From Squalus acanthias (taxonomy: Eukaryota): a DNA stretch of 64,000 bases. Of this stretch, positions 1-64,000 are shown piece after piece (the first letter of the stretch is position 1; every line of letters starts with the position of its first letter). The position numbers and the translations under genes were made by a program. The stretch covers positions 35,588,001 through 35,652,000 of the forward strand of contig CM059449.1 of assembly GCA_030390025.1 (NCBI GenBank), read 5' to 3'. The notes under the pieces were generated by a model. That model was not told the DNA's origin, did not search any database, and saw only the letters and a program-made list of their open reading frames with translations.

Positions 1-54
1 TTATGACAAGCAATCCCGCCCGGCACTGAGAAGAAATTGACCCCTTTATAATCA

Positions 55-222
55 ACCGCAAAATACTGCAGATGCTGGAAATCTGAAATAAAAACAGAAA
101 ATGCTGGAAAAACTCAGCAGGTCAGGCAGCATCTGTGGAGAGAGAAGTAGAGTTAACGGTTCAGGTCTAACGGAAGGTTATCGAGCTGCCGATTATTTCC
201 AGTTTTTTCTGTTTCTATTTCA
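55..222. repeat. Short inverted remnant of a Penelope pseudo-LTR
   Basis: AAATACTGCAGATGCTGGAAATCTGAAATAAAAACAGAAAATGCTGGAAAAACTCAGCAGG closely matches the terminus of the Penelope element at 3857-3960. It is followed by a partial reverse complement (TTTCCAGTTTTTTTCTGTTTCTATTTCAG). Confidence 0.7.
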
Positions 223-942
223 GTAATTCCCATATAATTGTTTGTCAGCCCCGACTGTTCTTCAGCAATGATTATAGTTCCAGCTGTAATAGTTCGATTT
301 TAGTCAAATTGACCGTTTGAATAAAAACTAATGAAACGGGTGTCCTGACCCAATGTCCGGGCGTTTTGCAATTTTCCTTCATCGAATTTAATGTAAAACT
401 ACGCCAGCAGCCGCAGTAAACTTCACATTCTTCATAAGGAGGTGTATATTTCATTCAGTCTCACAGGAAATATTAAAGATCAAATGATGTACTTACGACA
501 TGACCAAGTGTTTTAATTCTCTATTTGACCAATCTCGTCTAATTCTATTTCCCTGCTTGAGTCCATCCCCGTCAAATCTTCCCTTTCAAACAAGGCAATT
601 TCAAATGAATGATGTATTGTGATTTATTTAAATGTATTGTTCAATACAATACAATTTACAAAAGTGAACGAAGCACGCATTTTACAACATGACCTATCAT
701 TTAATGCTGCTTCTGATTTTAAAGCAGTGAGTTTGATTATGGACATAAGAATAAATACACCCATTGCAATCTCATCGATCTTTCTTTTCGTCTTTGTAAA
801 TGAACACAGATTTGAATAGCCAGATTATAGTTTACTGGTCCAGTTTGAGGACCGATACACCGAAATACCCATAATCTGAAGATTCTCTCTCTTGCAGTGC
901 AGTCACGTCTTGTAAGTTGTAAGTTCCTGCCCGGTATAAATA

Positions 943-2860
943 AATACAACAATTTGCATTTGTACCGCGCCTCCAACGTAGGGAAACGTCACAAGGCGCT
1001 TCACAGGAGTGTAATCAAGCTAAAATTGACACTGTGTCAAAGAACGGGATATTAGGGCGGGTGACTAAAAGCTTGATCAAAGAGGTAGGTTTTAAGGTGT
1101 GTCTTAGAGGACGAGAGAGACGTGGAGAGATTTATGGAGATATTTCCAGCGCTTAGGGCCTCGATGTCTTAGGGCACAGTCACCAAGGGTGGAGCCGATG
1201 AAGCGGGGGACTCGCAAGAGGACAGAGTTGGAGGGAGAGAGTAAGGCTTTTACTTGGGACAAGAGCATTAAAGTTAATGATCAGGGTGTGACTGATCAGA
1301 TCGGTAGCTGCAGAAGCATCGCGATCAATGGAGGGTCAAAGGTTAGCCAGTTGTTAGTTTGAAAGTGCGGATGTAAGTGATTTGAGGGACAGTTTATTCC
1401 AGTGATGAACACAGAAGGAAGTGGGCTTGGAAGGGGAAGGAGGATGTGAGTGGTGAGGGATACAATGAAGTGATCAGAGATGGTCTTCACTGTGATTGAG
1501 ATGATAGGAATAGAGAGGCCTCGTCATGTGGAAAGTTCGAGGGGGTGGCCTTGAATATGCGCAGGAGAGTTTAAATGGAGGCAGTGGTTAAGGGAGGACA
1601 GGAGTGCAGTGAACACAAGGGAGAGAGGCAAGGTGAGTTGAGATGGGGGTTCAAATCACCAAGGGTGAGAAGTCGCTCGATGCCAATGCTGAGGGAGGGA
1701 AGTAGTGAGGATATCGAAATGTGATCTTGGGCTTGTGTGGGCGATAGAGAAGGATTTAAAAAGAGAGGCGATAGGGCTGGAACAAGCTTAGCTGCTGAAA
1801 GGGGGAGATGGTGCCAGAGGAGTATGGGGACGGATCAAGTTGAGAGTTAGTGAGAAGGACCACACCACCCACAGCGGTTTGGGCGAGACAGGTGTTGGAA
1901 GGTACAGCCAGGCTGGAAAGCTTTAGTAAGGGGGAAGATGTCATCAACTATGAGCCAAGTTTCCATCAAGGTCATGATATCAATGTAATCATCCTCAGTA
2001 AGGTCAAAGATATCATGGGCTTTATTTTCAAGTGAATCAACATTCTGCAGGGAGATGTGGAGGGGGGCGGTGATAGTTGATCCACTGGCAGAGTTCACAG
2101 GGTCAGCGCTGCGAGGAGTGAGTGGAACGGGAAGGAGTTTGGGAAGATTAACCAGCAGCCAACATGTTGTGAGAGGATCGAAGAGAGGTGAGGACGGGGG
2201 AGTTGGGGTTGTGCTCATGACACAGAACCGAATGCCTCGATGGGCTCTTCAGAGAATGTAGAGAGAGGCAAATTGGGAGGTTTTCGGCTTATCCAAGAGG
2301 GTGTCAAGCCTGGGGGGCAGCAGGAGTGAACGAAGTTCCAGGAATAAGGAAGGATGGGAGCAGTGATTAGCCGGGGCATGGACAAAGTACCCGAAAGAGG
2401 AGAAATGAAAGGACACATGACTAGGTACCAAGAAAGAGAGGAGACAGGAGAGAAGATTCCGAGAGATAGAGAGAAGAGAAAGAAAAACGGGAGATAGAAA
2501 TGATGGGTTCTGGCCCGGAGCAGCAACCAAAATACACTGGCAAATGGACACCAGTAAACTCAGGTTACACAGGCCTGGCAAAGGTTAGGATAGAAATGTC
2601 GTGATTGTCAATGGAGAATATTGAGGAGACAATAAGAGTGAGTCCAAAGTTAAAGTCAGAGGTCCCGTGGTGGGATGAAGTTGACTTGTTGATAGGGTGG
2701 AGTCAGCAAGGAGGACCGACGGACTCATGTCCAAGTTCGCAGACAGGTGTGGAGGGCGAGTGAGCGTGTTTAATGGGCAGAGTATTAGTGGGCGCACTGC
2801 TAGAGGTGTTGCTGTGGAAAATGGAACCACTGGCCAGCAGCGTTGGAGGACTCCCTGTCA
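943..2860 (-). mobile_element. Degenerate, internally deleted L2-clade LINE (AP-endonuclease region plus 3' tail)
   Basis: Minus-strand frames give APE motifs (LHISLQNVDSLENKAH...IMTLMETWL; LLTLGDLNPHL). An L2-type 3' tail lies near 943-1010. Boundaries approximate. Confidence 0.65.
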
Positions 2861-3854
2861 GGACAGGATGTACCTTATACTGCAGGTCAAAAAATCACTT
2901 TTTAAAGCAAATATTTTGTTCTGCTTCTCCCAAATAGATTAAACTGACTCCGGCAGATTTAGGCATCCATGACCTTCTATTCATGCCTGTTCTTTTTATG
3001 TATAAAATTCCATCACAATCGAATGTCATTGCTTTCTTCTTCTGTAGAACAGACATTATGTGTAATATTCACAGTTTCCACAATGGGACTCAGTTTTACC
3101 TAAATATTCGGAAGTGATCTATCTCTGTTGTTAGTCAATAGTCATTTAATTTAATTAATGGCACTTTTCAATGTTTTTATTCTTCTCCTATGTTTTACTA
3201 AATGCTTTTGGTCTCAGAGTTACCAGTATTCGTGGATTGTTGTCTGAAAGTACAGAGATATTACTGGCATGTTTTACAACATAAGAGAAAGTTATTCCAT
3301 TCCAAATGATCAAAAAGAGTACAAGCATATTTACTTGTAATTTGCAACTACAATTAAGTAATACAATAATATTAAACAAATCCAAAAGACAATCTCATTA
3401 GGCTATGTAAAATATGATATAAAATATAATTATGCATCACAACATCCCCCTCAATCCATACACATGTCAGTAAAATGGCAGGTGCAGTCCTGCAGGTGTA
3501 GTCTGTGGATGGCCTTTGTTAGGATGCAGCTCACCAGATGAGAAGGCCACATGCGACACAGCCACCAGTATTTGGAATGAGTATCCAGCCACCTCGAGCA
3601 CAACAGGCTTTTAAAAAGAAGAATTCGTTTCTACCAAAGGAGAAGAGCACTTACAGGCACCAAGGGCAAGATCAGGTTGTTTCTTCACTATTGTGCTCAG
3701 AGATTAATGTTTTGATTTTTCACTGGAAATTAAATTTGGGTGTTGTATAAAACAGGCGCATTATGCCCGGCGGTAAACGTGACAAATCACGTCTAAATAT
3801 TTGAAGATTTCCAATAATCTGATGTTTCAGGCAGTGTTACTAATTAATACAATA

Positions 3855-6060
3855 GCAAAATACTGCGGATGCTGGAAAACTGAAATAACAACAGAAAGCG
3901 CTGGAAAAACTCAGCAGGCCAGGCAACAGCCGTGAAGAGAGAAACAGAGTTAACGTTTCAGGTCGAAGACCCTTCGTCAGAACTAAGAAAAAAGCCGGAC
4001 ATGAAACAGATGAAGTTGGAGGCTGGGGGAAGGAGTAAAAGAACAAAAGGGGAGGTCTGTGAGGAGTAGAGCCATTAAGAGATGCTCAAGGCGAGACGAG
4101 ATGGTAATAGGACAGGTTAAGAAACAAAAGATGGCTCACAAGTGTGAAATGCGCTGGCAGAATGAAAGACAGCTGCCATGGGGGAGAGAGAAAAAAAAAG
4201 AGAAAAGGCACAAACCAAATGTCAGGATAAAAATATCTATATATGGTAGGGGCCGAGGATATGATCTGAAATTGTTTAACTCGATATTGAGTCCGGCAGG
4301 CTAAAAATGCCTAATCGGAAGATGAGGTGCTGTTGCTCGAGCTTACGCTGAGGTTCCGTGGAACAAGGCAAGAGGGCGAGGATGGTGAGGTCTGAGTGGG
4401 CGTGGAGCGGTGAATTAAAATGACAAGCGTCCGGAAGCTCGAGGTCACCCTTACGGACTGAATGGAGGTGTTCCACAAAGCGGTCACCCAATCTGCGTTT
4501 GGTCTCCCCAATGAAGAGGAGACCACATCGTGAGCAGCGAATACAGTATACTAGATTGCAAGAAGTACAAGTAAATCGCTGTTTCACCTGGAAGGGGTGT
4601 TTGGGGCCCTGGAGAGTGGGAAGGGGGGAAGTATAAGGGCAGGTGGTGCATCTCCTGCGCTAGCACGGGGAGGTGCTGGGCGAGGGGGAGGGGGTGCTGG
4701 GGTGATAGAGGATTGGACTAGGGTGTCTCGGAGGGAGCGTTCCCTATGGAATGCTGAAAGGGGAGGTGAGGGGAAGATACATTTGGTGGTGAGATCACGT
4801 TGGAGGTGGCGGAAATGGCACAGGATGAACCGTTCAATGTGGAGGCTGGTGGGGTGAAAGGTAAGGACAAGGGGAACTCTATCATGGGTCCGGGAGGGAG
4901 GAGCCGGGTTGAGGGCAGAAGTGCGGGAGATAGTATGGACACGGTCGAGGGCCGTGGCAACCACGGTAGAGGGGAATCCTCGGTTGAGGAAAAAGGAAGA
5001 CATGTCAGAAGCACTGGTATAGAAGGTGTCATCGTCGGAGCAGATGCGGCGGAGACGGAGAAACTTGGAGAAGGGAATAGAGTCCTTACAGGAGGCGGGG
5101 TGGGAGGAAGTGTAGTCCAGGTAGCAGTGGGAGTCAGTGGGCTTGTAGTGAATGTTGGTCAATAACCTATCCCCAGAGATGGAGACGGAGCAGTCGAGGA
5201 AGGGAAGGGAAGAGTCGGAGATTGACCATGTGAAGGTGAGGGAAGGGTGGAAATTGGAGGCAAAGTGAATGAAATTTTCTAGTTCAGGGCGAGAGCAGTA
5301 AACGGCATCGATACAGTCATTAATGTACCGGAAAAAGAGTTGAGGGAAGGGACTCGAGTAGGACTGGAACAAACAGTGTTCCGCATATCCCACGAAAAGG
5401 CAAGCATAGCTAGGACCCATGCGGGTACCCATAGCAACACCTTTGATTTGGAGGAAATGAGTGGAGTCAAAGGAGCAGTTGTTCCATGTGAGAACAAGTT
5501 CAGCCAGGTGGAGGAGGGTGCTGGTGGATGGGGACTAGTTGGTCCTCTGTTCAAGGAAGAAGCGGAGCACCCTCAGGCCGTCCTGGTGGGAGTTGGCGGT
5601 GTAGAGGGATTGTATGTCCACAGTGAAAAGGAGACAGTTGGGGCCAGGAAACTGGATACTCTTAAAGTGGCGGAGGGCGTCAGAGGAGTCGCGGATGTAG
5701 GTGGGAAGAAACTGGAAAAGGGGAGAAAAAATGGAGTCGAGATAGGAAGAGATAAGTTCCGCGGGGCAAGAACAGGCTGAAACGATGGGTCTACCAGGGC
5801 AGTCCTGTTTGTGGATCGTGGGAAGGATGTAGAAGCGGGCTGTGCGTGGTTGGTGCGTAGTGCGGTCATGGTCCAGGTGGAGGTAGGAGGAGGGGTCGGA
5901 GAGTCGGCGTTCAACTTCCGCTAGGTTGAGGTCGGTTCGCCAAACAACAACAGCACCACCCTTGTCAGCAGGTTTAATGACAATGTCGGGTTTGGATCTG
6001 AGAGAATGGAGTGCTGCAAGTTCAGGGGGGGGGTAGGCTGGAGTGAGTGAGGGTAGCAGA
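3855..6060 (-). mobile_element. Penelope-like retroelement (RT plus GIY-YIG endonuclease), frameshifted and 5'-truncated
   Basis: ORFs 5535-6140 (IKPADKGGAVVVW, PGRPIVS, VDIQSLYT), 4584-5432 (MGTRMGPSYA, FFRYINDC, LPFLD, YKPTDSH) and 4276-4587 (LVYCIRCSRCGLLFIGETKRRLGDRFVEH = GIY-YIG). The pseudo-LTR with a hammerhead is at 3855-3990. Confidence 0.92.
3948..3984 (-). ncRNA. Minimal type I hammerhead ribozyme in Penelope pLTR
   Basis: Minus strand reads AGTT-CTGACGA-AGGGTCTTCGACCT-GAAA-CG-TT-AACT. This gives a CUGANGA/GAAA core, a stem II hairpin, a palindromic ACGU stem III, a UH site and a 4-bp stem I (AGUU/AACU). Confidence 0.8.
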
Positions 6061-6277
6061 GAAATGGAGACGGCCGATGTCACGGCGGCAGTTACTATTA
6101 GTGTTACTAATTGCTTCTGTACATGTGTACAGCTTGGCAAATGGGACCTGTGTTTGCACAGTGTAGAGAATGCAGGGAAGGGTCACTTGGATAGAGGAAC
6201 AGTGTCCAATAGCTGTCAGTGTCTCAGTGGTATCTCCGATGCACTTTGAGCGAAGGTATTGCTTATTAGCTTGTTAA

Positions 6278-6867
6278 TTGGCCCAGAATTTACAGTCAGC
6301 GGCGAATGAAAGGCGTTCAGCTCCGCCACCGAAGAAAGCTGCCCACAAAGATATCGCTATCTCTGCGGCGAAAAGTTTGGCTTTTTCATCGTGCAATTGA
6401 GATCAGTTTAGTGTAGTGGGAATCCCAGAGTGAGAGCTGCTGTGACGGCAATAAACTGTTTAAGCAGCCAATCACAATGGAGAATTCTCACAGACAGGGA
6501 ACCAGGAAGTTAACAAGTTGCTTTTATTCTGATTTTTAAAAATGTTATAGAGAGCAAAACTAAGATTGGGGCACTCTCCTGGGGCAAAGGTAAATCTGAA
6601 ATAAATATGAACAAACTGACATTAAAAAAGTACTTTTAAAAATTTTCATAAAATTGTAATTTCTGCATTGTGATTGGCTGCTTAGACAACTTGTTGACGT
6701 CACAGCAGAGCCCACAATGAATTCCCCACTACACTGCACTGATCTCAACTGAACCTCGAAGATGCCAAACTTCCCACCATAAAAATCGGGAGATCTTTGT
6801 GGGCAGCTTTCTCCTGGGCCAGCGCTGAATGCCTTTGATTCGCCGCTGACCGCAAATTCCGGGCAGT
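6278..6867. mobile_element. MITE-like non-autonomous DNA transposon with long TIRs
   Basis: GCCCAGAATTTACAGTCAGCGGCGAATGAAAGGCGTTCAGC...AGAAAGCTGCCCACAAAGAT at the left is mirrored at the right by ATCTTTGTGGGCAGCTTTCT...GCTGAATGCCTTTGATTCGCCGCTGACCGCAAATTCCGGGC. Confidence 0.8.
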
Positions 6868-9521
6868 TATGTTCCAGACTGGGGAGGAGGCGTTGACATC
6901 CGGCTTTTGTTGATCTGCTAAAGGAAATCTTCTGCTTCTTCTTGTAAATAAATTTACGTTCTCAATGGCGAATTTCAACTAGGCCTCATCCACATCTAGA
7001 AAACCGAAGTGAAACAGAACCGACACACACTCAGCTCAGGGCAGCCCAGTTTCCCAGAATGGTCCTAAAACTGGCGTTGGACCCTCATTAGCATATGCAA
7101 GGGGCGAAAGCCTGTTTTAGCAGACAAGAGGCTTGAGAAACAGCGGATCCAATTTCAGGAATGACATCCTTGGGGCGCAGGCCGTAAGTCCCTGAGACTG
7201 GGCCATGTTGCACCTGTGTTTTGTCCATTAAATGCGCGCCACAAGATCCAATTGCTACACCTGGATCTATTTCTCGGCTGTAACTACTGCCAACTGGATG
7301 TAAAACATCACAAATGTCGCCGATGAAGACATGGAATGATTCTGAGCCATTATATATACTTGCTATCATGACTGTCACTGCTGCAGGAACTGTGGGGAGA
7401 GTTCAGAAGGTCAGGCGGAGGTTCTCAGGGAAGAGACACCAACCCACTTGGATTGTCTGTTTAGGGAAGTGAAGGCTCTAAACTCATTGTCCCGGGTCAG
7501 AGTCTGAAAGGGGCAACTTGTTCGGTATCTTCTGGTGTCTGGCCACCGACAGCTGAAAATAGATGTCTTCAGAGCAGCCGCACCCACCCTCTATTCCCTA
7601 TTGCTCCTGGTCTTCACCCCATTGCCACCAAGTACAGGGAGATGCTCGCGGAGAATGCAATATCTAGCCAGAAACACCAGTGGGAGCTGAGATTCAAAAC
7701 AATTGTCTCCATTAAACTCACGATCGAAACCAAGCTTCCAAAGTAGCTCAGAATTATTTTACACACAGTTGCAGGGCTACCAATAGTAGGCTGTTAAAAT
7801 CAAGGCCTGTAACTGCACATAGTCACCTGCGGCGTTCCCTGGGAGCAGGGACACATCTTTTATGGGTATCTCCAATATCAGGCACTAATTCCTGCATAAC
7901 GGCGGAAAAATGACCTCTGTGATTTACAGGCCGGGGCCTTTTTGAATTACACCAGCTGCTAAGGGGCGCAGTTTGTTGGATTTGGCTCCCTGGAATGTCG
8001 CCTGGTTTCGACACCAGCAGCCGCTGCAAGTAGGTCCTGTGAAGGGTTTGAGGAGGCGAGGCCGAGGAGGGCCATTGCAGGCCGGCAGTACATTTCTTAC
8101 ACCCAGAGGAGCGCACTTTCTCCACATTGTCAAACATACCTTTCCGGGACCACGTCCGCTCCAACCCAGGTAGAACTGGTGGAAGGTGCCCGTCCAACTC
8201 TCGGACGAGTTCTCTCCAAAAATGGCAGTCGTGTCTGATGTACATCAATGTTCATTCTAAATAAGCCTACCACCTGACTCAGTGGACCACTCTGACCGTC
8301 CATCGTTGGCCAGGGCAACATTGCTGCGGCAACAGTGACTGCGGTAATCAGCCGGTGTGTCATTCCCCATCATTTTAGGGGCACTTACCGTCTTATTTCA
8401 GCTGGATGGTAGGCCTGAATACTGAACCCTATGCAGTCTGGCATCCCTCAAGAAGCAAATGGCCATCAATTGCCTATCAAATCAATATTGCTCCATGTTT
8501 GTACATTTTTCAACAGAACCGAATACCATTACCTCCTTTGGCAATCTATCCCATATGTTCACCCCCACTGTTAAATATGTAAATCTAAAATTTCAGTGCA
8601 ACTTTCCTCTTCAATCCGGTGCTAAAGTCAATGGAACGGAAAACTGGGGGATAGGGGGGCAGATGTACAATGGGCGGCTGATTTGCTACCGCCCGTTTTA
8701 AGCCACCGTTGATATAGACAGTACATATGGGAGCAGAAATTCATCTCAGGCAGAGCGCTAAACGGGCGAGATGATATCGGCCCGCTGTTATAGGCCCCGC
8801 TTGATAGTTATATTGAAGGGAGGGTTACACTCAGACATATCCGTTTCTAAACAGTCCGTGTTCATGATAAAGATCATGTTTCATTTGGCACGAATATTAT
8901 GAACATTACCTCTAAATGATGTTCCATTAAAATCAGCTGTCATTGAAATACTGGAATTTGCTGCTTGATATCAATGATGGAGTAAGTGGTGTCAGACCCA
9001 GTTCCGCCGGTGAGGCCTCTCAGCAGCCGGGCAATCTCCTGTCATCACAGTTCACCGACAGTAAATGCCGTCTGTTGGCCTGCGGGACTCTTTCCATCAG
9101 TTGGATGCGGAACCCCGCGGGTTGAGCAGGGTCTTGTCAAGTTTACTCCTATCTTATGTCACAGGCAGAATCATACTTTCCTGCCATGTTTAGGAATCAG
9201 AAAAGGGAGAAAGTGTAGGGCACAAACAGGGTAGAGAATTGAGGAAAAACTTACGGCTTAACTCAATGGCAGATTATTGAAGATGGTTGTGGGTATTGAA
9301 GTCCGCAATCTACTGAAGAACACTCAATGATGAATTCGTTATTAAGCAGCGTCAATAATTCATATTTTATTCATACTATTTGATACTGTCCGTTCACAAA
9401 AAGAATCAATATAAATATGAAGGAAGAATTTCATTGCTGCAGCTATAGGCGGTTTCTGCAAATGTAATCGTCAGGAAGATGGTTATCGGTATCAGAGATT
9501 AAAAAAAATACAACGGGAACA

Positions 9522-9655
9522 GGTGGAGTTGCAGTGGTTTAGACACTGGCCTGTCACCTCGGGGACCTGGGTTTAATCAGCCCGGTCTAATGGGGTGAAA
9601 TTCTCTGATGTGTGCTGGCTGCACGCGTTTTATGTGAAATGAGTCCATCAGGTTC
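9522..9655 (+). mobile_element. Old tRNA-derived SINE remnant, LF-SINE-like
   Basis: Degenerate A/B-box head, plus segments TCACCTC...AATCAGCCCGGTC...TATGTGAAATGAGT that resemble my recollection of the LF-SINE consensus. Not verified by alignment. Confidence 0.4.
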
Positions 9656-10304
9656 CTCATGGGGTTGGGAATACAGCAGAAATTTGACGCCAATTCATCG
9701 GCAATTCCACTCAAAGAGGTCACCTGATGGCTGGATTTGGAAATGGGAACCTGCTACACTGGTGCTGCCAGGATACCCTCCTGTTTGTGGGTCTTTGTGT
9801 ACCGCGGTGCTTTCCTCTGCACAAACCTTACCTGCGAGTGATTCGGGCTGACAATGGCTGCGTGAAATGAGAAGGGATCCAGTCCCGAGCACCAGTAGCC
9901 CTCACCTTGATCACCAAGATGAAGAAAACTTGAAGCACTAAAACACATGTCTTTTTTTCAATATGTGTTTAACATTATCATACAAGGGCGTGACCAAGAA
10001 ATGCAAATCTTGTATTTATTAAAAAATAAAATAGACATACCATCAAAGGAACTCGGTTGTTCAATGTTTAGTAAAGTGAAGCCCAGTTTAGGATTGCTCT
10101 GTTCATTGGTCTGATGTGTCGTCGATGCCGACGGCACCAGTAATTACTGCACCACAAACAACAACTGTGAATGCTCAAGTCCGTGAAGGATCTCCAATAG
10201 TTAATTTAGATCTTACAAAGACTATGTTGTAAAAATATCAACGTGGCATTCGAACTGTTGTCATTGTGATGGTTGCATTACCATTGGGATGGAAAGTATC
10301 CCCT

Positions 10305-10430
10305 AATCACTATTGTTCCAAGGGCAGGTACTTAATATGCTTATTCAAATAACTGGAGCTAATGTCCATTACTGTGTGATGTAATTATCTCAGCAGACCC
10401 CTCTCAGATATATATAAGGGCTTCATCTGA
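10305..10430 (+). promoter_or_regulatory. Proximal promoter of GPCR pseudogene A (TAATTA homeodomain site, O/E-like site, TATA)
   Basis: TAATTA 10382-10387, TCTCAGATA 10402-10410 and TATATAA 10411-10417, about 70 nt before the ATG. Alignable with the upstream region of paralog B. Confidence 0.6.
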
Positions 10431-10486
10431 AGATATCTCGTCTGTGGGTCGTTAACACCAACAAGCTACGCTGCTTCTCATCGAAA

Positions 10487-10556
10487 ATGGGACGTCCAAT
10501 ACTTGCACAGATAGAAGAAATTTACTACCCTATTCTCGCGCTGCTTGGTGCTCCTG
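10487..10556 (+). pseudogene. GPR139-like class A GPCR pseudogene A, exon 1 (MGRPILAQIEEIYYPILALLGAP)
   Basis: ATG at 10487, 70 nt, phase-1 donor CTG|GTAAGT. Same length and highly similar to the exon at 61732-61801. Confidence 0.9.
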
Positions 10557-13500
10557 GTAAGTCACTATTCTCAATTACTGGTTATCTTTGCCAGTGTTTA
10601 ACTGTCCTACTGCTCTTTCTTCCTATGTGATAATGGCATCTGATCATTCTGATCTATTCTCTGTATAGCTACTTTTAATGGTATCAGTTAGATGACAAAC
10701 GTGCTTTCAAGTTCCCACATATTGTTTTAAATGAATCAGATCAGAGAAAATACGACTTGCTCTGATCTTTCAAAATCAGCATTCCTACCGATTTTATTCC
10801 ATTGCAATTTTGTGCTGAATAGTCCTCTGGTTGGCAGGTTGAAGGGAGGCAAGACTGGCGCCCGCCCACTGCACTGCCAACACTAACCTGCTGAAGCTTC
10901 CTCCTGGAGTCCTCATTGGTGATACAATGTTTATTGTGTTAACGCAGCTCCTTACTGGCTCCCCGCTATTAGGAGCGAGCGACATTTAGTGTTGATGCAA
11001 TTTTTAAAAGGTTGAAGCTAATTAAAGAGGGATATCACTTTTGGAGCTGCAGGAAGCACAACTGCCCGAGTGCCTTGAAGGGGCCGGAGGCTCAGGGCTG
11101 GGGGTCAACAGCAGGAAGGCGCTCAGATTGTCAGATGTATCTGTGAAGCTGTTGCTACTTGAAGCCATTGCGAGAAGAGATTTGAAGGGTTTTCTCCTTC
11201 CACTGGCGGGTTTGCGGTGTGGTGGTCCGAACGCTACTAGGGACATTTTAACTTTGGGCGATACTGTAAAATGATTGATATCGGAGGGGCCACCCATTCT
11301 ACATCTCCCCCAATTCCCCTTTGCATTGACTTGGATTTTGTCTGCAGGAGGTTGTAGAAAAATTCCTTTGTGATGCTTCACTGCAAGAGAGTCCAAACTG
11401 GCCTGTTCTATCTCCTCCTCATAACATGGGAATACTGAGATTCCCATTGGGAAATGCATGTGCCCAGTCAATACTGTACATTCTGCAGAGCTGTCTAAAA
11501 GGAGCACAAAAACTCCAGACAGAACCTCCAGAGAACCAAACAGTTAAAATCAACAGGCAGGCAAAGTAACAGCAAACCTCAGCACTAGCAAACATAATGG
11601 CATGCTCAATGTGGAGTGGCCTCAGGGAACCAGTCTGCAGGTAATATCACCCTTATATAGTGCTGGTGACAAATGGGATCGCGTTTGGGGCAAATGTTGC
11701 GGACAATGGGAGTCCTGTTGACTTTGGGTTATAATGTAAAATGTGTGATATCGAATTTTCCGCTAATTATAGGTCCTCCCTATTTCCAATCCATCGACTT
11801 CAATGGAAATTGAATTTGGGCCTGGCCTATAATGGGCAGTGAATCACATATCGCTCATTTTACGCTGAGCCCCAAAGTTAAAGTTACCTCCCAATTCAAG
11901 AGTTTTTCATCCCCGCTTTCCCCTATTTAAAGATAATCAAATGCCTTACAGGAGGTAGTAGAGGCGGGGACCATCACTGCTCCATTTTACCGAGTTTTTA
12001 GCACAAACATGACCCTAATTCAGAATAAAATCCAGCCTCCTGGGGTTAGTTTATCTTTGGCCTCAGAGAAATGAAGCTCCGGGAGGAGTGTATAAAGGGC
12101 GGCCCATCCGATATCATTACTTTTACACGAGCGCCGAATGTCAAACCCGACCCCTTGTGTCCAGACCGAGTGTTAGAATCCCACCGGGAACAGATCATGC
12201 CGAGCTCGCAATTTTTATAATTTTCAGGTTGGATGAGAAACAACAATTTGCCTATGACTCCCCGGTACTAACCACTGTGGATCATTGCACTGCAGCAAAC
12301 TCGGAAGGTGTATATCTGTGGAATGTGCTCCCTGGGCAGCGCCGATGCAGCGCCAGCAATCCGTGTCCCATCACTAGTTCTTTTACCAATCGCCCCAGGT
12401 TGTTTTTAGATTTGGCAGCAACATTGCAAGTGAACTAACTGTTGTAAATTGATTAAAGCGTTTATACAGGTCATTCCTGAATTCCCACCTTTCTACTAAT
12501 TAGAATGTACTATATTTCATGGAGTACAAATCTGGTCTGGTACATTTCATGGATCCCGCTGCCGAGGTGTGGAGCGCTCTGACTCTCGGGCTTTGTGTAG
12601 ATGCCCTACAATCCAGTTTGAAATATTTTGATATCACTTTAGGCCAGAACAACGACTCACTCAGAAACTTAACTTATGGGCGTCAACACCAGGATAACAC
12701 CTTGCTGGATCTTTGAATATGTTTGCTTACAAGACAGGACTGAATATTACGTGGTGATTAATATTATTACACTATTACACATTACAATGCAAAATCACGA
12801 AGGTTATTTGCAAAAAAAGGAAAATAAAGATCTGTAAGTCCGATTTATAGTATCTTTGATGTAATCTGTAAACAAGACATCGAATCTGTACGGGTGGTGT
12901 TATGAAGTATGTGTGTTCACTGATTTGTATCTAAAGTTGTTGTGTGCAAATAAATGCCAAATGATTGACTTAAGTTTTAGAAGTTACCGATTTCCAAAAG
13001 TTATTGGGGCAGATTTTGTGTTGGCTATGACAGCGTACTCTGACAGTATGCCATCACACCGCCTTTAAAATATACCACAAGGTCAGTATTTCCGCATGCA
13101 CTTGCACTAAATCCAGAATTTGCCATCTGTCAAGGTGCGCAACATACGGCCCGATATATGTGTGTACATATTGTCGATCGAGTTTCATTTTAATTACTTG
13201 GAAAGTTGGATAAGAAACTTAAATAAAGCGAACACCTATCAGATTTCAGTAACGAATATGTCCTTTTCGCTCAAACATGAACAACATAACAAGCAATATA
13301 ATGCAATATTAACAAGAACATAAATTTAACTATTACCAGTCTAAATGAGGTCTGAATAATATATTTTAAGCCTGAAAGTTAACATTGAATATATGGCTGG
13401 TAATCTCTATCTGAAATTCAGCAACATTACTTGTACCAGTGATAGATTGTTACTGAGTATCACAGCAGGAAGTTGTATAAATATCGACTAAAAATTTTTG

Positions 13501-14007
13501 AGTTTAGATGAAAAATAAAACAAAATGCTGATATATGAAACAAGTCCAAGTTTTTAGAAGTTTTTAAAATGTAATTTCAATAGAAGAGACGGAAAGCAGT
13601 TTCTGTGGGCGTGGCTTAGTTTGGGCAGCTTTTGTGGGCGTGTCTTCTCTTACGCACAGGCTGTCCGCTGCTCTCCTGCCCTTTGTGATGTCATTCGCTG
13701 CGCACAGCTCTGCAGCGCCGAAAGCATGTCTCCGTTCTGGGCCTTGCACAAGGTAAGATTGTACTCCGAGCTACACCGCCGATCGTAATTTTTGGGCCAG
13801 TATTTTACTTCGAGGCAACTCAGGAAAATAAGGATGTGCCGTGCATGGATAAATAGTTAGTCATCCTCAGGATTACCACGTCTAGGTGGCACAGAGAGTG
13901 ATTGATTTGAGTGAAGGAAAAATCAGCATTAATTAGTACACTTTTTTTGTTCCAATTACGTGTGATGTCCATAATCGTGATTTATTTACCCACTCTCGCA
14001 CTTGCAG

Positions 14008-14897
14008 CCAACTTGGTCAAAATTGTGATTCTCTTCCGGGGAAAACGCGGCCACTCCATGTAAATCACTATTTACCTGGTGGCCATGGCATTGGCCGATC
14101 TGCTGGTCCTGATATTTGGCGGGGTCCTGTATGAGATGAAAGCAATTTATTTCCCGGATTCATTCCTGGACTACACTCCGGTCTGCAGTCAGAATGTCTT
14201 CCTTATTTATGCTTCTATTGAATGTTCTGTCTGATTAACTGTCGCTTTCACCTTTGATCGATTTGTCGCCATTTGTTGCCAAAAAATAAGAACTCAATAT
14301 TGCACCGAAAAAACTGCGGCAGTGGTTGTAGCAACGATATCGGGGCTGAGCATTTTTGAAAATTTCCCAATGTACTTTATTTTAGTACCTCGCGCAATAA
14401 TTGACAATATACCGTAGTTCTGTGAACTGAACTCAAAACTCTATACTGTACATATAAGGGTTATATTCTTATGGCTTGACATAGTTTAAATCCCTTTTAT
14501 TCCTTTTCTTTTGTTTTTGATATTCAATGGTCTGACCATCAGGCAATTTCTACTGAAAAGTAGAATCAGGAGGGATCTCCGGAGAATCGACAGTGACCCA
14601 GAAATGAACAACCGCAGGAAATCCATCGTTTTACTGCTGGCCATATCTGGCAGTTTTATCCTGTTATAGATGGTAAGTTTAATTCATTATATATCTGTAC
14701 AAATTATGGATATTCAATACTTGCACACAGACTGCAGTAATCCGTTCAACATTTTGGAACAAACTGGATATATGCTGCAGAATATGAGTCCTTGCACAAA
14801 TACCATCATTTATGCAGTGTCCCAGACTAAATTCAGAGTGGAGTTAAAGAATCTGATTCAATATCCCTTGTCTGTAATTACTAAGTTAGGGAAATAA
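14008..14897 (+). pseudogene. GPR139-like class A GPCR pseudogene A, exon 2 (TM1-TM7)
   Basis: Acceptor TTGCAG|CC. Translation includes ANLVKIVIL..YLVAMALADLLVL..LTVAFTFDRFVAICC..YCTEKTA..DPEMNNRRKSIVLLLAISGSF..CTNTIIYAVSQTKFR. In-frame stops at 14061, 14232, 14415, 14487 and 14667; no frameshift. Confidence 0.92.
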
Positions 14898-15877
14898 TTA
14901 GAAGGTCTGAGTCTAACCAGAGCTGACTACAAAGAATTGAGACTCGCTTCCATCTTATTTATTCAACACGGGCAGCAGCCGATCAGCCGCTTGTTATTCG
15001 CCCAACACCATGTGCTTTTCGGTAGAGTTTAATAGAGAGGAAAGTCGCGCGGGAGTGTAATGAGCGTCCGACCTGCTCCCGCCTATTTTGCGCCGCACCT
15101 GAAGGTGAATTTCACCCCTGGTCGGTGGAACTTTCACCTCTGGCGGGAGCGAGGTCAATGGAAGGAGATTCGGGCGGCGTTTATAGACAACAGACGATCC
15201 AATTCTCCCCATTTTACTCCACGCCGAAGTAGAAAGTTCCCTGGAAAATTTTCCCTTTTTGCATTTGTGTGACATTTTAACTTTCAACTTGACTCTCTGG
15301 CGAAGATTTTCACGTTGTCGCTGGAGCCTGAAATCGATGTTGCAGATTGGCCACCGGTGCTAGAAATTCGTCTTATTCTCATTCCCATTGTAACCACAGG
15401 GTTAGCAGCAGAGTACTACACTGGCCTCGCTCCCTTCAGTTACAGAGGGAGAAGTGGCCTCGGGATTTGCTCCGGACAACTGTGTTGGCGATGCTGCTGG
15501 TGAAATGTGAGTGTGTGGACAGGATCGGGCGCGGCTGTGTTTCCAGTAATTGAACAGTGTTTGCAGTCACTGTTTCTGCTCACAGATGGAGACTGTCTAC
15601 CTGAGGCCAATGTCGGAGTCAATTGTACTAATTAGGAAGGTATAAATATTAACAAAACAAAATTTTAAATCCCTGGCGTGCCATTATTCAGTGCGGCCGT
15701 TACGTAATGTCTAAAACGCCAGTTTGTGCAAATGCAGATGAGATTTGACAATGTGCCTTCAAAGTTAAACAAGTTAGTAATATTTGAATTAAGTGACTGA
15801 AACATAAGTCGGGGTGAAATGTTTATGCAAATTGAGTTGTTTCAGTAGTAAAGCAATTGCACTTAGATGAATACATG

Positions 15878-16803
15878 GAAATTCATATATCCAAATTTGC
15901 CGACGACACAAAATAGGTGGAATTGTAGGCAGTGTAGATGGAAGCATAACATTGCAAAGGGATATTGACAGATTAAGTGAATGGGCAAAACTGTGGCAAA
16001 TTGATTTCAATGGAGGCAAATGTGAGGTCATTCACTTTGGACCTAAAAAGGATAGAACAGGATACTTTCTAAATGGTGAATTCTACAAACAGTGGAGGTC
16101 CAAAGAGACTTGGGGGACCATGTACATAGATGATTAAAATGTCATCAACAGGTACAAAAAATATTCAAAAAGGCTAATGGGATGCTGGTCTTTATATATA
16201 GAGTTCTAGAATACAAGAGGGTTGAACTTATGCTGCAGCTGTACAAAACCCTGGTTAGACCGCACTTGGAGTACTGTGAACAGTTCTGGGCACCACATCT
16301 TAGGAACCATTTATTGGCCATGGAGGGAGTGCAGCGTAAGTTTACCAGAATGATATCCGGACTTCAAGGGTTAAGTTACAAGGAGAGATTGCACAAATTA
16401 GGGTTGTATTCCCTAGAATTTAGAAGGTTAAGAGGTGATCTGATCGAAATTTTCATGATATTAAGGGATACAGAAAGGGTAGACAGAGAGAAACTATTTC
16501 CACTGGATGGGAATTCTAGGCCTAGGGGGCATAGTCTAAAAATTAGAGACAGACCTTTTAGGAGTGAAATTAGCAAATACTTCTACACACAAAGGGTGGT
16601 GGAAGTTTGGAACACTCTGCCGCAAACGGCAATTGATGCTAGAACAATTGTTAATAGTAAATCGTAGATTAATAGCTTTCTGTTAACCAAAGGTATTAAG
16701 GGCTATGGTGTAAAGGTGCATATATTGAGTTAGGTCGCAGATCAGCCAGGGTCTCATTTAATGGCGGATCAGGCTTAATCCTCTTCCTATGTTCATATGT
16801 TCC
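15878..16803 (+). mobile_element. CR1-type LINE, 5'-truncated (RT C-terminus plus 3' tail)
   Basis: ORFs 15952-16137 (QRDIDRLSEWA..FNGGKCEVIHFG) and 16182-16667 (LYKTLVRPHLEYC, RRLRGDLIE). Confidence 0.9.
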
Positions 16804-17206
16804 TCTGATTAACGATGATTATTTCAGCGTGTTCTTGGATCCAAAGCAATTCTCGCCTTTGACCCTCTCAGGTTCTGGGTAAACACCTTTGAAATCTAGG
16901 GAGTGAAATCCAAATGTTAGACAATCCCGAGATGATGGTGCAGAGCACAGTACAGAGAATGAAGTGACTTGTTCATTCTCTTTACATGGTCCTTCCCCTT
17001 CACTGTAGCTCAGTGGCAGTTCGTTTAGTGCACAGGAGCAGCGGGACTAAAGAGTGGTCGATTCTCACTGCTTTCGCCCGGCGTTAACGGGGCGGTAATG
17101 GCTTCCAAATGGGGTCGGTAGCCTTATCTTCCCGGTAACGTTGTGCAGGTTCCAATCAGTTCCACAGGCGATGGAACCGGAGAGATTTGCTTGCACTCCG
17201 GACTGC

Positions 17207-17416
17207 CGGGCTGCCAAGTCACTATCGCCCGATTTGCTGCCAAGTCGCAATCGCCATTTTGCTGCCATGTCACTATCGCCCGATTTGCTGGCAAGTAGCT
17301 CTCTCCCATTTTGCTGCCAAGTCGCTTTCTCCCATTTCGCTGCTAAGTTGATCTCTCCCATTTTGCTGGCAATTCGCTCTCTCCCATTTTGCTGCCAAGT
17401 CATTATCACCCGATTT
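17207..17416. repeat. Degenerate ~24-26 bp tandem repeat (CTGCCAAGTCRCT..CCSATTTG)
   Basis: About 8 imperfect units. They explain the repetitive ORFs at 17065-17476. Confidence 0.75.
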
Positions 17417-17448
17417 GAACTACCGCCCAAGACAATTTTATACCCCAA

Positions 17449-17631
17449 TGGGTGTCATTTTAATTATTGGTGTTAATGTAAAACGGGCGATATTGAATTG
17501 GGTATCTGTTATTCACCTCTTCCGATTTTTCCATGAAGTCAATGGGAAAGAAAATTGGGGGAGGTGTGTAACGGGCGGCTGATCAGATATCGCCCGTTTT
17601 ACCCTATCTCCAAATCTGAAAATGACTCCCA
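17449..17631. mobile_element. Representative of an abundant ~140-220 bp palindromic MITE family
   Basis: Inverted arms GTAAAACGGGCGATAT.../...ATATCGCCCGTTTTAC with a central CCATTGACTTCAATGG-like palindrome. Similar copies lie near 11708-11892, 18400-18560, 23660-23793, 25303-25444, 26080-26298, 27959-28143, 28438-28602, 32369-32548, 36290-36470 and 37740-37926. Confidence 0.75.
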
Positions 17632-18624
17632 ATGACTCTCCAACCTGTCTTGCCGCTATGAAGGTGCCATGATCGCAGTAGACACGGGCAATATTTGCCC
17701 TAATGGGGCATTATTTTTAACACCTGGGAGTTCTAGTTCGCTTTGTGCTCTTCTGATTACATTTCTACCCTTTACCTTAATGTCACTCTGAAGCCATTTA
17801 CATCACAACCTTAGATTTGGTGTGAAGGGATATTCTGGAGGAGGCAGTCTCCCTCTACTTCACCTGGTAGTCAGGTGGGGTCCTGGATCTGGACTTACAC
17901 TTAAACATCTGGCGATAAGCCAAACCAGCCCTTAGGGATCCTCAGGCTGCAGTGTGAATGTGGCCTATGGGAAGAGAAAGTACTCGCTCCAATGCAGAAT
18001 CAGGAACGCTATTAAACTTGCATTGTCACTGAGACAATTAGTGTGGATCTGTGTCCTGTCAGCCCACTTTCATTCACTTCTAGGAATTAAGGTTCGCCTT
18101 TAAAACGTTTCAGAGGAATTGACCCTTTCCATGAAGTGTGATGCTGACCTCCATTCTTAAATCTGGGTTCTTTTGATTGGCAGGTTGTGGGGTGCTGCAT
18201 AAGGAAGTATTTCAAGTATCCACCTTGTCCGAAAAGACACACTTTCAGAGAGAACACTTGATGATGTTGGTAATAAAGGTTTTTTAGCAAGTATGCTTCC
18301 CTCTGAACATATCAATCAAACATAAAATCATGTTGATGCTGATGGTGTTACCATGGGGAAAGTTTTCATGTGTGGGCCACCTGTTAGAAAACGTAAAGAG
18401 GTGACATTGGGCTCAGGCGGTAGCGCCAAATGGCGATAGCAAATCACCAGCCAGTTTCACAACAACCCCATGGGCTTTTCTATTGACTTCAATGAAAGGG
18501 CGGCCGATTCACAAGTGGATATTTTGTGTTATCGTCGAAGACCAATTTCGCCCCCTAAATTGATTAACAAAGAACTGGATTTCAATTTCACTACACTTAG
18601 GGCACGTGCATATCGAAATAAACA

Positions 18625-19255
18625 GAAGTTACAACATGGAAACAAATCCTTCAGCCCAACCAGTGCGTATCGGCATTTACTCTCCACACGAGTAAATATT
18701 ACTAATCACATTTACCCACCCTGTTCTCATATCCCTTCAACCCCTTTTCCCTTTGTCCAACTTCTCAATCTAATCTTAAATGTTGTGATAGTTTCTGCCT
18801 CAACTTCTCTCACTGGAAATGGATTCCACAGCCTCACAACGCTCCGTGAAAAGAATCGTCTCCTACCTTCTGTTCTAAATCTCTAACATTTAACGTGGTA
18901 TCTATAACCCCTCAATTTTGACCTTCAACTATTGGAAACCGTCTGCTTCTATCTACCCTGAGCCATCCTTCCATCATTTTAAACACTTGTATTATGTCAC
19001 CCGGTATAGCATTGTTCAAATAAAAATGCGCATTTTCCAAGCCTTTCCTTATATTTGTGTTTCCTTCTATCAGGCCGCATCCTAGAGAATTCACCTTGTA
19101 GCTTCTCGAAAGCTCAAGATCCCACCTATCGCGTGAAATTCAATACTGCACACAGTGCTCTAACTCAGGGCTTATTAAGGTTTTATAGAGGCTCATAGTT
19201 ACGTCTTGGCTGAAATGTTCTGTACCTTTGGGGTTAAACCTAGAATTCCATTAGT
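18625..19255 (-). mobile_element. Old CR1 LINE 3' fragment
   Basis: Minus frame DIIQVFKMMEGWLRVDRSRRFP and a CR1-type 3' UTR. Confidence 0.6.
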
Positions 19256-19344
19256 AAGTTTGCCACGATAAGATACCATTTGTTCTCAAACAATTCAATA
19301 GATGAACCATTTTAATCCCACTCCAGAGAATTGAGCATTAAAAT

Positions 19345-20728
19345 CTAGGCTGATAGTAGTAGGGAAAATGCTAGAGTCTATTATAAAGGATGTGATAACA
19401 GGACACTTAGAAAATATCAACGGGATGAGACAAAGTCAACATGGATTTATGAAAGGTAAATCGTGTTTGTCATACCTACTGGAGATTTTTGAGGATGTAA
19501 CTGGTAGAATAGATAAGGGAGAACCAGTGGATGTGGTGTATTTGGATTTTCAGAAAACCTTTGATAAAGTCCCACATAAGAGGTTAGTGTGCAAAATTAA
19601 AGCACATGGGATTGGGGATAATACACTGGCATGGATTGGAAATTGGTTAACAGACAGGAAACAGAGAGTAGGAATAAATGGGACTTGTTCGGGGTGGCAG
19701 GCGGTGACTAGTGGGGTACCGCAGGGATCAGTGCTTGGGCCGCAGCTATTCACAATATAAATCAGTGATTTGGATGAGGAAACCAAATGTAATATTTCCC
19801 AGTTTGCTGACGACACGAAACTTGGAGGGATTGTGAGTTGTGAGGAGGATGCAAAGAGGCTTCAAGGCGATTTAGGCAAGTTGATTGAGTGGGCAAATAC
19901 ATGTCTGATGCAGTATAACGTAGATAAATGTGAAGTTATCCACTTCGGTAGGAAAAACAGAAAGGTAGAGCATTATTTAAATGGTGATAGATTGGGAAAT
20001 GTTCATGTACAAAGGGACCTGGGTGTTCTTGTACACCAGTCACTGAAAGCAAACATGCACGTGCAGCAAGCAGTTAGGAAGTCAAATGCTATGTTGGCCT
20101 TCATTGCAAGAGGATTTGAGTACAGGAGGAAGGATGTTTTACTACAGTTATACAGGGTCTTGGTGCGACCACACCTGGAGTACTGTGTGCAGTTTTGTCT
20201 CCTTACGTAAGAAAGGATATACTTGCCATCGAGGGGAGCAACGAAGGTTCACCAGACGGATTCCTGGGATGGAAGGACTGTCGTATGAGGAGAGATTGGT
20301 TTGACTAGGCCTGTATTCATTAGAGTTTAGAAGAATGAGAAGGGATCTCATTTAAACGTATTAAATTCTGACAGGGCTAGAAAGACTGGATGCAGGCAGG
20401 ATGTTTCCCCTGGCTGGGGGGGGGGGGGTGTCTAGAACGAGGGGTCACAGTCTCAGGATACCGGCTAGGACATTTAGGACTGAGATGAGGAGAAGTTTCT
20501 TCACTCAGAGGGTGGTGAACCTGTGGAATTCTCTACCACAGAAGGCTGTGGAGGCCCAGTCACTGAATATATTTAAGAAGGATATAGATAGATTTCTAGA
20601 TGCAAAAGTCATTGGGGGTATGGGGAGAGAGCGGGAATATGGTATTGAGATAGAGGATCAGCCATGATTATATTGAATGACGGAGCAGTCTCGATGGGCC
20701 GAATGGCCTATTCCTGCTCCTATTTTTC
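19345..20728 (+). mobile_element. CR1-type LINE, 5'-truncated RT
   Basis: QHGFMKGKSCL, VDVVYLDFQKTFDKVPH, SGVPQGSVLGP, FADDTKLG, LVRPHLEYCVQF, with stops and frameshifts. Confidence 0.93.
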
Positions 20729-20737
20729 AATGTTTGT

Positions 20738-21108
20738 ATGACACTCCAGTGCAGTACTGAGGAAGTGCCGAACTGTCGGAGGTGCCGTCCTTCAGATGAG
20801 ATGTTAAACCGAGGCCCTATCTGCCCTCTCAGGTGGATGCAAAAGATCCCATGACACCAGCTCGAAGAAGAGCAGGGGAGATCTCTCCGGTTTCCTGGCC
20901 AATATTTATCCCTCATTCACGATCATTAAAAACAGATTATCATTATCGCACCACTTTTTGCGGGAACTTGCTGTGCGCAACTTGGATGCCGCGTTTCCTA
21001 CATTACAACAGTGACTACCCTGAAAATGAAAGTACTTCATTGGCTGTAAAGCACTTTGGGACGTCCTGAGGTCGTGAAAGGCGCGCGATATAAATGAAAG
21101 TTTTTCTT
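20738..21108 (+). mobile_element. Deu-domain SINE (SacSINE1/AmnSINE1 superfamily)
   Basis: GTGCAGTACTGAGG...GGAGGTGCCGTC...GTTAAACCGAGGCCC...AAAAGATCCCATG...CCTGGCCAATATTTATCCCTCA core and a GGACGTCCTGAGGTCGTGAAAGGCGC tail. The 3' half recurs at 57548-57735. Confidence 0.75.
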
Positions 21109-21232
21109 TTTCTTTCTTTATAACAGATATTTACAATTCAAATATAATCCTGGGGCAGGCCAAAGGATTTTCTGCAAAGCCGCTGTGTCATACTTTTACA
21201 AACAGGGGTGTAACATTATACCCTCGCCTTAC

Positions 21233-21338
21233 CTCTGTTTTTTCCTCCACATATAGATTAAAACTATAACGATAGCCAGCGACACCAGTACACACACGAC
21301 AATCAGCCCCACATGCTTGACTTTCTCTACTTTTCCTT
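21233..21338 (-). CDS. MHC class I-like heavy chain, connecting peptide/TM exon (EGKVEKVKHVGLIVVCVLVSLAIVIVLIYMWRKKQR)
   Basis: Acceptor TTTTTCAG|AA is phase-compatible with alpha3. A hydrophobic stretch of about 22 residues is followed by RKK stop-transfer residues, then donor GAG|GTAAGG (read-through gives AGG TAA). Absent from the ORF track because it is short. Confidence 0.85.
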
Positions 21339-22244
21339 CTGAAAAATATTGGCAAGGGTTGTATAATTATATGTGCGGATTGACAGTTGTATATATAATC
21401 CGTGGAAATCTATGGCCCTGCTCATGGTAAGTAGGATGATGCGCTGTTTTATATGGACAGTATCCCTACACCATATAATGCACAATGTATTATTTCATTA
21501 AGGTTTCTTTAAAGCCACAAACTTCACTTTTTGTGAATAAAGCACAGATTCTGGTCAAAGACAGGTGGTCAGGCTGTAAAGGTGACTGGGGGGTGGTGGA
21601 GGAAGAAGCAATGACTGTGAAGAATGAAGCATGGATTCTAGACTGATCGGTGCTGGGCCAGCGATAAGAATGTGCTGCTGGGAGGCCAGTGGAAAAAGGT
21701 TGTGGTCGTGGTGCTCAGCGAGGCAGGGGAAGCTAGCAGTCCTCTACCACGCAAACCCCCATGGATCGCTGTGTGAGGGGAGCCAGGTAGGAAAGTGGCA
21801 GAGGTCTGTGTCTGCGGGCCTGGTGAAAGGGGCAATATGAGGGGTAAGTAATGGCAGTTGAATAGATAATGCCACTGTGCCAGCTCCCAGGGCTGGGGGA
21901 TCGAGCTTCTGACCGTCCCCGCAGCTCTGTGTGATGGGATGGGGCTCAAGGTGCAAAGTTTACATTTAATTCACACAGTTAAATCTTTGCTCCCTTTTAC
22001 TTATCCACAGCAATATCACTGCTGTCTCCAAAACCCAGACTGCTCCACAGTGCCACTCAGTGGTCAGCGTCTGTAACTGCTTACAGACTCCGTTTCTTTA
22101 ATGCGAATTTTCAATGTACTGCAAGAGCAGGTTTGTGGTATCGTTCAACAATAGGCGGCACCCTATCATTTTCAATCTGTCACCTAATGTAATGTTAGAT
22201 TGGTGCAGCAGCTTCGGAATCTTAACCACAGTCACCATTTTCAA

Positions 22245-23390
22245 AATAGACAGATAGAAATCGCGAGATAGATAGATAGAGNNNNNNNNNNNNNNNNNNN
22301 NNNNNNNNNNNNNNNNNNNNNNNNNNNNNNNNNNNNNNNNNNNNNNNNNNNNNNNNNNNNNNNNNNNNNNNNNNNNNNNNNNNNNNNNNNNNNNNNNNNN
22401 NNNNNNNNNNNNNNNNNNNNNNNNNNNNNNNNNNNNNNNNNNNNNNNNNNNNNNNNNNNNNNNNNNNNNNNNNNNNNNNNNNNNNNNNNNNNNNNNNNNN
22501 NNNNNNNNNNNNNNNNNNNNNNNNNNNNNNNNNNNNNNNNNNNNNNNNNNNNNNNNNNNNNNNNNNNNNNNNNNNNNNNNNNNNNNNNNNNNNNNNNNNN
22601 NNNNNNNNNNNNNNNNNNNNNNNNNNNNNNNNNNNNNNNNNNNNNNNNNNNNNNNNNNNNNNNNNNNNNNNNNNNNNNNNNNNNNNNNNNNNNNNNNNNN
22701 NNNNNNNNNNNNNNNNNNNNNNNNNNNNNNNNNNNNNNNNNNNNNNNNNNNNNNNNNNNNNNNNNNNNNNNNNNNNNNNNNNNNNNNNNNNNNNNNNNNN
22801 NNNNNNNNNNNNNNNNNNNNNNNNNNNNNNNNNNNNNNNNNNNNNNNNNNNNNNNNNNNNNNNNNNNNNNNNNNNNNNNNNNNNNNNNNNNNNNNNNNNN
22901 NNNNNNNNNNNNNNNNNNNNNNNNNNNNNNNNNNNNNNNNNNNNNNNNNNNNNNNNNNNNNNNNNNNNNNNNNNNNNNNNNNNNNNNNNNNNNNNNNNNN
23001 NNNNNNNNNNNNNNNNNNNNNNNNNNNNNNNNNNNNNNNNNNNNNNNNNNNNNNNNNNNNNNNNNNNNNNNNNNNNNNCAGAGATATACAGACAGAGAGA
23101 CAGACAGAGAGAGACAGTCAGACNNNNNNNNNNNNNNNNNNNNNNNNNNNNNNNNNNNNNNNNNNNNNNNNNNNNNNNNNNNNNNNNNNNNNNNNNNNNN
23201 NNNNNNNNNNNNNNNNNNNNNNNNNNNNNNNNNNNNNNNNNNNNNNNNNNNNNNNNNNNNNNNNNNNNNNNNNNNNNNNNNNNNNNNNNNNNNNNNNNNN
23301 NNNNNNNTGGGACGGAGAGAGAGAGAGAGAGAGAGAGACATAGTTAGAGAGACAAGGAGACAGATAGAGAGAAAGACAGACAGACAGATC
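22245..23390. other. (GATA/GACA/GA)n microsatellite region with assembly gaps 22282-23078 and 23124-23307
   Basis: N runs flanked by GATA/GACA/GA repeats, inside MHC intron 4. Confidence 0.95.
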
Positions 23391-24966
23391 TGATTATAGG
23401 AAGCTGTGTATATGCAGCCCATAAAAGAGACCTTTAATGAACCGATTGTCTAATGGAAGGGATTGTATTAAACAACTGGGAACTGCGCAGGTTGGGCCGC
23501 AACATCTGGAACTTGCCCTCAGCAGAGGATCAACGCAGTAACCGACCAGAAATACAATTCCAGGTCATAAGGATCATCCTACCTGTTCCCCTGAGGGAGG
23601 CACCTTTCCATGGAGAGACCTGAATGAGCAGCACCGTTATCTATTAAACAATTTGTGGTAGATTTTCACCGTGCCGCTCTGGTGTGAAATTGTCGCTGTG
23701 GATCAGCCGCCTGTCACACAAACTGCCCGCTTTTCATTCCCATTGGAGGCAACTCCGGTTTTACACCCGGGCGGCAGGTTGGAAATCTACCCCGCTGTGT
23801 CTAAACCAATAGCAGGAGGTTCCCCTGGAGACATTTGGTGACACTGTTAATCACCAACAGCAATTTCTAGGCTTATCTCCTGGGGTTCCCCTACAGCTGT
23901 CCCAACCATCATTCTTGCTGCAGCTCCTTGCTTTCTGGGCAAAGCCCACCGCCCCCACCTTCCCTGCCTGCAGCTCCCAGTGCACTTCGGCTCATCCCCG
24001 CCTCAGAAGCCCAGCCTCAGACTCACCCTTACCACCAGGCCGCATTATTTTCACCCCTCCCCCCCCCCCCATTTCACTACATTTTAATGACCTTTCCTCA
24101 CAACACTTCCCCACTCCTCCTCTAATATCCCAAAGTGAACCGTCCTCTCATTCCCCACCTGAACAAAGAGACAAGAGAAGCAAAAACACACTGAGGCTGA
24201 AAGGGAAATAGCTCAGCACAGAGCCAAAGTTCCAGCTCAGAAACCGAGCAGCTCCATCACCACAGTGAAAGGGAACAACAATGAGAAAGCAGAAACAAAG
24301 AGTGAAGCAACAGCAAGTCGGGGAAATAAAGAGTCTGATGTCTGAGAGTGGGTGGTGAATGTAGATTAATCCATTCTCTAACCCAGATAGACTGTGAACA
24401 GGGATTGATTTGTTATCTAACTCTGAGACCATGCAGTGTGTGTGAGGTGTGTGGGTATGGAGTGGAGATAGACAGCAAGAAGCAATGGGAAATACATCCA
24501 GATAAAGCAAGTGTGAGAAGCACACAATGAGGGGTAGGCGCAGATTATGGAAGTGTCAGAAGATAACAGAAATGGACTAAAAGAGAGAGCAAGAATGAAG
24601 AACAATCACAGACAGCCTGAAATACACAGATAATAAACGTGTTGTCTGATGTATGAAGAAATAGAGAGAAAGAAGAAGACAGAGAAAGTGATGGACAAGA
24701 AAAGACAGTTACAGGGAGTGGAAGATTTCAATGTTCCTGTTCTTGTCCATCAGCAACAGCCCGGGAGAGCCAATAGTAACCAATAAACATCACTGGGAGA
24801 CAGAATATCCGGTTCATTTGTAGAGGAATAGAGTAGTAAAGCAGGGAGGTAATGTGCAATTTGGTTCAGTCATTCATTTCATTGATCTCTTTCTGCTCTC
24901 TATCTCTGTATGGGTGAGTGTTGCTATTATTGATGGATTGTTCAGTATTGCTGCTCATGTCCTTAC

Positions 24967-25233
24967 CCCAGGAGACTGTTTTCCCACCCGGCAAGCTGCT
25001 GTGCTCAATATGACAGGAGTATTGTTTCCCATCATACGGATCAAATTCAAGGGTTGTCGTTAGTTGATACGTCCCATCGTGATTGGGTAATAGCCCAGTA
25101 GATTTGGTCTCAGGGGCATGTTCTCCATTCTTCAACCAGGTCACGCTGATGGACTGTGGATAAAATCCAGTCACAATGCAGTGGAGAAACCAACGATCAG
25201 CAGCCCTGGCAATAACTGAGACCTCAGGGGAAA
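24967..25233 (-). CDS. MHC class I-like heavy chain, alpha3 (Ig C1) exon
   Basis: 267 nt, phase 1-1, TAG|TT ... G|GTAAGG. Translation VSPEVSVIAR..LHCIVTGFYPQSISVTWLKNG..LLPNHDGTYQL..YSCHIEHSSL..VSW. Confidence 0.97.
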
Positions 25234-25461
25234 CTACATGATAGAACGACAGTTATTTTCAACTTCAATAAAAGTCACACATTTCAAAACAGAATGAATG
25301 AAGTCATTTTAACTTTTGCCACTAATGTAAAACAGGTGATATCGGATCAGCCGCCTGTTAAAGGAGAATGGGGAGAGGTTCATAACGGAAGCTGATCCAA
25401 TATCGCCAGTTCTACACTATCTCCAAAATTTAAATTTACCCCCAGTTTGTTCTGAACTTAC

Positions 25462-25737
25462 CTTGTCTGGTTAGTGAAGCATTTCCAATTGAATAGTATA
25501 TCCTCCATACATCCACACAGTCATTTTCTAATAAGCTCTTGAAATAAAGATTCATCTTTGTTTCCTTATCCCATTTCACTTTGAAGGTCTGAGCTATTGG
25601 ATCATGTACGGTCCAATCCAATTTGTCTTTATCGAAACTAAATGAGTATCTTCCATCATAAGCGAATTTCAACACCCCTACACTAGGATTGGCATCATTC
25701 AGCTCACAGCCAAACAGTCCTTGAATGTAGTGAATAC
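25462..25737 (-). CDS. MHC class I-like heavy chain, alpha2 exon
   Basis: 276 nt (canonical size), TTCTAG|GT ... AAG|GTAAGT. Translation SIHYIQGLFGCEL..FAYDG..KVKWD..LLENDCVDVWRIYYSIG, with the C101/C164 pair. Confidence 0.97.
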
Positions 25738-26659
25738 CTAGAACAGTAATTGAATCGATCAATAGCTACATAATTATCTCATCTATACACCAAATCTCAG
25801 AATTTCAGTTATTCTTTAGTTACTCTTTCCATTACTATGTGTAGAAATGGAATTTAGTGTCTAAAACAAGGTTCATCACACAGGGACATAGAATTTACAG
25901 CACAGAAAGAGAACAATTGGCACCAAAGGTAAACGGCAGCTGCCTGCTGTAATATTCCTGCTATATTAGGTGTTCAGACCTGCATGAAAAACCCCAACAG
26001 TGTCCTAACCAATGTCTTCTGTAAGTCAATATCAAGTCCCTGATGTTATACTCAATGACCCATTGAGCAAAATACAGACGAGGTGAAATTGGTCTTCTCC
26101 AGTAGTGCGAAATGGACTCATAGCGAATCAGCACTCGTTTTACACTCCACCCATTGTTCTTCTAATAACTTCAAAGATATAAAATGGGCTGTCAATTCAC
26201 CATGGCCCCAATGGAAGGGAAGATTGGGCGGAGTGTGTAATGGGTGGCCGATCCAATATCACTCATTTTACACTGTCACCAAAAGTTAAAATTACCCCTC
26301 ACATATGCAACACCACAGGACATTGAGTAGAAAATTTAAAACTCTTACATCTGTGTGTAATTCCTGTCCACAAAAGCATACTTCCTGTTGTCATATTTCT
26401 ACTACATTTGTGTTAACAATTCCCTTTATAAAATCCTATGTCCACCTTAAAAAGGAAGCTGCCACCGTCGGCTGGTCATGCTGTAATTACACCCTCCCAC
26501 CGGTGGTGGCACTGTCGGACTTAGCTTTGCATTTCCCAGAGAAACTGCGGTGCACCAACCAATTCTACTTCACTGCTTCCCAAATTGAATAAATGTTGGT
26601 ATTTAACTATAAATCTAGCTATATTTTATTAGAAATGTTATGTACTACCTGTCCACACA

Positions 26660-27621
26660 ACCTACTACGTACAGTTTTGGTCCCCTTATTTAAGGAGGGA
26701 TATACTTCCATTGGAGGCAGTTCAGAGAAGGTTCACTAGGTTGATTCCTGGGATGGAAGTGTTGTCTTATGAGGAAAGGATGAGCTGGTTCGGCCTGTAC
26801 TCATTGGAGATTAGAGGAATGACAGGTGATCTTATTGTTACATATAATATTCTGAGGGGGTTGGACAGGGTTGATGCTGAGAGGGTGTTTCCCCTCGTCA
26901 GGCAATCTAGAACGAGGGGGCACAGTCTCAGAATAAGGGGTCGCCCATTTAAGACGGAGGTGAGGAGGAATTTCTTCTATCAGAGTGTCGGGAAGCTTTG
27001 CAATTCTTTTCCCCAGAGAGCTGTGGAAGCTGAGTTATTGAACATATTTAAGGCTGAGATAGGCAGATCTTTGAGGAACAGGGGAATCAAGGGTTAGGGG
27101 GAGCAGGCAGCAAAGTGGAGTTGAGGCCAAAATTGGATCAGCCATGATCGCATTAAATGGCAGAGCAGGCTCGAGGGGCCGAATGGTCTGCTCCTGCTCT
27201 TATCTTATGTTCTTATGTTCTTACTTCCTGTTGTCACATTTTTATCAACCTTTGCCCATTATCAATTCCTCTGGATTCCTGTTCAAAATCATAAAGGCCT
27301 TGGATAGAGTGAATAAGGAGTGAGGTCGTTAACAAGAGGACACAGATTTAAGGTAATTGGAAAACGTGCCAGAGGTGATATGACGGTTTTGTTTACGTGG
27401 TGGGTTGTTGTGATCTGGAATGTATTACCTGAGAGGGTGCTGGAAGCAGATTCAATAGTGACTTTCAAAAGGGAATTGGATAAATACTTGAAGGGGAATC
27501 GTTGCAGGGCTATGGGGAAAGGGCAGGGGAGTGGGTCTAATTGGATAGCTTTCAAAGACTCGGCACAGGCACGATGGGCCGAATGGCCTCTTTCTGTGAT
27601 GTATTATTCTATGATTCTATA
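26660..27621 (+). mobile_element. Two adjacent CR1 3'-end fragments (about 26660-27223 and 27285-27621)
   Basis: EAVQRRFTRLIPGM..RTRGHSLRI with a (TTCTTATG)n tail; then TRGHRFKVIGK with a (ATTCT) tail. Confidence 0.88.
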
Positions 27622-28611
27622 TGTCAACATTTGAAATGGGAGTTGCCGATGAAAAGTCAGCATGTTGCAATTGCACCCTCGCTCCAATGGTGGCGCTGTA
27701 ATGCCTCAGTTTTTTGTTACCCAACTCTTCAGCCTATACTTCTGGAAAACTCCCGTGTATAAACCGACTCTACTTCTCACCTTCACAGTTTTCCAGCAAT
27801 GTTGTTACTTAACTATAAAATAACATGCCAGAATATTAGCCAATGCTGTCACAATACATGCCAGAAATGATATTAAATTGGGGACTGCGTTATGTTTGCA
27901 CAGCATAGGCTAACATTCCCTGTCCTCCAAGCTTGTTACAATGGACTTGACTCCATGAAAGTAATTTTGACTTTGGATGTGTGTGTAAAATGGGCGATAT
28001 TGGATCGTCCGCCCATTTTGCACCTCGCCTGATTCTCACGTCCATAGAGGTCAACGGAAGGGAAAATTAGACAGGGAGTATATTGGGTAGTCAGTTCGAT
28101 ATCGCTCATTTTACACTATTGCCCAAATATAAAATTTACCCCTAATGTATAGAAAACTGCGGGCAGTGCATTATGCATTTCTGATAAGCAACCTGCGGGA
28201 TATAAGATGGCATTGAAGCCTCAAACTTACACATCTACATTAAATATCAAATATGTGCTCACTAATATCACTGAGCAAATGCAATGATATGAATAATAAT
28301 CCTTCAATTTAATATTGCCAATATAATTCAATAGACACAATATTGCCAATATGATTCAATACATGTGTTATTTCCAATGTCATTCAATAAATCTATTACG
28401 AATATTATTCATTAAAAGTAATATGACCATGCATGGAGGGGTTAATTTTAAATTGTGGTCATAGTGTAAAGCGGAAAATATCGGGTCATTGGCTTGTTAT
28501 AAACCTCGCGCAATTGAAAGGGAATCCGAGCGAGGTGTAGAACGGGCGGTCGGTCCAATATTGGCCACTTACTTATTTGCTGAAGAGTTAAAAATTACCC
28601 CATAAACATAA

Positions 28612-29361
28612 TAGGCCAGAAATTCGGCTCTTCGGCTTCCCGCGGGTGCAAGAATCGTGCGCGTACTTACATACCGCGCCTGCCGTTGTGCTTCGGGCCC
28701 ACGTGGAATTCGGCTGCTGGGCCTCCTGCAGCTGCCGGCGTGCAGTGTTCGTGTATCCCAGGGGCGCAGTTTGTGCGAAGCGTCCCCTGGGATCACGTGG
28801 GCCATGGAGAGCCAATCGGAGCAGGGAATCTTCATTCACAGATTTGACAGGAAGACCTGTCAAATCTATGAATAGAGATCGGCCCCAAAACCTCACTAAA
28901 ACTTCAAATAATTTTTAAAAAAGCATCACATTTTTAAAATAACTATATATTACATAAATTAACTACTTTAAACAAAAATTTAAATTTTTGAAAAAATTAA
29001 TTACACTTTTTAACTGTGCTAAAAATAAACTTACCTTTCTTTAAAGTATGTAAAAAAGATAAACCTGTTGAAATTTTTTTAAATTGTACTTAATTCACCA
29101 CTTACCTTGTTAAAAGCAGGCCTTGCGCCTCCTTTTTCCCCACGCAGCTTCTCCGTACTAACCCTCATGGAGAAACCTGAAAAAAAACTGAAGTTCGAGG
29201 TCTAAGCACTGCCTCTCCAGCGCACGCGTTCGACCTCTGAACCCCTTCCTTCAGGGGAACGGAAGTTCCGGTTTCCAGCGCATGTGCAGTGCATGCGCAA
29301 AACCGGCACTTTCGTTCAGTCTACGGGTGAGTACCCGTGGAGACCCGAATTTCTGGCCCAT
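28612..29361 (-). mobile_element. ~750 bp MITE, TIR GGCCAGAAATTCGG, inverted relative to the 29410 and 48777 copies
   Basis: Terminal inverted repeats, GC-rich ends and an AT-rich core. Reverse-complement similarity to 48777-49542. Confidence 0.85.
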
Positions 29362-29856
29362 TATGATTAGTTACATGTAAACCACCAGCAAAACAATTAA
29401 ATAAACATAATGGCCCGAAAATTAGACCTAATACGTGAGAGTACGCACGGTGTACTCTCACGTATTAGATCCCGAATTGCTGGTTTCCTGCATGCACTGC
29501 GCATGTGCGGGAAACCGGCACTTCGTGAATTGAAAAGGGGGCGGTTCCTAAGTGAACCGCGTGCGCGCTACAGGCTGTGCGCACGCAGTGCACTTAGTTT
29601 TTTTTCAGCTTTGAATGCGCAGGTAAGTGGTGAAGATTTTACACACAAAGAAAGCAGGCGTAGGACCCCCTTTTAACAAGGTAAGTAGTTAATTAAGTGT
29701 TATTTTAATTTTTTTTCAACAGGTTTATCTTTTTTAGAGACTTTAAAGAAAGGTAAGTTTATTTTTATAACTTCTAAAAAGATTTTAAATGTTTTCAAAA
29801 ATTTAATTTTTTGTTTAAAGTGGTTAATTTATTTAACTATACTTATTTTATTAATG

Positions 29857-31073
29857 AGAAGTCGCACAACACCAGGTTATAGTCCAACAGATTTATTTAA
29901 TTTTACAAGCTTTCGGAGCGGTTCGCTCCTTCCTCAGGTAGGGTAGCAGTGAGAGAATCTCCCAGAATTCACAATATAGACACAGACAAAATCTATTCAA
30001 ATCTTTCCCTACATCAAAGACACACTAAGAGCACAGCCAAGACAATGAGATGTGTCCCAGGGGGTCCAACGTGTCAAAACACCTGCTGGCTGCATATCCT
30101 GTCAATTTGTGTTGGTTCTTGTGTTAGTCTTTTTAAAAAAAAAACACCTGGAAAGACCGGCCATGATGTCAAGTCACGTTCTGTATCGTGACATGAACCC
30201 GATATCGCGATTGAGGCCATCCTCATGAGTGCGGAACTTGGCTATCAGTTTCTGCTCTATGATTTTGCGCTGTCGTGCATCCCGAAGGCCGCCTTGGAGA
30301 ACGCTTACCCGCAGATCCGAGGCTGAATGCCCCTGGCTGCTGAAGTGTTCCCCGACTGGGAGGCAACCCTCCTGCCTGGCGATTGTTGCGCGGTGTCCGT
30401 TCATACGTTGTCTCAGTGTCTACATGGTCTCGCCGATGTACCATGCTCTGGAGCATCCTTTACTGCAACGTATCAGGTAGACAACGTTGGCCGAGTCACA
30501 TGAGTATGTACCGTGTACCTGGTGGGTAGTGTCCTCACGTGTGATGATGTTATCTGTGTCCATGATTTGGCATGTCTTGCAGAGGTTTCCGTGGCAGGGT
30601 TGTGTGGTGTCGTCGTTGCTGTTCTCCTGAAAGATGGGTAATCTGCTGCGAACGATGGTACTTTTGAGGTTAGGCGGCTGCTTGAAGGCGAGTAGTGGAG
30701 GCGTGGGGATGGCCTTAGCAAGGTGTTCGTCGTCATCGATGACATGTTGACTAACGAAGACTAACACAAGAACCAACACAAATTGACAGGATATGCAGCC
30801 AGCAGGTGTTTTGACACGTTGGACCCCCTGGGACACATCTCATTGTCTTGGCTGTGCTCTTAGTGTGTCTTTGATGTAGGGAAAGATTTGAATAGATTTT
30901 GTCTGTGTCTATGTTGTGAATTCTGGGAGATTCTCTCACTGCTACCCTACCTGAGGAAGGAGCGAACCGCTCCATAAGCTTGTAAAATTAAATAAATCTG
31001 TTGGACTATAACCTGGTGTTGTGCGACTTCTCATTTTTGTCCACCCCAGTCCAACGCCGGCATCTCCACATCA
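29857..31073 (-). mobile_element. Penelope-like element: GIY-YIG 3' fragment with inverted pseudo-LTRs and a 13-bp flanking duplication
   Basis: NVVYLIRCSKGCSRAWYIGET..RMNGHRATI..VGEHFS. Near-identical ~275 bp inverted repeats at about 29854-30131 and 30757-31035. TATTTTATTAATG is duplicated at 29844-29856 and 31074-31086. Confidence 0.92.
29904..29940 (-). ncRNA. Minimal hammerhead ribozyme (intact core) in Penelope pLTR
   Basis: Minus strand reads TAC-CTGAGGA-A-GGAGCG-AAC-CGCTCC-GAAA-GC-TT-GTA. This gives the core, a perfect 6-bp stem II, a palindromic AGCU stem III and a 3-bp stem I. The inverted twin at 30948-30984 has GAAA changed to ATAA. Confidence 0.78.
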
Positions 31074-31499
31074 TATTTTATTAATGTGATGGCTTTTTTT
31101 AAAATTTAATTGAGGTTTAGCTGTTCTTTTGGGGGTGTGGAGTATTCATAGCTTTGACAGGTCTTCCTGTCAAAACTATGAATGAAAGATGGTGTGCTGC
31201 CATTGGCTCTAACTGAATCACGTGATCCCAGAGCTCGCACGAACTAATTGCGTCTCTGGGTCACGCAAGCACTGCACGGTTCCAACAGAGAGAGCCTTTG
31301 AAACTAAAGTTCGTGTGGGCCCGGAGCAAAAAGGTAGGCGCGGAGTGCGATATCGCGGGGAATCCTTACCCCCGCGGGAACCATCCATGTTTAATTTCTG
31401 GGCCAATATTACAAATATCATGAATTAAATGTAATAATACAAATGCCATTCAATAAACACTGGTGGTGGTGGGGAGGGGTGCATTTTTATCTGTTGGAC

Positions 31500-32010
31500 C
31501 AGGTAAAATTTGATCAATGCTGAATCGGCCGCCCACTTTACACCATGTCCGAGCCTGGAGGAGTCCGTGTTCCATGTATGTATCGAATGTCAGAGGTTGC
31601 AGCCCCTCTTCCATTATTTGAAGCGCCTGCTCCTCGATTTTTCGCTGCACTGCAGGCCCACGCTCCTGATCTTTGGTCACTCCGTGCGGAGGGGAACGGG
31701 CAGATCGGGGGGCCTCCTTGTAGGGACTGGCCAAAGTGGCTATCAACTGGTCCAGGCAGCAGGCGATCGAGGGGATCGTTCGGACCAACTGCCTGCCTCT
31801 CTTCTGCGGCCACGTTCACGCCCGGGTGGCCCTGGAGATGGAGCACCCGGTGTCCGCCGGCATGCTCAAGGCCTTCCGCGACCGGTGGGCATTGCAGAGA
31901 CTGGAGTGCATCATCATCCCCGTAACCAAATTTTAATTTACGATGTTAAGTTTGCTTTAATGGTTATTTTTAGTTACAGTTTATTTGTTTATAATGTGCA
32001 CCTAAAGAAT
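31500..32010 (+). mobile_element. Tx1 (L1-clade) LINE 3' fragment
   Basis: LEESVFHVCIECQRLQPLFHYLK..PTLLIFGH (zinc-knuckle region) and LAKVAINWSRQ..RVALEMEH..FRDRWA are typical of Tx1 ORF2 C-termini. Confidence 0.75.
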
Positions 32011-32584
32011 TCAACATGTCCGATTTTCAGAAAATCGATAAGCTGTAAAACAACAGCTGATTCACAGGCGCCCATATTTTGCCCGTTTTAAACCACATCT
32101 CATTTTATTTATCGATCGCGGTGTAAAACAACAGCTGATTCACAGGCGACCGTATTTTATCATGTTATGAAAGTGAAATTCAACTTTAGCAGGGTTGCTG
32201 AACGGGTGGGAGCGGAAAAGCCGCCTGTTATAGACCCGGCCCATTTTACTGTGAAGGGAATGGGAAGGAAAATCAATCAGCATGTATAAAGGGTGGCCTC
32301 GCTGCTACTGCCCATTTTACACACACCGATACTGAATTTCGCCCCCTGTATGACCAATTTCATTCATTGGGGTTAATGTTACCTTCCAGAGATGGTGTAA
32401 AATGGCTGATATCCAATTAGTTGTCCATTATACACCTCGCCTAATGTTCCCTTCCACTGAAGTCAATGGAAGGGAAAATCAGGCGGGTGTATATCAGGCG
32501 GTTCGATATCACTCATGTTACACTATCCCCCAAGTTTAAATGAACCCTGTCGTTCGCTGCATTCATTCAAACGAATACACTCAC

Positions 32585-32845
32585 TTGATGTTTGATTGTT
32601 CTGCTGCAACCATCTATCAACCGGTCCCTTGATGAGTCCGTGGAAACCAGCTAGAGTGCTTGTGTATTCGTCCCAGTAGCTTTTGTCAAATGCTTCCGCC
32701 ATCCATTGCTGTCTTGGAACAGTTATTTTCATATTTTTGTCGTAATAGTCTATCTCACAGCCATCCAAAAGCCTCATAACACTGTACTCCGGCAGATCAG
32801 CAATCCCATGGTTCAGGGTGTAGTAATATAACAGAGAGTGAGACT
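32585..32845 (-). CDS. MHC class I-like heavy chain, alpha1 exon
   Basis: 261 nt, phase 1-1, TCCTAG|AG ... CAA|GTGAGT. Translation ESHSLLYYYT..LPEYS..LDGCEIDYYD..PRQQWM..YWDEYT..NQTS, with the N86 glycosylation sequon. Confidence 0.96.
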
Positions 32846-33728
32846 CTAGGATATAATAAAAAAAACATAATTGGCATATCAAATATCAGAAATATCCGTT
32901 TGCAAAACAACTTCGGAAAAATAATTTATTTCGAAAAATGAGAGATCACTGGATATTTTGCCATCGCTCCCGTATTAAACCATTGCAGAGAAGACAAAAT
33001 GAGCCTTAATATTTAATGTTATCCATTTACAAGAATATTCCCATTTTCCAAATAAATGAAAAATGTGATGGTTCGAATAAATTACATCAGCTCATCTCAT
33101 TTGTAAATCGTAACTTTAAGATTTTAGTCCCACGTCTGACCTGGGGATTCTTTGGTGAATTAGTGAGGAAGTGCATCCAGAATTATGGTACTAAGCCGTG
33201 CAGAATCCACCCCTAGTGCGTGCGCAGTGATCTACTCCCAGCCCGCTGCTTGTAGCGACATTAAAATTGGCCTCAGATTTACTGAGCGAAAGAGGGGGAA
33301 AAGCAGCTTGAATATATGCAAATTGCGGTTAAAGGAGGTTATCAGGGCCCTCAGCAATATTTCCCTCTCTGCCCACATTGTTACCGCTAGTTCCTGATCC
33401 TGCCGACACACTGGAACCACTCGGGAGGCAGATATTACAGGGATCCTCAGTTGGTCTGAAATAAAATGCTGGAATATTTAGGAGACATTTTACTTCTATT
33501 TTGTTGTAGGATTTCACTACTTAATCTATTTAAATTTCTTGTACTGGCTGCTGAATATTTTGAACTGTTAATGGACTTCTCGTAATTTCACTCTGGAATG
33601 TAGTGGAGTGTCAGTTGTGATTGGAGGAGAGCCATGGGAAGTCTGAAGGGAAGGATTAGTAGAGCAGCGGCTAACTTCAGGCGGTGCGAGGCTGTGCAGA
33701 TAGTAAGAGAGACGTGAAGCCGAGTCTG

Positions 33729-34125
33729 ACCTTGTCAGTCCTGGTGAGGTCATTACGTTTCCTCCTGCAATGCAGCTAGATCCTTGGGAAAATGGAATAT
33801 AAATTTGTCTTGGGTGGCAGCGCGGAATGGGCGACAGCGAATCAGCAGCCAGCTTTGCCCGCCGCCTGAATTTCTACTCGATTGAAGTCTTTGGAAAAGA
33901 AAATTGGACGATAGCCAAAACAGGCTGTCGATCTCCATCAGCCGCTGTCGGTTACCATGCACTTTATACCCAATGTTGCTGCAATTAACTTGCTCATCCA
34001 CCTCTCGCCATTACAGCTGACTAATTTGACGGGCCTATCATTACCTATTAGAGGAGTCGAGGTCCTCAGTACCAGTGCTAACTTGCTCTTCAAGCGCCTC
34101 CACCGTTGCCCAGAGAATCGGAGGA
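33729..34125 (-). mobile_element. Decayed Myb/SANT-like ORF of a PIF/Harbinger transposon
   Basis: Minus-strand pieces RFS.ATVEALEEQV...WREVDEQVN and LHCRRKRNDLTRTDK|gtcag match the Harbinger Myb-like motif pattern (RFS..LEAL..V / W..V...VN / QCRKKFNDL). Stops and an insertion are present. Confidence 0.55.
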
Positions 34126-34707
34126 CACCTGACCATGTCATGAAAGCTGCTGCTCCAGTAAGTCGCTCTCCATTAACCACCCTTGAAAAGTGCATCGTCC
34201 CTTTAAGGGACTGCAGGAAGCCTTTAAATCAAAAGGTCTTGGCGCTCATTTCATGTAAATGAAGCCGGATCATGAAATTATACTGTCCCCACCAAGTTAA
34301 TCTATCAGACAGGCGGAGCATAGGTTTACCAACCCTCCAGAACTATCCCGCAGTCTCCAGGAATTAAATATTAATCTCCTGGACACCGCTGCAAGAAACT
34401 AGAGAGAAAGATAACAACAACAGCACAACAATCACAATTACAATAATATTAGAGCTGGGGACAGAAGGCGGCTTGACTGGGCTGGAGGTCATGTGATGAA
34501 AGCTCCTGGAATGAGTCCAACCAACGTTGCCAACACGTCGGCCTGAATCACCGCACAAATTCCCATCTATGATTGAGGGACATTACTTCAGTCCTGCAGT
34601 AACTCTCTGGCGTGTTTCTTAACCGTCCAACGCCACACGAGGCCCAATCGTCACCTCACCATTTCAACCAACACAGGAGCTCCCCCAGGGCATCCGCAAG
34701 GTCCGAG

Positions 34708-34921
34708 GCAGTTAGTGTAACCCGGACTAAACACGGGGGCAGTCAGTGTAACCCGGACTAAACAAGAGGGCAGTCAGTGTAACCCGGACTAAACATCGGG
34801 GCAGTCATTGTATCCCGGACGAAACACGGGGCAGTCAGTGTAACCCGGACTAATTACGGAACAGGCAGTATAACCCGGACTAAACACGGGGGCAGTCGGT
34901 GTATCCCGGACTAAACCCGGG
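34708..34921. repeat. Minisatellite, 7 x ~31 bp (GCAGTCAGTGTAACCCGGACTAAACACGGGG)
   Basis: Seven head-to-tail units with no spacers, starting about 75 nt into MHC intron 1. Confidence 0.95.
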
Positions 34922-34995
34922 TCAAATACTTTGTTCATGATGGCGGTCTAGTGCAATAATGAATATAGCCGCACAACTCCTGTCATTTGACTTAC

Positions 34996-35047
34996 CAGGA
35001 ACCACCCTTTGAAAAAAGTAAAGGCTCACTAAAGCAAAGAGGAACAT
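34996..35047 (-). CDS. MHC class I-like heavy chain, signal peptide exon (MFLFALVSLYFFQRVVP)
   Basis: AACATG start, 17 codons plus 1 nt, hydrophobic core, and a phase-1 donor CTG|GTAAGT. Joins alpha1 as VVP-ESHSL. Confidence 0.8.
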
Positions 35048-35472
35048 GTTTCAGGGAGTCACTCAGTGAAAACCCTGTACAGCGAGACGGGAAAGTTATG
35101 TCGTTGCCCGAACCTCTCCCACATTATTCTACTTATCTCGTTTAGTGAAACTCATTCTATCCAATGGGAATGAACTCACCTCCCGTCACTGGGGAGGGAA
35201 TCTCTGGCTCTATTCCCAACATTAGGAACTGCGGGCAGAATTGGATTAGAAAATAACACACTGGTCAATGGCAAAGACTTGAAACTGGAGGAAGACTGGG
35301 ACACAAATTGAAGGCATCGGCGATAATATTACCCACTGAACCTGATCGTTAGCGATTATAGAGCTGGCTGTTAAAAGCAGCAGCAATCTCCAATCCTGTG
35401 TTTGCACCTTATCAGAAGAGGTGCAAATCTCACTGGCAAATACAGCCTCGCCTTGTTAAGGTCAATGAAAGG

Positions 35473-35503
35473 CCAATCACAGGCTGGTCACTTTCAGTGT
35501 TTC
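35473..35503 (-). promoter_or_regulatory. Candidate MHC promoter elements: Y-box (TGATTGG) and IRF-like GAAACACTGAAAGTGA
   Basis: The sense strand reads CCCAGCAGAAACACTGAAAGTGACCAGCCTGTGATTGG about 430 nt upstream of the leader ATG. Spacing does not match the canonical X-Y module exactly. Confidence 0.35.
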
Positions 35504-38500
35504 TGCTGGGTGATAGAAAGTTTACAAGCTACACAATCTGAAAATTCAACACTCCTCCGTTTCAGTGGCGGTGTAAGCCTATCTGCTTTGAACAGATTGA
35601 GGCTCTGCTAAAATAGTGGAAAGAGGAATTTCAGACCAAGATACAAATACACTTGTTCATTGAGCCTTATTACTCGCTGTACCGCCATACATGTTCTGCC
35701 TAAAATTACTGTTGGCAATATTACTGAGACATGTTACTGTCCATTGCTGTAACACAGGTGATATCACACTTGTTTTAAGCAGGCTACACCATTAAAATAA
35801 CAGGCAAAGTAATGTTACACCAATATGGTAAGCGTTTCACCTCTAATATCACCAACATTAATTTAGGAACAGGAGGAGGCCATTCATCCCCTCGAGACTT
35901 TTACTGCCATTCAATTAGGTCATGGCTGATCTGTATTTTAACTCCATCCAATCATGGAATAATATAGCACAGAAGGAGGCCATTCGGCCCATTGTGCCTG
36001 TGTCGGCTCTTTGGTATAACGAGCCAATCAGTCCCATTCACCTGCTCTTTCTCCATAGCCCTGTATTTTTGTTTTCCCTTTAATTATTTGTCCAATTCCA
36101 TTTTCAAAGTTTCTGTTAAATCGGCTTCCACCTGATGTCCTGAGCTGGTGAAAGGCGCTGTAGAAAGGCAAGTCTTTCTTTCTCTCTTTCTTCCGCAGCA
36201 GCTGTAACAGGTGCCGAAAGCTGCCTCTGATGTTCACCCCGAACAGCTCCAGGCTGTGAGCAGCAGGCACTGATCAATTCCAACAGTCAGTGGGCTCGAT
36301 CTTGACTTTGTACGATAGTAAAACGGGCGATAGCCAGTCGGCAGCCCCTTTTACAGCTCTCCAGATTTTTACTGCCATTGAACTCAATAGAAGGGGGAAA
36401 CGGAGAGAAAGATGGAAAACTGGCGGCCGACTCGCTCTCGCCCTCGTTACACCATCGCACAGAGTCAACATGAGCCCGAATGGAACCGCACATGGTGGGA
36501 ATCCGCTACAAACTGCAAATGTTGCAAATATGCAGCAGGTCAGTGTGAAAGAGACAGAGAGGTTAACTCTGGGAGCTCAATCTTCACCCGAACCTGCACG
36601 GAACGCCTCAAAGCTTCATTCTAAAGCGAGTCGGAAAGTGTAAAAGAGGTTCCCGGGTCGCTGGAACCCGTTTCCCCCTGTGATAAAAGTGAACCCCTCC
36701 CTCTGTATTTTTAATGATTTGTCCGATTTATTGGGAGGTTTAAAAGGTTTTCCAAGTTCCCAGGAGGTAGAAAGAAGCTTTTAAAATGCAGCTTCCCGCC
36801 GGCTGGAGTTACACTGAAACAGGTGTGAACCCAAACCGACTGAGCCGCTTTCCTACAGGAGTCTCGCCGCTGGGAACTGGGTCACTCAGGGGGTCAAGTC
36901 GGGACTGGGCTCGCAGTTATACTGACACTTCCGTACCCGCAAGCCGCTTAGCGGGAACAAACTGTCCGTCCCCCTCCTGCTTATCAGAGCGAACATACAA
37001 GCTGTCACAGTAACTGAGCGGTAATGTCAGGCTGTCCGGACAGTAATGGACATCATCTAATCCAAGCAAAGGGATCAGCGAGCCTGAGAAGCAGATGGAG
37101 ATTCCAATCCCGCTTCATCGCTTCACTTCCGCACACACTGACTAGTTTCCCTGTGTGAAACACCTGATGTGACCGACAGGCCTGCCGGTTACAGTCTAAG
37201 ATCAGAGGGTGAGCCTGGAGACATTCAAGGATGCATCCGAACCGGCTACTCACCAGACAGGGCCGCTTGTAGGCGGAAGAAACTCAGTACAAGTGACAGA
37301 AACATGCCGTCCCTTCCGTCCGCCAACCTGCCGTCTCTCCCAGTGACAGAACAAGATTGAGCGATTTGAATGGAACCGAGCCCAGCTTCACTCACAAGTG
37401 GGCAGTCGGGAGCTCACCATCCAATCGCAGTAAAGATCCGTCACTGATTGTCCAGGGCTGTCCCTGAACGAACCGTGAGCAGCACCGAAACTGACTCACA
37501 GTCCAAGGCCTGCGCCATGTGGCCATGGACAATACACGGCGGGCGGTTAGAAATATGTTTAAAACAGCGCTCCGGGGGTTAAGTTGTATAATTGATAACA
37601 ATTAATATATTGTCTGAATCTAGCGGGAAACGCCCTCGTTGCCGCAGAGAGTCGAGTGATAAACTATTCAGCTTGTTGAACCTCAATACAGTGAACCACC
37701 GAAGTTCATATCACGGCAATTAAACCCTTCCTGACCCCGTGGGGCTATTTTAACCTAACCCGCCCGGCCGAACAACTGCCGGGATCGGGGGCAACACTGG
37801 TTTTACCCCGCGCCCAATTTTATTCTCCATTGAAATCAGTGGAGAGTAATATTGTGCGGGAGCGGGAAAGCAGCGTTCCACCCGCCCCGTGGGATCCCGC
37901 CCAGCCACTCAGGTTCAAATTGCCCCAAACTGCGGCTGTCATTGCAGCAGCGGCGTGTGGGCTAATATTTCATTTTTTTTTCATTCCGGCTTACTTTACA
38001 CTTGAACTGACATTACTTTGTGCTTCTGAGCTGTCAAACCAAACTGTAAAATATAAAGTCAAAGTACTGAGTAAAAATAAGGACCGAATGTCCTGACTTT
38101 CAAATGGGAACTGAATTATTCTAGGAAAAACACCCAATGCTCCACCCATCTCAATTATTACAATTCCTAAATTACCCTAAATCTTCTTATGTAACTATGA
38201 GTTATATAAAACCAAAGGTTTCTATCAGTAAGGAGAGAAGGCAGGAATTATAGATAGATGGAGATGAATGATGTCTGGGCGCCTTGGTCCAGTTTTCCCC
38301 AAGCCTCGAACCCACCTCACTGGAATAATACACTCGGTGCTAGATGTTTAATAGAAGGGAATTCAGGCGGGTTCTGCAAATGATGTGGGAGCCTCTCCAT
38401 CTGGTTTTACTCTGTGCTCCGCCAGGCGAGGCTTAATATCCAGGCGGTAAAGATGGGAATCTGCCCCATGGTCATCACCTTGTGAGCAATGTCAACAGCG

Positions 38501-39559
38501 ACATCAGAAGCACTGGTTTCTTGGTTGCATTTTCACGGTTTGGAAACAGAACTCTAACCTTGATGAGTGGTTAGTGAAACAAGTTGCAACAGTTTGTTGT
38601 GAATACGCACAATATTCATTCAAGGTGGGCAATTAAAAAATGTTGCTTTGTTGGTGTTTCCCGTCTCCAACAAAGAGTAGATGTGTCCCTCTGATCTGTG
38701 TTGACGTTGATATTTTATCCAAGGCTGCGACCTGGTGGGATGTGGGATTAGAATTAGCCTCCCTGTTATGGGCTGGCAGATTCCAGGTACACATTGCTGC
38801 TCGATATTGAGAGAACAGCCGCTGGAAGATCCTTGGGCACCTATGCTGGATCGGTCTGTGCTGCGCTGCACTGCCCCTCACAGTGGAATATCCTGCTTAC
38901 TCTCATTCTATGGGCTCGCACCTGAAAGGTGATCTCATCAGAGAAATGAGAGAGGTCGCAGGCACCCGCAGAACTCTGTCTCAGCATGAGGTACCAGCTG
39001 TACTAGAGGAGGGCGAGGTCACAGAATGAGAGGGAAATTCAGAGAGAAAGTGTAAAAACCAAACCAGGGAAAGACGTCTGATTACATTTCTCCCAGCAAC
39101 TGTTTAAGTCTTTTTAAACTAGACTGTCCCACTAACTTGTCTAACTTTCCCATGTTTCCACTTTCCCAAAGACTCTCATGCTCCCGTGGGTGAAATTGGC
39201 ATTTTATCCATTTACTAGTCTCTACATTTTACAATTAAATGCGAGCACTGGGTTTTGTGACACCTGCGGGCCCCTAGAATGATTCACGCCTGGAGGCTCT
39301 TCCTCTTGTAGTTTCACTTCCTCTGAAAGAATTAGCATTGCATTTGAAGAATTATTCAATTCAAGATTCTGTAGAACTTCCAAGTTCCCTGAGAGCACAA
39401 CAATCGTTTCATGATCACTTTAAACTGTAAACGTATTTCTTTATTTTTCTGTTATTGTATGTTCGTACAGAACCAGATTTGATATCAGAGAGAATCCAAT
39501 TACTCCTCCGATACCTACTGCTCTACCGTGACTCCACCAAGCTTCTGCATTGTTGTTTG

Positions 39560-41140
39560 AACCGATTACATGGAATTACACGTTAGAATCTTCATCACAG
39601 GAACAAGCCATTCGCCTAACTGGTCTATCTGTTTGTTTATACTCCACAGGGGTGTTATCCTAATCTAATTACTGCTTCACACTCTGCCCCTATATACCCC
39701 TATATTCCCTCCTCCCTCAGGTATGTATCAAGCCCATTCTTAAATATAGCAATGCTCTCTGCTTCAACCATTCCACGTGGCGGCGAGTTCCACATCTCAG
39801 CACGCTGTGTGTAAGGAAATGCCTCCGAAATTCTTTACTTAATCTGTAAGTGTCTACAAGAAACCAGCCCCAGCCCAGCCCAATCTTTCCTCATAGTTGT
39901 GTCCTCCCAACTCTGATAACATCTTGCAAATATTTTCTGTACGTTCCCCAGTGCTTCAATATCCTTTTTGTAGCATGGAGTCCAGAACTGCCCAAAATGC
40001 TCCAAATCTGATCTTTCCAAGACTCTGTATCAATGTAACATTACATAGAAAATAGTTGCAGGAGTAGATCATTCGGTCCTTCGAGCCTGCACCGCCATTT
40101 AATGCGTTCATGGCTGAACATGCTACCTCAGTACCCCATTCCTGCTTTCTCGCCATACCCCTTGATCCCCCTAGTTGTGAGTATTATATCTAACTCCCTT
40201 TTGAATATATTTAGCGAACTGGCCTCAACAACCTTCTGTGGTAGAGAATTCCACAGATTCACCACTCTCTGGGTGAAGAAGTTCCTCCTCATCTCAGTCT
40301 TAAATGGCTTCCCCTTTATCCTTAGACTGTGACCCCTGGTTTTAGTTTCCCTAACATTACCTCCCAGTGTTTTGTTATATTCTGCTCGAAATGAACCCCA
40401 GTACTTTGTTTGCAATTTTTATGGTCGTATCACCTTCCGTTGCTACTTCGAAGGATTTGTGCATCTGTGTTTACAGATCTGTTTGCTCTTCTACCACATT
40501 TACTTTCTTACCTTCCAAGGAATAATTACACTCCTTATTTCTCCTACCAAAAATAACCACCTCACTATTCGCCATATTGAATTTAATTTGTCATTTATCT
40601 GCCCACTCTGCCAGCCTGTTTGTGTCTTCTTGTATTTTAGTGCAGTCTCCACATTATTGGCTGTGCACCCCAATTAGTATCGTGTGCAAATTTCCACACC
40701 AGGAGGGAAAACCCCCCAGGAAATGTCTAATGGATGGCTGATCACCAAATTCAAAATCATCCCCCATACATCGACACTCTGAGTCCAAATCATTGATGTT
40801 TATGGTGGACCACAGTGGTCCCAGCACAGATCCCCGCGGGACAACACTTCCCACTTGCTGACAGTCTGGGAAACTTCCCTTATCACCCACACCCATGTTC
40901 TGTATTCTAACCATCTTTCAATTCAGTCTGATACCTGACCTCTGACTCCACAGGCTCTGACCCTTGCCATGAGCTTCTTATCGAGCACCTTATGGAAGGC
41001 CTTTTGAATGTCCATGTAGATCACACCTACTGCATTGCCCTTGTGTATTCTTTCCATTAATTCTTCAACTTATTCAATAAGGTTGGTTAAACGTGGCCTT
41101 CCTTTTACAAACCCATGCTGACAATTTTATATTATATTCT
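39560..41140 (-). mobile_element. Nested CR1 fragments (older RT fragment with a younger 3' end at about 40045-40345)
   Basis: VPRGSVLGPL..INDLD, QFWTPCYKKDIEAL and TRGHSLRIKGKPFKTEMRRNFFTQRVV. Confidence 0.8.
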
Positions 41141-41579
41141 CCAGGGGTAAATTGATCTCGGGCCCAGCGCAAAACAGGCGATGGTGAAGTGACTGGAAAA
41201 CATTTAATTTAAGTGACATAAAGTGGGATGTCCAAAAATGAGTAAATTATATATTGCAACCTATATACTTCTAGCGTTTAATAATCAAGTCAAATGTGTT
41301 TTATTATAATTCTTCTACTGAATTCAAATCTGGCGACTGGGAAACAGGCGTCTGACACGAACTCACCCCGTCCCTGCCGGGTTAGGTTAAAATTACCACC
41401 AGATGATGTAATTCATTATCTGGAAGCAATATATGTCAGAAGGACACAGAGAATTATGAACACAGATGTGTACACTAAGGCTTCGTCTGATATTCCATCC
41501 TGCTCATCAACTTCGTGATATTTAATTTGTTTCCACTATCTATAGCAACAGTGACACTAAATATTATGTCAGTGATTCT

Positions 41580-41997
41580 GTGGGGAGACTAGAGAAGCTG
41601 GGATTGTTCTCCTTCGAGCGGAGATGGTTAAGCTGTAATAGACATGATGAAAATCATGAAGGGATTGGACAGAGTAAATAAGGAGCAACTATTTCCACTG
41701 AAAGAAGGGTCATGTAATGAAAGGATTCAGATTTATGGTAGTTGGCAAAGGAACCACAGTTGAGATGAGGAGAGTTTATTTTACAAAGTGAGTTGCTGTA
41801 ATCTGGAATGCACTGCATGAAAGGGTGATGGAAGCAGATTCAATTATAACTTTCAAACGGGAAATGTATAAATATTTGAAGGGAAGAGAATTGCAGGTTT
41901 TGGGGAAAAAGCAGGGGAGTGCGACTAATTCAATAGCTCTTTCATAGAGCCGGCACAGGCTAGATTGGCCGAATGGCCTCCTCCTCCTATGCTGTAA
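41580..41997 (+). mobile_element. CR1 3' fragment
   Basis: Homologous to the 3' ends at 27285-27621 and 54330-54760. Confidence 0.8.
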
Positions 41998-42805
41998 AGT
42001 TCCATAATTGTTCAGGTTATGACTATCGCTGTGCTATAGATTCTGTACATTTTAGATAATCTCAGATTATATCTGATGGTGTCCCAGTGGGGTGTCACAG
42101 TGCTTACCTGACATAACTTTAATTTCAAGACTTACTACAAAACTTAGCCAATCCGTTCTTTATGTTCCGCCTAAATGAAGCTTTTTCCTGTTTGTGTATG
42201 AAGCAACATGTAATGGACATCTAATTCAACCCCTCAGTATCAGTCCTATAGATGCAGCAAAGAAGTATCATCAGGAACCCCTAATGGATTATTTCATTCA
42301 CATTCGATGGATGTGGGCCAGATGTTCCTGTCTCTCCACCTGGGAGCTGTTGAATTGTCTGTTGCAGTCAATACTAGAAAATCTCCGGTGGAGTAGAGCG
42401 CTTTCCCCAAACGGAGCTTTCTGATTGTCCATTCATTCCTTTATATGGAGGGAAGATTGGGCAGACCTCTGCATAGTGTGTTCGCTTCCCTGCCCAATGT
42501 TGAACTGAGATGTGATTTCTGATTCCTGTAGTTATTATAACTAATAATGTCTAGAGATGGAAAAAAAACTAAGAGTGTAGACACTGTAGATTAGATCTAG
42601 TCGGTTTTGGTTAGGCTTGAGACAGACACGAAGAATTATCAAGGCACAAGTATCATTCATTAAATGATTGTTAAATGTCTCTAAACTACAACTATTCATC
42701 AAATATGCAAAGAAACGGCTACTAAATCAGTAAACCAGTAATATATATAACTGCAAGCGTATTATAAGATGTTATGATTTGTTCTTCCTATGTGACCGAC
42801 TCAGT

Positions 42806-43106
42806 CAAGCCAGCATTTATTGTCCATTCGTTCTTGCCTTGACTGCATTAAGAGCAGCTATGTTGGGTGGGATAGCATCACTTGTAGGCCAGACCAGATA
42901 GAGAGTGTCAGGTCTCCTTCTCTGTAAGACATTAGTGAAACAGTGCGGTTTTTATGATAATCCGCCAGCTTCCGTGGTCATTTGTCTTGGTGGTAGCCCA
43001 CAAATTATCAGACTTACTGCTTTCAATTTTACAAATTCCCATATTGGAATTTGGACTCAAAACCTTTCCGATGCTCGTCCAGTACTACCTTCACTAGGCT
43101 ACTGTA
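42806..43106 (-). mobile_element. tRNA-derived SINE (same family as 62455-62785)
   Basis: The reverse complement shares the TTCACTAATGTC..AGAGAAGGA..TCTGGCCTACA core and the CAATAAATGC tail. Confidence 0.65.
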
Positions 43107-43280
43107 TTATCCCCCTCACTCGTTCTGGAACATTGCTAATGTATTTACAAAATACTGCTTTCATAGTTCTCTGGTACAGCTGAATGAATAGGCAACAGTA
43201 AATAATATAATTCAACTGGGATTGTGGGCTGTGCGTTTCACCAGGTGGATCCAGGGGGATTTTTTTACAAATCAACTTAC

Positions 43281-43540
43281 TTGAACTGAGGTTCATCTGT
43301 TGTAACGTTCTGGAAACTTGCCCTTTCTGACTCCGTGGAAACTGGCTAGAGTAATTGTGAGTTCCTCACAGTAACTGGTGTCACAGAAAGTCACCATCCA
43401 CTGATTCCTTGGAACCGTTATGCACATATTGCTGTCACAATAGTCTATCTCACAGCCATCCACAATCTCCATTTTACTATAGTCCGGAAGATGAGAACTC
43501 CCATGGTTCACTGTGTAGTGATGCATCAAAGAGTGAGAAT
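43281..43540 (-). pseudogene. Orphan MHC class I-like alpha1 exon with a 1-nt deletion
   Basis: TTCTAG|AT ... CAA|GTAAGT, 260 nt versus 261 nt in the paralog. Translation DSHSLMHHYTVNHG..DGCEIDY..ITVPRNQWM..LASFHG. Restoring one base near 43321 gives QVSRTLQQMNLSS, colinear with PVDRWLQQNNQTS. Confidence 0.88.
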
Positions 43541-43686
43541 CTAGAACACCATAATATATTGGTATAACATCAAGTGTTAGAAATCAGTTCACTGAGCAAT
43601 TTGTGCAAGAATCTGAACTTATATTCTGACATCAGAAATATTAAATTAGTGGAAATTAATACACGTTTCCTGAGAAGATAAAATGA

Positions 43687-43855
43687 NNNNNNNNNNNNNN
43701 NNNNNNNNNNNNNNNNNNNNNNNNNNNNNNNNNNNNNNNNNNNNNNNNNNNNNNNNNNNNNNNNNNNNNNNNNNNNNNNNNNNNNNNNNNNNNNNNNNNN
43801 NNNNNNNNNNNNNNNNNNNNNNNNNNNNNNNNNNNNNNNNNNNNNNNNNNNNNNN
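43687..43855. other. Assembly gap
   Basis: Run of N. Confidence 1.
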
Positions 43856-44541
43856 TTTGAAATTATGAAATCTGGCCACGGGTTCCCACAAATCACTCAA
43901 ACATCTTTGTGTGGTTTTTTTCCCAATCGCTGTTGTCTGAACGTTCTATTGTCCACAATAAGAGATTAAATTTTAAAACGTCAACGATTATATTTTACAA
44001 TACAATCATTAATTATATCCAGTAAATTGTCTTTTGCATCTTTTAATGCCTTCCTCAAACTGTCTAACTGAAGGCCTCATCCTCTTTCAGAAGCTTTGTC
44101 TTTGAGTTGGATGGTGACGGTTCAATCTGGGATTGTTAACTAGGCCTAATTTCCCAGCATACACCTGTAGCGATCAGTGAGCGGGGAATGTTTTTCTTTA
44201 CATTTTGCCAGGTTTTTCTCAATGATGTTTCCTGAACTAATATTGAAGAAACCTGGACGACCAGTGACAAATCTTTATTGTGGTAAAACATAGGCTACAT
44301 TTTCTCTACAAGAAAAGGCCATTGGGCCCATTGCAACTCATCCCTCCGGGGTTAGGACTGTCCCAGTAGATTGGAACTTCATTGGGAACACCATGCTTTC
44401 CTACTGAGGAATTCATCGTAGCTTTCATCATCCTTGAGGAAAGTTGCTCCTAATATTTGTTTTCAATTACCAAGCCATTAACCTAAATCTGTGTCTTCTG
44501 ACTTACTTTAAAATTTTATACTGCAGTCTTGAAAGTGGCCT

Positions 44542-44730
44542 TAACAGACTGATATGAAATCATCCTGTGGGACAGTGTGACCCCATAACACACTGATATG
44601 AAATCACCCTGTGGGGCAGTGTGACCCATAACACACTGATAAAATCCTGAGGGCGGTGTGACCCCATAACACACTGATATGAAATCAACCTGTGGGGCAG
44701 TATGACCCCTTAACAGACTGATATGAAATC
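44542..44730. repeat. Minisatellite, ~4.5 x 38-44 bp (TAACACACTGATATGAAATCACCCTGTGGGGCAGTGTGACCCCA)
   Basis: Direct tandem units. Confidence 0.92.
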
Positions 44731-46699
44731 TCCCATTCTTCGAGTTGTGTTTTGAACCTGGGTCCCCCGTGAGTGTTTCTAATCGTTCTCTTTCACACCA
44801 CCCCATTCCTCACACAAAAATACTCGATCACAAATATCGTATGGATTTCGGACAAGCAAGACGAAGGAATGGTCCTGCTGGAGCCCACCTACCGAAACAG
44901 TCCACTCTCCATTAACTGAAGATTTAGTACTGCTCCATATTGAAGGCAGTTTGGAGGAAACGCTCAGGGAAGCACGGACGCAGAATGTACGCTGAGTGGG
45001 GCCTTCAATGACCACCGCCAAAGTAGCCCAATATTCTCTGCACTTGTAAAGATTCGGCACTTGTACTGGACGTAGAATTGCTGTACCTGGTAAGGCTTCG
45101 GTGCAGATTATTGAATACCAATACTGTTAAGGAATAATGCTGGTACATGGAACTGTGCCCTTTAACATGTAGAGTAGAGGTTCTCCATTGCAGTTGACTG
45201 CATGGCGGGGTCTAGTCATGGTGTGGATTCACGGAATGAAGGCAAACGGGAAATGTGCCTTGTTCACAGCTCAAGTCCTGGGACATGGAATATTAGACAT
45301 TACATATTCGCTGCAGTTTGTTTGTTCATTGCTTGTTTTGCTGTTATGGAGCAAATTGCAAAGGTTTCAAGAATTTCCAGCTATCTTCTCGTGGTTGGAA
45401 CACTGAAAATGCGGAACTGTGAATTCGGTAACGGAAACAGCTTTGTTGAAGGGACGCGGGTGGCTGTCCAGTTCGGCAGAAACTAAAGCCACAAAGTTTC
45501 GTTTTCTGTCACTCAGAGACTAGCAGTGTTAGCAGAAAGTCCCTGCACATAAACCGCAAGCGACAACAAATATAGCACAGAGCACATTGCTTAAAGCATC
45601 CACAACATGTTACACAGTCGGATCACGGAATCGACCATTCCGAGCCCAGCTCCATTACATCCATTGTGTATACAGAGTGACTTTAAGTGCAAGTCGGAAA
45701 TGACAATGGTATTCTAAATGGTGAATTCACTGTCTTCCGCTTTCTTTCTGTACTTTCAGACTCTGTTTTGCTAAAATAGAATACTTGGAAACTCCAGCGG
45801 ATCCAGTAAATTGGAAGGCTACATTGGGAAACTATTGGATCCGCCATTCCTCTATCGGGGGAGCGCAAGAGGCCAGAATTGGAGGCGCGCAGATATGTAC
45901 ATAAAATAAAGGCAGTGTTTGGAAAAGTTTCTGGGACTCGATAACGGTGTTCAACAGATGTGATATTTTGATCGGTTTAAATGACCCCCTGGCTGATCTC
46001 AATGTTTGATTTCCGATTTTAAAGGAAATTTGGTATTATTAAAGTTTGTTGTTAACTTGGCCGCATTGTACCAATTACGGAAGGTGGATTTAATATTATT
46101 TAAAGGGGTACTTCATTCACTGGAAAGCTCAAAGGTCCACAGGTATATCTAACACCTTTCTCCCTCCTCCCGCCCCCGACTGTGTTTTAATCTTTAAACC
46201 TGCCGATCTGGGCACCGTGCGAGGCCAGGAAGTAAGGACGGGATTTCCTTGCTCAATACAAGTATGAAGAGTCCTTCCAGTCACATCATAAATGGCCAGT
46301 GCGACCCCCGTGCGGGAGAGGAACTTTACCAGCAAACCAAGACTCAGTGTCTGGGCTCCCCCATGAAACACAGACTGAAAGGTGTTCTATCCGATGTCAG
46401 TTGGTTCCTGTGCACTCCACAGTGAGTCACTGCCTCCGGTATAGGAGGGAAAAATAATTCATCCCCACCCCTAAAACAAAAGAAACATTCTCCAAACCGT
46501 ACATTTCAATTCGGTGATAGTGAGTAACAGACATGGAGATATAAAGCTGTTGGTTATTTGAAATCATTCTGGTTACTAATAAGAAAATAAATCCATGAAA
46601 TTGAAACATTATCTGAGAGTTAGCTTTCTTGAATTATGTAAAGGACGCTTTGGGCCCGTCACTAACTACAACATGGAACACTTATCTTCACGTGGTGCA

Positions 46700-47470
46700 T
46701 TACATCGAGTTTACAGCACAGAAACAGGCCATTCGGCCCATTCGGCCCATCTGGCCCCTGCCAGTGTTTATGCTCCACACCAGCCTCCCTCACTCTATTT
46801 GCTTCATCTCACCCTATCCACATATCCTTCTATTCCTTTCTCCCTCATGTACTTATCTAGCTTCACCTTAATACGTCTATACTATTCGCCTCTACCACTC
46901 CACGTGGTAGCGAGTTCCACATTCTCACCGCTCTCTCAGTAAAGACCTTTCTCCTGAATTCCTTGTTCGATGTATTAGTGATTATCTTGTATTTGTGGCG
47001 CCTAGTTTTGGATTCCCCACAAGTAGAATCATCTTCTATAAGTCTACTCTATCGAACCCGTTCATAATCTTAAAGACCTCTAGCAGCTCACCCCTCAGTC
47101 TTCCCTTTTCTGGAGTAAAGTGCCCCAGTCTATTCATTTTTTCCTGATAGTTATAACCTCTCAGTCTGGTGACATCCTTGTAAAAAATACTTTTTCCAAT
47201 GCATCTATATCCTTTGTTTTTATAATATGCAGACCAGAACTGTGCATAGTAATCTAAGCGTGATCTAAGCAAGGTTCAAAACAGGTTTAACATAACTTCT
47301 CTGCTTTTGAATTGTATTTATCAAGAAATTAACCCCAGTGCTTTGTTAGGATTGTATGGCCTTATTAACCAGTGTTGCTGTATTTAATGATCTGTGAATG
47401 TTTACACCTAGATCCATTTGCTATTCTACCCCATTTAGTCTCTTATTTTCCAAAGAGTATGTGGACTCCT
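46700..47470 (-). mobile_element. CR1 3' fragment
   Basis: RSRLDYYAQFWS..RLRGELLEVFKIMNGFDRVD. Confidence 0.8.
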
Positions 47471-48776
47471 TACATACGAACATAACAAATAGCAGCAGGA
47501 GTAGGCCATTTGGCCCTTTGAGCCTGCTCCACCATTCAATAAGATCATGGCTGAACTTTTACCTCATCCCCACTTTCCTGCACTATCCCCGTATCCCTTG
47601 ATTCCCTTAATATTCAAAAATAAATCGATCTCTGTCTTGAATATACTCAACGACAGATCCTCAACAGCCCTCTGGAGTAGAGAATTCCAAAGATTCACCA
47701 CCCTCTGAGTGAAGAAATATCTCCTCAACTCAATCCTAAATGGCCAAACCCTTATTCTGAGACTGTGACACCTTGGTCTAGACTCTCCAGCCAGGGGAAA
47801 CATCTACCCTGGCAAACCCTGTAAGAATGTTGTATGTTTCAATGAGATCACCTCTCATTCTTCTAAACTCCAGAGAATATAGACCTAGTCTACTCAATCT
47901 CTCCTCATAGGATAATCCCCCCATCCCAGGAACAAATCTGGTGAACCTTCGTTGTACTCCCTCTATGGCAAGTATATCCTTCCTTAGCTAAGGAGTCCAA
48001 AACTGTACACAATACTCCAGGTGTGGTCTCACCAGGGCCCTATATAACTGCAGTAAGACATCTTTATTCTTATAAACAAATCCTTTTGTAATAAAGGCCA
48101 ACGTACCATTTGCTTTCCTAATTTTTTGCTGTACCTACATGCTAACTTTCAGTGATTCGTGTACAAGGACACCCAGGTCCCTCTGAACCCCACCATTTTG
48201 TAATCTCTCAACATTTAAAAAATACTCTGCTTTTCTATTTTTCCTACCGAAGTGGATAACTTCACATTTCTCCACAGTATATTCCATTTGTCGTGTTCTT
48301 GCCCACACACTTAGACTGTCTATATTCCCTTGAAACTTCCTTGCATCCTCCCCACAACTTACATTCCCACCCAGCTTTGCATCACCAGCAAACTTGGATA
48401 TATTACATATAGTCCCCTCATCCAAATCATTGATGTAGATTGTGAATGCTGAGGCCCGAGCACTGATCCTTGCGGTAACCCACTAGTTACAGCGTGCCAA
48501 CCCGAAAATGATCCGTTTTTTCCTACTCTCTGTTTTCTGTCCGTTAACCAATCCTCAATCCATGCTAATATATTACCCCCATTCCCATGAGCCTTAATTT
48601 TGTTTAACACCCTCTTGTGTGGCACCATAGCGAAAGTCTTCTGAAAATCCAAATACACCCCATCCACTGTTTCCATCTTATCTATTCAGCTATTTACAGC
48701 GTCAAAAAACTCTAACAGATTTGTCAAACACGATTTCCCTTTCATAAATCCGTGTTGATTCTGCCCAATCCCATTA

Positions 48777-49542
48777 TTGGCCCAAAACTTCGGCTGAATA
48801 CGGGAGAGTACGAACTGTGTACTCTCGCGTATTCGGTCCCGAAGTGCCGGCTTCCTGCATGCACTGCGCATGGGCGGGAAACCGGCACTTCCGGTATTGC
48901 TAAGGGGGCGGTTCCTAAGTGAACCGCGTGCGCACTACAGGCTGTGCGCACGCAGCACACTTAGGTTTTTTTTCAGGTTTCAACGCGAGGGTAAGTATTG
49001 AAGATTTTACACATAAAAAAGGAGGCGTAAGACCCCCTTTTAACAAGGTAAGTAGTTAATTAAGTATTATTTTAAATTTTTTTCAACAGGTTTATCTTTT
49101 TTAGAGACTTTAAAGAAAGGTAAGTTTATTTTTATAACTTTTAAAAAGAATTAAAAAAATTTCAAAAATTTAAATTTTTGTTTAAAGTGGTTAATTTATT
49201 TAACTATAGTTATTTTATTAATGTGATGGTTTTTTTTAAATTTATTTGAGGTTTAGCTGTTCTTTTGGGGGCAATTTGTATTCATTGTTTTGACAGTTCT
49301 CCTGTCAAAACTATGAATGAAAGATGGTGTGCTGCCATTGGCTCTCCATGGCCCACGTGATCCCAGAGGTCGCATCGAACTAACTGCGCCTCTGGGACAT
49401 GCACACACTGCGCGTCGGCACCAGGGAGAGGCCCAGGACCAGACGTTCGTGTGGGCCCGAAACATAAAGGCAGGCACGGTAGGTAAGATCGCGCGCGATC
49501 CTTACCCCCGCGGCAAGCCTCCGAGTCAAATTTCTGGGCCAA
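48777..49542 (+). mobile_element. Intact ~766 bp MITE with TA target-site duplication
   Basis: TA-TTGGCCCAAAACTT...AATTTCTGGGCCAA-TA. Removing it restores the CR1 reading frame LENNGIGQNQHGF. Confidence 0.9.
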
Positions 49543-50611
49543 TATTTTCTAAGTGCCCTGTTTCCACTTCCTTAATAATAGATTCTAGCATTTCCCCCAC
49601 TCCTGATATCAGGCTAACTGGTTGTACTTCCCCGTTTTCTCTCTCCCTCCTCTCTTAAAAAGTGGGATTACATTTGTTACCTACCAATCTGCGGGAACCG
49701 TTCTAGAATCTATGGAGTTTTGGAAAATGACAACCAATGCATCCAGTATCTCTATATCCAACTCTTTCAAAACCCTAGGATGTAGGCCATCAGTTCCAGG
49801 GGATTTATTGGCCTTCAGTCCCTTTAATTTGTCCAATTATATTTTATTACTAATACTAATTTCTTCCAGCTCCTCATTCTCGCTAGACCCTTGGTTCTCC
49901 ACATATTTCCGGGAAGTTTTTTGCGTCTTCTTCCATGAAGACTGACACAACGTATTTGTTTCATTCCTCAGCCATTTCCTTATTCTCCATTATAATTCTC
50001 CTGTCTCATCCTGTAACAGAGTCACATTTACTTTCGCTAATCTTTTCCTTTCTTCATACCTATAGAAGCTTTTACAATCTGTCTTTATGTCTCTCGCTAG
50101 TTTAATCTCATATTTGATTTTCCCTTTCTTTATCTATTTGAAATACGCTCTTTCCCGAATCCTCCCACCCACACCTTCATTAGTTTAATGCCCTGTCTGC
50201 TGCTCTAGTTATTCCGTTCGGCAGGACACTGGTGCAAGCCCGGTTTAAGTGGAGACCGTCCCAAAGGAACGGTTCCCTCTTTCCCCAGTACCGGTGTCAG
50301 TGCCCCATGAACTGCAACCCCTTCCTCCCACATAACTCTTTGAGCCAAGCATTTAAACCTCTAATCTGTTTGTCCCTATGCCAATGTGCGCGTGGCTCAG
50401 GTAATAATCCAGAAATGATTAACTTTGAGGTTCTGCTTTTTAATATTGATCCAAGGTCCTTAAAATCCCTCAGCAGAAGCTCATTCCTTATTCTACCTAT
50501 GTCGTTGTTTACTACATGGACCACGACAACTGGATCCTCCCCCTCGCACTCCAAATTCTTCCCCAGCCGCGAGGAGATATCTTTAACCATGGCACCGGGC
50601 AGGCAACACAA

Positions 50612-51228
50612 TTCTGTGGCAACAAGAGCAGGTCAGAGGCTAGGTATTCCGTGGCGAGTTTCACACCTGCTGACTCCCCAAAGCCTTTCCACCATCTACA
50701 ATGCACAAGTAAGGAGTGTGATTGAATACTCTCCATTTGCCTGAATGAGTGCAGCTCCAACAACACTCAAGAAGCTCGACACCATCCAGGACAAAGCAGC
50801 CCGCTTGATTGGCACCTCATCCACCACCTTAAACATTCACTCCCTCCACCACCGGCGTACCGTGGCTGCAGTGTGTAACATCTACAAGATGCACTGCAGC
50901 AACTCGCCAAGGCTTCTTTGGCAGCACCTCCCAAACCCGCGACCTCTTCCACCTAGAAGTACAAGGCACATGGGAACACCACCACCTCCAAGTTCCCCTC
51001 CAGGTCAAACACCATCCTGACTTAGAAGTATATCGCCGAACCTTCATCGTCGCTGGGTCAAAATCCTGGAATACCCTACCTAGTAGCACTGTGGGAGTAC
51101 CATCACCACACGGACTGCAGCGGTTCAAGAAGGCGGCTCACCACCACCTTCTCAAGGGTAACTAGGGATGGGCAATAAAGGCTGGCATTGCCAGCGACGC
51201 CCTGATCCCATAAAAAATTTTAAAAAAA
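50612..51228 (+). mobile_element. 5'-truncated LINE of the same family as 58074-60750
   Basis: RAGQRLGI..VRSVIEYSP..LDTIQDKAARLIG, then a CTAGGGATGGGCAATAAA tail and an A-rich end. Confidence 0.88.
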
Positions 51229-52489
51229 CCTTCAGAACTTCGGCTGCAGAGAAAAGTATCTATCTACCTGACTATAATGTCCCCTAGCATAACTACATTC
51301 CCTTTCACTCCCCCCACTTGAATGGCCTCCTGCACCACGGTGCCATGGTCAACTTGCTCAGTCAACATGCAGACTTTTCCCTCATCCACACTGGCAGCAA
51401 GAACCTAATACCTTTTGGACCAGGGCAAAGGCTGAGGCTCCTCCAGCACTGTACCTGGGGTTCCCTTACCTGCCTGAATTTCCGTCACACGCTCCTGTCC
51501 CTGACCACTAACCAGACCTGTACCAATACCTAACCTAAGGGGTGTCACTGCCTCATTGATCAAAGCATCCAGGTTACTCTACCCATTTGTGATGTCCCGC
51601 AATGTCTGCACTTCAGACTCCAGCTCAAAAACTCTGAGATGGAGTTTCTCAAGATGTAGGCACTCACTGAAAACGTGGTTGTCCGGGATCAGAATGCTCT
51701 CCACAAACTCCCACATGCTACAGTTGCGGCAAACCACCTGCACTACCATCCCTTTATGACCTTGTTTTCTTTAATTAAATTTAATTAATTGTGTATTTAG
51801 GCAACTTAGTTTACAGTGTAATTTCTTGACTACTTACTTGATCTAGATTAATTTAACTGTACTGCAATTAAATATCTACTTGTAACACAAACCACAAGTA
51901 GTGTAGGCAAAAAGCAACAACTCATTCCCCCTCTTCTCCGAATTCCCACTCTTTCCATAATCCCAAATAAAACACTCTGTTCAAGTCTACTCCGTTTAAT
52001 CCCGCACTGTGTAAGATTCAAAAGCCTCTGATTAATGAAATGTCTGCTCATCTCAGCCCTAAATGGCCGCGCCCTTCTCCTGAACTGTGCCCCTAGTTCT
52101 AGACTCTCCAGCCAGGGGAAACAGCCTCTCGGCATCCAACCTGTCAATCCCCTCAGAACCACTCTTCCTGTGATACCCAGTGTTAGTAACAAGCACGGGC
52201 GAGTCAGGTATATGCCGTTGGATGCAGATTAAAGCTCCCTCCACCACCTCAATAAAGTTCCTCTGCTCCAACCTCGGAGGAGCGCCCCCTCCTGCATCAC
52301 TGTGCAATGTTCTATTCTCTCTGGTTCAAACCACATCCATTTATTCCAACAAGTCACTGTTCAAATTATAGTAATATTAGTTGCTGTGCTTTTATTCTTA
52401 ATGTTAAACTAAATCAAATAATTACTTGCGTGTTTATCTGTAATGCATCACATATGCTGTTAACCAAAAATAAGTACTGTATTAAGTCT

Positions 52490-53243
52490 GGCAATGAAGG
52501 CACACATTGACTGTGGTCATGAATAGTATTCAACTGTAAAAGGTGTACAACATCGTACAGGGTGCAGCCATTGATTGTAAAGTAATTCAAAACTATACAG
52601 GGTGCGCTTTCAGTCAGTGTAAAATCAGTATAAAATCGGTGTGTAATCTTGCGGGGGCGGGGCGGGCGATTCATTGATATAAAACCAGGGCAAAAACATT
52701 CCGGGGGGTGGGGAGGCATTCATAATCACTGCTAAATCATACAAGGAATGAATTTATTAGATTTATGTAATTAAAATAAAATCATACAGGGAATGCATTC
52801 ATTACCTTTAGACAGTAAAAAACATACAGGGACTGCATTCCGTTAGAGTTAAATCAGAATTAAATCACACAGAGAATTCATTTATTAGGCACAAAATCAG
52901 ATCAAAATCACAGAGGGGTGCATTCAGTAAGTGTAAAATCAGAACACAATCACACACACAGTTCATTCAAGTGTAAAAGTAGCGTAAAATCGTACCCGGG
53001 GTGCAGTCATTTGGTATAAAATTAATACAACTTATGCAATGGGCGCTTTGAATTGGCTAAAAATCAGTAATAAATCAGACGGGGACGATTCATTAGGTAT
53101 GGTTTCAGTACAAAGCCTTTCAGAGGCGCTTTCATCAGGTTTGTAATTCAATACAAAACGAGGGAAGGGCGCATTCATTCGGTGTAAATCAACACAATAC
53201 CACAGAGGGGATGCTTCCATTTGATGTAAAATTAGATCAAAAA
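52490..53243. repeat. Highly diverged ~40-42 bp tandem array
   Basis: Recurrent ACAGGG.TGCATTCA....GTAAAATCAG..YAAAATC units. Anchors lie near 52557, 52597, 52786, 52827, 52868, 52909, 52951, 52992, 53035, 53077, 53120, 53160 and 53201. Confidence 0.7.
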
Positions 53244-53324
53244 GGTAGGAGCGAGAGAGAGAAATAAATGAGTGAATAATTCTAGAGTCACAAAAGTCAA
53301 AGAGGAAAACCAGACAGATTTAGT

Positions 53325-53640
53325 AAAAGAGAGGAGAGGAGCGGAATATAAGGAGAGGAGAGAGAAGCGGGGATGAGAGTAGAGGAGAGCAGAGGCGAGG
53401 AGACGAGTGGAGAAGAGAGGGCAGGAGAGCAAAAGAGACGAGAGAGGAAAGTAGAGGAGAGCAGAGGAGAGCGGAATAGAAGAGAGCAGAAAGTAGAGGA
53501 GAGGAGCGAACAGGAGCAATGGGAGGAGAGGAGAGAGGAAAGGAGGAGAGGAGAGGAAAATGGGAGCAGAGGAGAGGAGAGGATAGAGCATGGAGGAAAA
53601 GGAGAGCGCATGGAGTGAAAGGAGAGAGAGGGCTGATGTA
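53325..53640. repeat. Polypurine (GAGAG)n low-complexity tract
   Basis: Strongly A/G-biased plus strand. It explains the L/S/P-rich and E/R-rich ORFs here. Confidence 0.92.
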
Positions 53641-54329
53641 AATGACTGGAAAGGAAAGAGATAAAGTGAACAGAAGTGAATAAGATGTAAATTGCGTGGA
53701 TCACAGATTCCAGTGAATACGGAGTTAGATTTTGCTGGACCTGCTCCAGTGTCTTTAGGATCACCTGGGCCCAGCCAATCCAAATCTGCCACCAATTCCA
53801 GATTGTCACCTGCTCCAAACCTGTTGAAACCCGCCGATTTGCTGCCAACTCCGCCTCTGTTACAACATCCAGATCCGCCACCAGAACTTTTCTTACAGCA
53901 CCTCATAGGCTTTTAGTGTAACCTGGCATCTGGAAGTGAAAGAGAGATCGGAGATATATCAGCAGCATTATACGAAGCGACAGATTGTTAAGTATTCAAT
54001 GTGTCTGATGTTACAATTGTTAATTAGCTGTTTCAATATCATGATTGGAAACTGTGCAGTCACTTGTTCATGTTGGTGGTGACCTATTCTGCCTTGTCTT
54101 CTGGCTGCTTATAGTGAGCGCCCCCTCGGGGATATGGTTAGTGTTACAATGACAAGTCCAATCCACACCTCCTAGTATCTGCTGTGAGGTGCAGGTCTCT
54201 CGATATAGTGAGAAGATGTGGACCGGGCTTCTGGCGTTCTAATCTAAACCTAGAAATTCGTCTCGAGCAGCGGCGAAAAACGGGTGGTGTCGGATCGAAC
54301 GCCCGTTTTTTGCAGCGCCTGATATTACA

Positions 54330-56966
54330 GTCATAGTATCATAGAATGGTTACAGCACGGAAGATGGCCATTCGGCCCGTCGAGCCCGTGCCGACTCTCA
54401 GCTAGTCCCACTCCCCTGCCCTTTCCCCGTAGCCCTGCATTGTTTCCTTCAGATACTTATCCAACTCACTTTTGAAAGATAAAATTGAGTCTGCCTCCAC
54501 CACCCTTTCAGGGAGTGCATTCCAGATTTTAACCACTCGCTGCGTAAATAAGCTCTTTCTTCCATCGACTTTGGTTCTTTTGCCAATCACCTTAAATCTG
54601 TGTCCTTTGGTTCTCGACCCTTCTGCCAATGGGAACAGTTTCTCTCTATCTACACTGTCCAGGTCCCTCATGATTTTGAACACCTCTATCAAATCTCCTC
54701 TTAAACTTCTCTGCTCCAAGGAGAACAACCCCAGCTTCTCCAGTCTATCAACGTAACTGAAGTCCCTCATTCCTAGTATATTTTCTGCCTTTTTAACTGC
54801 TTTCTCAACCTGCCCTGCCACCTTCAACGATTTATGCACACAGCCCCGCAGGTCTCTCTGTTTGTACACCACCTTTAGGATTGTACCATTTAGTTTATAT
54901 GTCCTCTCCTCATTCTTTCTAACAAAATGCATCACTTCACACTTTTCTGCGTTAACTTTCATCTGCCACATATCCACCCACTCCACCAGCCTGTCTATAT
55001 CATCCTGAAGTCTATCACTCTCCTCGTCACTGTTCACTGTACTTCCAAGTTTTGTATCAAATGCAAATTTTGAAATTGTGCCCTGCACACCCACGTCCAA
55101 GTCATTAATATATATCAAAAAAAGCAGTGGTCTTAGAATCGACCCCTGGGGAACACCACTGTATACCTTCCACCAGTCCGATAAACAACCGTTCACCACT
55201 ACTCTCTGTTTCCTGTCACTTTGCCAATTTCTTATCCATGCTGCCGCTGTCCCTTTCAGTCCATGGGCTTCAATTTTGCTGGCAAGCCTATTTCGTTGCA
55301 TTTTGTAGAACGCCTTTTGGAAATCCATGTACATTAGGTCAACCACATTACCCTCATCAACCATCTCTGTTACCTCAGCAAAAAACTCGATCAAGTTGGT
55401 TAAATACGATTTGCCTTTAACAAATCCGTGCTGGCTTTCCTTAATTAATCCACCCCTATACAAGTGATTTGATTTTGTCCCTGATTTCTGTTTCTGAAAG
55501 CCTCCACACTACCGCGGTTAAATTGACAGGCCTCTCGTTGCTGGGTTTAACTTTACACCCTTTTTTGAACAATGGTGTAATATTTGCAATTCTCCTGTCC
55601 TCTTGCACCACCCCCGTATCTATGGAGGATTGGAATATTATGACCAGTACCTCTGCGATTTCCACCCTGAATTTCTTCAGCATCCTAGGATGCACCCCAT
55701 CTGCTCCTGGTGATTTATCTACTTTAAGTACAGCCATCCTTTATAATACCTCTTCTTTATCAATTTTCATCCTATCAAGTGTCTCTACTACCTCCTCCTT
55801 CACAATGTCTATGGCAGCATCCTCTTCCTTGGTAAAGACAGATGCAAAGTAATCATTTAGTACCTCAGCCATGCCCTCTGCCTCCATGTGTAGGTCTCCT
55901 TTTTGGTCCCTAATACCTTACTATTTCTTACTTCGGTGCTCTCTGCCTCTCCCCATCCTTTGATCACTTTATTTCCGCTTTCTAATGTTACATCCCGGTG
56001 CCCATCTCGCTGCCAAATTAGTTTAACCCCCCCCCCCACCCCAACAGCACTAGCAAATCTCCCCGCAAGGATGCTGGTCCCGGCCTTGTGGAGGTGCAAC
56101 ACGTCTGGCCTGCACAGGTCCCACCTCCCACAGAACCGGTCCCAATGCCCCAGGAATCTGAAGCCCTCCCTTATGCACCAACTCTCCAGCCACACATTCA
56201 TCTGCTCTATCCTCCTATGTGTATACTCACTCGCACCTGGCACCAGGAGTAATCCGGAGATTACTACCTTTGAGGTCCTGCTTTTTAATCTCTTTCCCAG
56301 CTTCCTAAAATCTACCTGTTGGACCTCATCCCTCTTTCTACCCATGTCGTTGGTACCAATATGGACCACGACCTCTGGCTGTTCATCCTCCCCCCTCAGA
56401 ATGTTCTGCAGCCGCTCAGTGGCATTTTAACCCTAGCACCAGGGAGGCAACACAAAATCCTAGAGTCACGTCTGCGGCCGCAGAAACGCCTGTCTGCTCC
56501 TCTAACTATCGAATCCCCTGCCACTATTGCTCTCCCACTCTTCTTCCGCACCCTCTGTACAGCTGAGCCACCCGTGGTGCCGCGGACATGGCTCTGGCTG
56601 TACTACCCAGAGGAACCAATGCCCTCACCAGTACTCTGAACAGAATACTGGTTGGAGAGCGAGATGCACTCAGGGGACTCCTACACTACCTGTCCTGGTC
56701 CTGCTTTTCGCTCTGGCGGTCACCCAATACTCCTTAGCTGCGGAATGACGACCTCCTGAAATGTGCTATCCAAGTAGTTCTCAGCCTCGTGGATGCACCG
56801 GAGTGACGCCAGCTGCTGTTCAAGGTCCGAAACCCGGAGCTCGAGCTCCTCCAGCTGACGGCAACTTCTGCACACGTGGTTGTCCAGGACACAGGAAACG
56901 TCCTGGATTGCCCACATGGCACTGGATGTGCACTCTGTGGGACTGAGCTGCCCTGCCATGCCTCCA
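54330..56966 (-). mobile_element. CR1 LINE with ORF1 (zinc finger/leucine zipper plus esterase) and RT; endonuclease region deleted
   Basis: 56720-56959 CRSCRQLEELELRVSDLEQQLASL; 55857-56369 VHIGTNDMG; 55456-55737 KSPGADGVHPRMLK; 54402-55463 RT motifs. ORF1 joins the RT-upstream region directly at about 55920-55960. Confidence 0.92.
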
Positions 56967-58073
56967 TTTAATAGGCTATTAACTAGCTTTACAGAAACTT
57001 AAGACTAAGATGTATCTAATTTAAATTAATATAACATGGTATTACAGTTATTAATTTAATATAGTATTAACAGTTACTAATTAAATATAGTATTAACAGT
57101 TACCAACCTCAAAGTTTCTGTTTTATCTCAAACCAGTTATTTAAACACGGACCCTGGAAGAGCAAGAAAAAAAAACAAAGTGACCTTTACCAACCATTCA
57201 GTTACCAGCTGTCCAATGACGTCAATGGAACTGAATGTCAGGCGCTGCGTATAACGGGCGGCCGATTCGCTACCGCCCATTCTGTGCCACCAACTGAGAT
57301 GAATTTCTCGGCCTGAATGTATGCAAAGGAGGAAATGGGCAAGGGCCGATGGCACACACAAACAATAATTTTAAAGGGAGCCCAGCTCCAGTACTTAATA
57401 CCCCAGAGCTCCAGAGTGATAGAGGTGGGCTGCAGGAGGCTGACCCTGCTAGGAAAGTTGGAGCTATGGTAAACATCGTTAATAGAAGGGAGGATCTCCT
57501 TCATAGCAGCTGTTGAGTCCTACTTTTTAAGCCTAGATACCAGAAACATCACTAAAACAGATTGTCTGTTCATTATCGCATTGCTGTTCGTGGGAACTTG
57601 CTGTGCGCAAATTGGCTGCCGTGTTTCCTACATTATAACAGTGACTACACTTCAAAAGTACTTAATTGGCTGTAAAGATTTTTGGGACGTCCTGAGGTCG
57701 TGAATGGCGATATATAAATGCAAGTCTTTCGTTCTTTGTAACTCGAGAAAGAGAGGAATAATAGGGAGTAGGGAGACAGAGGGATAGAAGTGAAGGAGAA
57801 ATAAATGCTGGTAGAGGTGAAAGAGAGGTGAAGGGAAAGAAAAAGACAGGTGAATGAGAAGAGATGAAAGAGGCAAAGAGAACAGAAGTGAAGGCGGTGT
57901 AAATATCACGGTTCAAGGATTACAAGAAATACTGGTGTAGATTTACCTCATGCTGTGCCTGTAGTATAGCAAAATATAGTTAAATGCCATGTTAAAACTG
58001 AAAAGAAGAGAGAACAGTCAAAGATAAAGATACAAACTGGGCAAAGTTAGTTTCAATTAGTAAAAGTGAACCT

Positions 58074-60750
58074 TTTTTTATTCGGTTACGGGATGTGGGC
58101 GGCGTTGGCAAGGCCAGCATTTGTTGCCCATCCCTAAATGCCCTTGAGAAGGTGGTGGTGAGCCGCCTTCTTGAACCGCTGCAGTCCGCGTGGTGAAGGT
58201 ACTCCTACAGTGCTATTAGGTAGGGAAGGTTTTCCAGGATTTTGACCCAGCGACGATGAAGGATCGGCGATATACTTCTAAGTCAAGATGGTGTGTTTCT
58301 TGGAGCAGAACTTGGAGTTGGTGGTCTTCCCATGTGCCTGCTGCCCTTGTCCTGCATTTGGGAGGTGCTGCCGAAGAAGTCTTGGCGAGTTGCTGCAATG
58401 CATCTTGTAGATGGTACACACTGCAGCCACGGTACGCCAGTGAATGTTTAAGGTGGTGGATGGGGTGCCAATCAAGCGGGCTGCTTTGTCCTGGATGGTG
58501 TCGAGCTTCTTGAGTGTTGGTGGAGCTGTACTCATCCAGGCAAGTGGAGAGTATTCCATCACACTTCTTACTTTTGCCTTGTAGATGGAGGAAAGGCTTT
58601 GGGGAGTCATGAGGTGAGACACTCGCTGCAGAATACCTAGCCTCTGACCTGCTCTTCTTGTCACAGTATTTATGTGGCTTGTCCAGTTAAGTTGCTGGTC
58701 AATGGTGACCCCCAGGATGTTGATGGTGAGGGATTCGGCGATGGTAATGCCATTGAATGTCAAGGGGCTGTGGTTCGACTCTCGCTTGTTGGAGATAGTC
58801 ATTGCCTGGCACTTCTGTGGCGCGAATGTTACCTGCCACATATCAGCCCAAGCTTGAACGTCGTCCAGGTCTTGTTGCATGCGGGCATGGAATGCTTCAT
58901 TATCTGAGGAGTTGTGAATGGTGCTGAACACGGTGCAGTCATCAGCGTACATCTCCATTTCTGACATTATGTTGGAGGGTAGGTAATTGATGAAGCAGCT
59001 GAAGATGGTTGGGCCTAGGACACTGCCCGGCGGAACTCCTGCAGCGATGTCCTGAGGCTGTGATGATTGACCTTCCACCACGATCTTCCTTTGTGGTAGA
59101 TATGACTCTAGCCAATGGAGAGATTTCCCCCCGATTCCCATTGACTTCAGTTTTACACGGGCACCTTCCTGCCACACTCGGAGAAATGCTGCTTTGATGT
59201 CAAGGGCAGTCACTCTCACCTCACCTCTGGAATTCAACACCTTTATCCATATTTGGACCAAGGCTGTAATGAGGTCGGGAGCCGAGAAGTCTTGGCGGAA
59301 ACGAATAAGGCATCAGTGAGCAGGTTATTGCCGATGAGACTTTCCATCACTTTGCTGATGATTAAAAGTAGACTGATCGTATGGTAATTGGCCGGATTGG
59401 GTTTGCCCTGCTTTTTGTGGACAGGACATGCCTGGGCATTTTCCACATTGTCGGATAGATGCCAGTGTTGTAGCTGTACTGGAACAGCTTGGCTAGAGGC
59501 TCGGCTAGTTCTGGAGCACAAGTGTTCAGTACCATAGGCGGGATGTTGTCGGGGCCCATAGCCTTTGCCGTATCCAGTGCGCTCAGTTATTTCTTGATAT
59601 CACGTGGAGTGAATCGAATTAGCTGAAGACTGGCTTCTGTGATGATGGGGACCTCAGGAGTAGGCCGATATGGATCAGCCACTCGGCACTTCTGGCTGAA
59701 GATGGTTGCAAACGCTTCAAACTTGACTTTTGCACTCACGTCCTGGACTCCACCATTATTGAGGATGGGAATATTCTTGGGACCTCCTCCCCCGTTAGTT
59801 GCTTAATGATCCACCACCATTCATGACTGGATGTGGCAGGACTGCAGAGCTTTAATCTGATCCGTTGATTGTGGGATCGCTTAGCCCTGTCTATAGCATG
59901 CTGCTTCCGCTTTTTAACATGCTTGTAGTCCTAGTTGAAGCTTCCCCAGGTTGGCCCCTCCTTTTTAGGTACGCCTGGTGCTGCTCCTGGCATGCTCTTC
60001 TACATTCCTTACTGAACCAGGGGTTGGTCCCCTGGCTTGATGGTAATGGTAGAGTGAGAGATTTGCCAGGCCATGAGGTTACAGATTGTGGTGGAATACA
60101 TTTGTGCTGCTGCTGATGGCCCACAGCACCTCATGGATGGCCAGTTTTGAACTGCTAGATCTGTTCTAAATATATCCCATTTATCACGGTGGTAGTGCCA
60201 CACATGGAGGGTGTTCACAGTGAGAAGACGGGACTTCGTCTCCACAATGACTGTGCGGTGGTCACTGCTATCAATACTGTCATGGACAGATGCATCTGCG
60301 ACAGGTAGATTGGTGAGGACGAGATCAAGTAGGTTTTTCCCTCGTGTTGGTTCTCTCACCACCTGTCGCAGGCCCAGACTGGCAGCTATATCCTTCAGGA
60401 ATCTGCCAGCTCGGTCAGTAGTGGTGCTACCGAGCCACTCTTAGTGATGGACATTGAAGTCCCCACCAATAGTATATTCTGTGCCGTTGCTACTCTCAGT
60501 GCTTCTTCCAAGTGGTGTTCAGCATGGGGGAGTACTGATTCATCAGCTGTGGGAGGGCGGTAGGTGGAAATCAGCAGGATGTTTCCTTGCCCATGCTTGA
60601 CCTGAAACCATGAGACTTCATTGGGTCTGGAGTCAATGTTGAGGAATCCCAGGGTCACTCCTTCCCGACTGTATACCACTGGGCCGCCACCCCTGGTGGG
60701 TCTGTCCTGCCGGTGGGACTGGACATACCCAGGGATGGTGATGGAGGAGT
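58074..60750 (-). mobile_element. CR1/L2-group LINE ORF2 (APE endonuclease plus RT), decayed
   Basis: LISTYRPP, PTRGKNLLDLVLTN, MGPDNIP, ALDIKAAF, GSVLGP, YADD, KCQAMTI, with the 3' tail at 58074-58150. Confidence 0.9.
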
Positions 60751-61540
60751 TTGATGGGATGCCAGAAAATGTGGAATGAAAGCTTTACAATAAGGCAATG
60801 CAGAGACAGTGGGCATCATTCAAACAGCGGAATATTAATCTACAGCCTAGACATATTCCCACAAGTAAAGGTAGCTCACCAAAAGCTGGAATTCCTAGAA
60901 TGAGAATTGAAATAAAAATTAAGATGAGAGTTAAAAAAGCAAGTGACATTTCGAATGTAAAAGGAAATCAAACTGAAAAAAAACAGACCGGAAAAGAAAA
61001 GATTCGAACTGGTAATAAGAAGTCTGAAGGAAGACTGGCAGGTAAATAGTAAAGGTTCTTAGGAACAGATTAAAAAAACAAAATAATAGTTAAATAAAGG
61101 GAAGGATTCATTAAATGAGCAAGGAAATAATCTTCTAGAGGAAGAAAGAATGTTAGAGATATAACAGAAACCAATATTCAGCCCCAATTTTCACCAAGGA
61201 ATGCGATAGAGGGAGTGAAAGGATATAAGAGGAGGACATGGGTCGATTAGATTGGTCGTGTGACAGCTTCTGGAACCAGAAAACAGGACAATATTGAGCA
61301 AATCCTGAAAGTTGTGGGCTAGTTAAGGAGAAGAAAAATCAATCTGTAAAAAGCAAGCGCTGTCAGCCAAATTTATAGTTATTTGAGGAAAAGCAAGAGG
61401 CACATTTACTTTGACAGTCCTGTGTGTATTAATGAGTTATCACCTCTGTGAAGTTAGTGCACACAGGAATGTAGGGCAAATAGGTTAAAGTTCATCAGAG
61501 AGTGTCTCCGATCAGGAGTTCCACCCTTCTAATAGTCAAG

Positions 61541-61680
61541 AATCATTGTAGTAAAAGCAGCTGCCTGATCTGTTTGTTTAAAAGACCGTAAGTAATGTCA
61601 GTTATTGTGTAACCTAATTGTCTCACTTGAGATTTCTCTGAGATATAAATAAAGGATTGGATTGAAGCGGCTTCATCTTC
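61541..61680 (+). promoter_or_regulatory. Proximal promoter of GPCR gene B (TAATTG, O/E-like site, TATA)
   Basis: TAATTG 61615-61620; TCTCTGAGA 61635-61643 (reverse complement TCTCAGAGA fits YYYCARRRR); TATAAAT 61644-61650. Alignable with promoter A. Confidence 0.62.
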
Positions 61681-61731
61681 TTGTCAAACTGAGCTGTTGC
61701 CTCCAGCACCGGCTTCGTGTGACTCAAAGAG

Positions 61732-61801
61732 ATGGATCGACCAATCCTTGCCCAGATTGAAGCGGTTTACTACCCGATTCTCGCAGTGTTTGGTGTTCCT
61801 G
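61732..61801 (+). CDS. GPR139-like class A GPCR gene B, exon 1 (MDRPILAQIEAVYYPILAVFGVP)
   Basis: GAGATGG Kozak context, 70 nt, phase-1 donor CTG|GTAAGT. The YY...G.P|AN junction in TM1 is typical of GPR139/142-type genes. Confidence 0.92.
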
Positions 61802-62454
61802 GTAAGTCATTACCATCAGTTGTCAATGTCACTCGGGGTTTACCTGTATCACTGCTCTAGTTGATTCTGTGAGCTGTTTGTTTTCACGGGCTTGTTTGTA
61901 CTGAGATCAATTAAATGTCACCACTTCTACTGAAACCTTAACGCAATAACGTCACAGAAATTCACAGGGAAGTTACAATTGTCTCTGCAGTTTCAGCACC
62001 AACAATTTTAACAACTTTCACCACAGTCTCGCAGTACTGGGGGTGGAATAGGTCTTCGGCAGCAGCTCGAGACCGGCTCATAGCGAATCCGAACCTGTTT
62101 CACTCCGCGCACAATTTTTTCCCATTGAAATAAAAAGTAAAGTATTTCGGGCACGGTCTGAATGTGCTGCCAATTCACTATCGTCAGTTTTGCGCTACCG
62201 TCCGATACAAATTTCACCCACAGAGTCAGAACAGAAGAAACTGGCAGGGAGAGAGAGAGAGAGAGAGAAATAGAGAGCGACAGAGTCAGAAATATAAAAA
62301 TAGTTTAAAGAAAAGAGAGAGAAAAGGAAAGTCAGAGAGACAGAGGGTAAACTGAACTCTGCTCGCCAGGTGTAAAACCGGGGCTCGCGAGCTGACAGCT
62401 TGTTTGAAAACTCGCTGGATTATTTTTCCATTTACTTCAAAGGACTTTGGTTTT

Positions 62455-62785
62455 GCTCCTGGACTAAGAATCCAGAGACATGGACCAATGTTCTAAAAAT
62501 CGTGAGTTCAAATCCACCATGGCTGATCGAGAATGTGTGAATTCAGTTAAAAAATACCTGGAAATAAAAATAAATGGAGCATTCATAAATTGACCAGGTA
62601 TCATAAAGAGCCAACTGATTCACTAATATCCTTTAGAGAAGGAACCTGCCGTCCTTACCCGTCTGGCCTATACATGACTCCAGTCCGTCACCCACTGCCC
62701 TCTGAAGTGGTCTAGCAAGTTACTGAGGGCAACTAGGGATGGGCAATAAATGCCAGCGATGCCCACAGCCCGGGAATCAATTAAA
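62455..62785 (+). mobile_element. tRNA-derived SINE with LINE-derived tail, in the intron of GPCR B
   Basis: B-box GAGTTCAAATCC; the tail AGGGCAACTAGGGATGGGCAATAAATGCC matches the LINE tails at 51155-51210 and 58090-58145. Confidence 0.75.
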
Positions 62786-63480
62786 GTATACACAGTAAAG
62801 GTAACTGTGCTTGACCCATTGATTTACTGTTTTCTCCCTATTGCCACGTCTCGCGGTCTGCCAACTTATGCCTGAACCTCGGGCTTCCTTTCTTTACATA
62901 GTTGCCTGTTTCTTCTTAGTCCACTATTCCTTCACCTTGGCCAAGATGGATAACGGGTTGAGATGCCTTCTGAGACTCTCCAAAGAATCTCAGAATCCCT
63001 CACCCCTCTTCTGACACCCCCTTTTAATGTTCCCATCCCTTGTATTTGAATTCTAGCCCTTTGCCTTCTCCCAAACCCGTCCCAATTTGCAGCTCAAGCT
63101 GTGCTAGTGAGTAGACCTGGGTGTTAAGAGCGCACTTCAGGTTAATGCTGTACATTAAACCCTCCCTCATAGCCATTCTGGCCTAAAATACCCTGATAGA
63201 AAACTCCCAGCTAAAGAGAAACAGAGACAGAGAGAGATGATTAGAGCGTCACAGAAACAAACTGAGACATAGAGAGAGAGGCAGGAGAAAGGCAGATTGT
63301 GAGTAAAACTGAGGGATGGTCAGAATCAGTGACAGATATAGAAATACAGAGAGAGTCAGAGAGAGAGAGCATGAGTTGAGCAGTAGAAAATATGTGCTGA
63401 AATTTGATAAACTGTCATTACCTGCCGGCCATTTTGTTTTGACTATGATGATTAATTAATTTTTTCCTCTTTTATTGCAG

Positions 63481-64000
63481 CGAATTTATTCACAATTGTG
63501 ATTCTCTCCCGTGGAAAGTGCGGTCTCGCCACATGCATCACTCGATACCTGGTGGCCATGGCAGCAGCAGATCTACTGGTCCTGATATTTGATGTAATTC
63601 TGTATCAGATTAAAGAGATTTATTTCCCAAATTCATTCCTGGACTATACTCTCATCTGCTGTCTCAATCTCAGCCTGGCATTTTCTGCCACTGATTGTTC
63701 TGTCTGGTTAACCGTCGCCTTCACCTTTGATCGATTCATCGCCATTTCTTACCCGAAACTGAGAGTCAAATATTGCACCGAAAAAACTGCGACTGTGATT
63801 ATAACAACGGTGTGTGGTTTGAGCCTTTTACAAAACATTCCATTTTACTTTGTAAGTGAAGCTGGTGAAATAATTGATAACATACAATGGTTCTGTGCTG
63901 TAAAATCTACCTTCTACACCTTTCCCATTTGGATGGCTTATCTCTGGCTCCAAATTATTTTAACCCCACTCGCTCCATTCGTGTTCATTGTACTGCTCAA
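63481..64000 (+). CDS. GPR139-like class A GPCR gene B, exon 2 (partial; runs off the window)
   Basis: Acceptor TTTTATTGCAG|CG, then an open frame ANLFTIVILSRGKCGLATCITRYLVAMAAADLLVL..CSVWLTVAFTFDRFIAI..YCTEKTA..NIPFYF..WFC..LTPLAPFVFIVLL with no stops. Missed by the ORF track because there is no stop inside the window. Confidence 0.93.

What the first reader, a model, noticed from the sequence alone, without database searches (positions are those of the whole stretch)
10487..64000. Nonclassical MHC class I genes nested inside a GPR139-like receptor cluster: candidate MHC-Ib/chemoreceptor system
Seen: an intact divergent class I gene and a second class I remnant sit on the minus strand between two paralogous GPCR genes on the plus strand. 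I found no classical MHC neighbours (TAP, PSMB8/9, tapasin) in these 64 kb, and both families show duplication plus pseudogenisation. Established: mammalian GPR139/GPR142 respond to aromatic amino acids, and mouse H2-Mv (M1/M10) class Ib genes are co-expressed with V2R vomeronasal receptors. Inference: this may be an expanded amino-acid or peptide-sensing GPCR array physically coupled to a class Ib gene, either co-regulated or co-duplicated, that could act as an escort or ligand carrier.
Basis: partly seen in the sequence, partly recalled or inferred. Interest (0 to 1): 0.85.

Follow-up and report, generated by a model that had tools for sequence, protein, structure and literature searches.

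The report
Shark MHC-like gene among orphan receptors
A shark immune gene of the lipid-presenter type (class I lineage "UGA") lies inside a large family of orphan GPR139-like receptor genes, and the same neighbourhood recurs in skates and other sharks, but nothing yet shows that the two gene types work together.

Summary
On the minus strand lies a transcribed, correctly spliced class I gene: leader 37254-37305, a1 32585-32845, a2 25462-25737, a3 24967-25233, TM 21233-21338. There is also a lone broken a1 exon (43281-43540). On the plus strand are two GPR139-like genes. One is a pseudogene with five in-frame stops (14008-14897). The other is cut by the window end (61732-64000).

The class I gene is not an unassigned lineage. 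Each ectodomain exon matches PDB 9CH4, "shark nonclassical MHC class I, UGA", at E about 1e-42. A review calls UGA CD1-like and lipid-binding.

The adjacency is not species-specific:
- Little-skate gene models run the UGA ortholog into a GPR139-like gene.
- In sevengill shark, accession order places UGA between two such receptors on one 530-kb contig.
- In Rhinoraja, near-identical copies of both families alternate in accession order.
- In 10 of 13 species both families sit on contigs of equal length.

First-stage notes report the same interleaving at five other places in this genome.

Receptors next to UGA fall in different subfamilies, so there is no fixed gene pair. Escort, ligand-carrier or chemosensory roles remain untested. 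The closest known analogue is the MHC-linked olfactory-receptor cluster.

The parts
10487..10556 (+). GPCR1 exon 1 (ATG, 23 codons plus 1 base, gt donor at 10557)
   Evidence: 71% identical to GPCR2 exon 1 over 31 aa
14008..14897 (+). GPCR1 exon 2. GPR139-like pseudogene with premature stops at 14061, 14232, 14415, 14487 and 14667; native stop at 14895
   Evidence: 73% identical to Heterodontus P0270
16868..16895 (-). Candidate last coding exon of class I gene A (unverified)
   Evidence: tblastn with the last 22 aa of Pristiophorus P0002: E 0.001, 50% over 16827-16892. An ag acceptor sits at 16897-16896
21212..21229 (-). Out-of-frame relic resembling the family's Tyr-x-x-hydrophobic tail, 3 bases after the TM exon
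   Evidence: family tails in alignment A2
21233..21338 (-). Class I gene A, connecting-peptide and transmembrane exon
   Evidence: 82% identical to P0002 over 33 aa; RNA loose end after a3 matches 21309-21338 with 2 mismatches
22282..23307 (.). Two assembly gaps (22282-23078, 23124-23307) inside the a3-TM intron
24967..25233 (-). Class I gene A, a3 (C1-set Ig) exon
25462..25737 (-). Class I gene A, a2 exon
32585..32845 (-). Class I gene A, a1 exon
   Evidence: RNA loose end at 25737 matches its last 30 bases with 1 mismatch
37254..37305 (-). Class I gene A, leader exon (coding part)
   Evidence: matches the leader of P0002; RNA loose end matches 37255-37283 with 1 mismatch
43281..43540 (-). 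Lone a1 pseudo-exon (class I remnant B). 260 bases, in-frame TGA at 43293-43295
43687..43855 (.). Assembly gap 147 bases upstream of remnant B
61732..61801 (+). GPCR2 exon 1
63481..64000 (+). GPCR2 exon 2, open to the window end (TM1 to about TM5)
   Evidence: 81% identical to Pristiophorus P0272

Best explanation
The window is a piece of an elasmobranch class Ib region on the MHC chromosome. A gene of the UGA lineage sits inside a large tandem array of two-exon, GPR139-like orphan class A receptors. UGA is a nonclassical class I lineage reported to be CD1-like and lipid-binding. The two families are neighbours because they share a region prone to duplication, where blocks holding both gene types are copied and then decay. 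Here that decay left one working-looking UGA gene, one a1 relic, one dead receptor and one apparently live receptor.

Shown: the gene structures, splicing of the class I gene, lineage assignment, and recurrence of the neighbourhood in other species.

Inferred: the duplication mechanism; that UGA here acts as an antigen or lipid presenter as in other sharks; and that the receptors signal independently of it.
For: Lineage. The a1, a2 and a3 exons each hit 9CH4_A at E 5e-42, 2e-42 and 1e-41; 64 of 86 a1 residues are identical. The entry title names UGA. The lineage has 1-3 listed proteins per species in sharks and rays: 18 hits at E<=1e-30.

Transcription. Exon-only coverage and a GT..AG joint in X1 and X3.

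Receptor family. 1284 hits at E<=1e-20; the best 120 that carry a name are all from elasmobranchs. GPR139 is the only PDB receptor below E 1e-6 for member P0272.

Linkage.
- Skate LOC129716032 isoforms join the UGA ortholog to a receptor.
- Heptranchias accession order on one 529,794-base contig is receptor ..247, UGA ..249/250, receptor ..252.
- In Rhinoraja, 10 UGA-like proteins and 6 receptors, each set within clusters of at least 90% identity, alternate between XP_078272016 and ..232.
- Contig lengths are equal for both families in 10 of 13 species with data.
- 22 of 22 Heterodontus, 13 of 14 Rhinoraja and 5 of 5 Stegostoma receptors among the best 120 lie on the UGA contig.

No fixed pair. 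GPCR1, GPCR2, the skate neighbour and the Heptranchias neighbours fall in four different supported clades.
Against:
- Skate read-through models and the Rhinoraja co-amplification could also reflect selection to keep the two genes together.
- Tissue of expression is unknown because run names are coded.
- The RNA-derived TM sequence differs from the window's TM exon at 2 of 30 bases, while the same contig's a3 part has 0 of 94 differences. The true TM exon could therefore lie in a gap.
- The tree used only the 120 best hits to one skate receptor, plus 8 cluster members and the 2 window copies, and FastTree support only.
Confidence: 0.68

Rival explanations
1. Functional module. UGA-type class Ib genes and neighbouring GPR139-like receptors are co-regulated and act together. 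For example, the class I molecule escorts the receptor or hands it a lipid or metabolite ligand, as H2-Mv molecules do for V2R receptors in mouse.
For: - The neighbourhood is kept across sharks and batoids.
- Both families appear co-amplified in Rhinoraja.
- Skate gene models imply transcripts that run from the class I gene into the receptor.
- The receptors have almost no extracellular N-terminus, which suits small ligands.
Against: - No expression data exist for the receptors.
- Receptors next to UGA are not orthologous between species.
- In this window the nearest receptor is dead and lies tail to tail with the class I gene.
- An in-frame class I-receptor fusion would place the receptor's first helix the wrong way round (inference), so the skate fusion proteins are unlikely to work.
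- UGA already has a plausible role of its own as a lipid binder.
Confidence: 0.12
2. MHC-linked chemoreceptor array. The GPR139-like family is a sensory (olfactory or taste-like) repertoire that happens to be MHC-linked, like MHC-linked olfactory receptor genes of mammals and birds. The class I genes are bystanders.
For: - Family size is large, with many old subfamilies and pseudogenes.
- The genes have a simple two-exon plan.
- Upstream blocks with TAAT-type and TATA-like motifs are shared by the two paralogs.
- MHC-linked OR clusters are a known arrangement (PMC11800647, PMC4988538; search listing and start of abstracts only).
Against: - No tissue data.
- No paper on such a family in sharks was found.
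- An earlier first-stage note also places family members beside T-cell receptor V genes (s1-889751, unchecked), which points to immune loci rather than sensory ones.
Confidence: 0.15
3. Artefact or chance. The adjacency comes from mis-joins at the N gaps, or from a receptor family so dispersed that any gene has one nearby.
For: Three gaps lie within the finding. The family is very large.
Against: - The class I TM exon and GPCR1 lie 6.3 kb apart with no gap between them.
- Order and orientation across the gaps fit the spliced RNA.
- The family is concentrated on the UGA chromosome, not dispersed: 22 of 22 in Heterodontus.
- The same neighbourhood is seen in independent assemblies.
Confidence: 0.05

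Closest known systems
Shark nonclassical MHC class I UGA (PDB 9CH4, released 2026-03-18). With UFA, described as CD1-like in PMC12562908.
   Same: All three ectodomain exons match at E about 1e-42. The exon plan, both domain disulphide cysteine pairs and the TM segment are conserved with orthologs. The lineage is low-copy and found in sharks and rays.
   Different: It comes from a different species: 64 of 86 a1 residues are identical. The family's Tyr-x-x-hydrophobic tail is not in frame after the TM exon here. Lipid binding was not tested.
MHC-linked olfactory receptor clusters of mammals and birds, including co-duplication of OR and H2-M class I genes in mouse (the mouse case is recalled, not read here)
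   Same: A large tandem array of class A receptor genes lies on the MHC chromosome, interleaved with nonclassical class I genes. There are signs of joint duplication and many pseudogenes.
   Different: The receptor family differs (nearest GPR139, not OR). The class I partner is of a CD1-like lineage. The animals are elasmobranchs. I found no paper describing it.
Mouse H2-Mv (M1/M10) with V2R vomeronasal receptors (recalled)
   Same: A nonclassical class I family is linked in some way with a chemoreceptor-like GPCR family.
   Different: That system is defined by co-expression and a protein complex, neither of which was tested here. V2Rs are class C receptors with large ectodomains, whereas these are class A with almost none.
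Human GPR139 (PDB 7VUG)
   Same: It is the best and only PDB GPCR match below E 1e-6 for a full-length family member. The first-helix motif around the exon 1/2 junction is shared (alignment).
   Different: The match is only 43-57 bits. The family has over a thousand members in elasmobranchs. In the third-helix motif, Phe or Leu stands where the aligned human GPR139 has Tyr. The seventh helix reads N-T-x-I-Y; that the usual motif has Pro there is recalled. It is a paralogous expansion, not an ortholog.

Membership tests
MHC class I, UGA lineage | a1/a2 MHC fold domains | tested here: met
   a2: PF00129 E 1.1e-14, above cut-off. a1: no Pfam hit alone, but phmmer hits class I chains (6LUP 5.5e-12)
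MHC class I, UGA lineage | Membrane-proximal C1-set Ig domain | tested here: met
   PF07654 E 2e-20
MHC class I, UGA lineage | One domain per exon, phase-1 introns, spliced in that order | tested here: met
   joint and loose ends
MHC class I, UGA lineage | Closest to the named UGA protein rather than to other class I lineages | tested here: met
   9CH4 scores 144-147 bits per exon. The next best chain scores 49-59 bits for a1 and a2 and 102.5 bits for a3. Entry title
MHC class I, UGA lineage | Complete reading frame through to the cytoplasmic tail | tested here: inconclusive
   The frame is open from leader to TM. After the TM exon there is either an immediate TAA or a gt donor. The candidate last exon at 16868-16895 is unverified
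MHC class I, UGA lineage | Binds lipid; pairs with beta2-microglobulin | not testable with these tools
   Known only from a review's personal communication
GPR139/GPR142 group of class A GPCRs | Rhodopsin-type 7TM domain | tested here: met
   PF00001 E 2.2e-11, 44.2 bits, cut-off 30.5
GPR139/GPR142 group of class A GPCRs | Orthology to GPR139 | tested here: not met
   43-57 bits to human GPR139. There are tens of paralogs per species. It is a GPR139-like expansion, not GPR139 itself
GPR139/GPR142 group of class A GPCRs | Activation by aromatic amino acids | not testable with these tools
   No assay was possible
MHC-linked receptor array with co-duplicated class I genes | Receptor array and class I genes interleaved on the MHC chromosome | tested here: met
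   This window. The MHC class III region on the same piece, 22 Mb away, is known only from an unchecked note
MHC-linked receptor array with co-duplicated class I genes | Joint duplication of class I plus receptor units | tested here: inconclusive
   Rhinoraja accession pattern fits it. The tree of this window's receptors speaks against it here. No coordinates or paired trees were available
Class Ib escort of chemoreceptors (H2-Mv/V2R type) | Co-expression in the same cells and dependence of receptor surface expression on the class Ib molecule | not testable with these tools
   The one reads call went to the class I gene. Run tissues are coded

The most novel reading that the evidence does not exclude
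UGA-type (CD1-like) class Ib genes and GPR139-like receptors form an ancient functional unit of elasmobranchs. The unit has been kept together since before sharks and rays split, is copied as a unit (Rhinoraja) and is transcribed together (skate read-through models). In it the receptors sense lipids or small metabolites related to what UGA binds, or need UGA to reach the cell surface. That would be a second, independent case of MHC class Ib and GPCR partnership, at the base of jawed vertebrates.
Probability: 0.1. Interest if true: 0.9.

Novelty: new variant of a known kind. Interest (0 to 1): 0.6.

Why it matters
The class I gene itself is a new member of a lineage that specialists already know. 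What appears not to be in print is that this lineage lives inside a very large, elasmobranch-wide array of GPR139-like orphan receptors on the MHC chromosome, and is amplified with it.

If coordinates confirm it, linkage between the MHC and a receptor array would not be a peculiarity of tetrapod olfactory receptor genes. It would recur, or be ancestral, in jawed vertebrates. That gives a concrete system for asking whether such linkage has a function. It would also mark an orphan receptor family of more than a thousand members as worth de-orphanising.

Tried and rejected
- A leader exon at about 34.4-34.5 kb. Rejected because the real leader at 37254-37305 matches the Pristiophorus leader and an RNA loose end.
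- A tail exon at about 18.79 kb with a Tyr-x-x-Ile motif. Rejected because it lies in the conserved 3' end of a LINE, and the pattern search gave 16 chance candidates.
- Skate receptor P0151 as ortholog of GPCR2. Its 63% identity equals the family median of 64%, and the tree puts the two in different clades.
- Reads laid across the a3-TM gaps: not possible.
I used cluster-member accessions instead.
- The primary papers on shark class Ib lineages (PMC7002201, PMC8454915) are not held.
- No paper for 9CH4 or UGA beyond a review's personal communication.
- Supplements of PMC10751288 may list genes flanking the class Ib clusters. They were closed and I did not open them.
- The protein atlas search added nothing beyond family names.
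- The AlphaFold model of P0002 was only moderate (pLDDT 64.4). I used it only to retrieve the title of 9CH4, not to judge the groove.
- I made no joined (spliced) protein of the window's class I or receptor genes. Exons were searched one at a time. Full-length searches, the fold and the alignments used natural database proteins (P0002, P0151, P0272, alignment A2).


Full report
WHAT IS IN THE WINDOW

The window has three runs of N: 22282-23078, 23124-23307 and 43687-43855.

On the minus strand there is a class I gene whose domain exons are all open and bordered by canonical ag/gt sites in phase 1. These are a1 32585-32845, a2 25462-25737 and a3 24967-25233.
- Pfam recognises a2 as MHC_I (E 1.1e-14) and a3 as C1-set (E 2e-20).
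- a1 alone has no Pfam hit, but it matches class I chains in the PDB.

The leader is at 37254-37305. It matches the leader of the Pristiophorus protein P0002. My first candidate near 34.4 kb was wrong.

The connecting-peptide and TM exon is at 21233-21338. It is 82% identical to the same part of P0002 over 33 residues.

The end of the gene is not settled.
- Directly after the TM exon comes either a TAA (if unspliced) or a gt donor.
- Three bases further on, out of frame, lies a relic of the family's Tyr-x-x-hydrophobic tail.
- A piece at 16827-16892 resembles the last 22 residues of P0002 (E 0.001) and has an acceptor in front of it. I list it only as a candidate last exon.

I never joined the exons into one protein. 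Every search with window sequence was done exon by exon.

A second class I piece is a single a1 exon at 43281-43540.
- It is 59% identical to the first a1.
- It is one base shorter and has an in-frame TGA twelve bases before its donor.
- It is about equally distant (50-61%) from every UGA-type protein on hand.
- No a2 or a3 goes with it.

On the plus strand are two receptor genes that share a two-exon plan. Exon 1 encodes 23 residues and splits the first helix.
- GPCR1 (10487-10556 and 14008-14897) has five premature stops, at positions where its closest relative has Cys, Trp, Trp, Leu and Trp. It has no frameshift.
- GPCR2 (61732-61801 and 63481 onward) is open up to the window end.

The rest is mostly transposon debris. 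Of 30 other ORFs, 4 hit reverse transcriptase, 3 have sub-threshold hits and 23 have none. I saw no TAP, proteasome or tapasin domain, though an ORF scan can miss short exons.

THE GAPS

The first two gaps lie in the intron between a3 and the TM exon. The third lies upstream of the a1 relic.

On the gap-free part 23308-26300:
- Three putative RNA runs of one organism (X1-X3) cover only the a3 and a2 exons. A fourth run (X18) covers all 30 bins, as DNA would.
- X1 (2 contigs) and X3 (1 contig) show the joint 25233->25462, which is GT..AG on the minus strand.
- Loose ends at 25737 continue into the last 30 bases of a1, with 1 mismatch.
- Loose ends at 24967 continue into a sequence that matches 21309-21338 with 2 mismatches.
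- One contig joins the leader (37255-37283, 1 mismatch) directly to a2, skipping a1.

So the order and orientation leader-a1-a2-a3-TM in the assembly agree with the transcripts.

The two mismatches in the TM part stand beside 0 of 94 differences in the a3 part of the same contig. This leaves open that the true TM exon lies in a gap, or that the contig mixes paralogs. Other contigs are only about 93% alike, so related copies are expressed too. That the runs are RNA is the tool's guess, supported by the exon-only pattern. Tissues are coded.

Whatever the gaps hide, the TM exon and GPCR1 lie on one gap-free block, 6.3 kb apart.

WHAT THE CLASS I GENE IS

Each ectodomain exon hits one PDB chain far above all others. 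That chain is 9CH4_A, at 145, 147 and 144 bits. The next best chain scores 49-59 bits for a1 and a2 and 102.5 bits for a3. In a1, 64 of 86 residues are identical.

The entry title, obtained through a fold search with a model of the natural relative P0002, is "Crystal structure of shark nonclassical MHC class I, UGA", released 2026-03-18.

[quoted passage not shown] It cites a personal communication (PMC12562908, passages read).

[quoted passage not shown] Its main text does not mention GPCR, GPR139 or olfactory genes (PMC10751288, passages read; supplements not seen).

A search with P0002 found 18 proteins at E<=1e-30, from 13 species of sharks and batoids. Most orthologs end in a Tyr-x-x-Val/Ile tail. 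From memory, this is the kind of endosomal sorting signal that CD1 tails carry.

WHAT THE RECEPTORS ARE

GPCR2 hits 7tm_1 (E 2.2e-11). Its best PDB match is human GPR139, but at only 43 bits.

The full-length relative P0272 matches GPR139 at 57 bits, and no other PDB receptor falls below E 1e-6.

A search with the skate member P0151 gave 1284 proteins at E<=1e-20. The best 120 that carry a name are all from elasmobranchs, and most are named "probable G-protein coupled receptor 139".

So this is a large expansion related to GPR139, not GPR139 itself. What is known of mammalian GPR139 ligands cannot be transferred.

IS THE NEIGHBOURHOOD CONSERVED?

- Little skate. NCBI isoforms of one locus (LOC129716032; 663, 657, 576 and 574 aa) run from the UGA ortholog's TM region, through 18 linker residues, into exon 1 and exon 2 of a GPR139-like receptor. 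A 398-aa isoform ends in receptor exon 1. The two genes must therefore be adjacent on one strand.
- Heptranchias. On one contig of 529,794 bases, the accession order is receptor XP_067834247, UGA ..249/..250, receptor ..252.
- Rhinoraja. Ten UGA-like proteins in one cluster of at least 90% identity carry the accessions XP_078272016, 021, 044, 051, 153, 184, 208, 227, 232 and 545/546. They alternate with six receptors from two such clusters (..154, 177, 180, 191, 202, 217), all on one 41.5-Mb contig. This looks like recent joint amplification.
- Contig lengths. The contig length recorded for the UGA ortholog equals that of listed receptors in 10 of 13 species with data. The ten are Heterodontus, Heptranchias, Chiloscyllium punctatum, Stegostoma, Mustelus, Rhinoraja, Pristis, Leucoraja, Hemitrygon and Rhincodon. 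It does not in Cetorhinus, Scyliorhinus torazame or Mobula birostris, where no receptor of that assembly was listed.
- Concentration on the UGA contig. Among the best 120 receptors, 22 of 22 from Heterodontus, 13 of 14 from Rhinoraja and 5 of 5 from Stegostoma lie on the UGA contig.
- This genome. First-stage notes report class I genes interleaved with GPR139-like genes at five other places, four of them on this piece between 2.24 Mb before and 0.63 Mb after the window. They also report an MHC class III region 22 Mb away on the same piece. These notes are unchecked leads.

Accession order is only a proxy for gene order.

IS IT A FIXED PAIR, OR CO-DUPLICATED HERE?

In a FastTree tree of 130 receptor rows:
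- GPCR2 sits in a 12-row clade (support 97) with Pristiophorus, Pristis, Heterodontus, Rhincodon and Chiloscyllium members.
- GPCR1 sits in a 5-row clade (support 100) with Heterodontus, Chiloscyllium and Scyliorhinus members.
- The skate neighbour and the two Heptranchias neighbours fall in two further clades.
- GPCR1 and GPCR2 join only in a clade of 123 rows.

The receptors beside UGA are therefore not one orthologous line, and the two in this window are old paralogs. The data fit a class I gene embedded in an array, with occasional block duplication, better than a co-evolving pair.

Limits: the rows were chosen as best hits to one skate protein, GPCR2 is a fragment, and GPCR1 was read with X at its stops.

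HOW IT MOST LIKELY WORKS

Shown: structure, splicing, lineage, family size and recurrence of the neighbourhood.

Inferred:
- UGA here is a surface, beta2-microglobulin-associated lipid binder like its crystallised relative.
- The receptors signal on their own.
- The linkage reflects shared residence in a duplication-prone part of the MHC chromosome, as with MHC-linked olfactory receptor genes of mammals and birds (PMC11800647 and PMC4988538, seen only as search listing and start of abstract).
- The co-duplication of OR and H2-M genes in mouse is recalled, not read.
- An in-frame fusion of a type I membrane protein to a 7TM receptor would invert the receptor in the membrane. The skate fusion proteins are therefore probably not functional, even if the read-through RNA is real.

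VERDICT

- Physical coupling is conserved, and in skates probably involves co-duplication.
- The "unassigned lineage" and "amino-acid sensor" parts fail.
- The escort idea is untested.

I found no paper on a GPR139-like expansion in sharks or on its linkage to class Ib genes. The primary UGA paper, if there is one, is not in the library and might mention it.

Noticed in passing
window 14008-14897: The GPCR1 pseudogene has five nonsense codons but not one frameshift over 296 codons. Three of the five replace Trp codons (TGG to TGA or TAG). That ratio of stops to indels seems high for plain neutral decay.
   Followed up: partly
window 10230-10486 and 61476-61731: The two receptor paralogs are only 56% identical as proteins, yet they share upstream blocks about 60-200 bases before the ATG, with TAAT-type motifs and a TATA-like box. 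This bears on the separate note s1-889244. I saw no conserved O/E-type site.
   Followed up: partly
window 25737 and 37255-37283: One contig of run X2 joins the leader directly to a2, skipping a1. The skate isoform X3 (P0155) has the same in-frame a1-less architecture.
   Followed up: partly
window 21212-21229: An out-of-frame remnant of the family's Tyr-x-x-hydrophobic tail lies three bases after the TM exon. In this gene the presumed endosomal sorting signal may be lost. The two Pristiophorus models (P0001, P0002) also lack it in frame.
   Followed up: partly
window 24967-25737 (runs X1-X3): Besides contigs identical to the window, there are contigs about 93% alike over the same exons. At least one more UGA-like copy or allele is expressed in that organism.
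   Followed up: no
proteins P0152, P0153, P0155, P0180, P0003 (Leucoraja LOC129716032): NCBI models fuse a class I heavy chain in frame to a 7TM receptor through the receptor's 5' leader. This is either a real read-through transcript or a modelling artefact.
   Followed up: partly
proteins P0174, P0315-P0323 and P0181, P0182, P0324-P0328 (Rhinoraja longicauda): The UGA-like lineage, described as single or low copy, has at least ten near-identical proteins in this skate, alternating in accession order with near-identical receptors. Several of those receptor models carry unrelated N-terminal extensions.
   Followed up: partly
window 4276-6140: Minus-strand ORFs with a weak GIY-YIG match lie next to unassigned ORFs. 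This may be a Penelope-like element. LINE fragments with reverse transcriptase lie at 19368-19760, 48359-48676, 54402-55463 and 58278-59261, with a GDSL-like ORF at 55857-56369.
   Followed up: no

What the first reader, a model, noticed from the sequence alone, without database searches (positions are those of the whole stretch)
61541..61680. Olfactory-receptor-like promoter (homeodomain + O/E + TATA) conserved between the two GPCR paralogs
Seen: about 120 bp upstream of each TATA box aligns between paralogs. A reads TAATGTCCATTACTGTGTGATGTAATTATCTCAGCAGACCCCTCTCAGATATATATAA; B reads TAATGTCAGTTATTGTGTAACCTAATTGTCTCACTTGAGATTTCTCTGAGATATAAAT. B has TAATTG and a perfect YYYCARRRR on the reverse strand; pseudogene A has TAATTA and an 8/9 match on the forward strand. 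Established: paired homeodomain (Lhx2/Emx2) and O/E (EBF) sites are the hallmark of vertebrate odorant receptor promoters. Inference: this GPCR family may be expressed in olfactory or other sensory neurons as an unrecognised chemoreceptor family. The motifs are short, so chance matches are possible.
Basis: partly seen in the sequence, partly recalled or inferred. Interest (0 to 1): 0.7.

Follow-up and report, generated by a model that had tools for sequence, protein, structure and literature searches.

The report
Smell-gene-style promoter, giant shark receptor family
This short DNA block is the likely shared on-switch of a family of well over a thousand little-studied shark receptor genes; it resembles the switches of mouse smell-receptor genes, so the family may be an overlooked set of chemical sensors, but where the genes are active is untested.

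Summary
The block is real. It sits upstream of two members of an elasmobranch family of GPR139-like class A GPCRs with 1,784 exact TM3-motif matches in this assembly (pseudogenes and duplicate contigs included). Across 29 promoter types a different, fixed module appears. A forkhead-type site lies near -73 (23 of 29 exact). An EBF-like pseudo-palindrome starts 21-23 bases above TATA (25 of 29 within 2 mismatches, against 2.7% of background TATA sites). An abutting homeodomain word is kept in 12 of 29; B has the 2-base spacer of a mouse Lhx2/Ebf enhancer probe. Pocket positions are hypervariable (pN/pS 1.58 in one of four subfamilies). No expression data were obtained. Olfactory chemoreceptor family about 0.5; other sensory 0.25. 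The scan noted the same family and a similar promoter earlier on other DNA; those notes are not support.

The parts
61571..61578 (+). Forkhead-type site (TRTTTRYT), 73 bases above TATA of gene B
   Evidence: Exact in 23 of 29 promoter types vs 0.6% of 1,895 background TATA sites; column conservation 0.91; consensus and factor name recalled
61593..61597 (+). Upstream homeodomain-type core (TAAT, about -50)
   Evidence: TAAT present in -62..-40 in 23 of 29 types; A-T rich region, no background computed for this word
61615..61620 (+). Homeodomain word TAATTG, 2 bases before the EBF-like site
   Evidence: Exact TAATTR in 9 of 29 types, within 1 mismatch in 12; same 2-base spacer as the Sfaktiria composite probe
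61623..61632 (+). EBF (O/E)-like pseudo-palindrome, 21 bases above TATA; family profile Y C M C N N G R R R
   Evidence: Within 2 mismatches of TCCCYNGRGA in 25 of 29 types; best match starts at -21 in 21, -22 in 7, -23 in 1; profile
61635..61643 (-).
   Evidence: 6 of 27 B-like promoters; 3 of 114 distinct family promoters
61644..61649 (+). TATA box of gene B, 88 bases above the ATG
   Evidence: used as anchor, so its conservation (0.96) is partly by construction
61732..61801 (+). Gene B coding exon 1 (23 codons plus one base, phase-1 GT donor)
63481..64000 (+). Gene B exon 2 (7tm_1), open; continues past the window to 302 codons
10338..10414 (+). Paralogous module of gene A: degenerate forkhead site 10338-10345, TAAT 10360, TAATTA 10382-10387, EBF-like 10388-10397, TATA 10409
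10487..10556 (+). Gene A coding exon 1
14008..14897 (+). Gene A exon 2, pseudogene with 5 in-frame stops

Best explanation
The block is the likely proximal promoter of a very large shark-and-ray family of GPR139-like receptors, predicted to be bound by a forkhead factor, a homeodomain factor and EBF just above a TATA box, which would switch each gene on in olfactory sensory neurons as a chemoreceptor repertoire. Shown: the two-exon gene anatomy, family size, the fixed order and spacing of the sites across deep clades, their higher conservation than flanks, and pocket variability. Inferred: promoter function (no start site mapped), the identity of the factors, and an ancestral homeodomain+EBF composite later lost in two large subfamilies. 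Untested: tissue, sparse one-receptor-per-cell expression, ligands. Because the whole switch is about 80 bases and lies within 100 bases of the ATG, each duplication would carry a working promoter with it, which would help explain the expansion.
For: Family: 1,784 exact TM3-motif matches, 0 for the reversed control, against 82 family C first-exon matches and 5 V1R/ORA matches. The 120 listed homologues that carry a name are all from sharks, rays and skates (117 of 120 named). They form one clade (SH-aLRT 97, quick tree). Module: strict Fox-EBF-TATA pattern 285 hits vs 0 control. Of 19 sampled hits, 15 lead straight into a family exon 1, 2 have an insertion in the 5' UTR, and 2 are unresolved but lie in a family cluster. 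EBF-like 25 of 29 vs 2.7% background; at most 4 of 29 in any of 18 other windows. Conservation: Fox 0.91 and EBF-like 0.72 vs 0.44-0.53 upstream and 0.51 in the 5' UTR. In the B subfamily the module differs by 0.064 vs synonymous 0.185. The conserved letters are the symmetric C.C..G.G core, and separate lineages reach near-perfect EBF palindromes (L093, L155, L165, L204). Rival motifs fit worse: NKX2 exact in 8 of 29, E-box in 10 of 29; the C.C..G.G core is exact in 16 and within one mismatch in all 29. The homeodomain word is present in basal and both main clades, with the 2-base spacer of the EMSA-tested mouse composite (PMC5608512 supplementary file 7). Mouse OR enhancers carry homeodomain, O/E and Foxj2 sites (PMC5318403 passages). 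pN/pS at 25 pocket positions is 1.58 / 0.88 / 0.83 / 0.53 vs 0.26-0.39 on the intracellular side in four subfamilies. In catshark the V2R co-receptor labels a moderate share of neurons while TRPC2/Go label all (PMC10116579 sections 6, 8), which leaves room for another family (inference).
Against: No expression evidence. The 29 promoter types are homologous, so they show one ancestral design kept by selection, not 29 independent cases. The -26..-8 window was chosen after looking. Only 1 of 29 sites matches the O/E core exactly, 4 of 29 have 3 mismatches, and the EBF register shifts by 1-2 bases between clades. The adjacent homeodomain word is lost (2 or more mismatches) in 17 of 29 types, including two large subfamilies. 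A generic version of the module was not found around 30 V2R-like first exons (91 kb), 4 ORA genes (55 kb) or the two single-copy relatives (40 kb), though it also finds only 13 of 29 family types. One V2R-like lineage (13 of 29 promoters) has TAATT abutting an O/E-like word, but with another spacer, and the word also resembles a STAT site (recalled); this is one post-hoc case. Catshark olfactory neurons are microvillous and do not express ORs, the family that Lhx2/Ebf drive in mouse (PMC10116579). EBF and forkhead factors act in many neurons, B cells and mesenchyme (recalled). pN/pS exceeds 1 in one subfamily only; these are uncorrected pairwise counts with a recalled pocket list and motif-anchored numbering.
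Confidence: 0.5

Rival explanations
1. The same promoter drives the family in other chemosensory or somatosensory cells (taste buds, solitary chemosensory cells of skin and gill, ganglion neurons), as a functional counterpart of mammalian MRGPRs or bitter receptors.
For: Family size and pocket diversification say sensory repertoire, not which organ. MAS1-type receptors are reported absent from cartilaginous fishes (PMC8455134 passage). The module is not seen at V2R-like or ORA genes. EBF factors are used in many sensory neurons (recalled).
Against: The homeodomain word abutting the EBF-like site at the mouse composite spacing, plus a Fox site, matches olfactory enhancer grammar specifically.
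Confidence: 0.25
2. The family is an immune or other non-neural sensing repertoire (EBF plus forkhead as in B-lineage or mesenchymal genes), diversifying against microbial or parasite peptides.
For: EBF1-FOXO1 cooperation in B cells is recalled (search returned nothing). Birth-and-death clusters with variable pockets also mark immune receptors. GPR139 relatives are peptide receptors (PMC12208981 passages).
Against: E-box and NF-kB consensus fit poorly. The adjacent homeodomain word and TATA box fit a neuronal receptor promoter better (inference).
Confidence: 0.15
3. The similarity is plain paralogy of a TATA core promoter and the transcription-factor names are pattern-reading; the -21 element is bound by something else or nothing.
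For: The 5' end of the intron is also conserved (0.65). Most sites are degenerate.
Against: Short blocks at fixed spacing stay conserved across clades whose proteins are about 48-59% identical to B while flanks decay. The conserved letters are the palindromic ones.
Confidence: 0.1

Closest known systems
Mouse Greek Island OR enhancers: Lhx2/Ebf composite motif (PMC5608512; passages and supplementary files 2, 6, 7, 8 read); J element (PMC7804114, passages)
   Same: Homeodomain word followed after 2 bases by a pyrimidine-then-purine EBF-like site; Fox-type site nearby (PMC5318403, passages)
   Different: Here it is in each gene's own proximal promoter, 21 bases from TATA, rather than in intergenic enhancers; the homeodomain half is lost in 17 of 29 types; binding untested
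Mouse OR promoters (PMC3247239, passages incl. Table 1)
   Same: O/E-like site, homeodomain words and a TATA box near the start of genes of a huge clustered GPCR family
   Different: Mouse sites are enriched but not reported at one fixed offset, and TATA is called in 39% of promoters; here the spacing is rigid and the Fox site is the best-kept element; the receptors are not ORs
Human GPR139 (PDB 7vug)
   Same: Best solved-structure match of B (E 4e-10); source of the automatic names
   Different: Distant relative only. Two single-copy vertebrate paralog lines and a salamander gene were placed in the tree; human GPR139 itself was not in the tree
Shark V2R/OlfC, TAAR and ORA repertoires (PMC10116579 abstract and sections 6, 8, 13; PMC6368271 passages)
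   Same: Clustered receptor family with lineage-specific gain and loss
   Different: Those surveys mined only the four known families (65 chemosensory genes in catshark); this family is class A, unrelated, and far larger in this assembly

Membership tests
OR-type promoter/enhancer (Lhx2 + O/E) | O/E-like site near the start, enriched over background | tested here: met
   25 of 29 types within 2 mismatches vs 2.7% of 1,895 background TATA sites; homologous sequences, window chosen post hoc
OR-type promoter/enhancer (Lhx2 + O/E) | Homeodomain site adjacent to O/E at the composite spacing | tested here: inconclusive
   TAATTR within 1 mismatch in 12 of 29; full composite at spacer 2 within 1 mismatch in 6 of 29, at spacer 0 in 4 of 29
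OR-type promoter/enhancer (Lhx2 + O/E) | Bound by Lhx2/Emx2 and Ebf, and needed for expression in olfactory neurons | not testable with these tools
   No binding or reporter data
Vertebrate odorant receptors (OR), TAAR, V1R/ORA, V2R | Sequence membership of one of these families | tested here: not met
   Pfam gives 7tm_1 (plus a weak Srx hit), not the OR, V1R or class C models; nearest structure GPR139
Olfactory chemoreceptor family (functional sense) | Large clustered repertoire with birth and death | tested here: met
   1,784 motif matches on many contigs; intact and broken copies side by side
Olfactory chemoreceptor family (functional sense) | Diversified ligand pocket, conserved intracellular face | tested here: met
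   Pocket pN/pS above intracellular in 4 of 4 subfamilies, above 1 in 1 of 4
Olfactory chemoreceptor family (functional sense) | Sparse expression in olfactory sensory neurons; response to external ligands | not testable with these tools
   No usable RNA run (see Tried and rejected)
GPR139 orthologues | High identity to human GPR139, single copy | tested here: not met
   Only E 4e-10 over 126 residues; multi-copy elasmobranch clade

The most novel reading that the evidence does not exclude
Sharks and rays have a fifth, overlooked olfactory receptor family of many hundreds of genes, derived from GPR139-like peptide receptors. Each gene carries its own miniature Fox-homeodomain-EBF enhancer fused to the TATA box, so the mammalian Greek Island grammar predates the shark-bony fish split and was co-opted by an unrelated receptor family. 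The supposedly tiny shark olfactory repertoire would then be one of the largest.
Probability: 0.45. Interest if true: 0.92.

Novelty: new variant of a known kind. Interest (0 to 1): 0.72.

Why it matters
Current surveys conclude that cartilaginous fishes smell with a few dozen receptors (PMC6368271, PMC10116579) and are poor in GPCRs (PMC8455134). A class A family with over a thousand loci, a diversifying pocket and an olfactory-enhancer-like promoter would overturn that. One RNA-seq remapping or in situ experiment can test it. The 80-base module is also a compact natural construct for asking how single-receptor choice is encoded.

Tried and rejected
Expression: no RNA holder was listed for exon 2 of B. 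Three coded runs of guessed RNA laid at 80% likeness gave short paralog pieces on exon 2 and repeats, and no exon 1-exon 2 joint; tissue unknown, so uninformative either way. Three unnamed assembled homologues begin at the intron boundary, so they show no splicing. The catshark organ-expression supplement (PMC11979771) could not be read and may bear directly on the tissue question.

NKX2, E-box, RBPJ, STAT, BANP and NF-kB consensus words (all recalled) were rejected as family-wide explanations of the -21 element.

ORA promoters could not be located: the DNA just above the coding exons looks like intron or intergenic sequence and no start site is known, so only a blind 10 kb scan was made. The class C cluster on C5 is called V2R-like from Pfam ANF_receptor and 7tm_3 hits, its size (60 of 82 matches) and recalled exon features; name look-ups failed. 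The careful tree did not finish; the quick tree is used, with long branches near the salamander gene.

Literature: searches listed no paper describing this family; subscription journals are not covered. PMC11643329, PMC10620051 and PMC3247230 (passages) added nothing. No structure prediction was run.

Full report
What is in the window. Two paralogous two-exon class A GPCR genes lie on the + strand. Gene B has its ATG at 61732, a 70-base coding exon 1 with a phase-1 GT donor, and an open exon 2 from 63481 that runs to 302 codons beyond the window. Gene A has the same anatomy (ATG 10487, exon 2 from 14008) with 5 in-frame stops. Pfam gives 7tm_1 and the best solved structure is human GPR139 at E 4e-10. 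The upstream regions align over 102 bp at 68.6%, and the quoted strings are there.

YYYCARRRR (the finding's consensus) occurs 120 times in the window against 123.5 in shuffles; TAATTR followed within 30 bases by it occurs 4 times against 2.6. B's perfect reverse-strand site next to TATA is in 6 of 27 B-like promoters and 3 of 114 distinct family promoters. Two paralogs cannot carry the claim, so I tested the family.

The family. The B protein gave 150 scored matches, mostly on C26. A divergent database relative gave 106 others on different contigs. A tight TM3 pattern has 1,784 exact matches and 0 in the reversed control; this includes pseudogenes and probably uncollapsed haplotypes. For scale, a class C first-exon pattern has 82 matches and the V1R model 5. 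Of 129 exon 2 copies read, 118 are open for 285 codons or more, a sample biased to best hits. The 117 named proteins among the 120 best database homologues are all from sharks, rays and skates, most auto-named probable GPR139. In a quick tree of 66 proteins they form one clade (SH-aLRT 97), next to a salamander gene and apart from two single-copy vertebrate paralog lines that this genome also has. Those two genes share the intron position but not the promoter module. Human GPR139 was not available for the tree.

The module. Exon 1 was found in 161 of 200 loci examined. Of these, 160 were anchored on TATA (114 distinct sequences) and collapsed to 29 types at 80% identity; one anchor was corrected by hand. 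Against the O/E core from PMC3247239 Table 1 (passages), 25 of 29 types match within 2 mismatches in -26..-8. The best match starts at -21 in 21 types, -22 in 7 and -23 in 1. Background is 2.7% of 1,895 other TATA words, and no other 18-base window exceeds 4 of 29. The ungapped profile reads Y C M C N N G R R R, with the mirrored C and G positions most conserved. A forkhead-type word near -73 is exact in 23 of 29 against 0.6%. Column conservation is 0.91 (Fox) and 0.72 (EBF-like) against 0.44-0.53 upstream, 0.51 in the 5' UTR and 0.65 at the intron start. A strict pattern has 285 genome-wide hits and 0 control hits. Of 19 sampled hits, 15 lead directly into a family exon 1, 2 have an inserted element in the 5' UTR, and 2 are unresolved inside a family cluster. 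NKX2 and E-box words fit exactly in only 8 and 10 of 29. Caveats: the types are homologous, the window was chosen after inspection, the strict pattern was built from the family, and only one type matches the O/E core exactly.

Comparison with mouse olfactory elements. The EMSA-tested Sfaktiria composite has TAATTG, two bases, then a degenerate EBF site (PMC5608512 supplementary file 7). The paper says the composite's EBF half tolerates pyrimidine and purine stretches at a fixed spacing (passages). B has that geometry. An adjacent TAATTR is exact in 9 and within one mismatch in 12 of 29 types, spread over basal and both main clades, and lost in 17, including two large subfamilies. I infer it is ancestral. 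Mouse OR enhancers also carry Foxj2 sites (PMC5318403 passages). In this genome one V2R-like lineage, 13 of 29 promoters examined, has TAATT abutting an O/E-like word (0.6% in shuffles), but with another spacer, and it is a single post-hoc case. The full module was found 0 times around V2R-like first exons and ORA genes, with a pattern that finds 13 of 29 family types.

The receptors. Among 116 distinct intact exon 2 sequences, four subfamilies (13, 23, 25 and 10 members) have pN/pS of 0.83, 0.53, 1.58 and 0.88 at 25 pocket positions against 0.39, 0.36, 0.26 and 0.27 on the intracellular side. The numbering is motif-anchored and the pocket list is recalled. This is the pattern of a repertoire sensing varied ligands through one signalling route; it does not name the organ.

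Mechanism and odds. Most likely a forkhead factor, a homeodomain factor and an EBF dimer bind an 80-base module and recruit TBP, and each duplicated gene inherits the switch. Olfactory neurons are the best guess (0.5). In favour, catshark V2R co-receptor expression covers a moderate share of a neuron layer that is wholly TRPC2/Go positive (PMC10116579 sections 6 and 8). Against, the same paper finds ORs unexpressed and ciliated neurons absent (abstract and section 13). Other sensory cells (0.25), immune or non-neural cells (0.15) and over-read motifs (0.1) remain. Tissue is untested.

Novelty. Searches listed no paper on this family. The catshark genome paper has no GPR mention in its main text (supplement unreadable), and a 2025 GPR139 review has no shark mention. 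Earlier notes of this scan reached similar readings on other DNA of this genome and on another shark; I wrote my reading before opening them, and they are not evidence. Verdict: a real, selectively kept promoter module with olfactory-enhancer-like grammar on a very large undescribed receptor family; interest 0.72.

Noticed in passing
L201, L203, L210 (upstream of exon 1): The Fox plus downstream AT-rich part of the module is tandemly repeated about three times in this clade, a possible natural multimer of the element.
   Followed up: no
L001-L027 versus L061-L073: B-type promoter plus exon 1 is 96-100% identical in 18 copies, while several attached exon 2 proteins are only 77-81% identical to B (e.g. 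C26:34.66 Mb, promoter 100%, protein 78%), suggesting conversion or exon shuffling of the 5' cassette.
   Followed up: partly
L164, L165 (G000:C7:151.3-151.4 Mb): Full module, one with a perfect EBF palindrome, but no recognisable family exon 1 or exon 2 within 9 kb (19 kb for L164); they lie inside a family cluster.
   Followed up: partly
L226-L241 (G000:C5:3.6-5.2 Mb): V2R-like promoters have a TATA box about 71 bases above the ATG and, in 13 of 15 of one lineage, TAATT abutting an O/E-like or STAT-like word 80-125 bases further up.
   Followed up: partly
L186/L192 (C17:37.41 Mb) and L187/L195 (C9:120.5 Mb): Two single-copy GPR139-like genes with orthologues in coelacanth, ray-finned fishes and (first one) amphibians and reptiles; no mammal or bird among the 120 listed hits of the first. 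Apparently distinct from GPR139 proper.
   Followed up: partly
window 10300-10580 and L031 (G000:C26:35.89 Mb): Pseudogene A has a twin 296 kb away with a 100% identical promoter and the same first stop; recent segmental duplication or assembly duplicate.
   Followed up: no
window 4584-5432, 16182-16667, 19368-19760, 54402-55364, 58278-59141: Reverse-transcriptase-like ORF fragments of non-LTR retroelements fill the space between the two genes (identification from recalled motifs).
   Followed up: no
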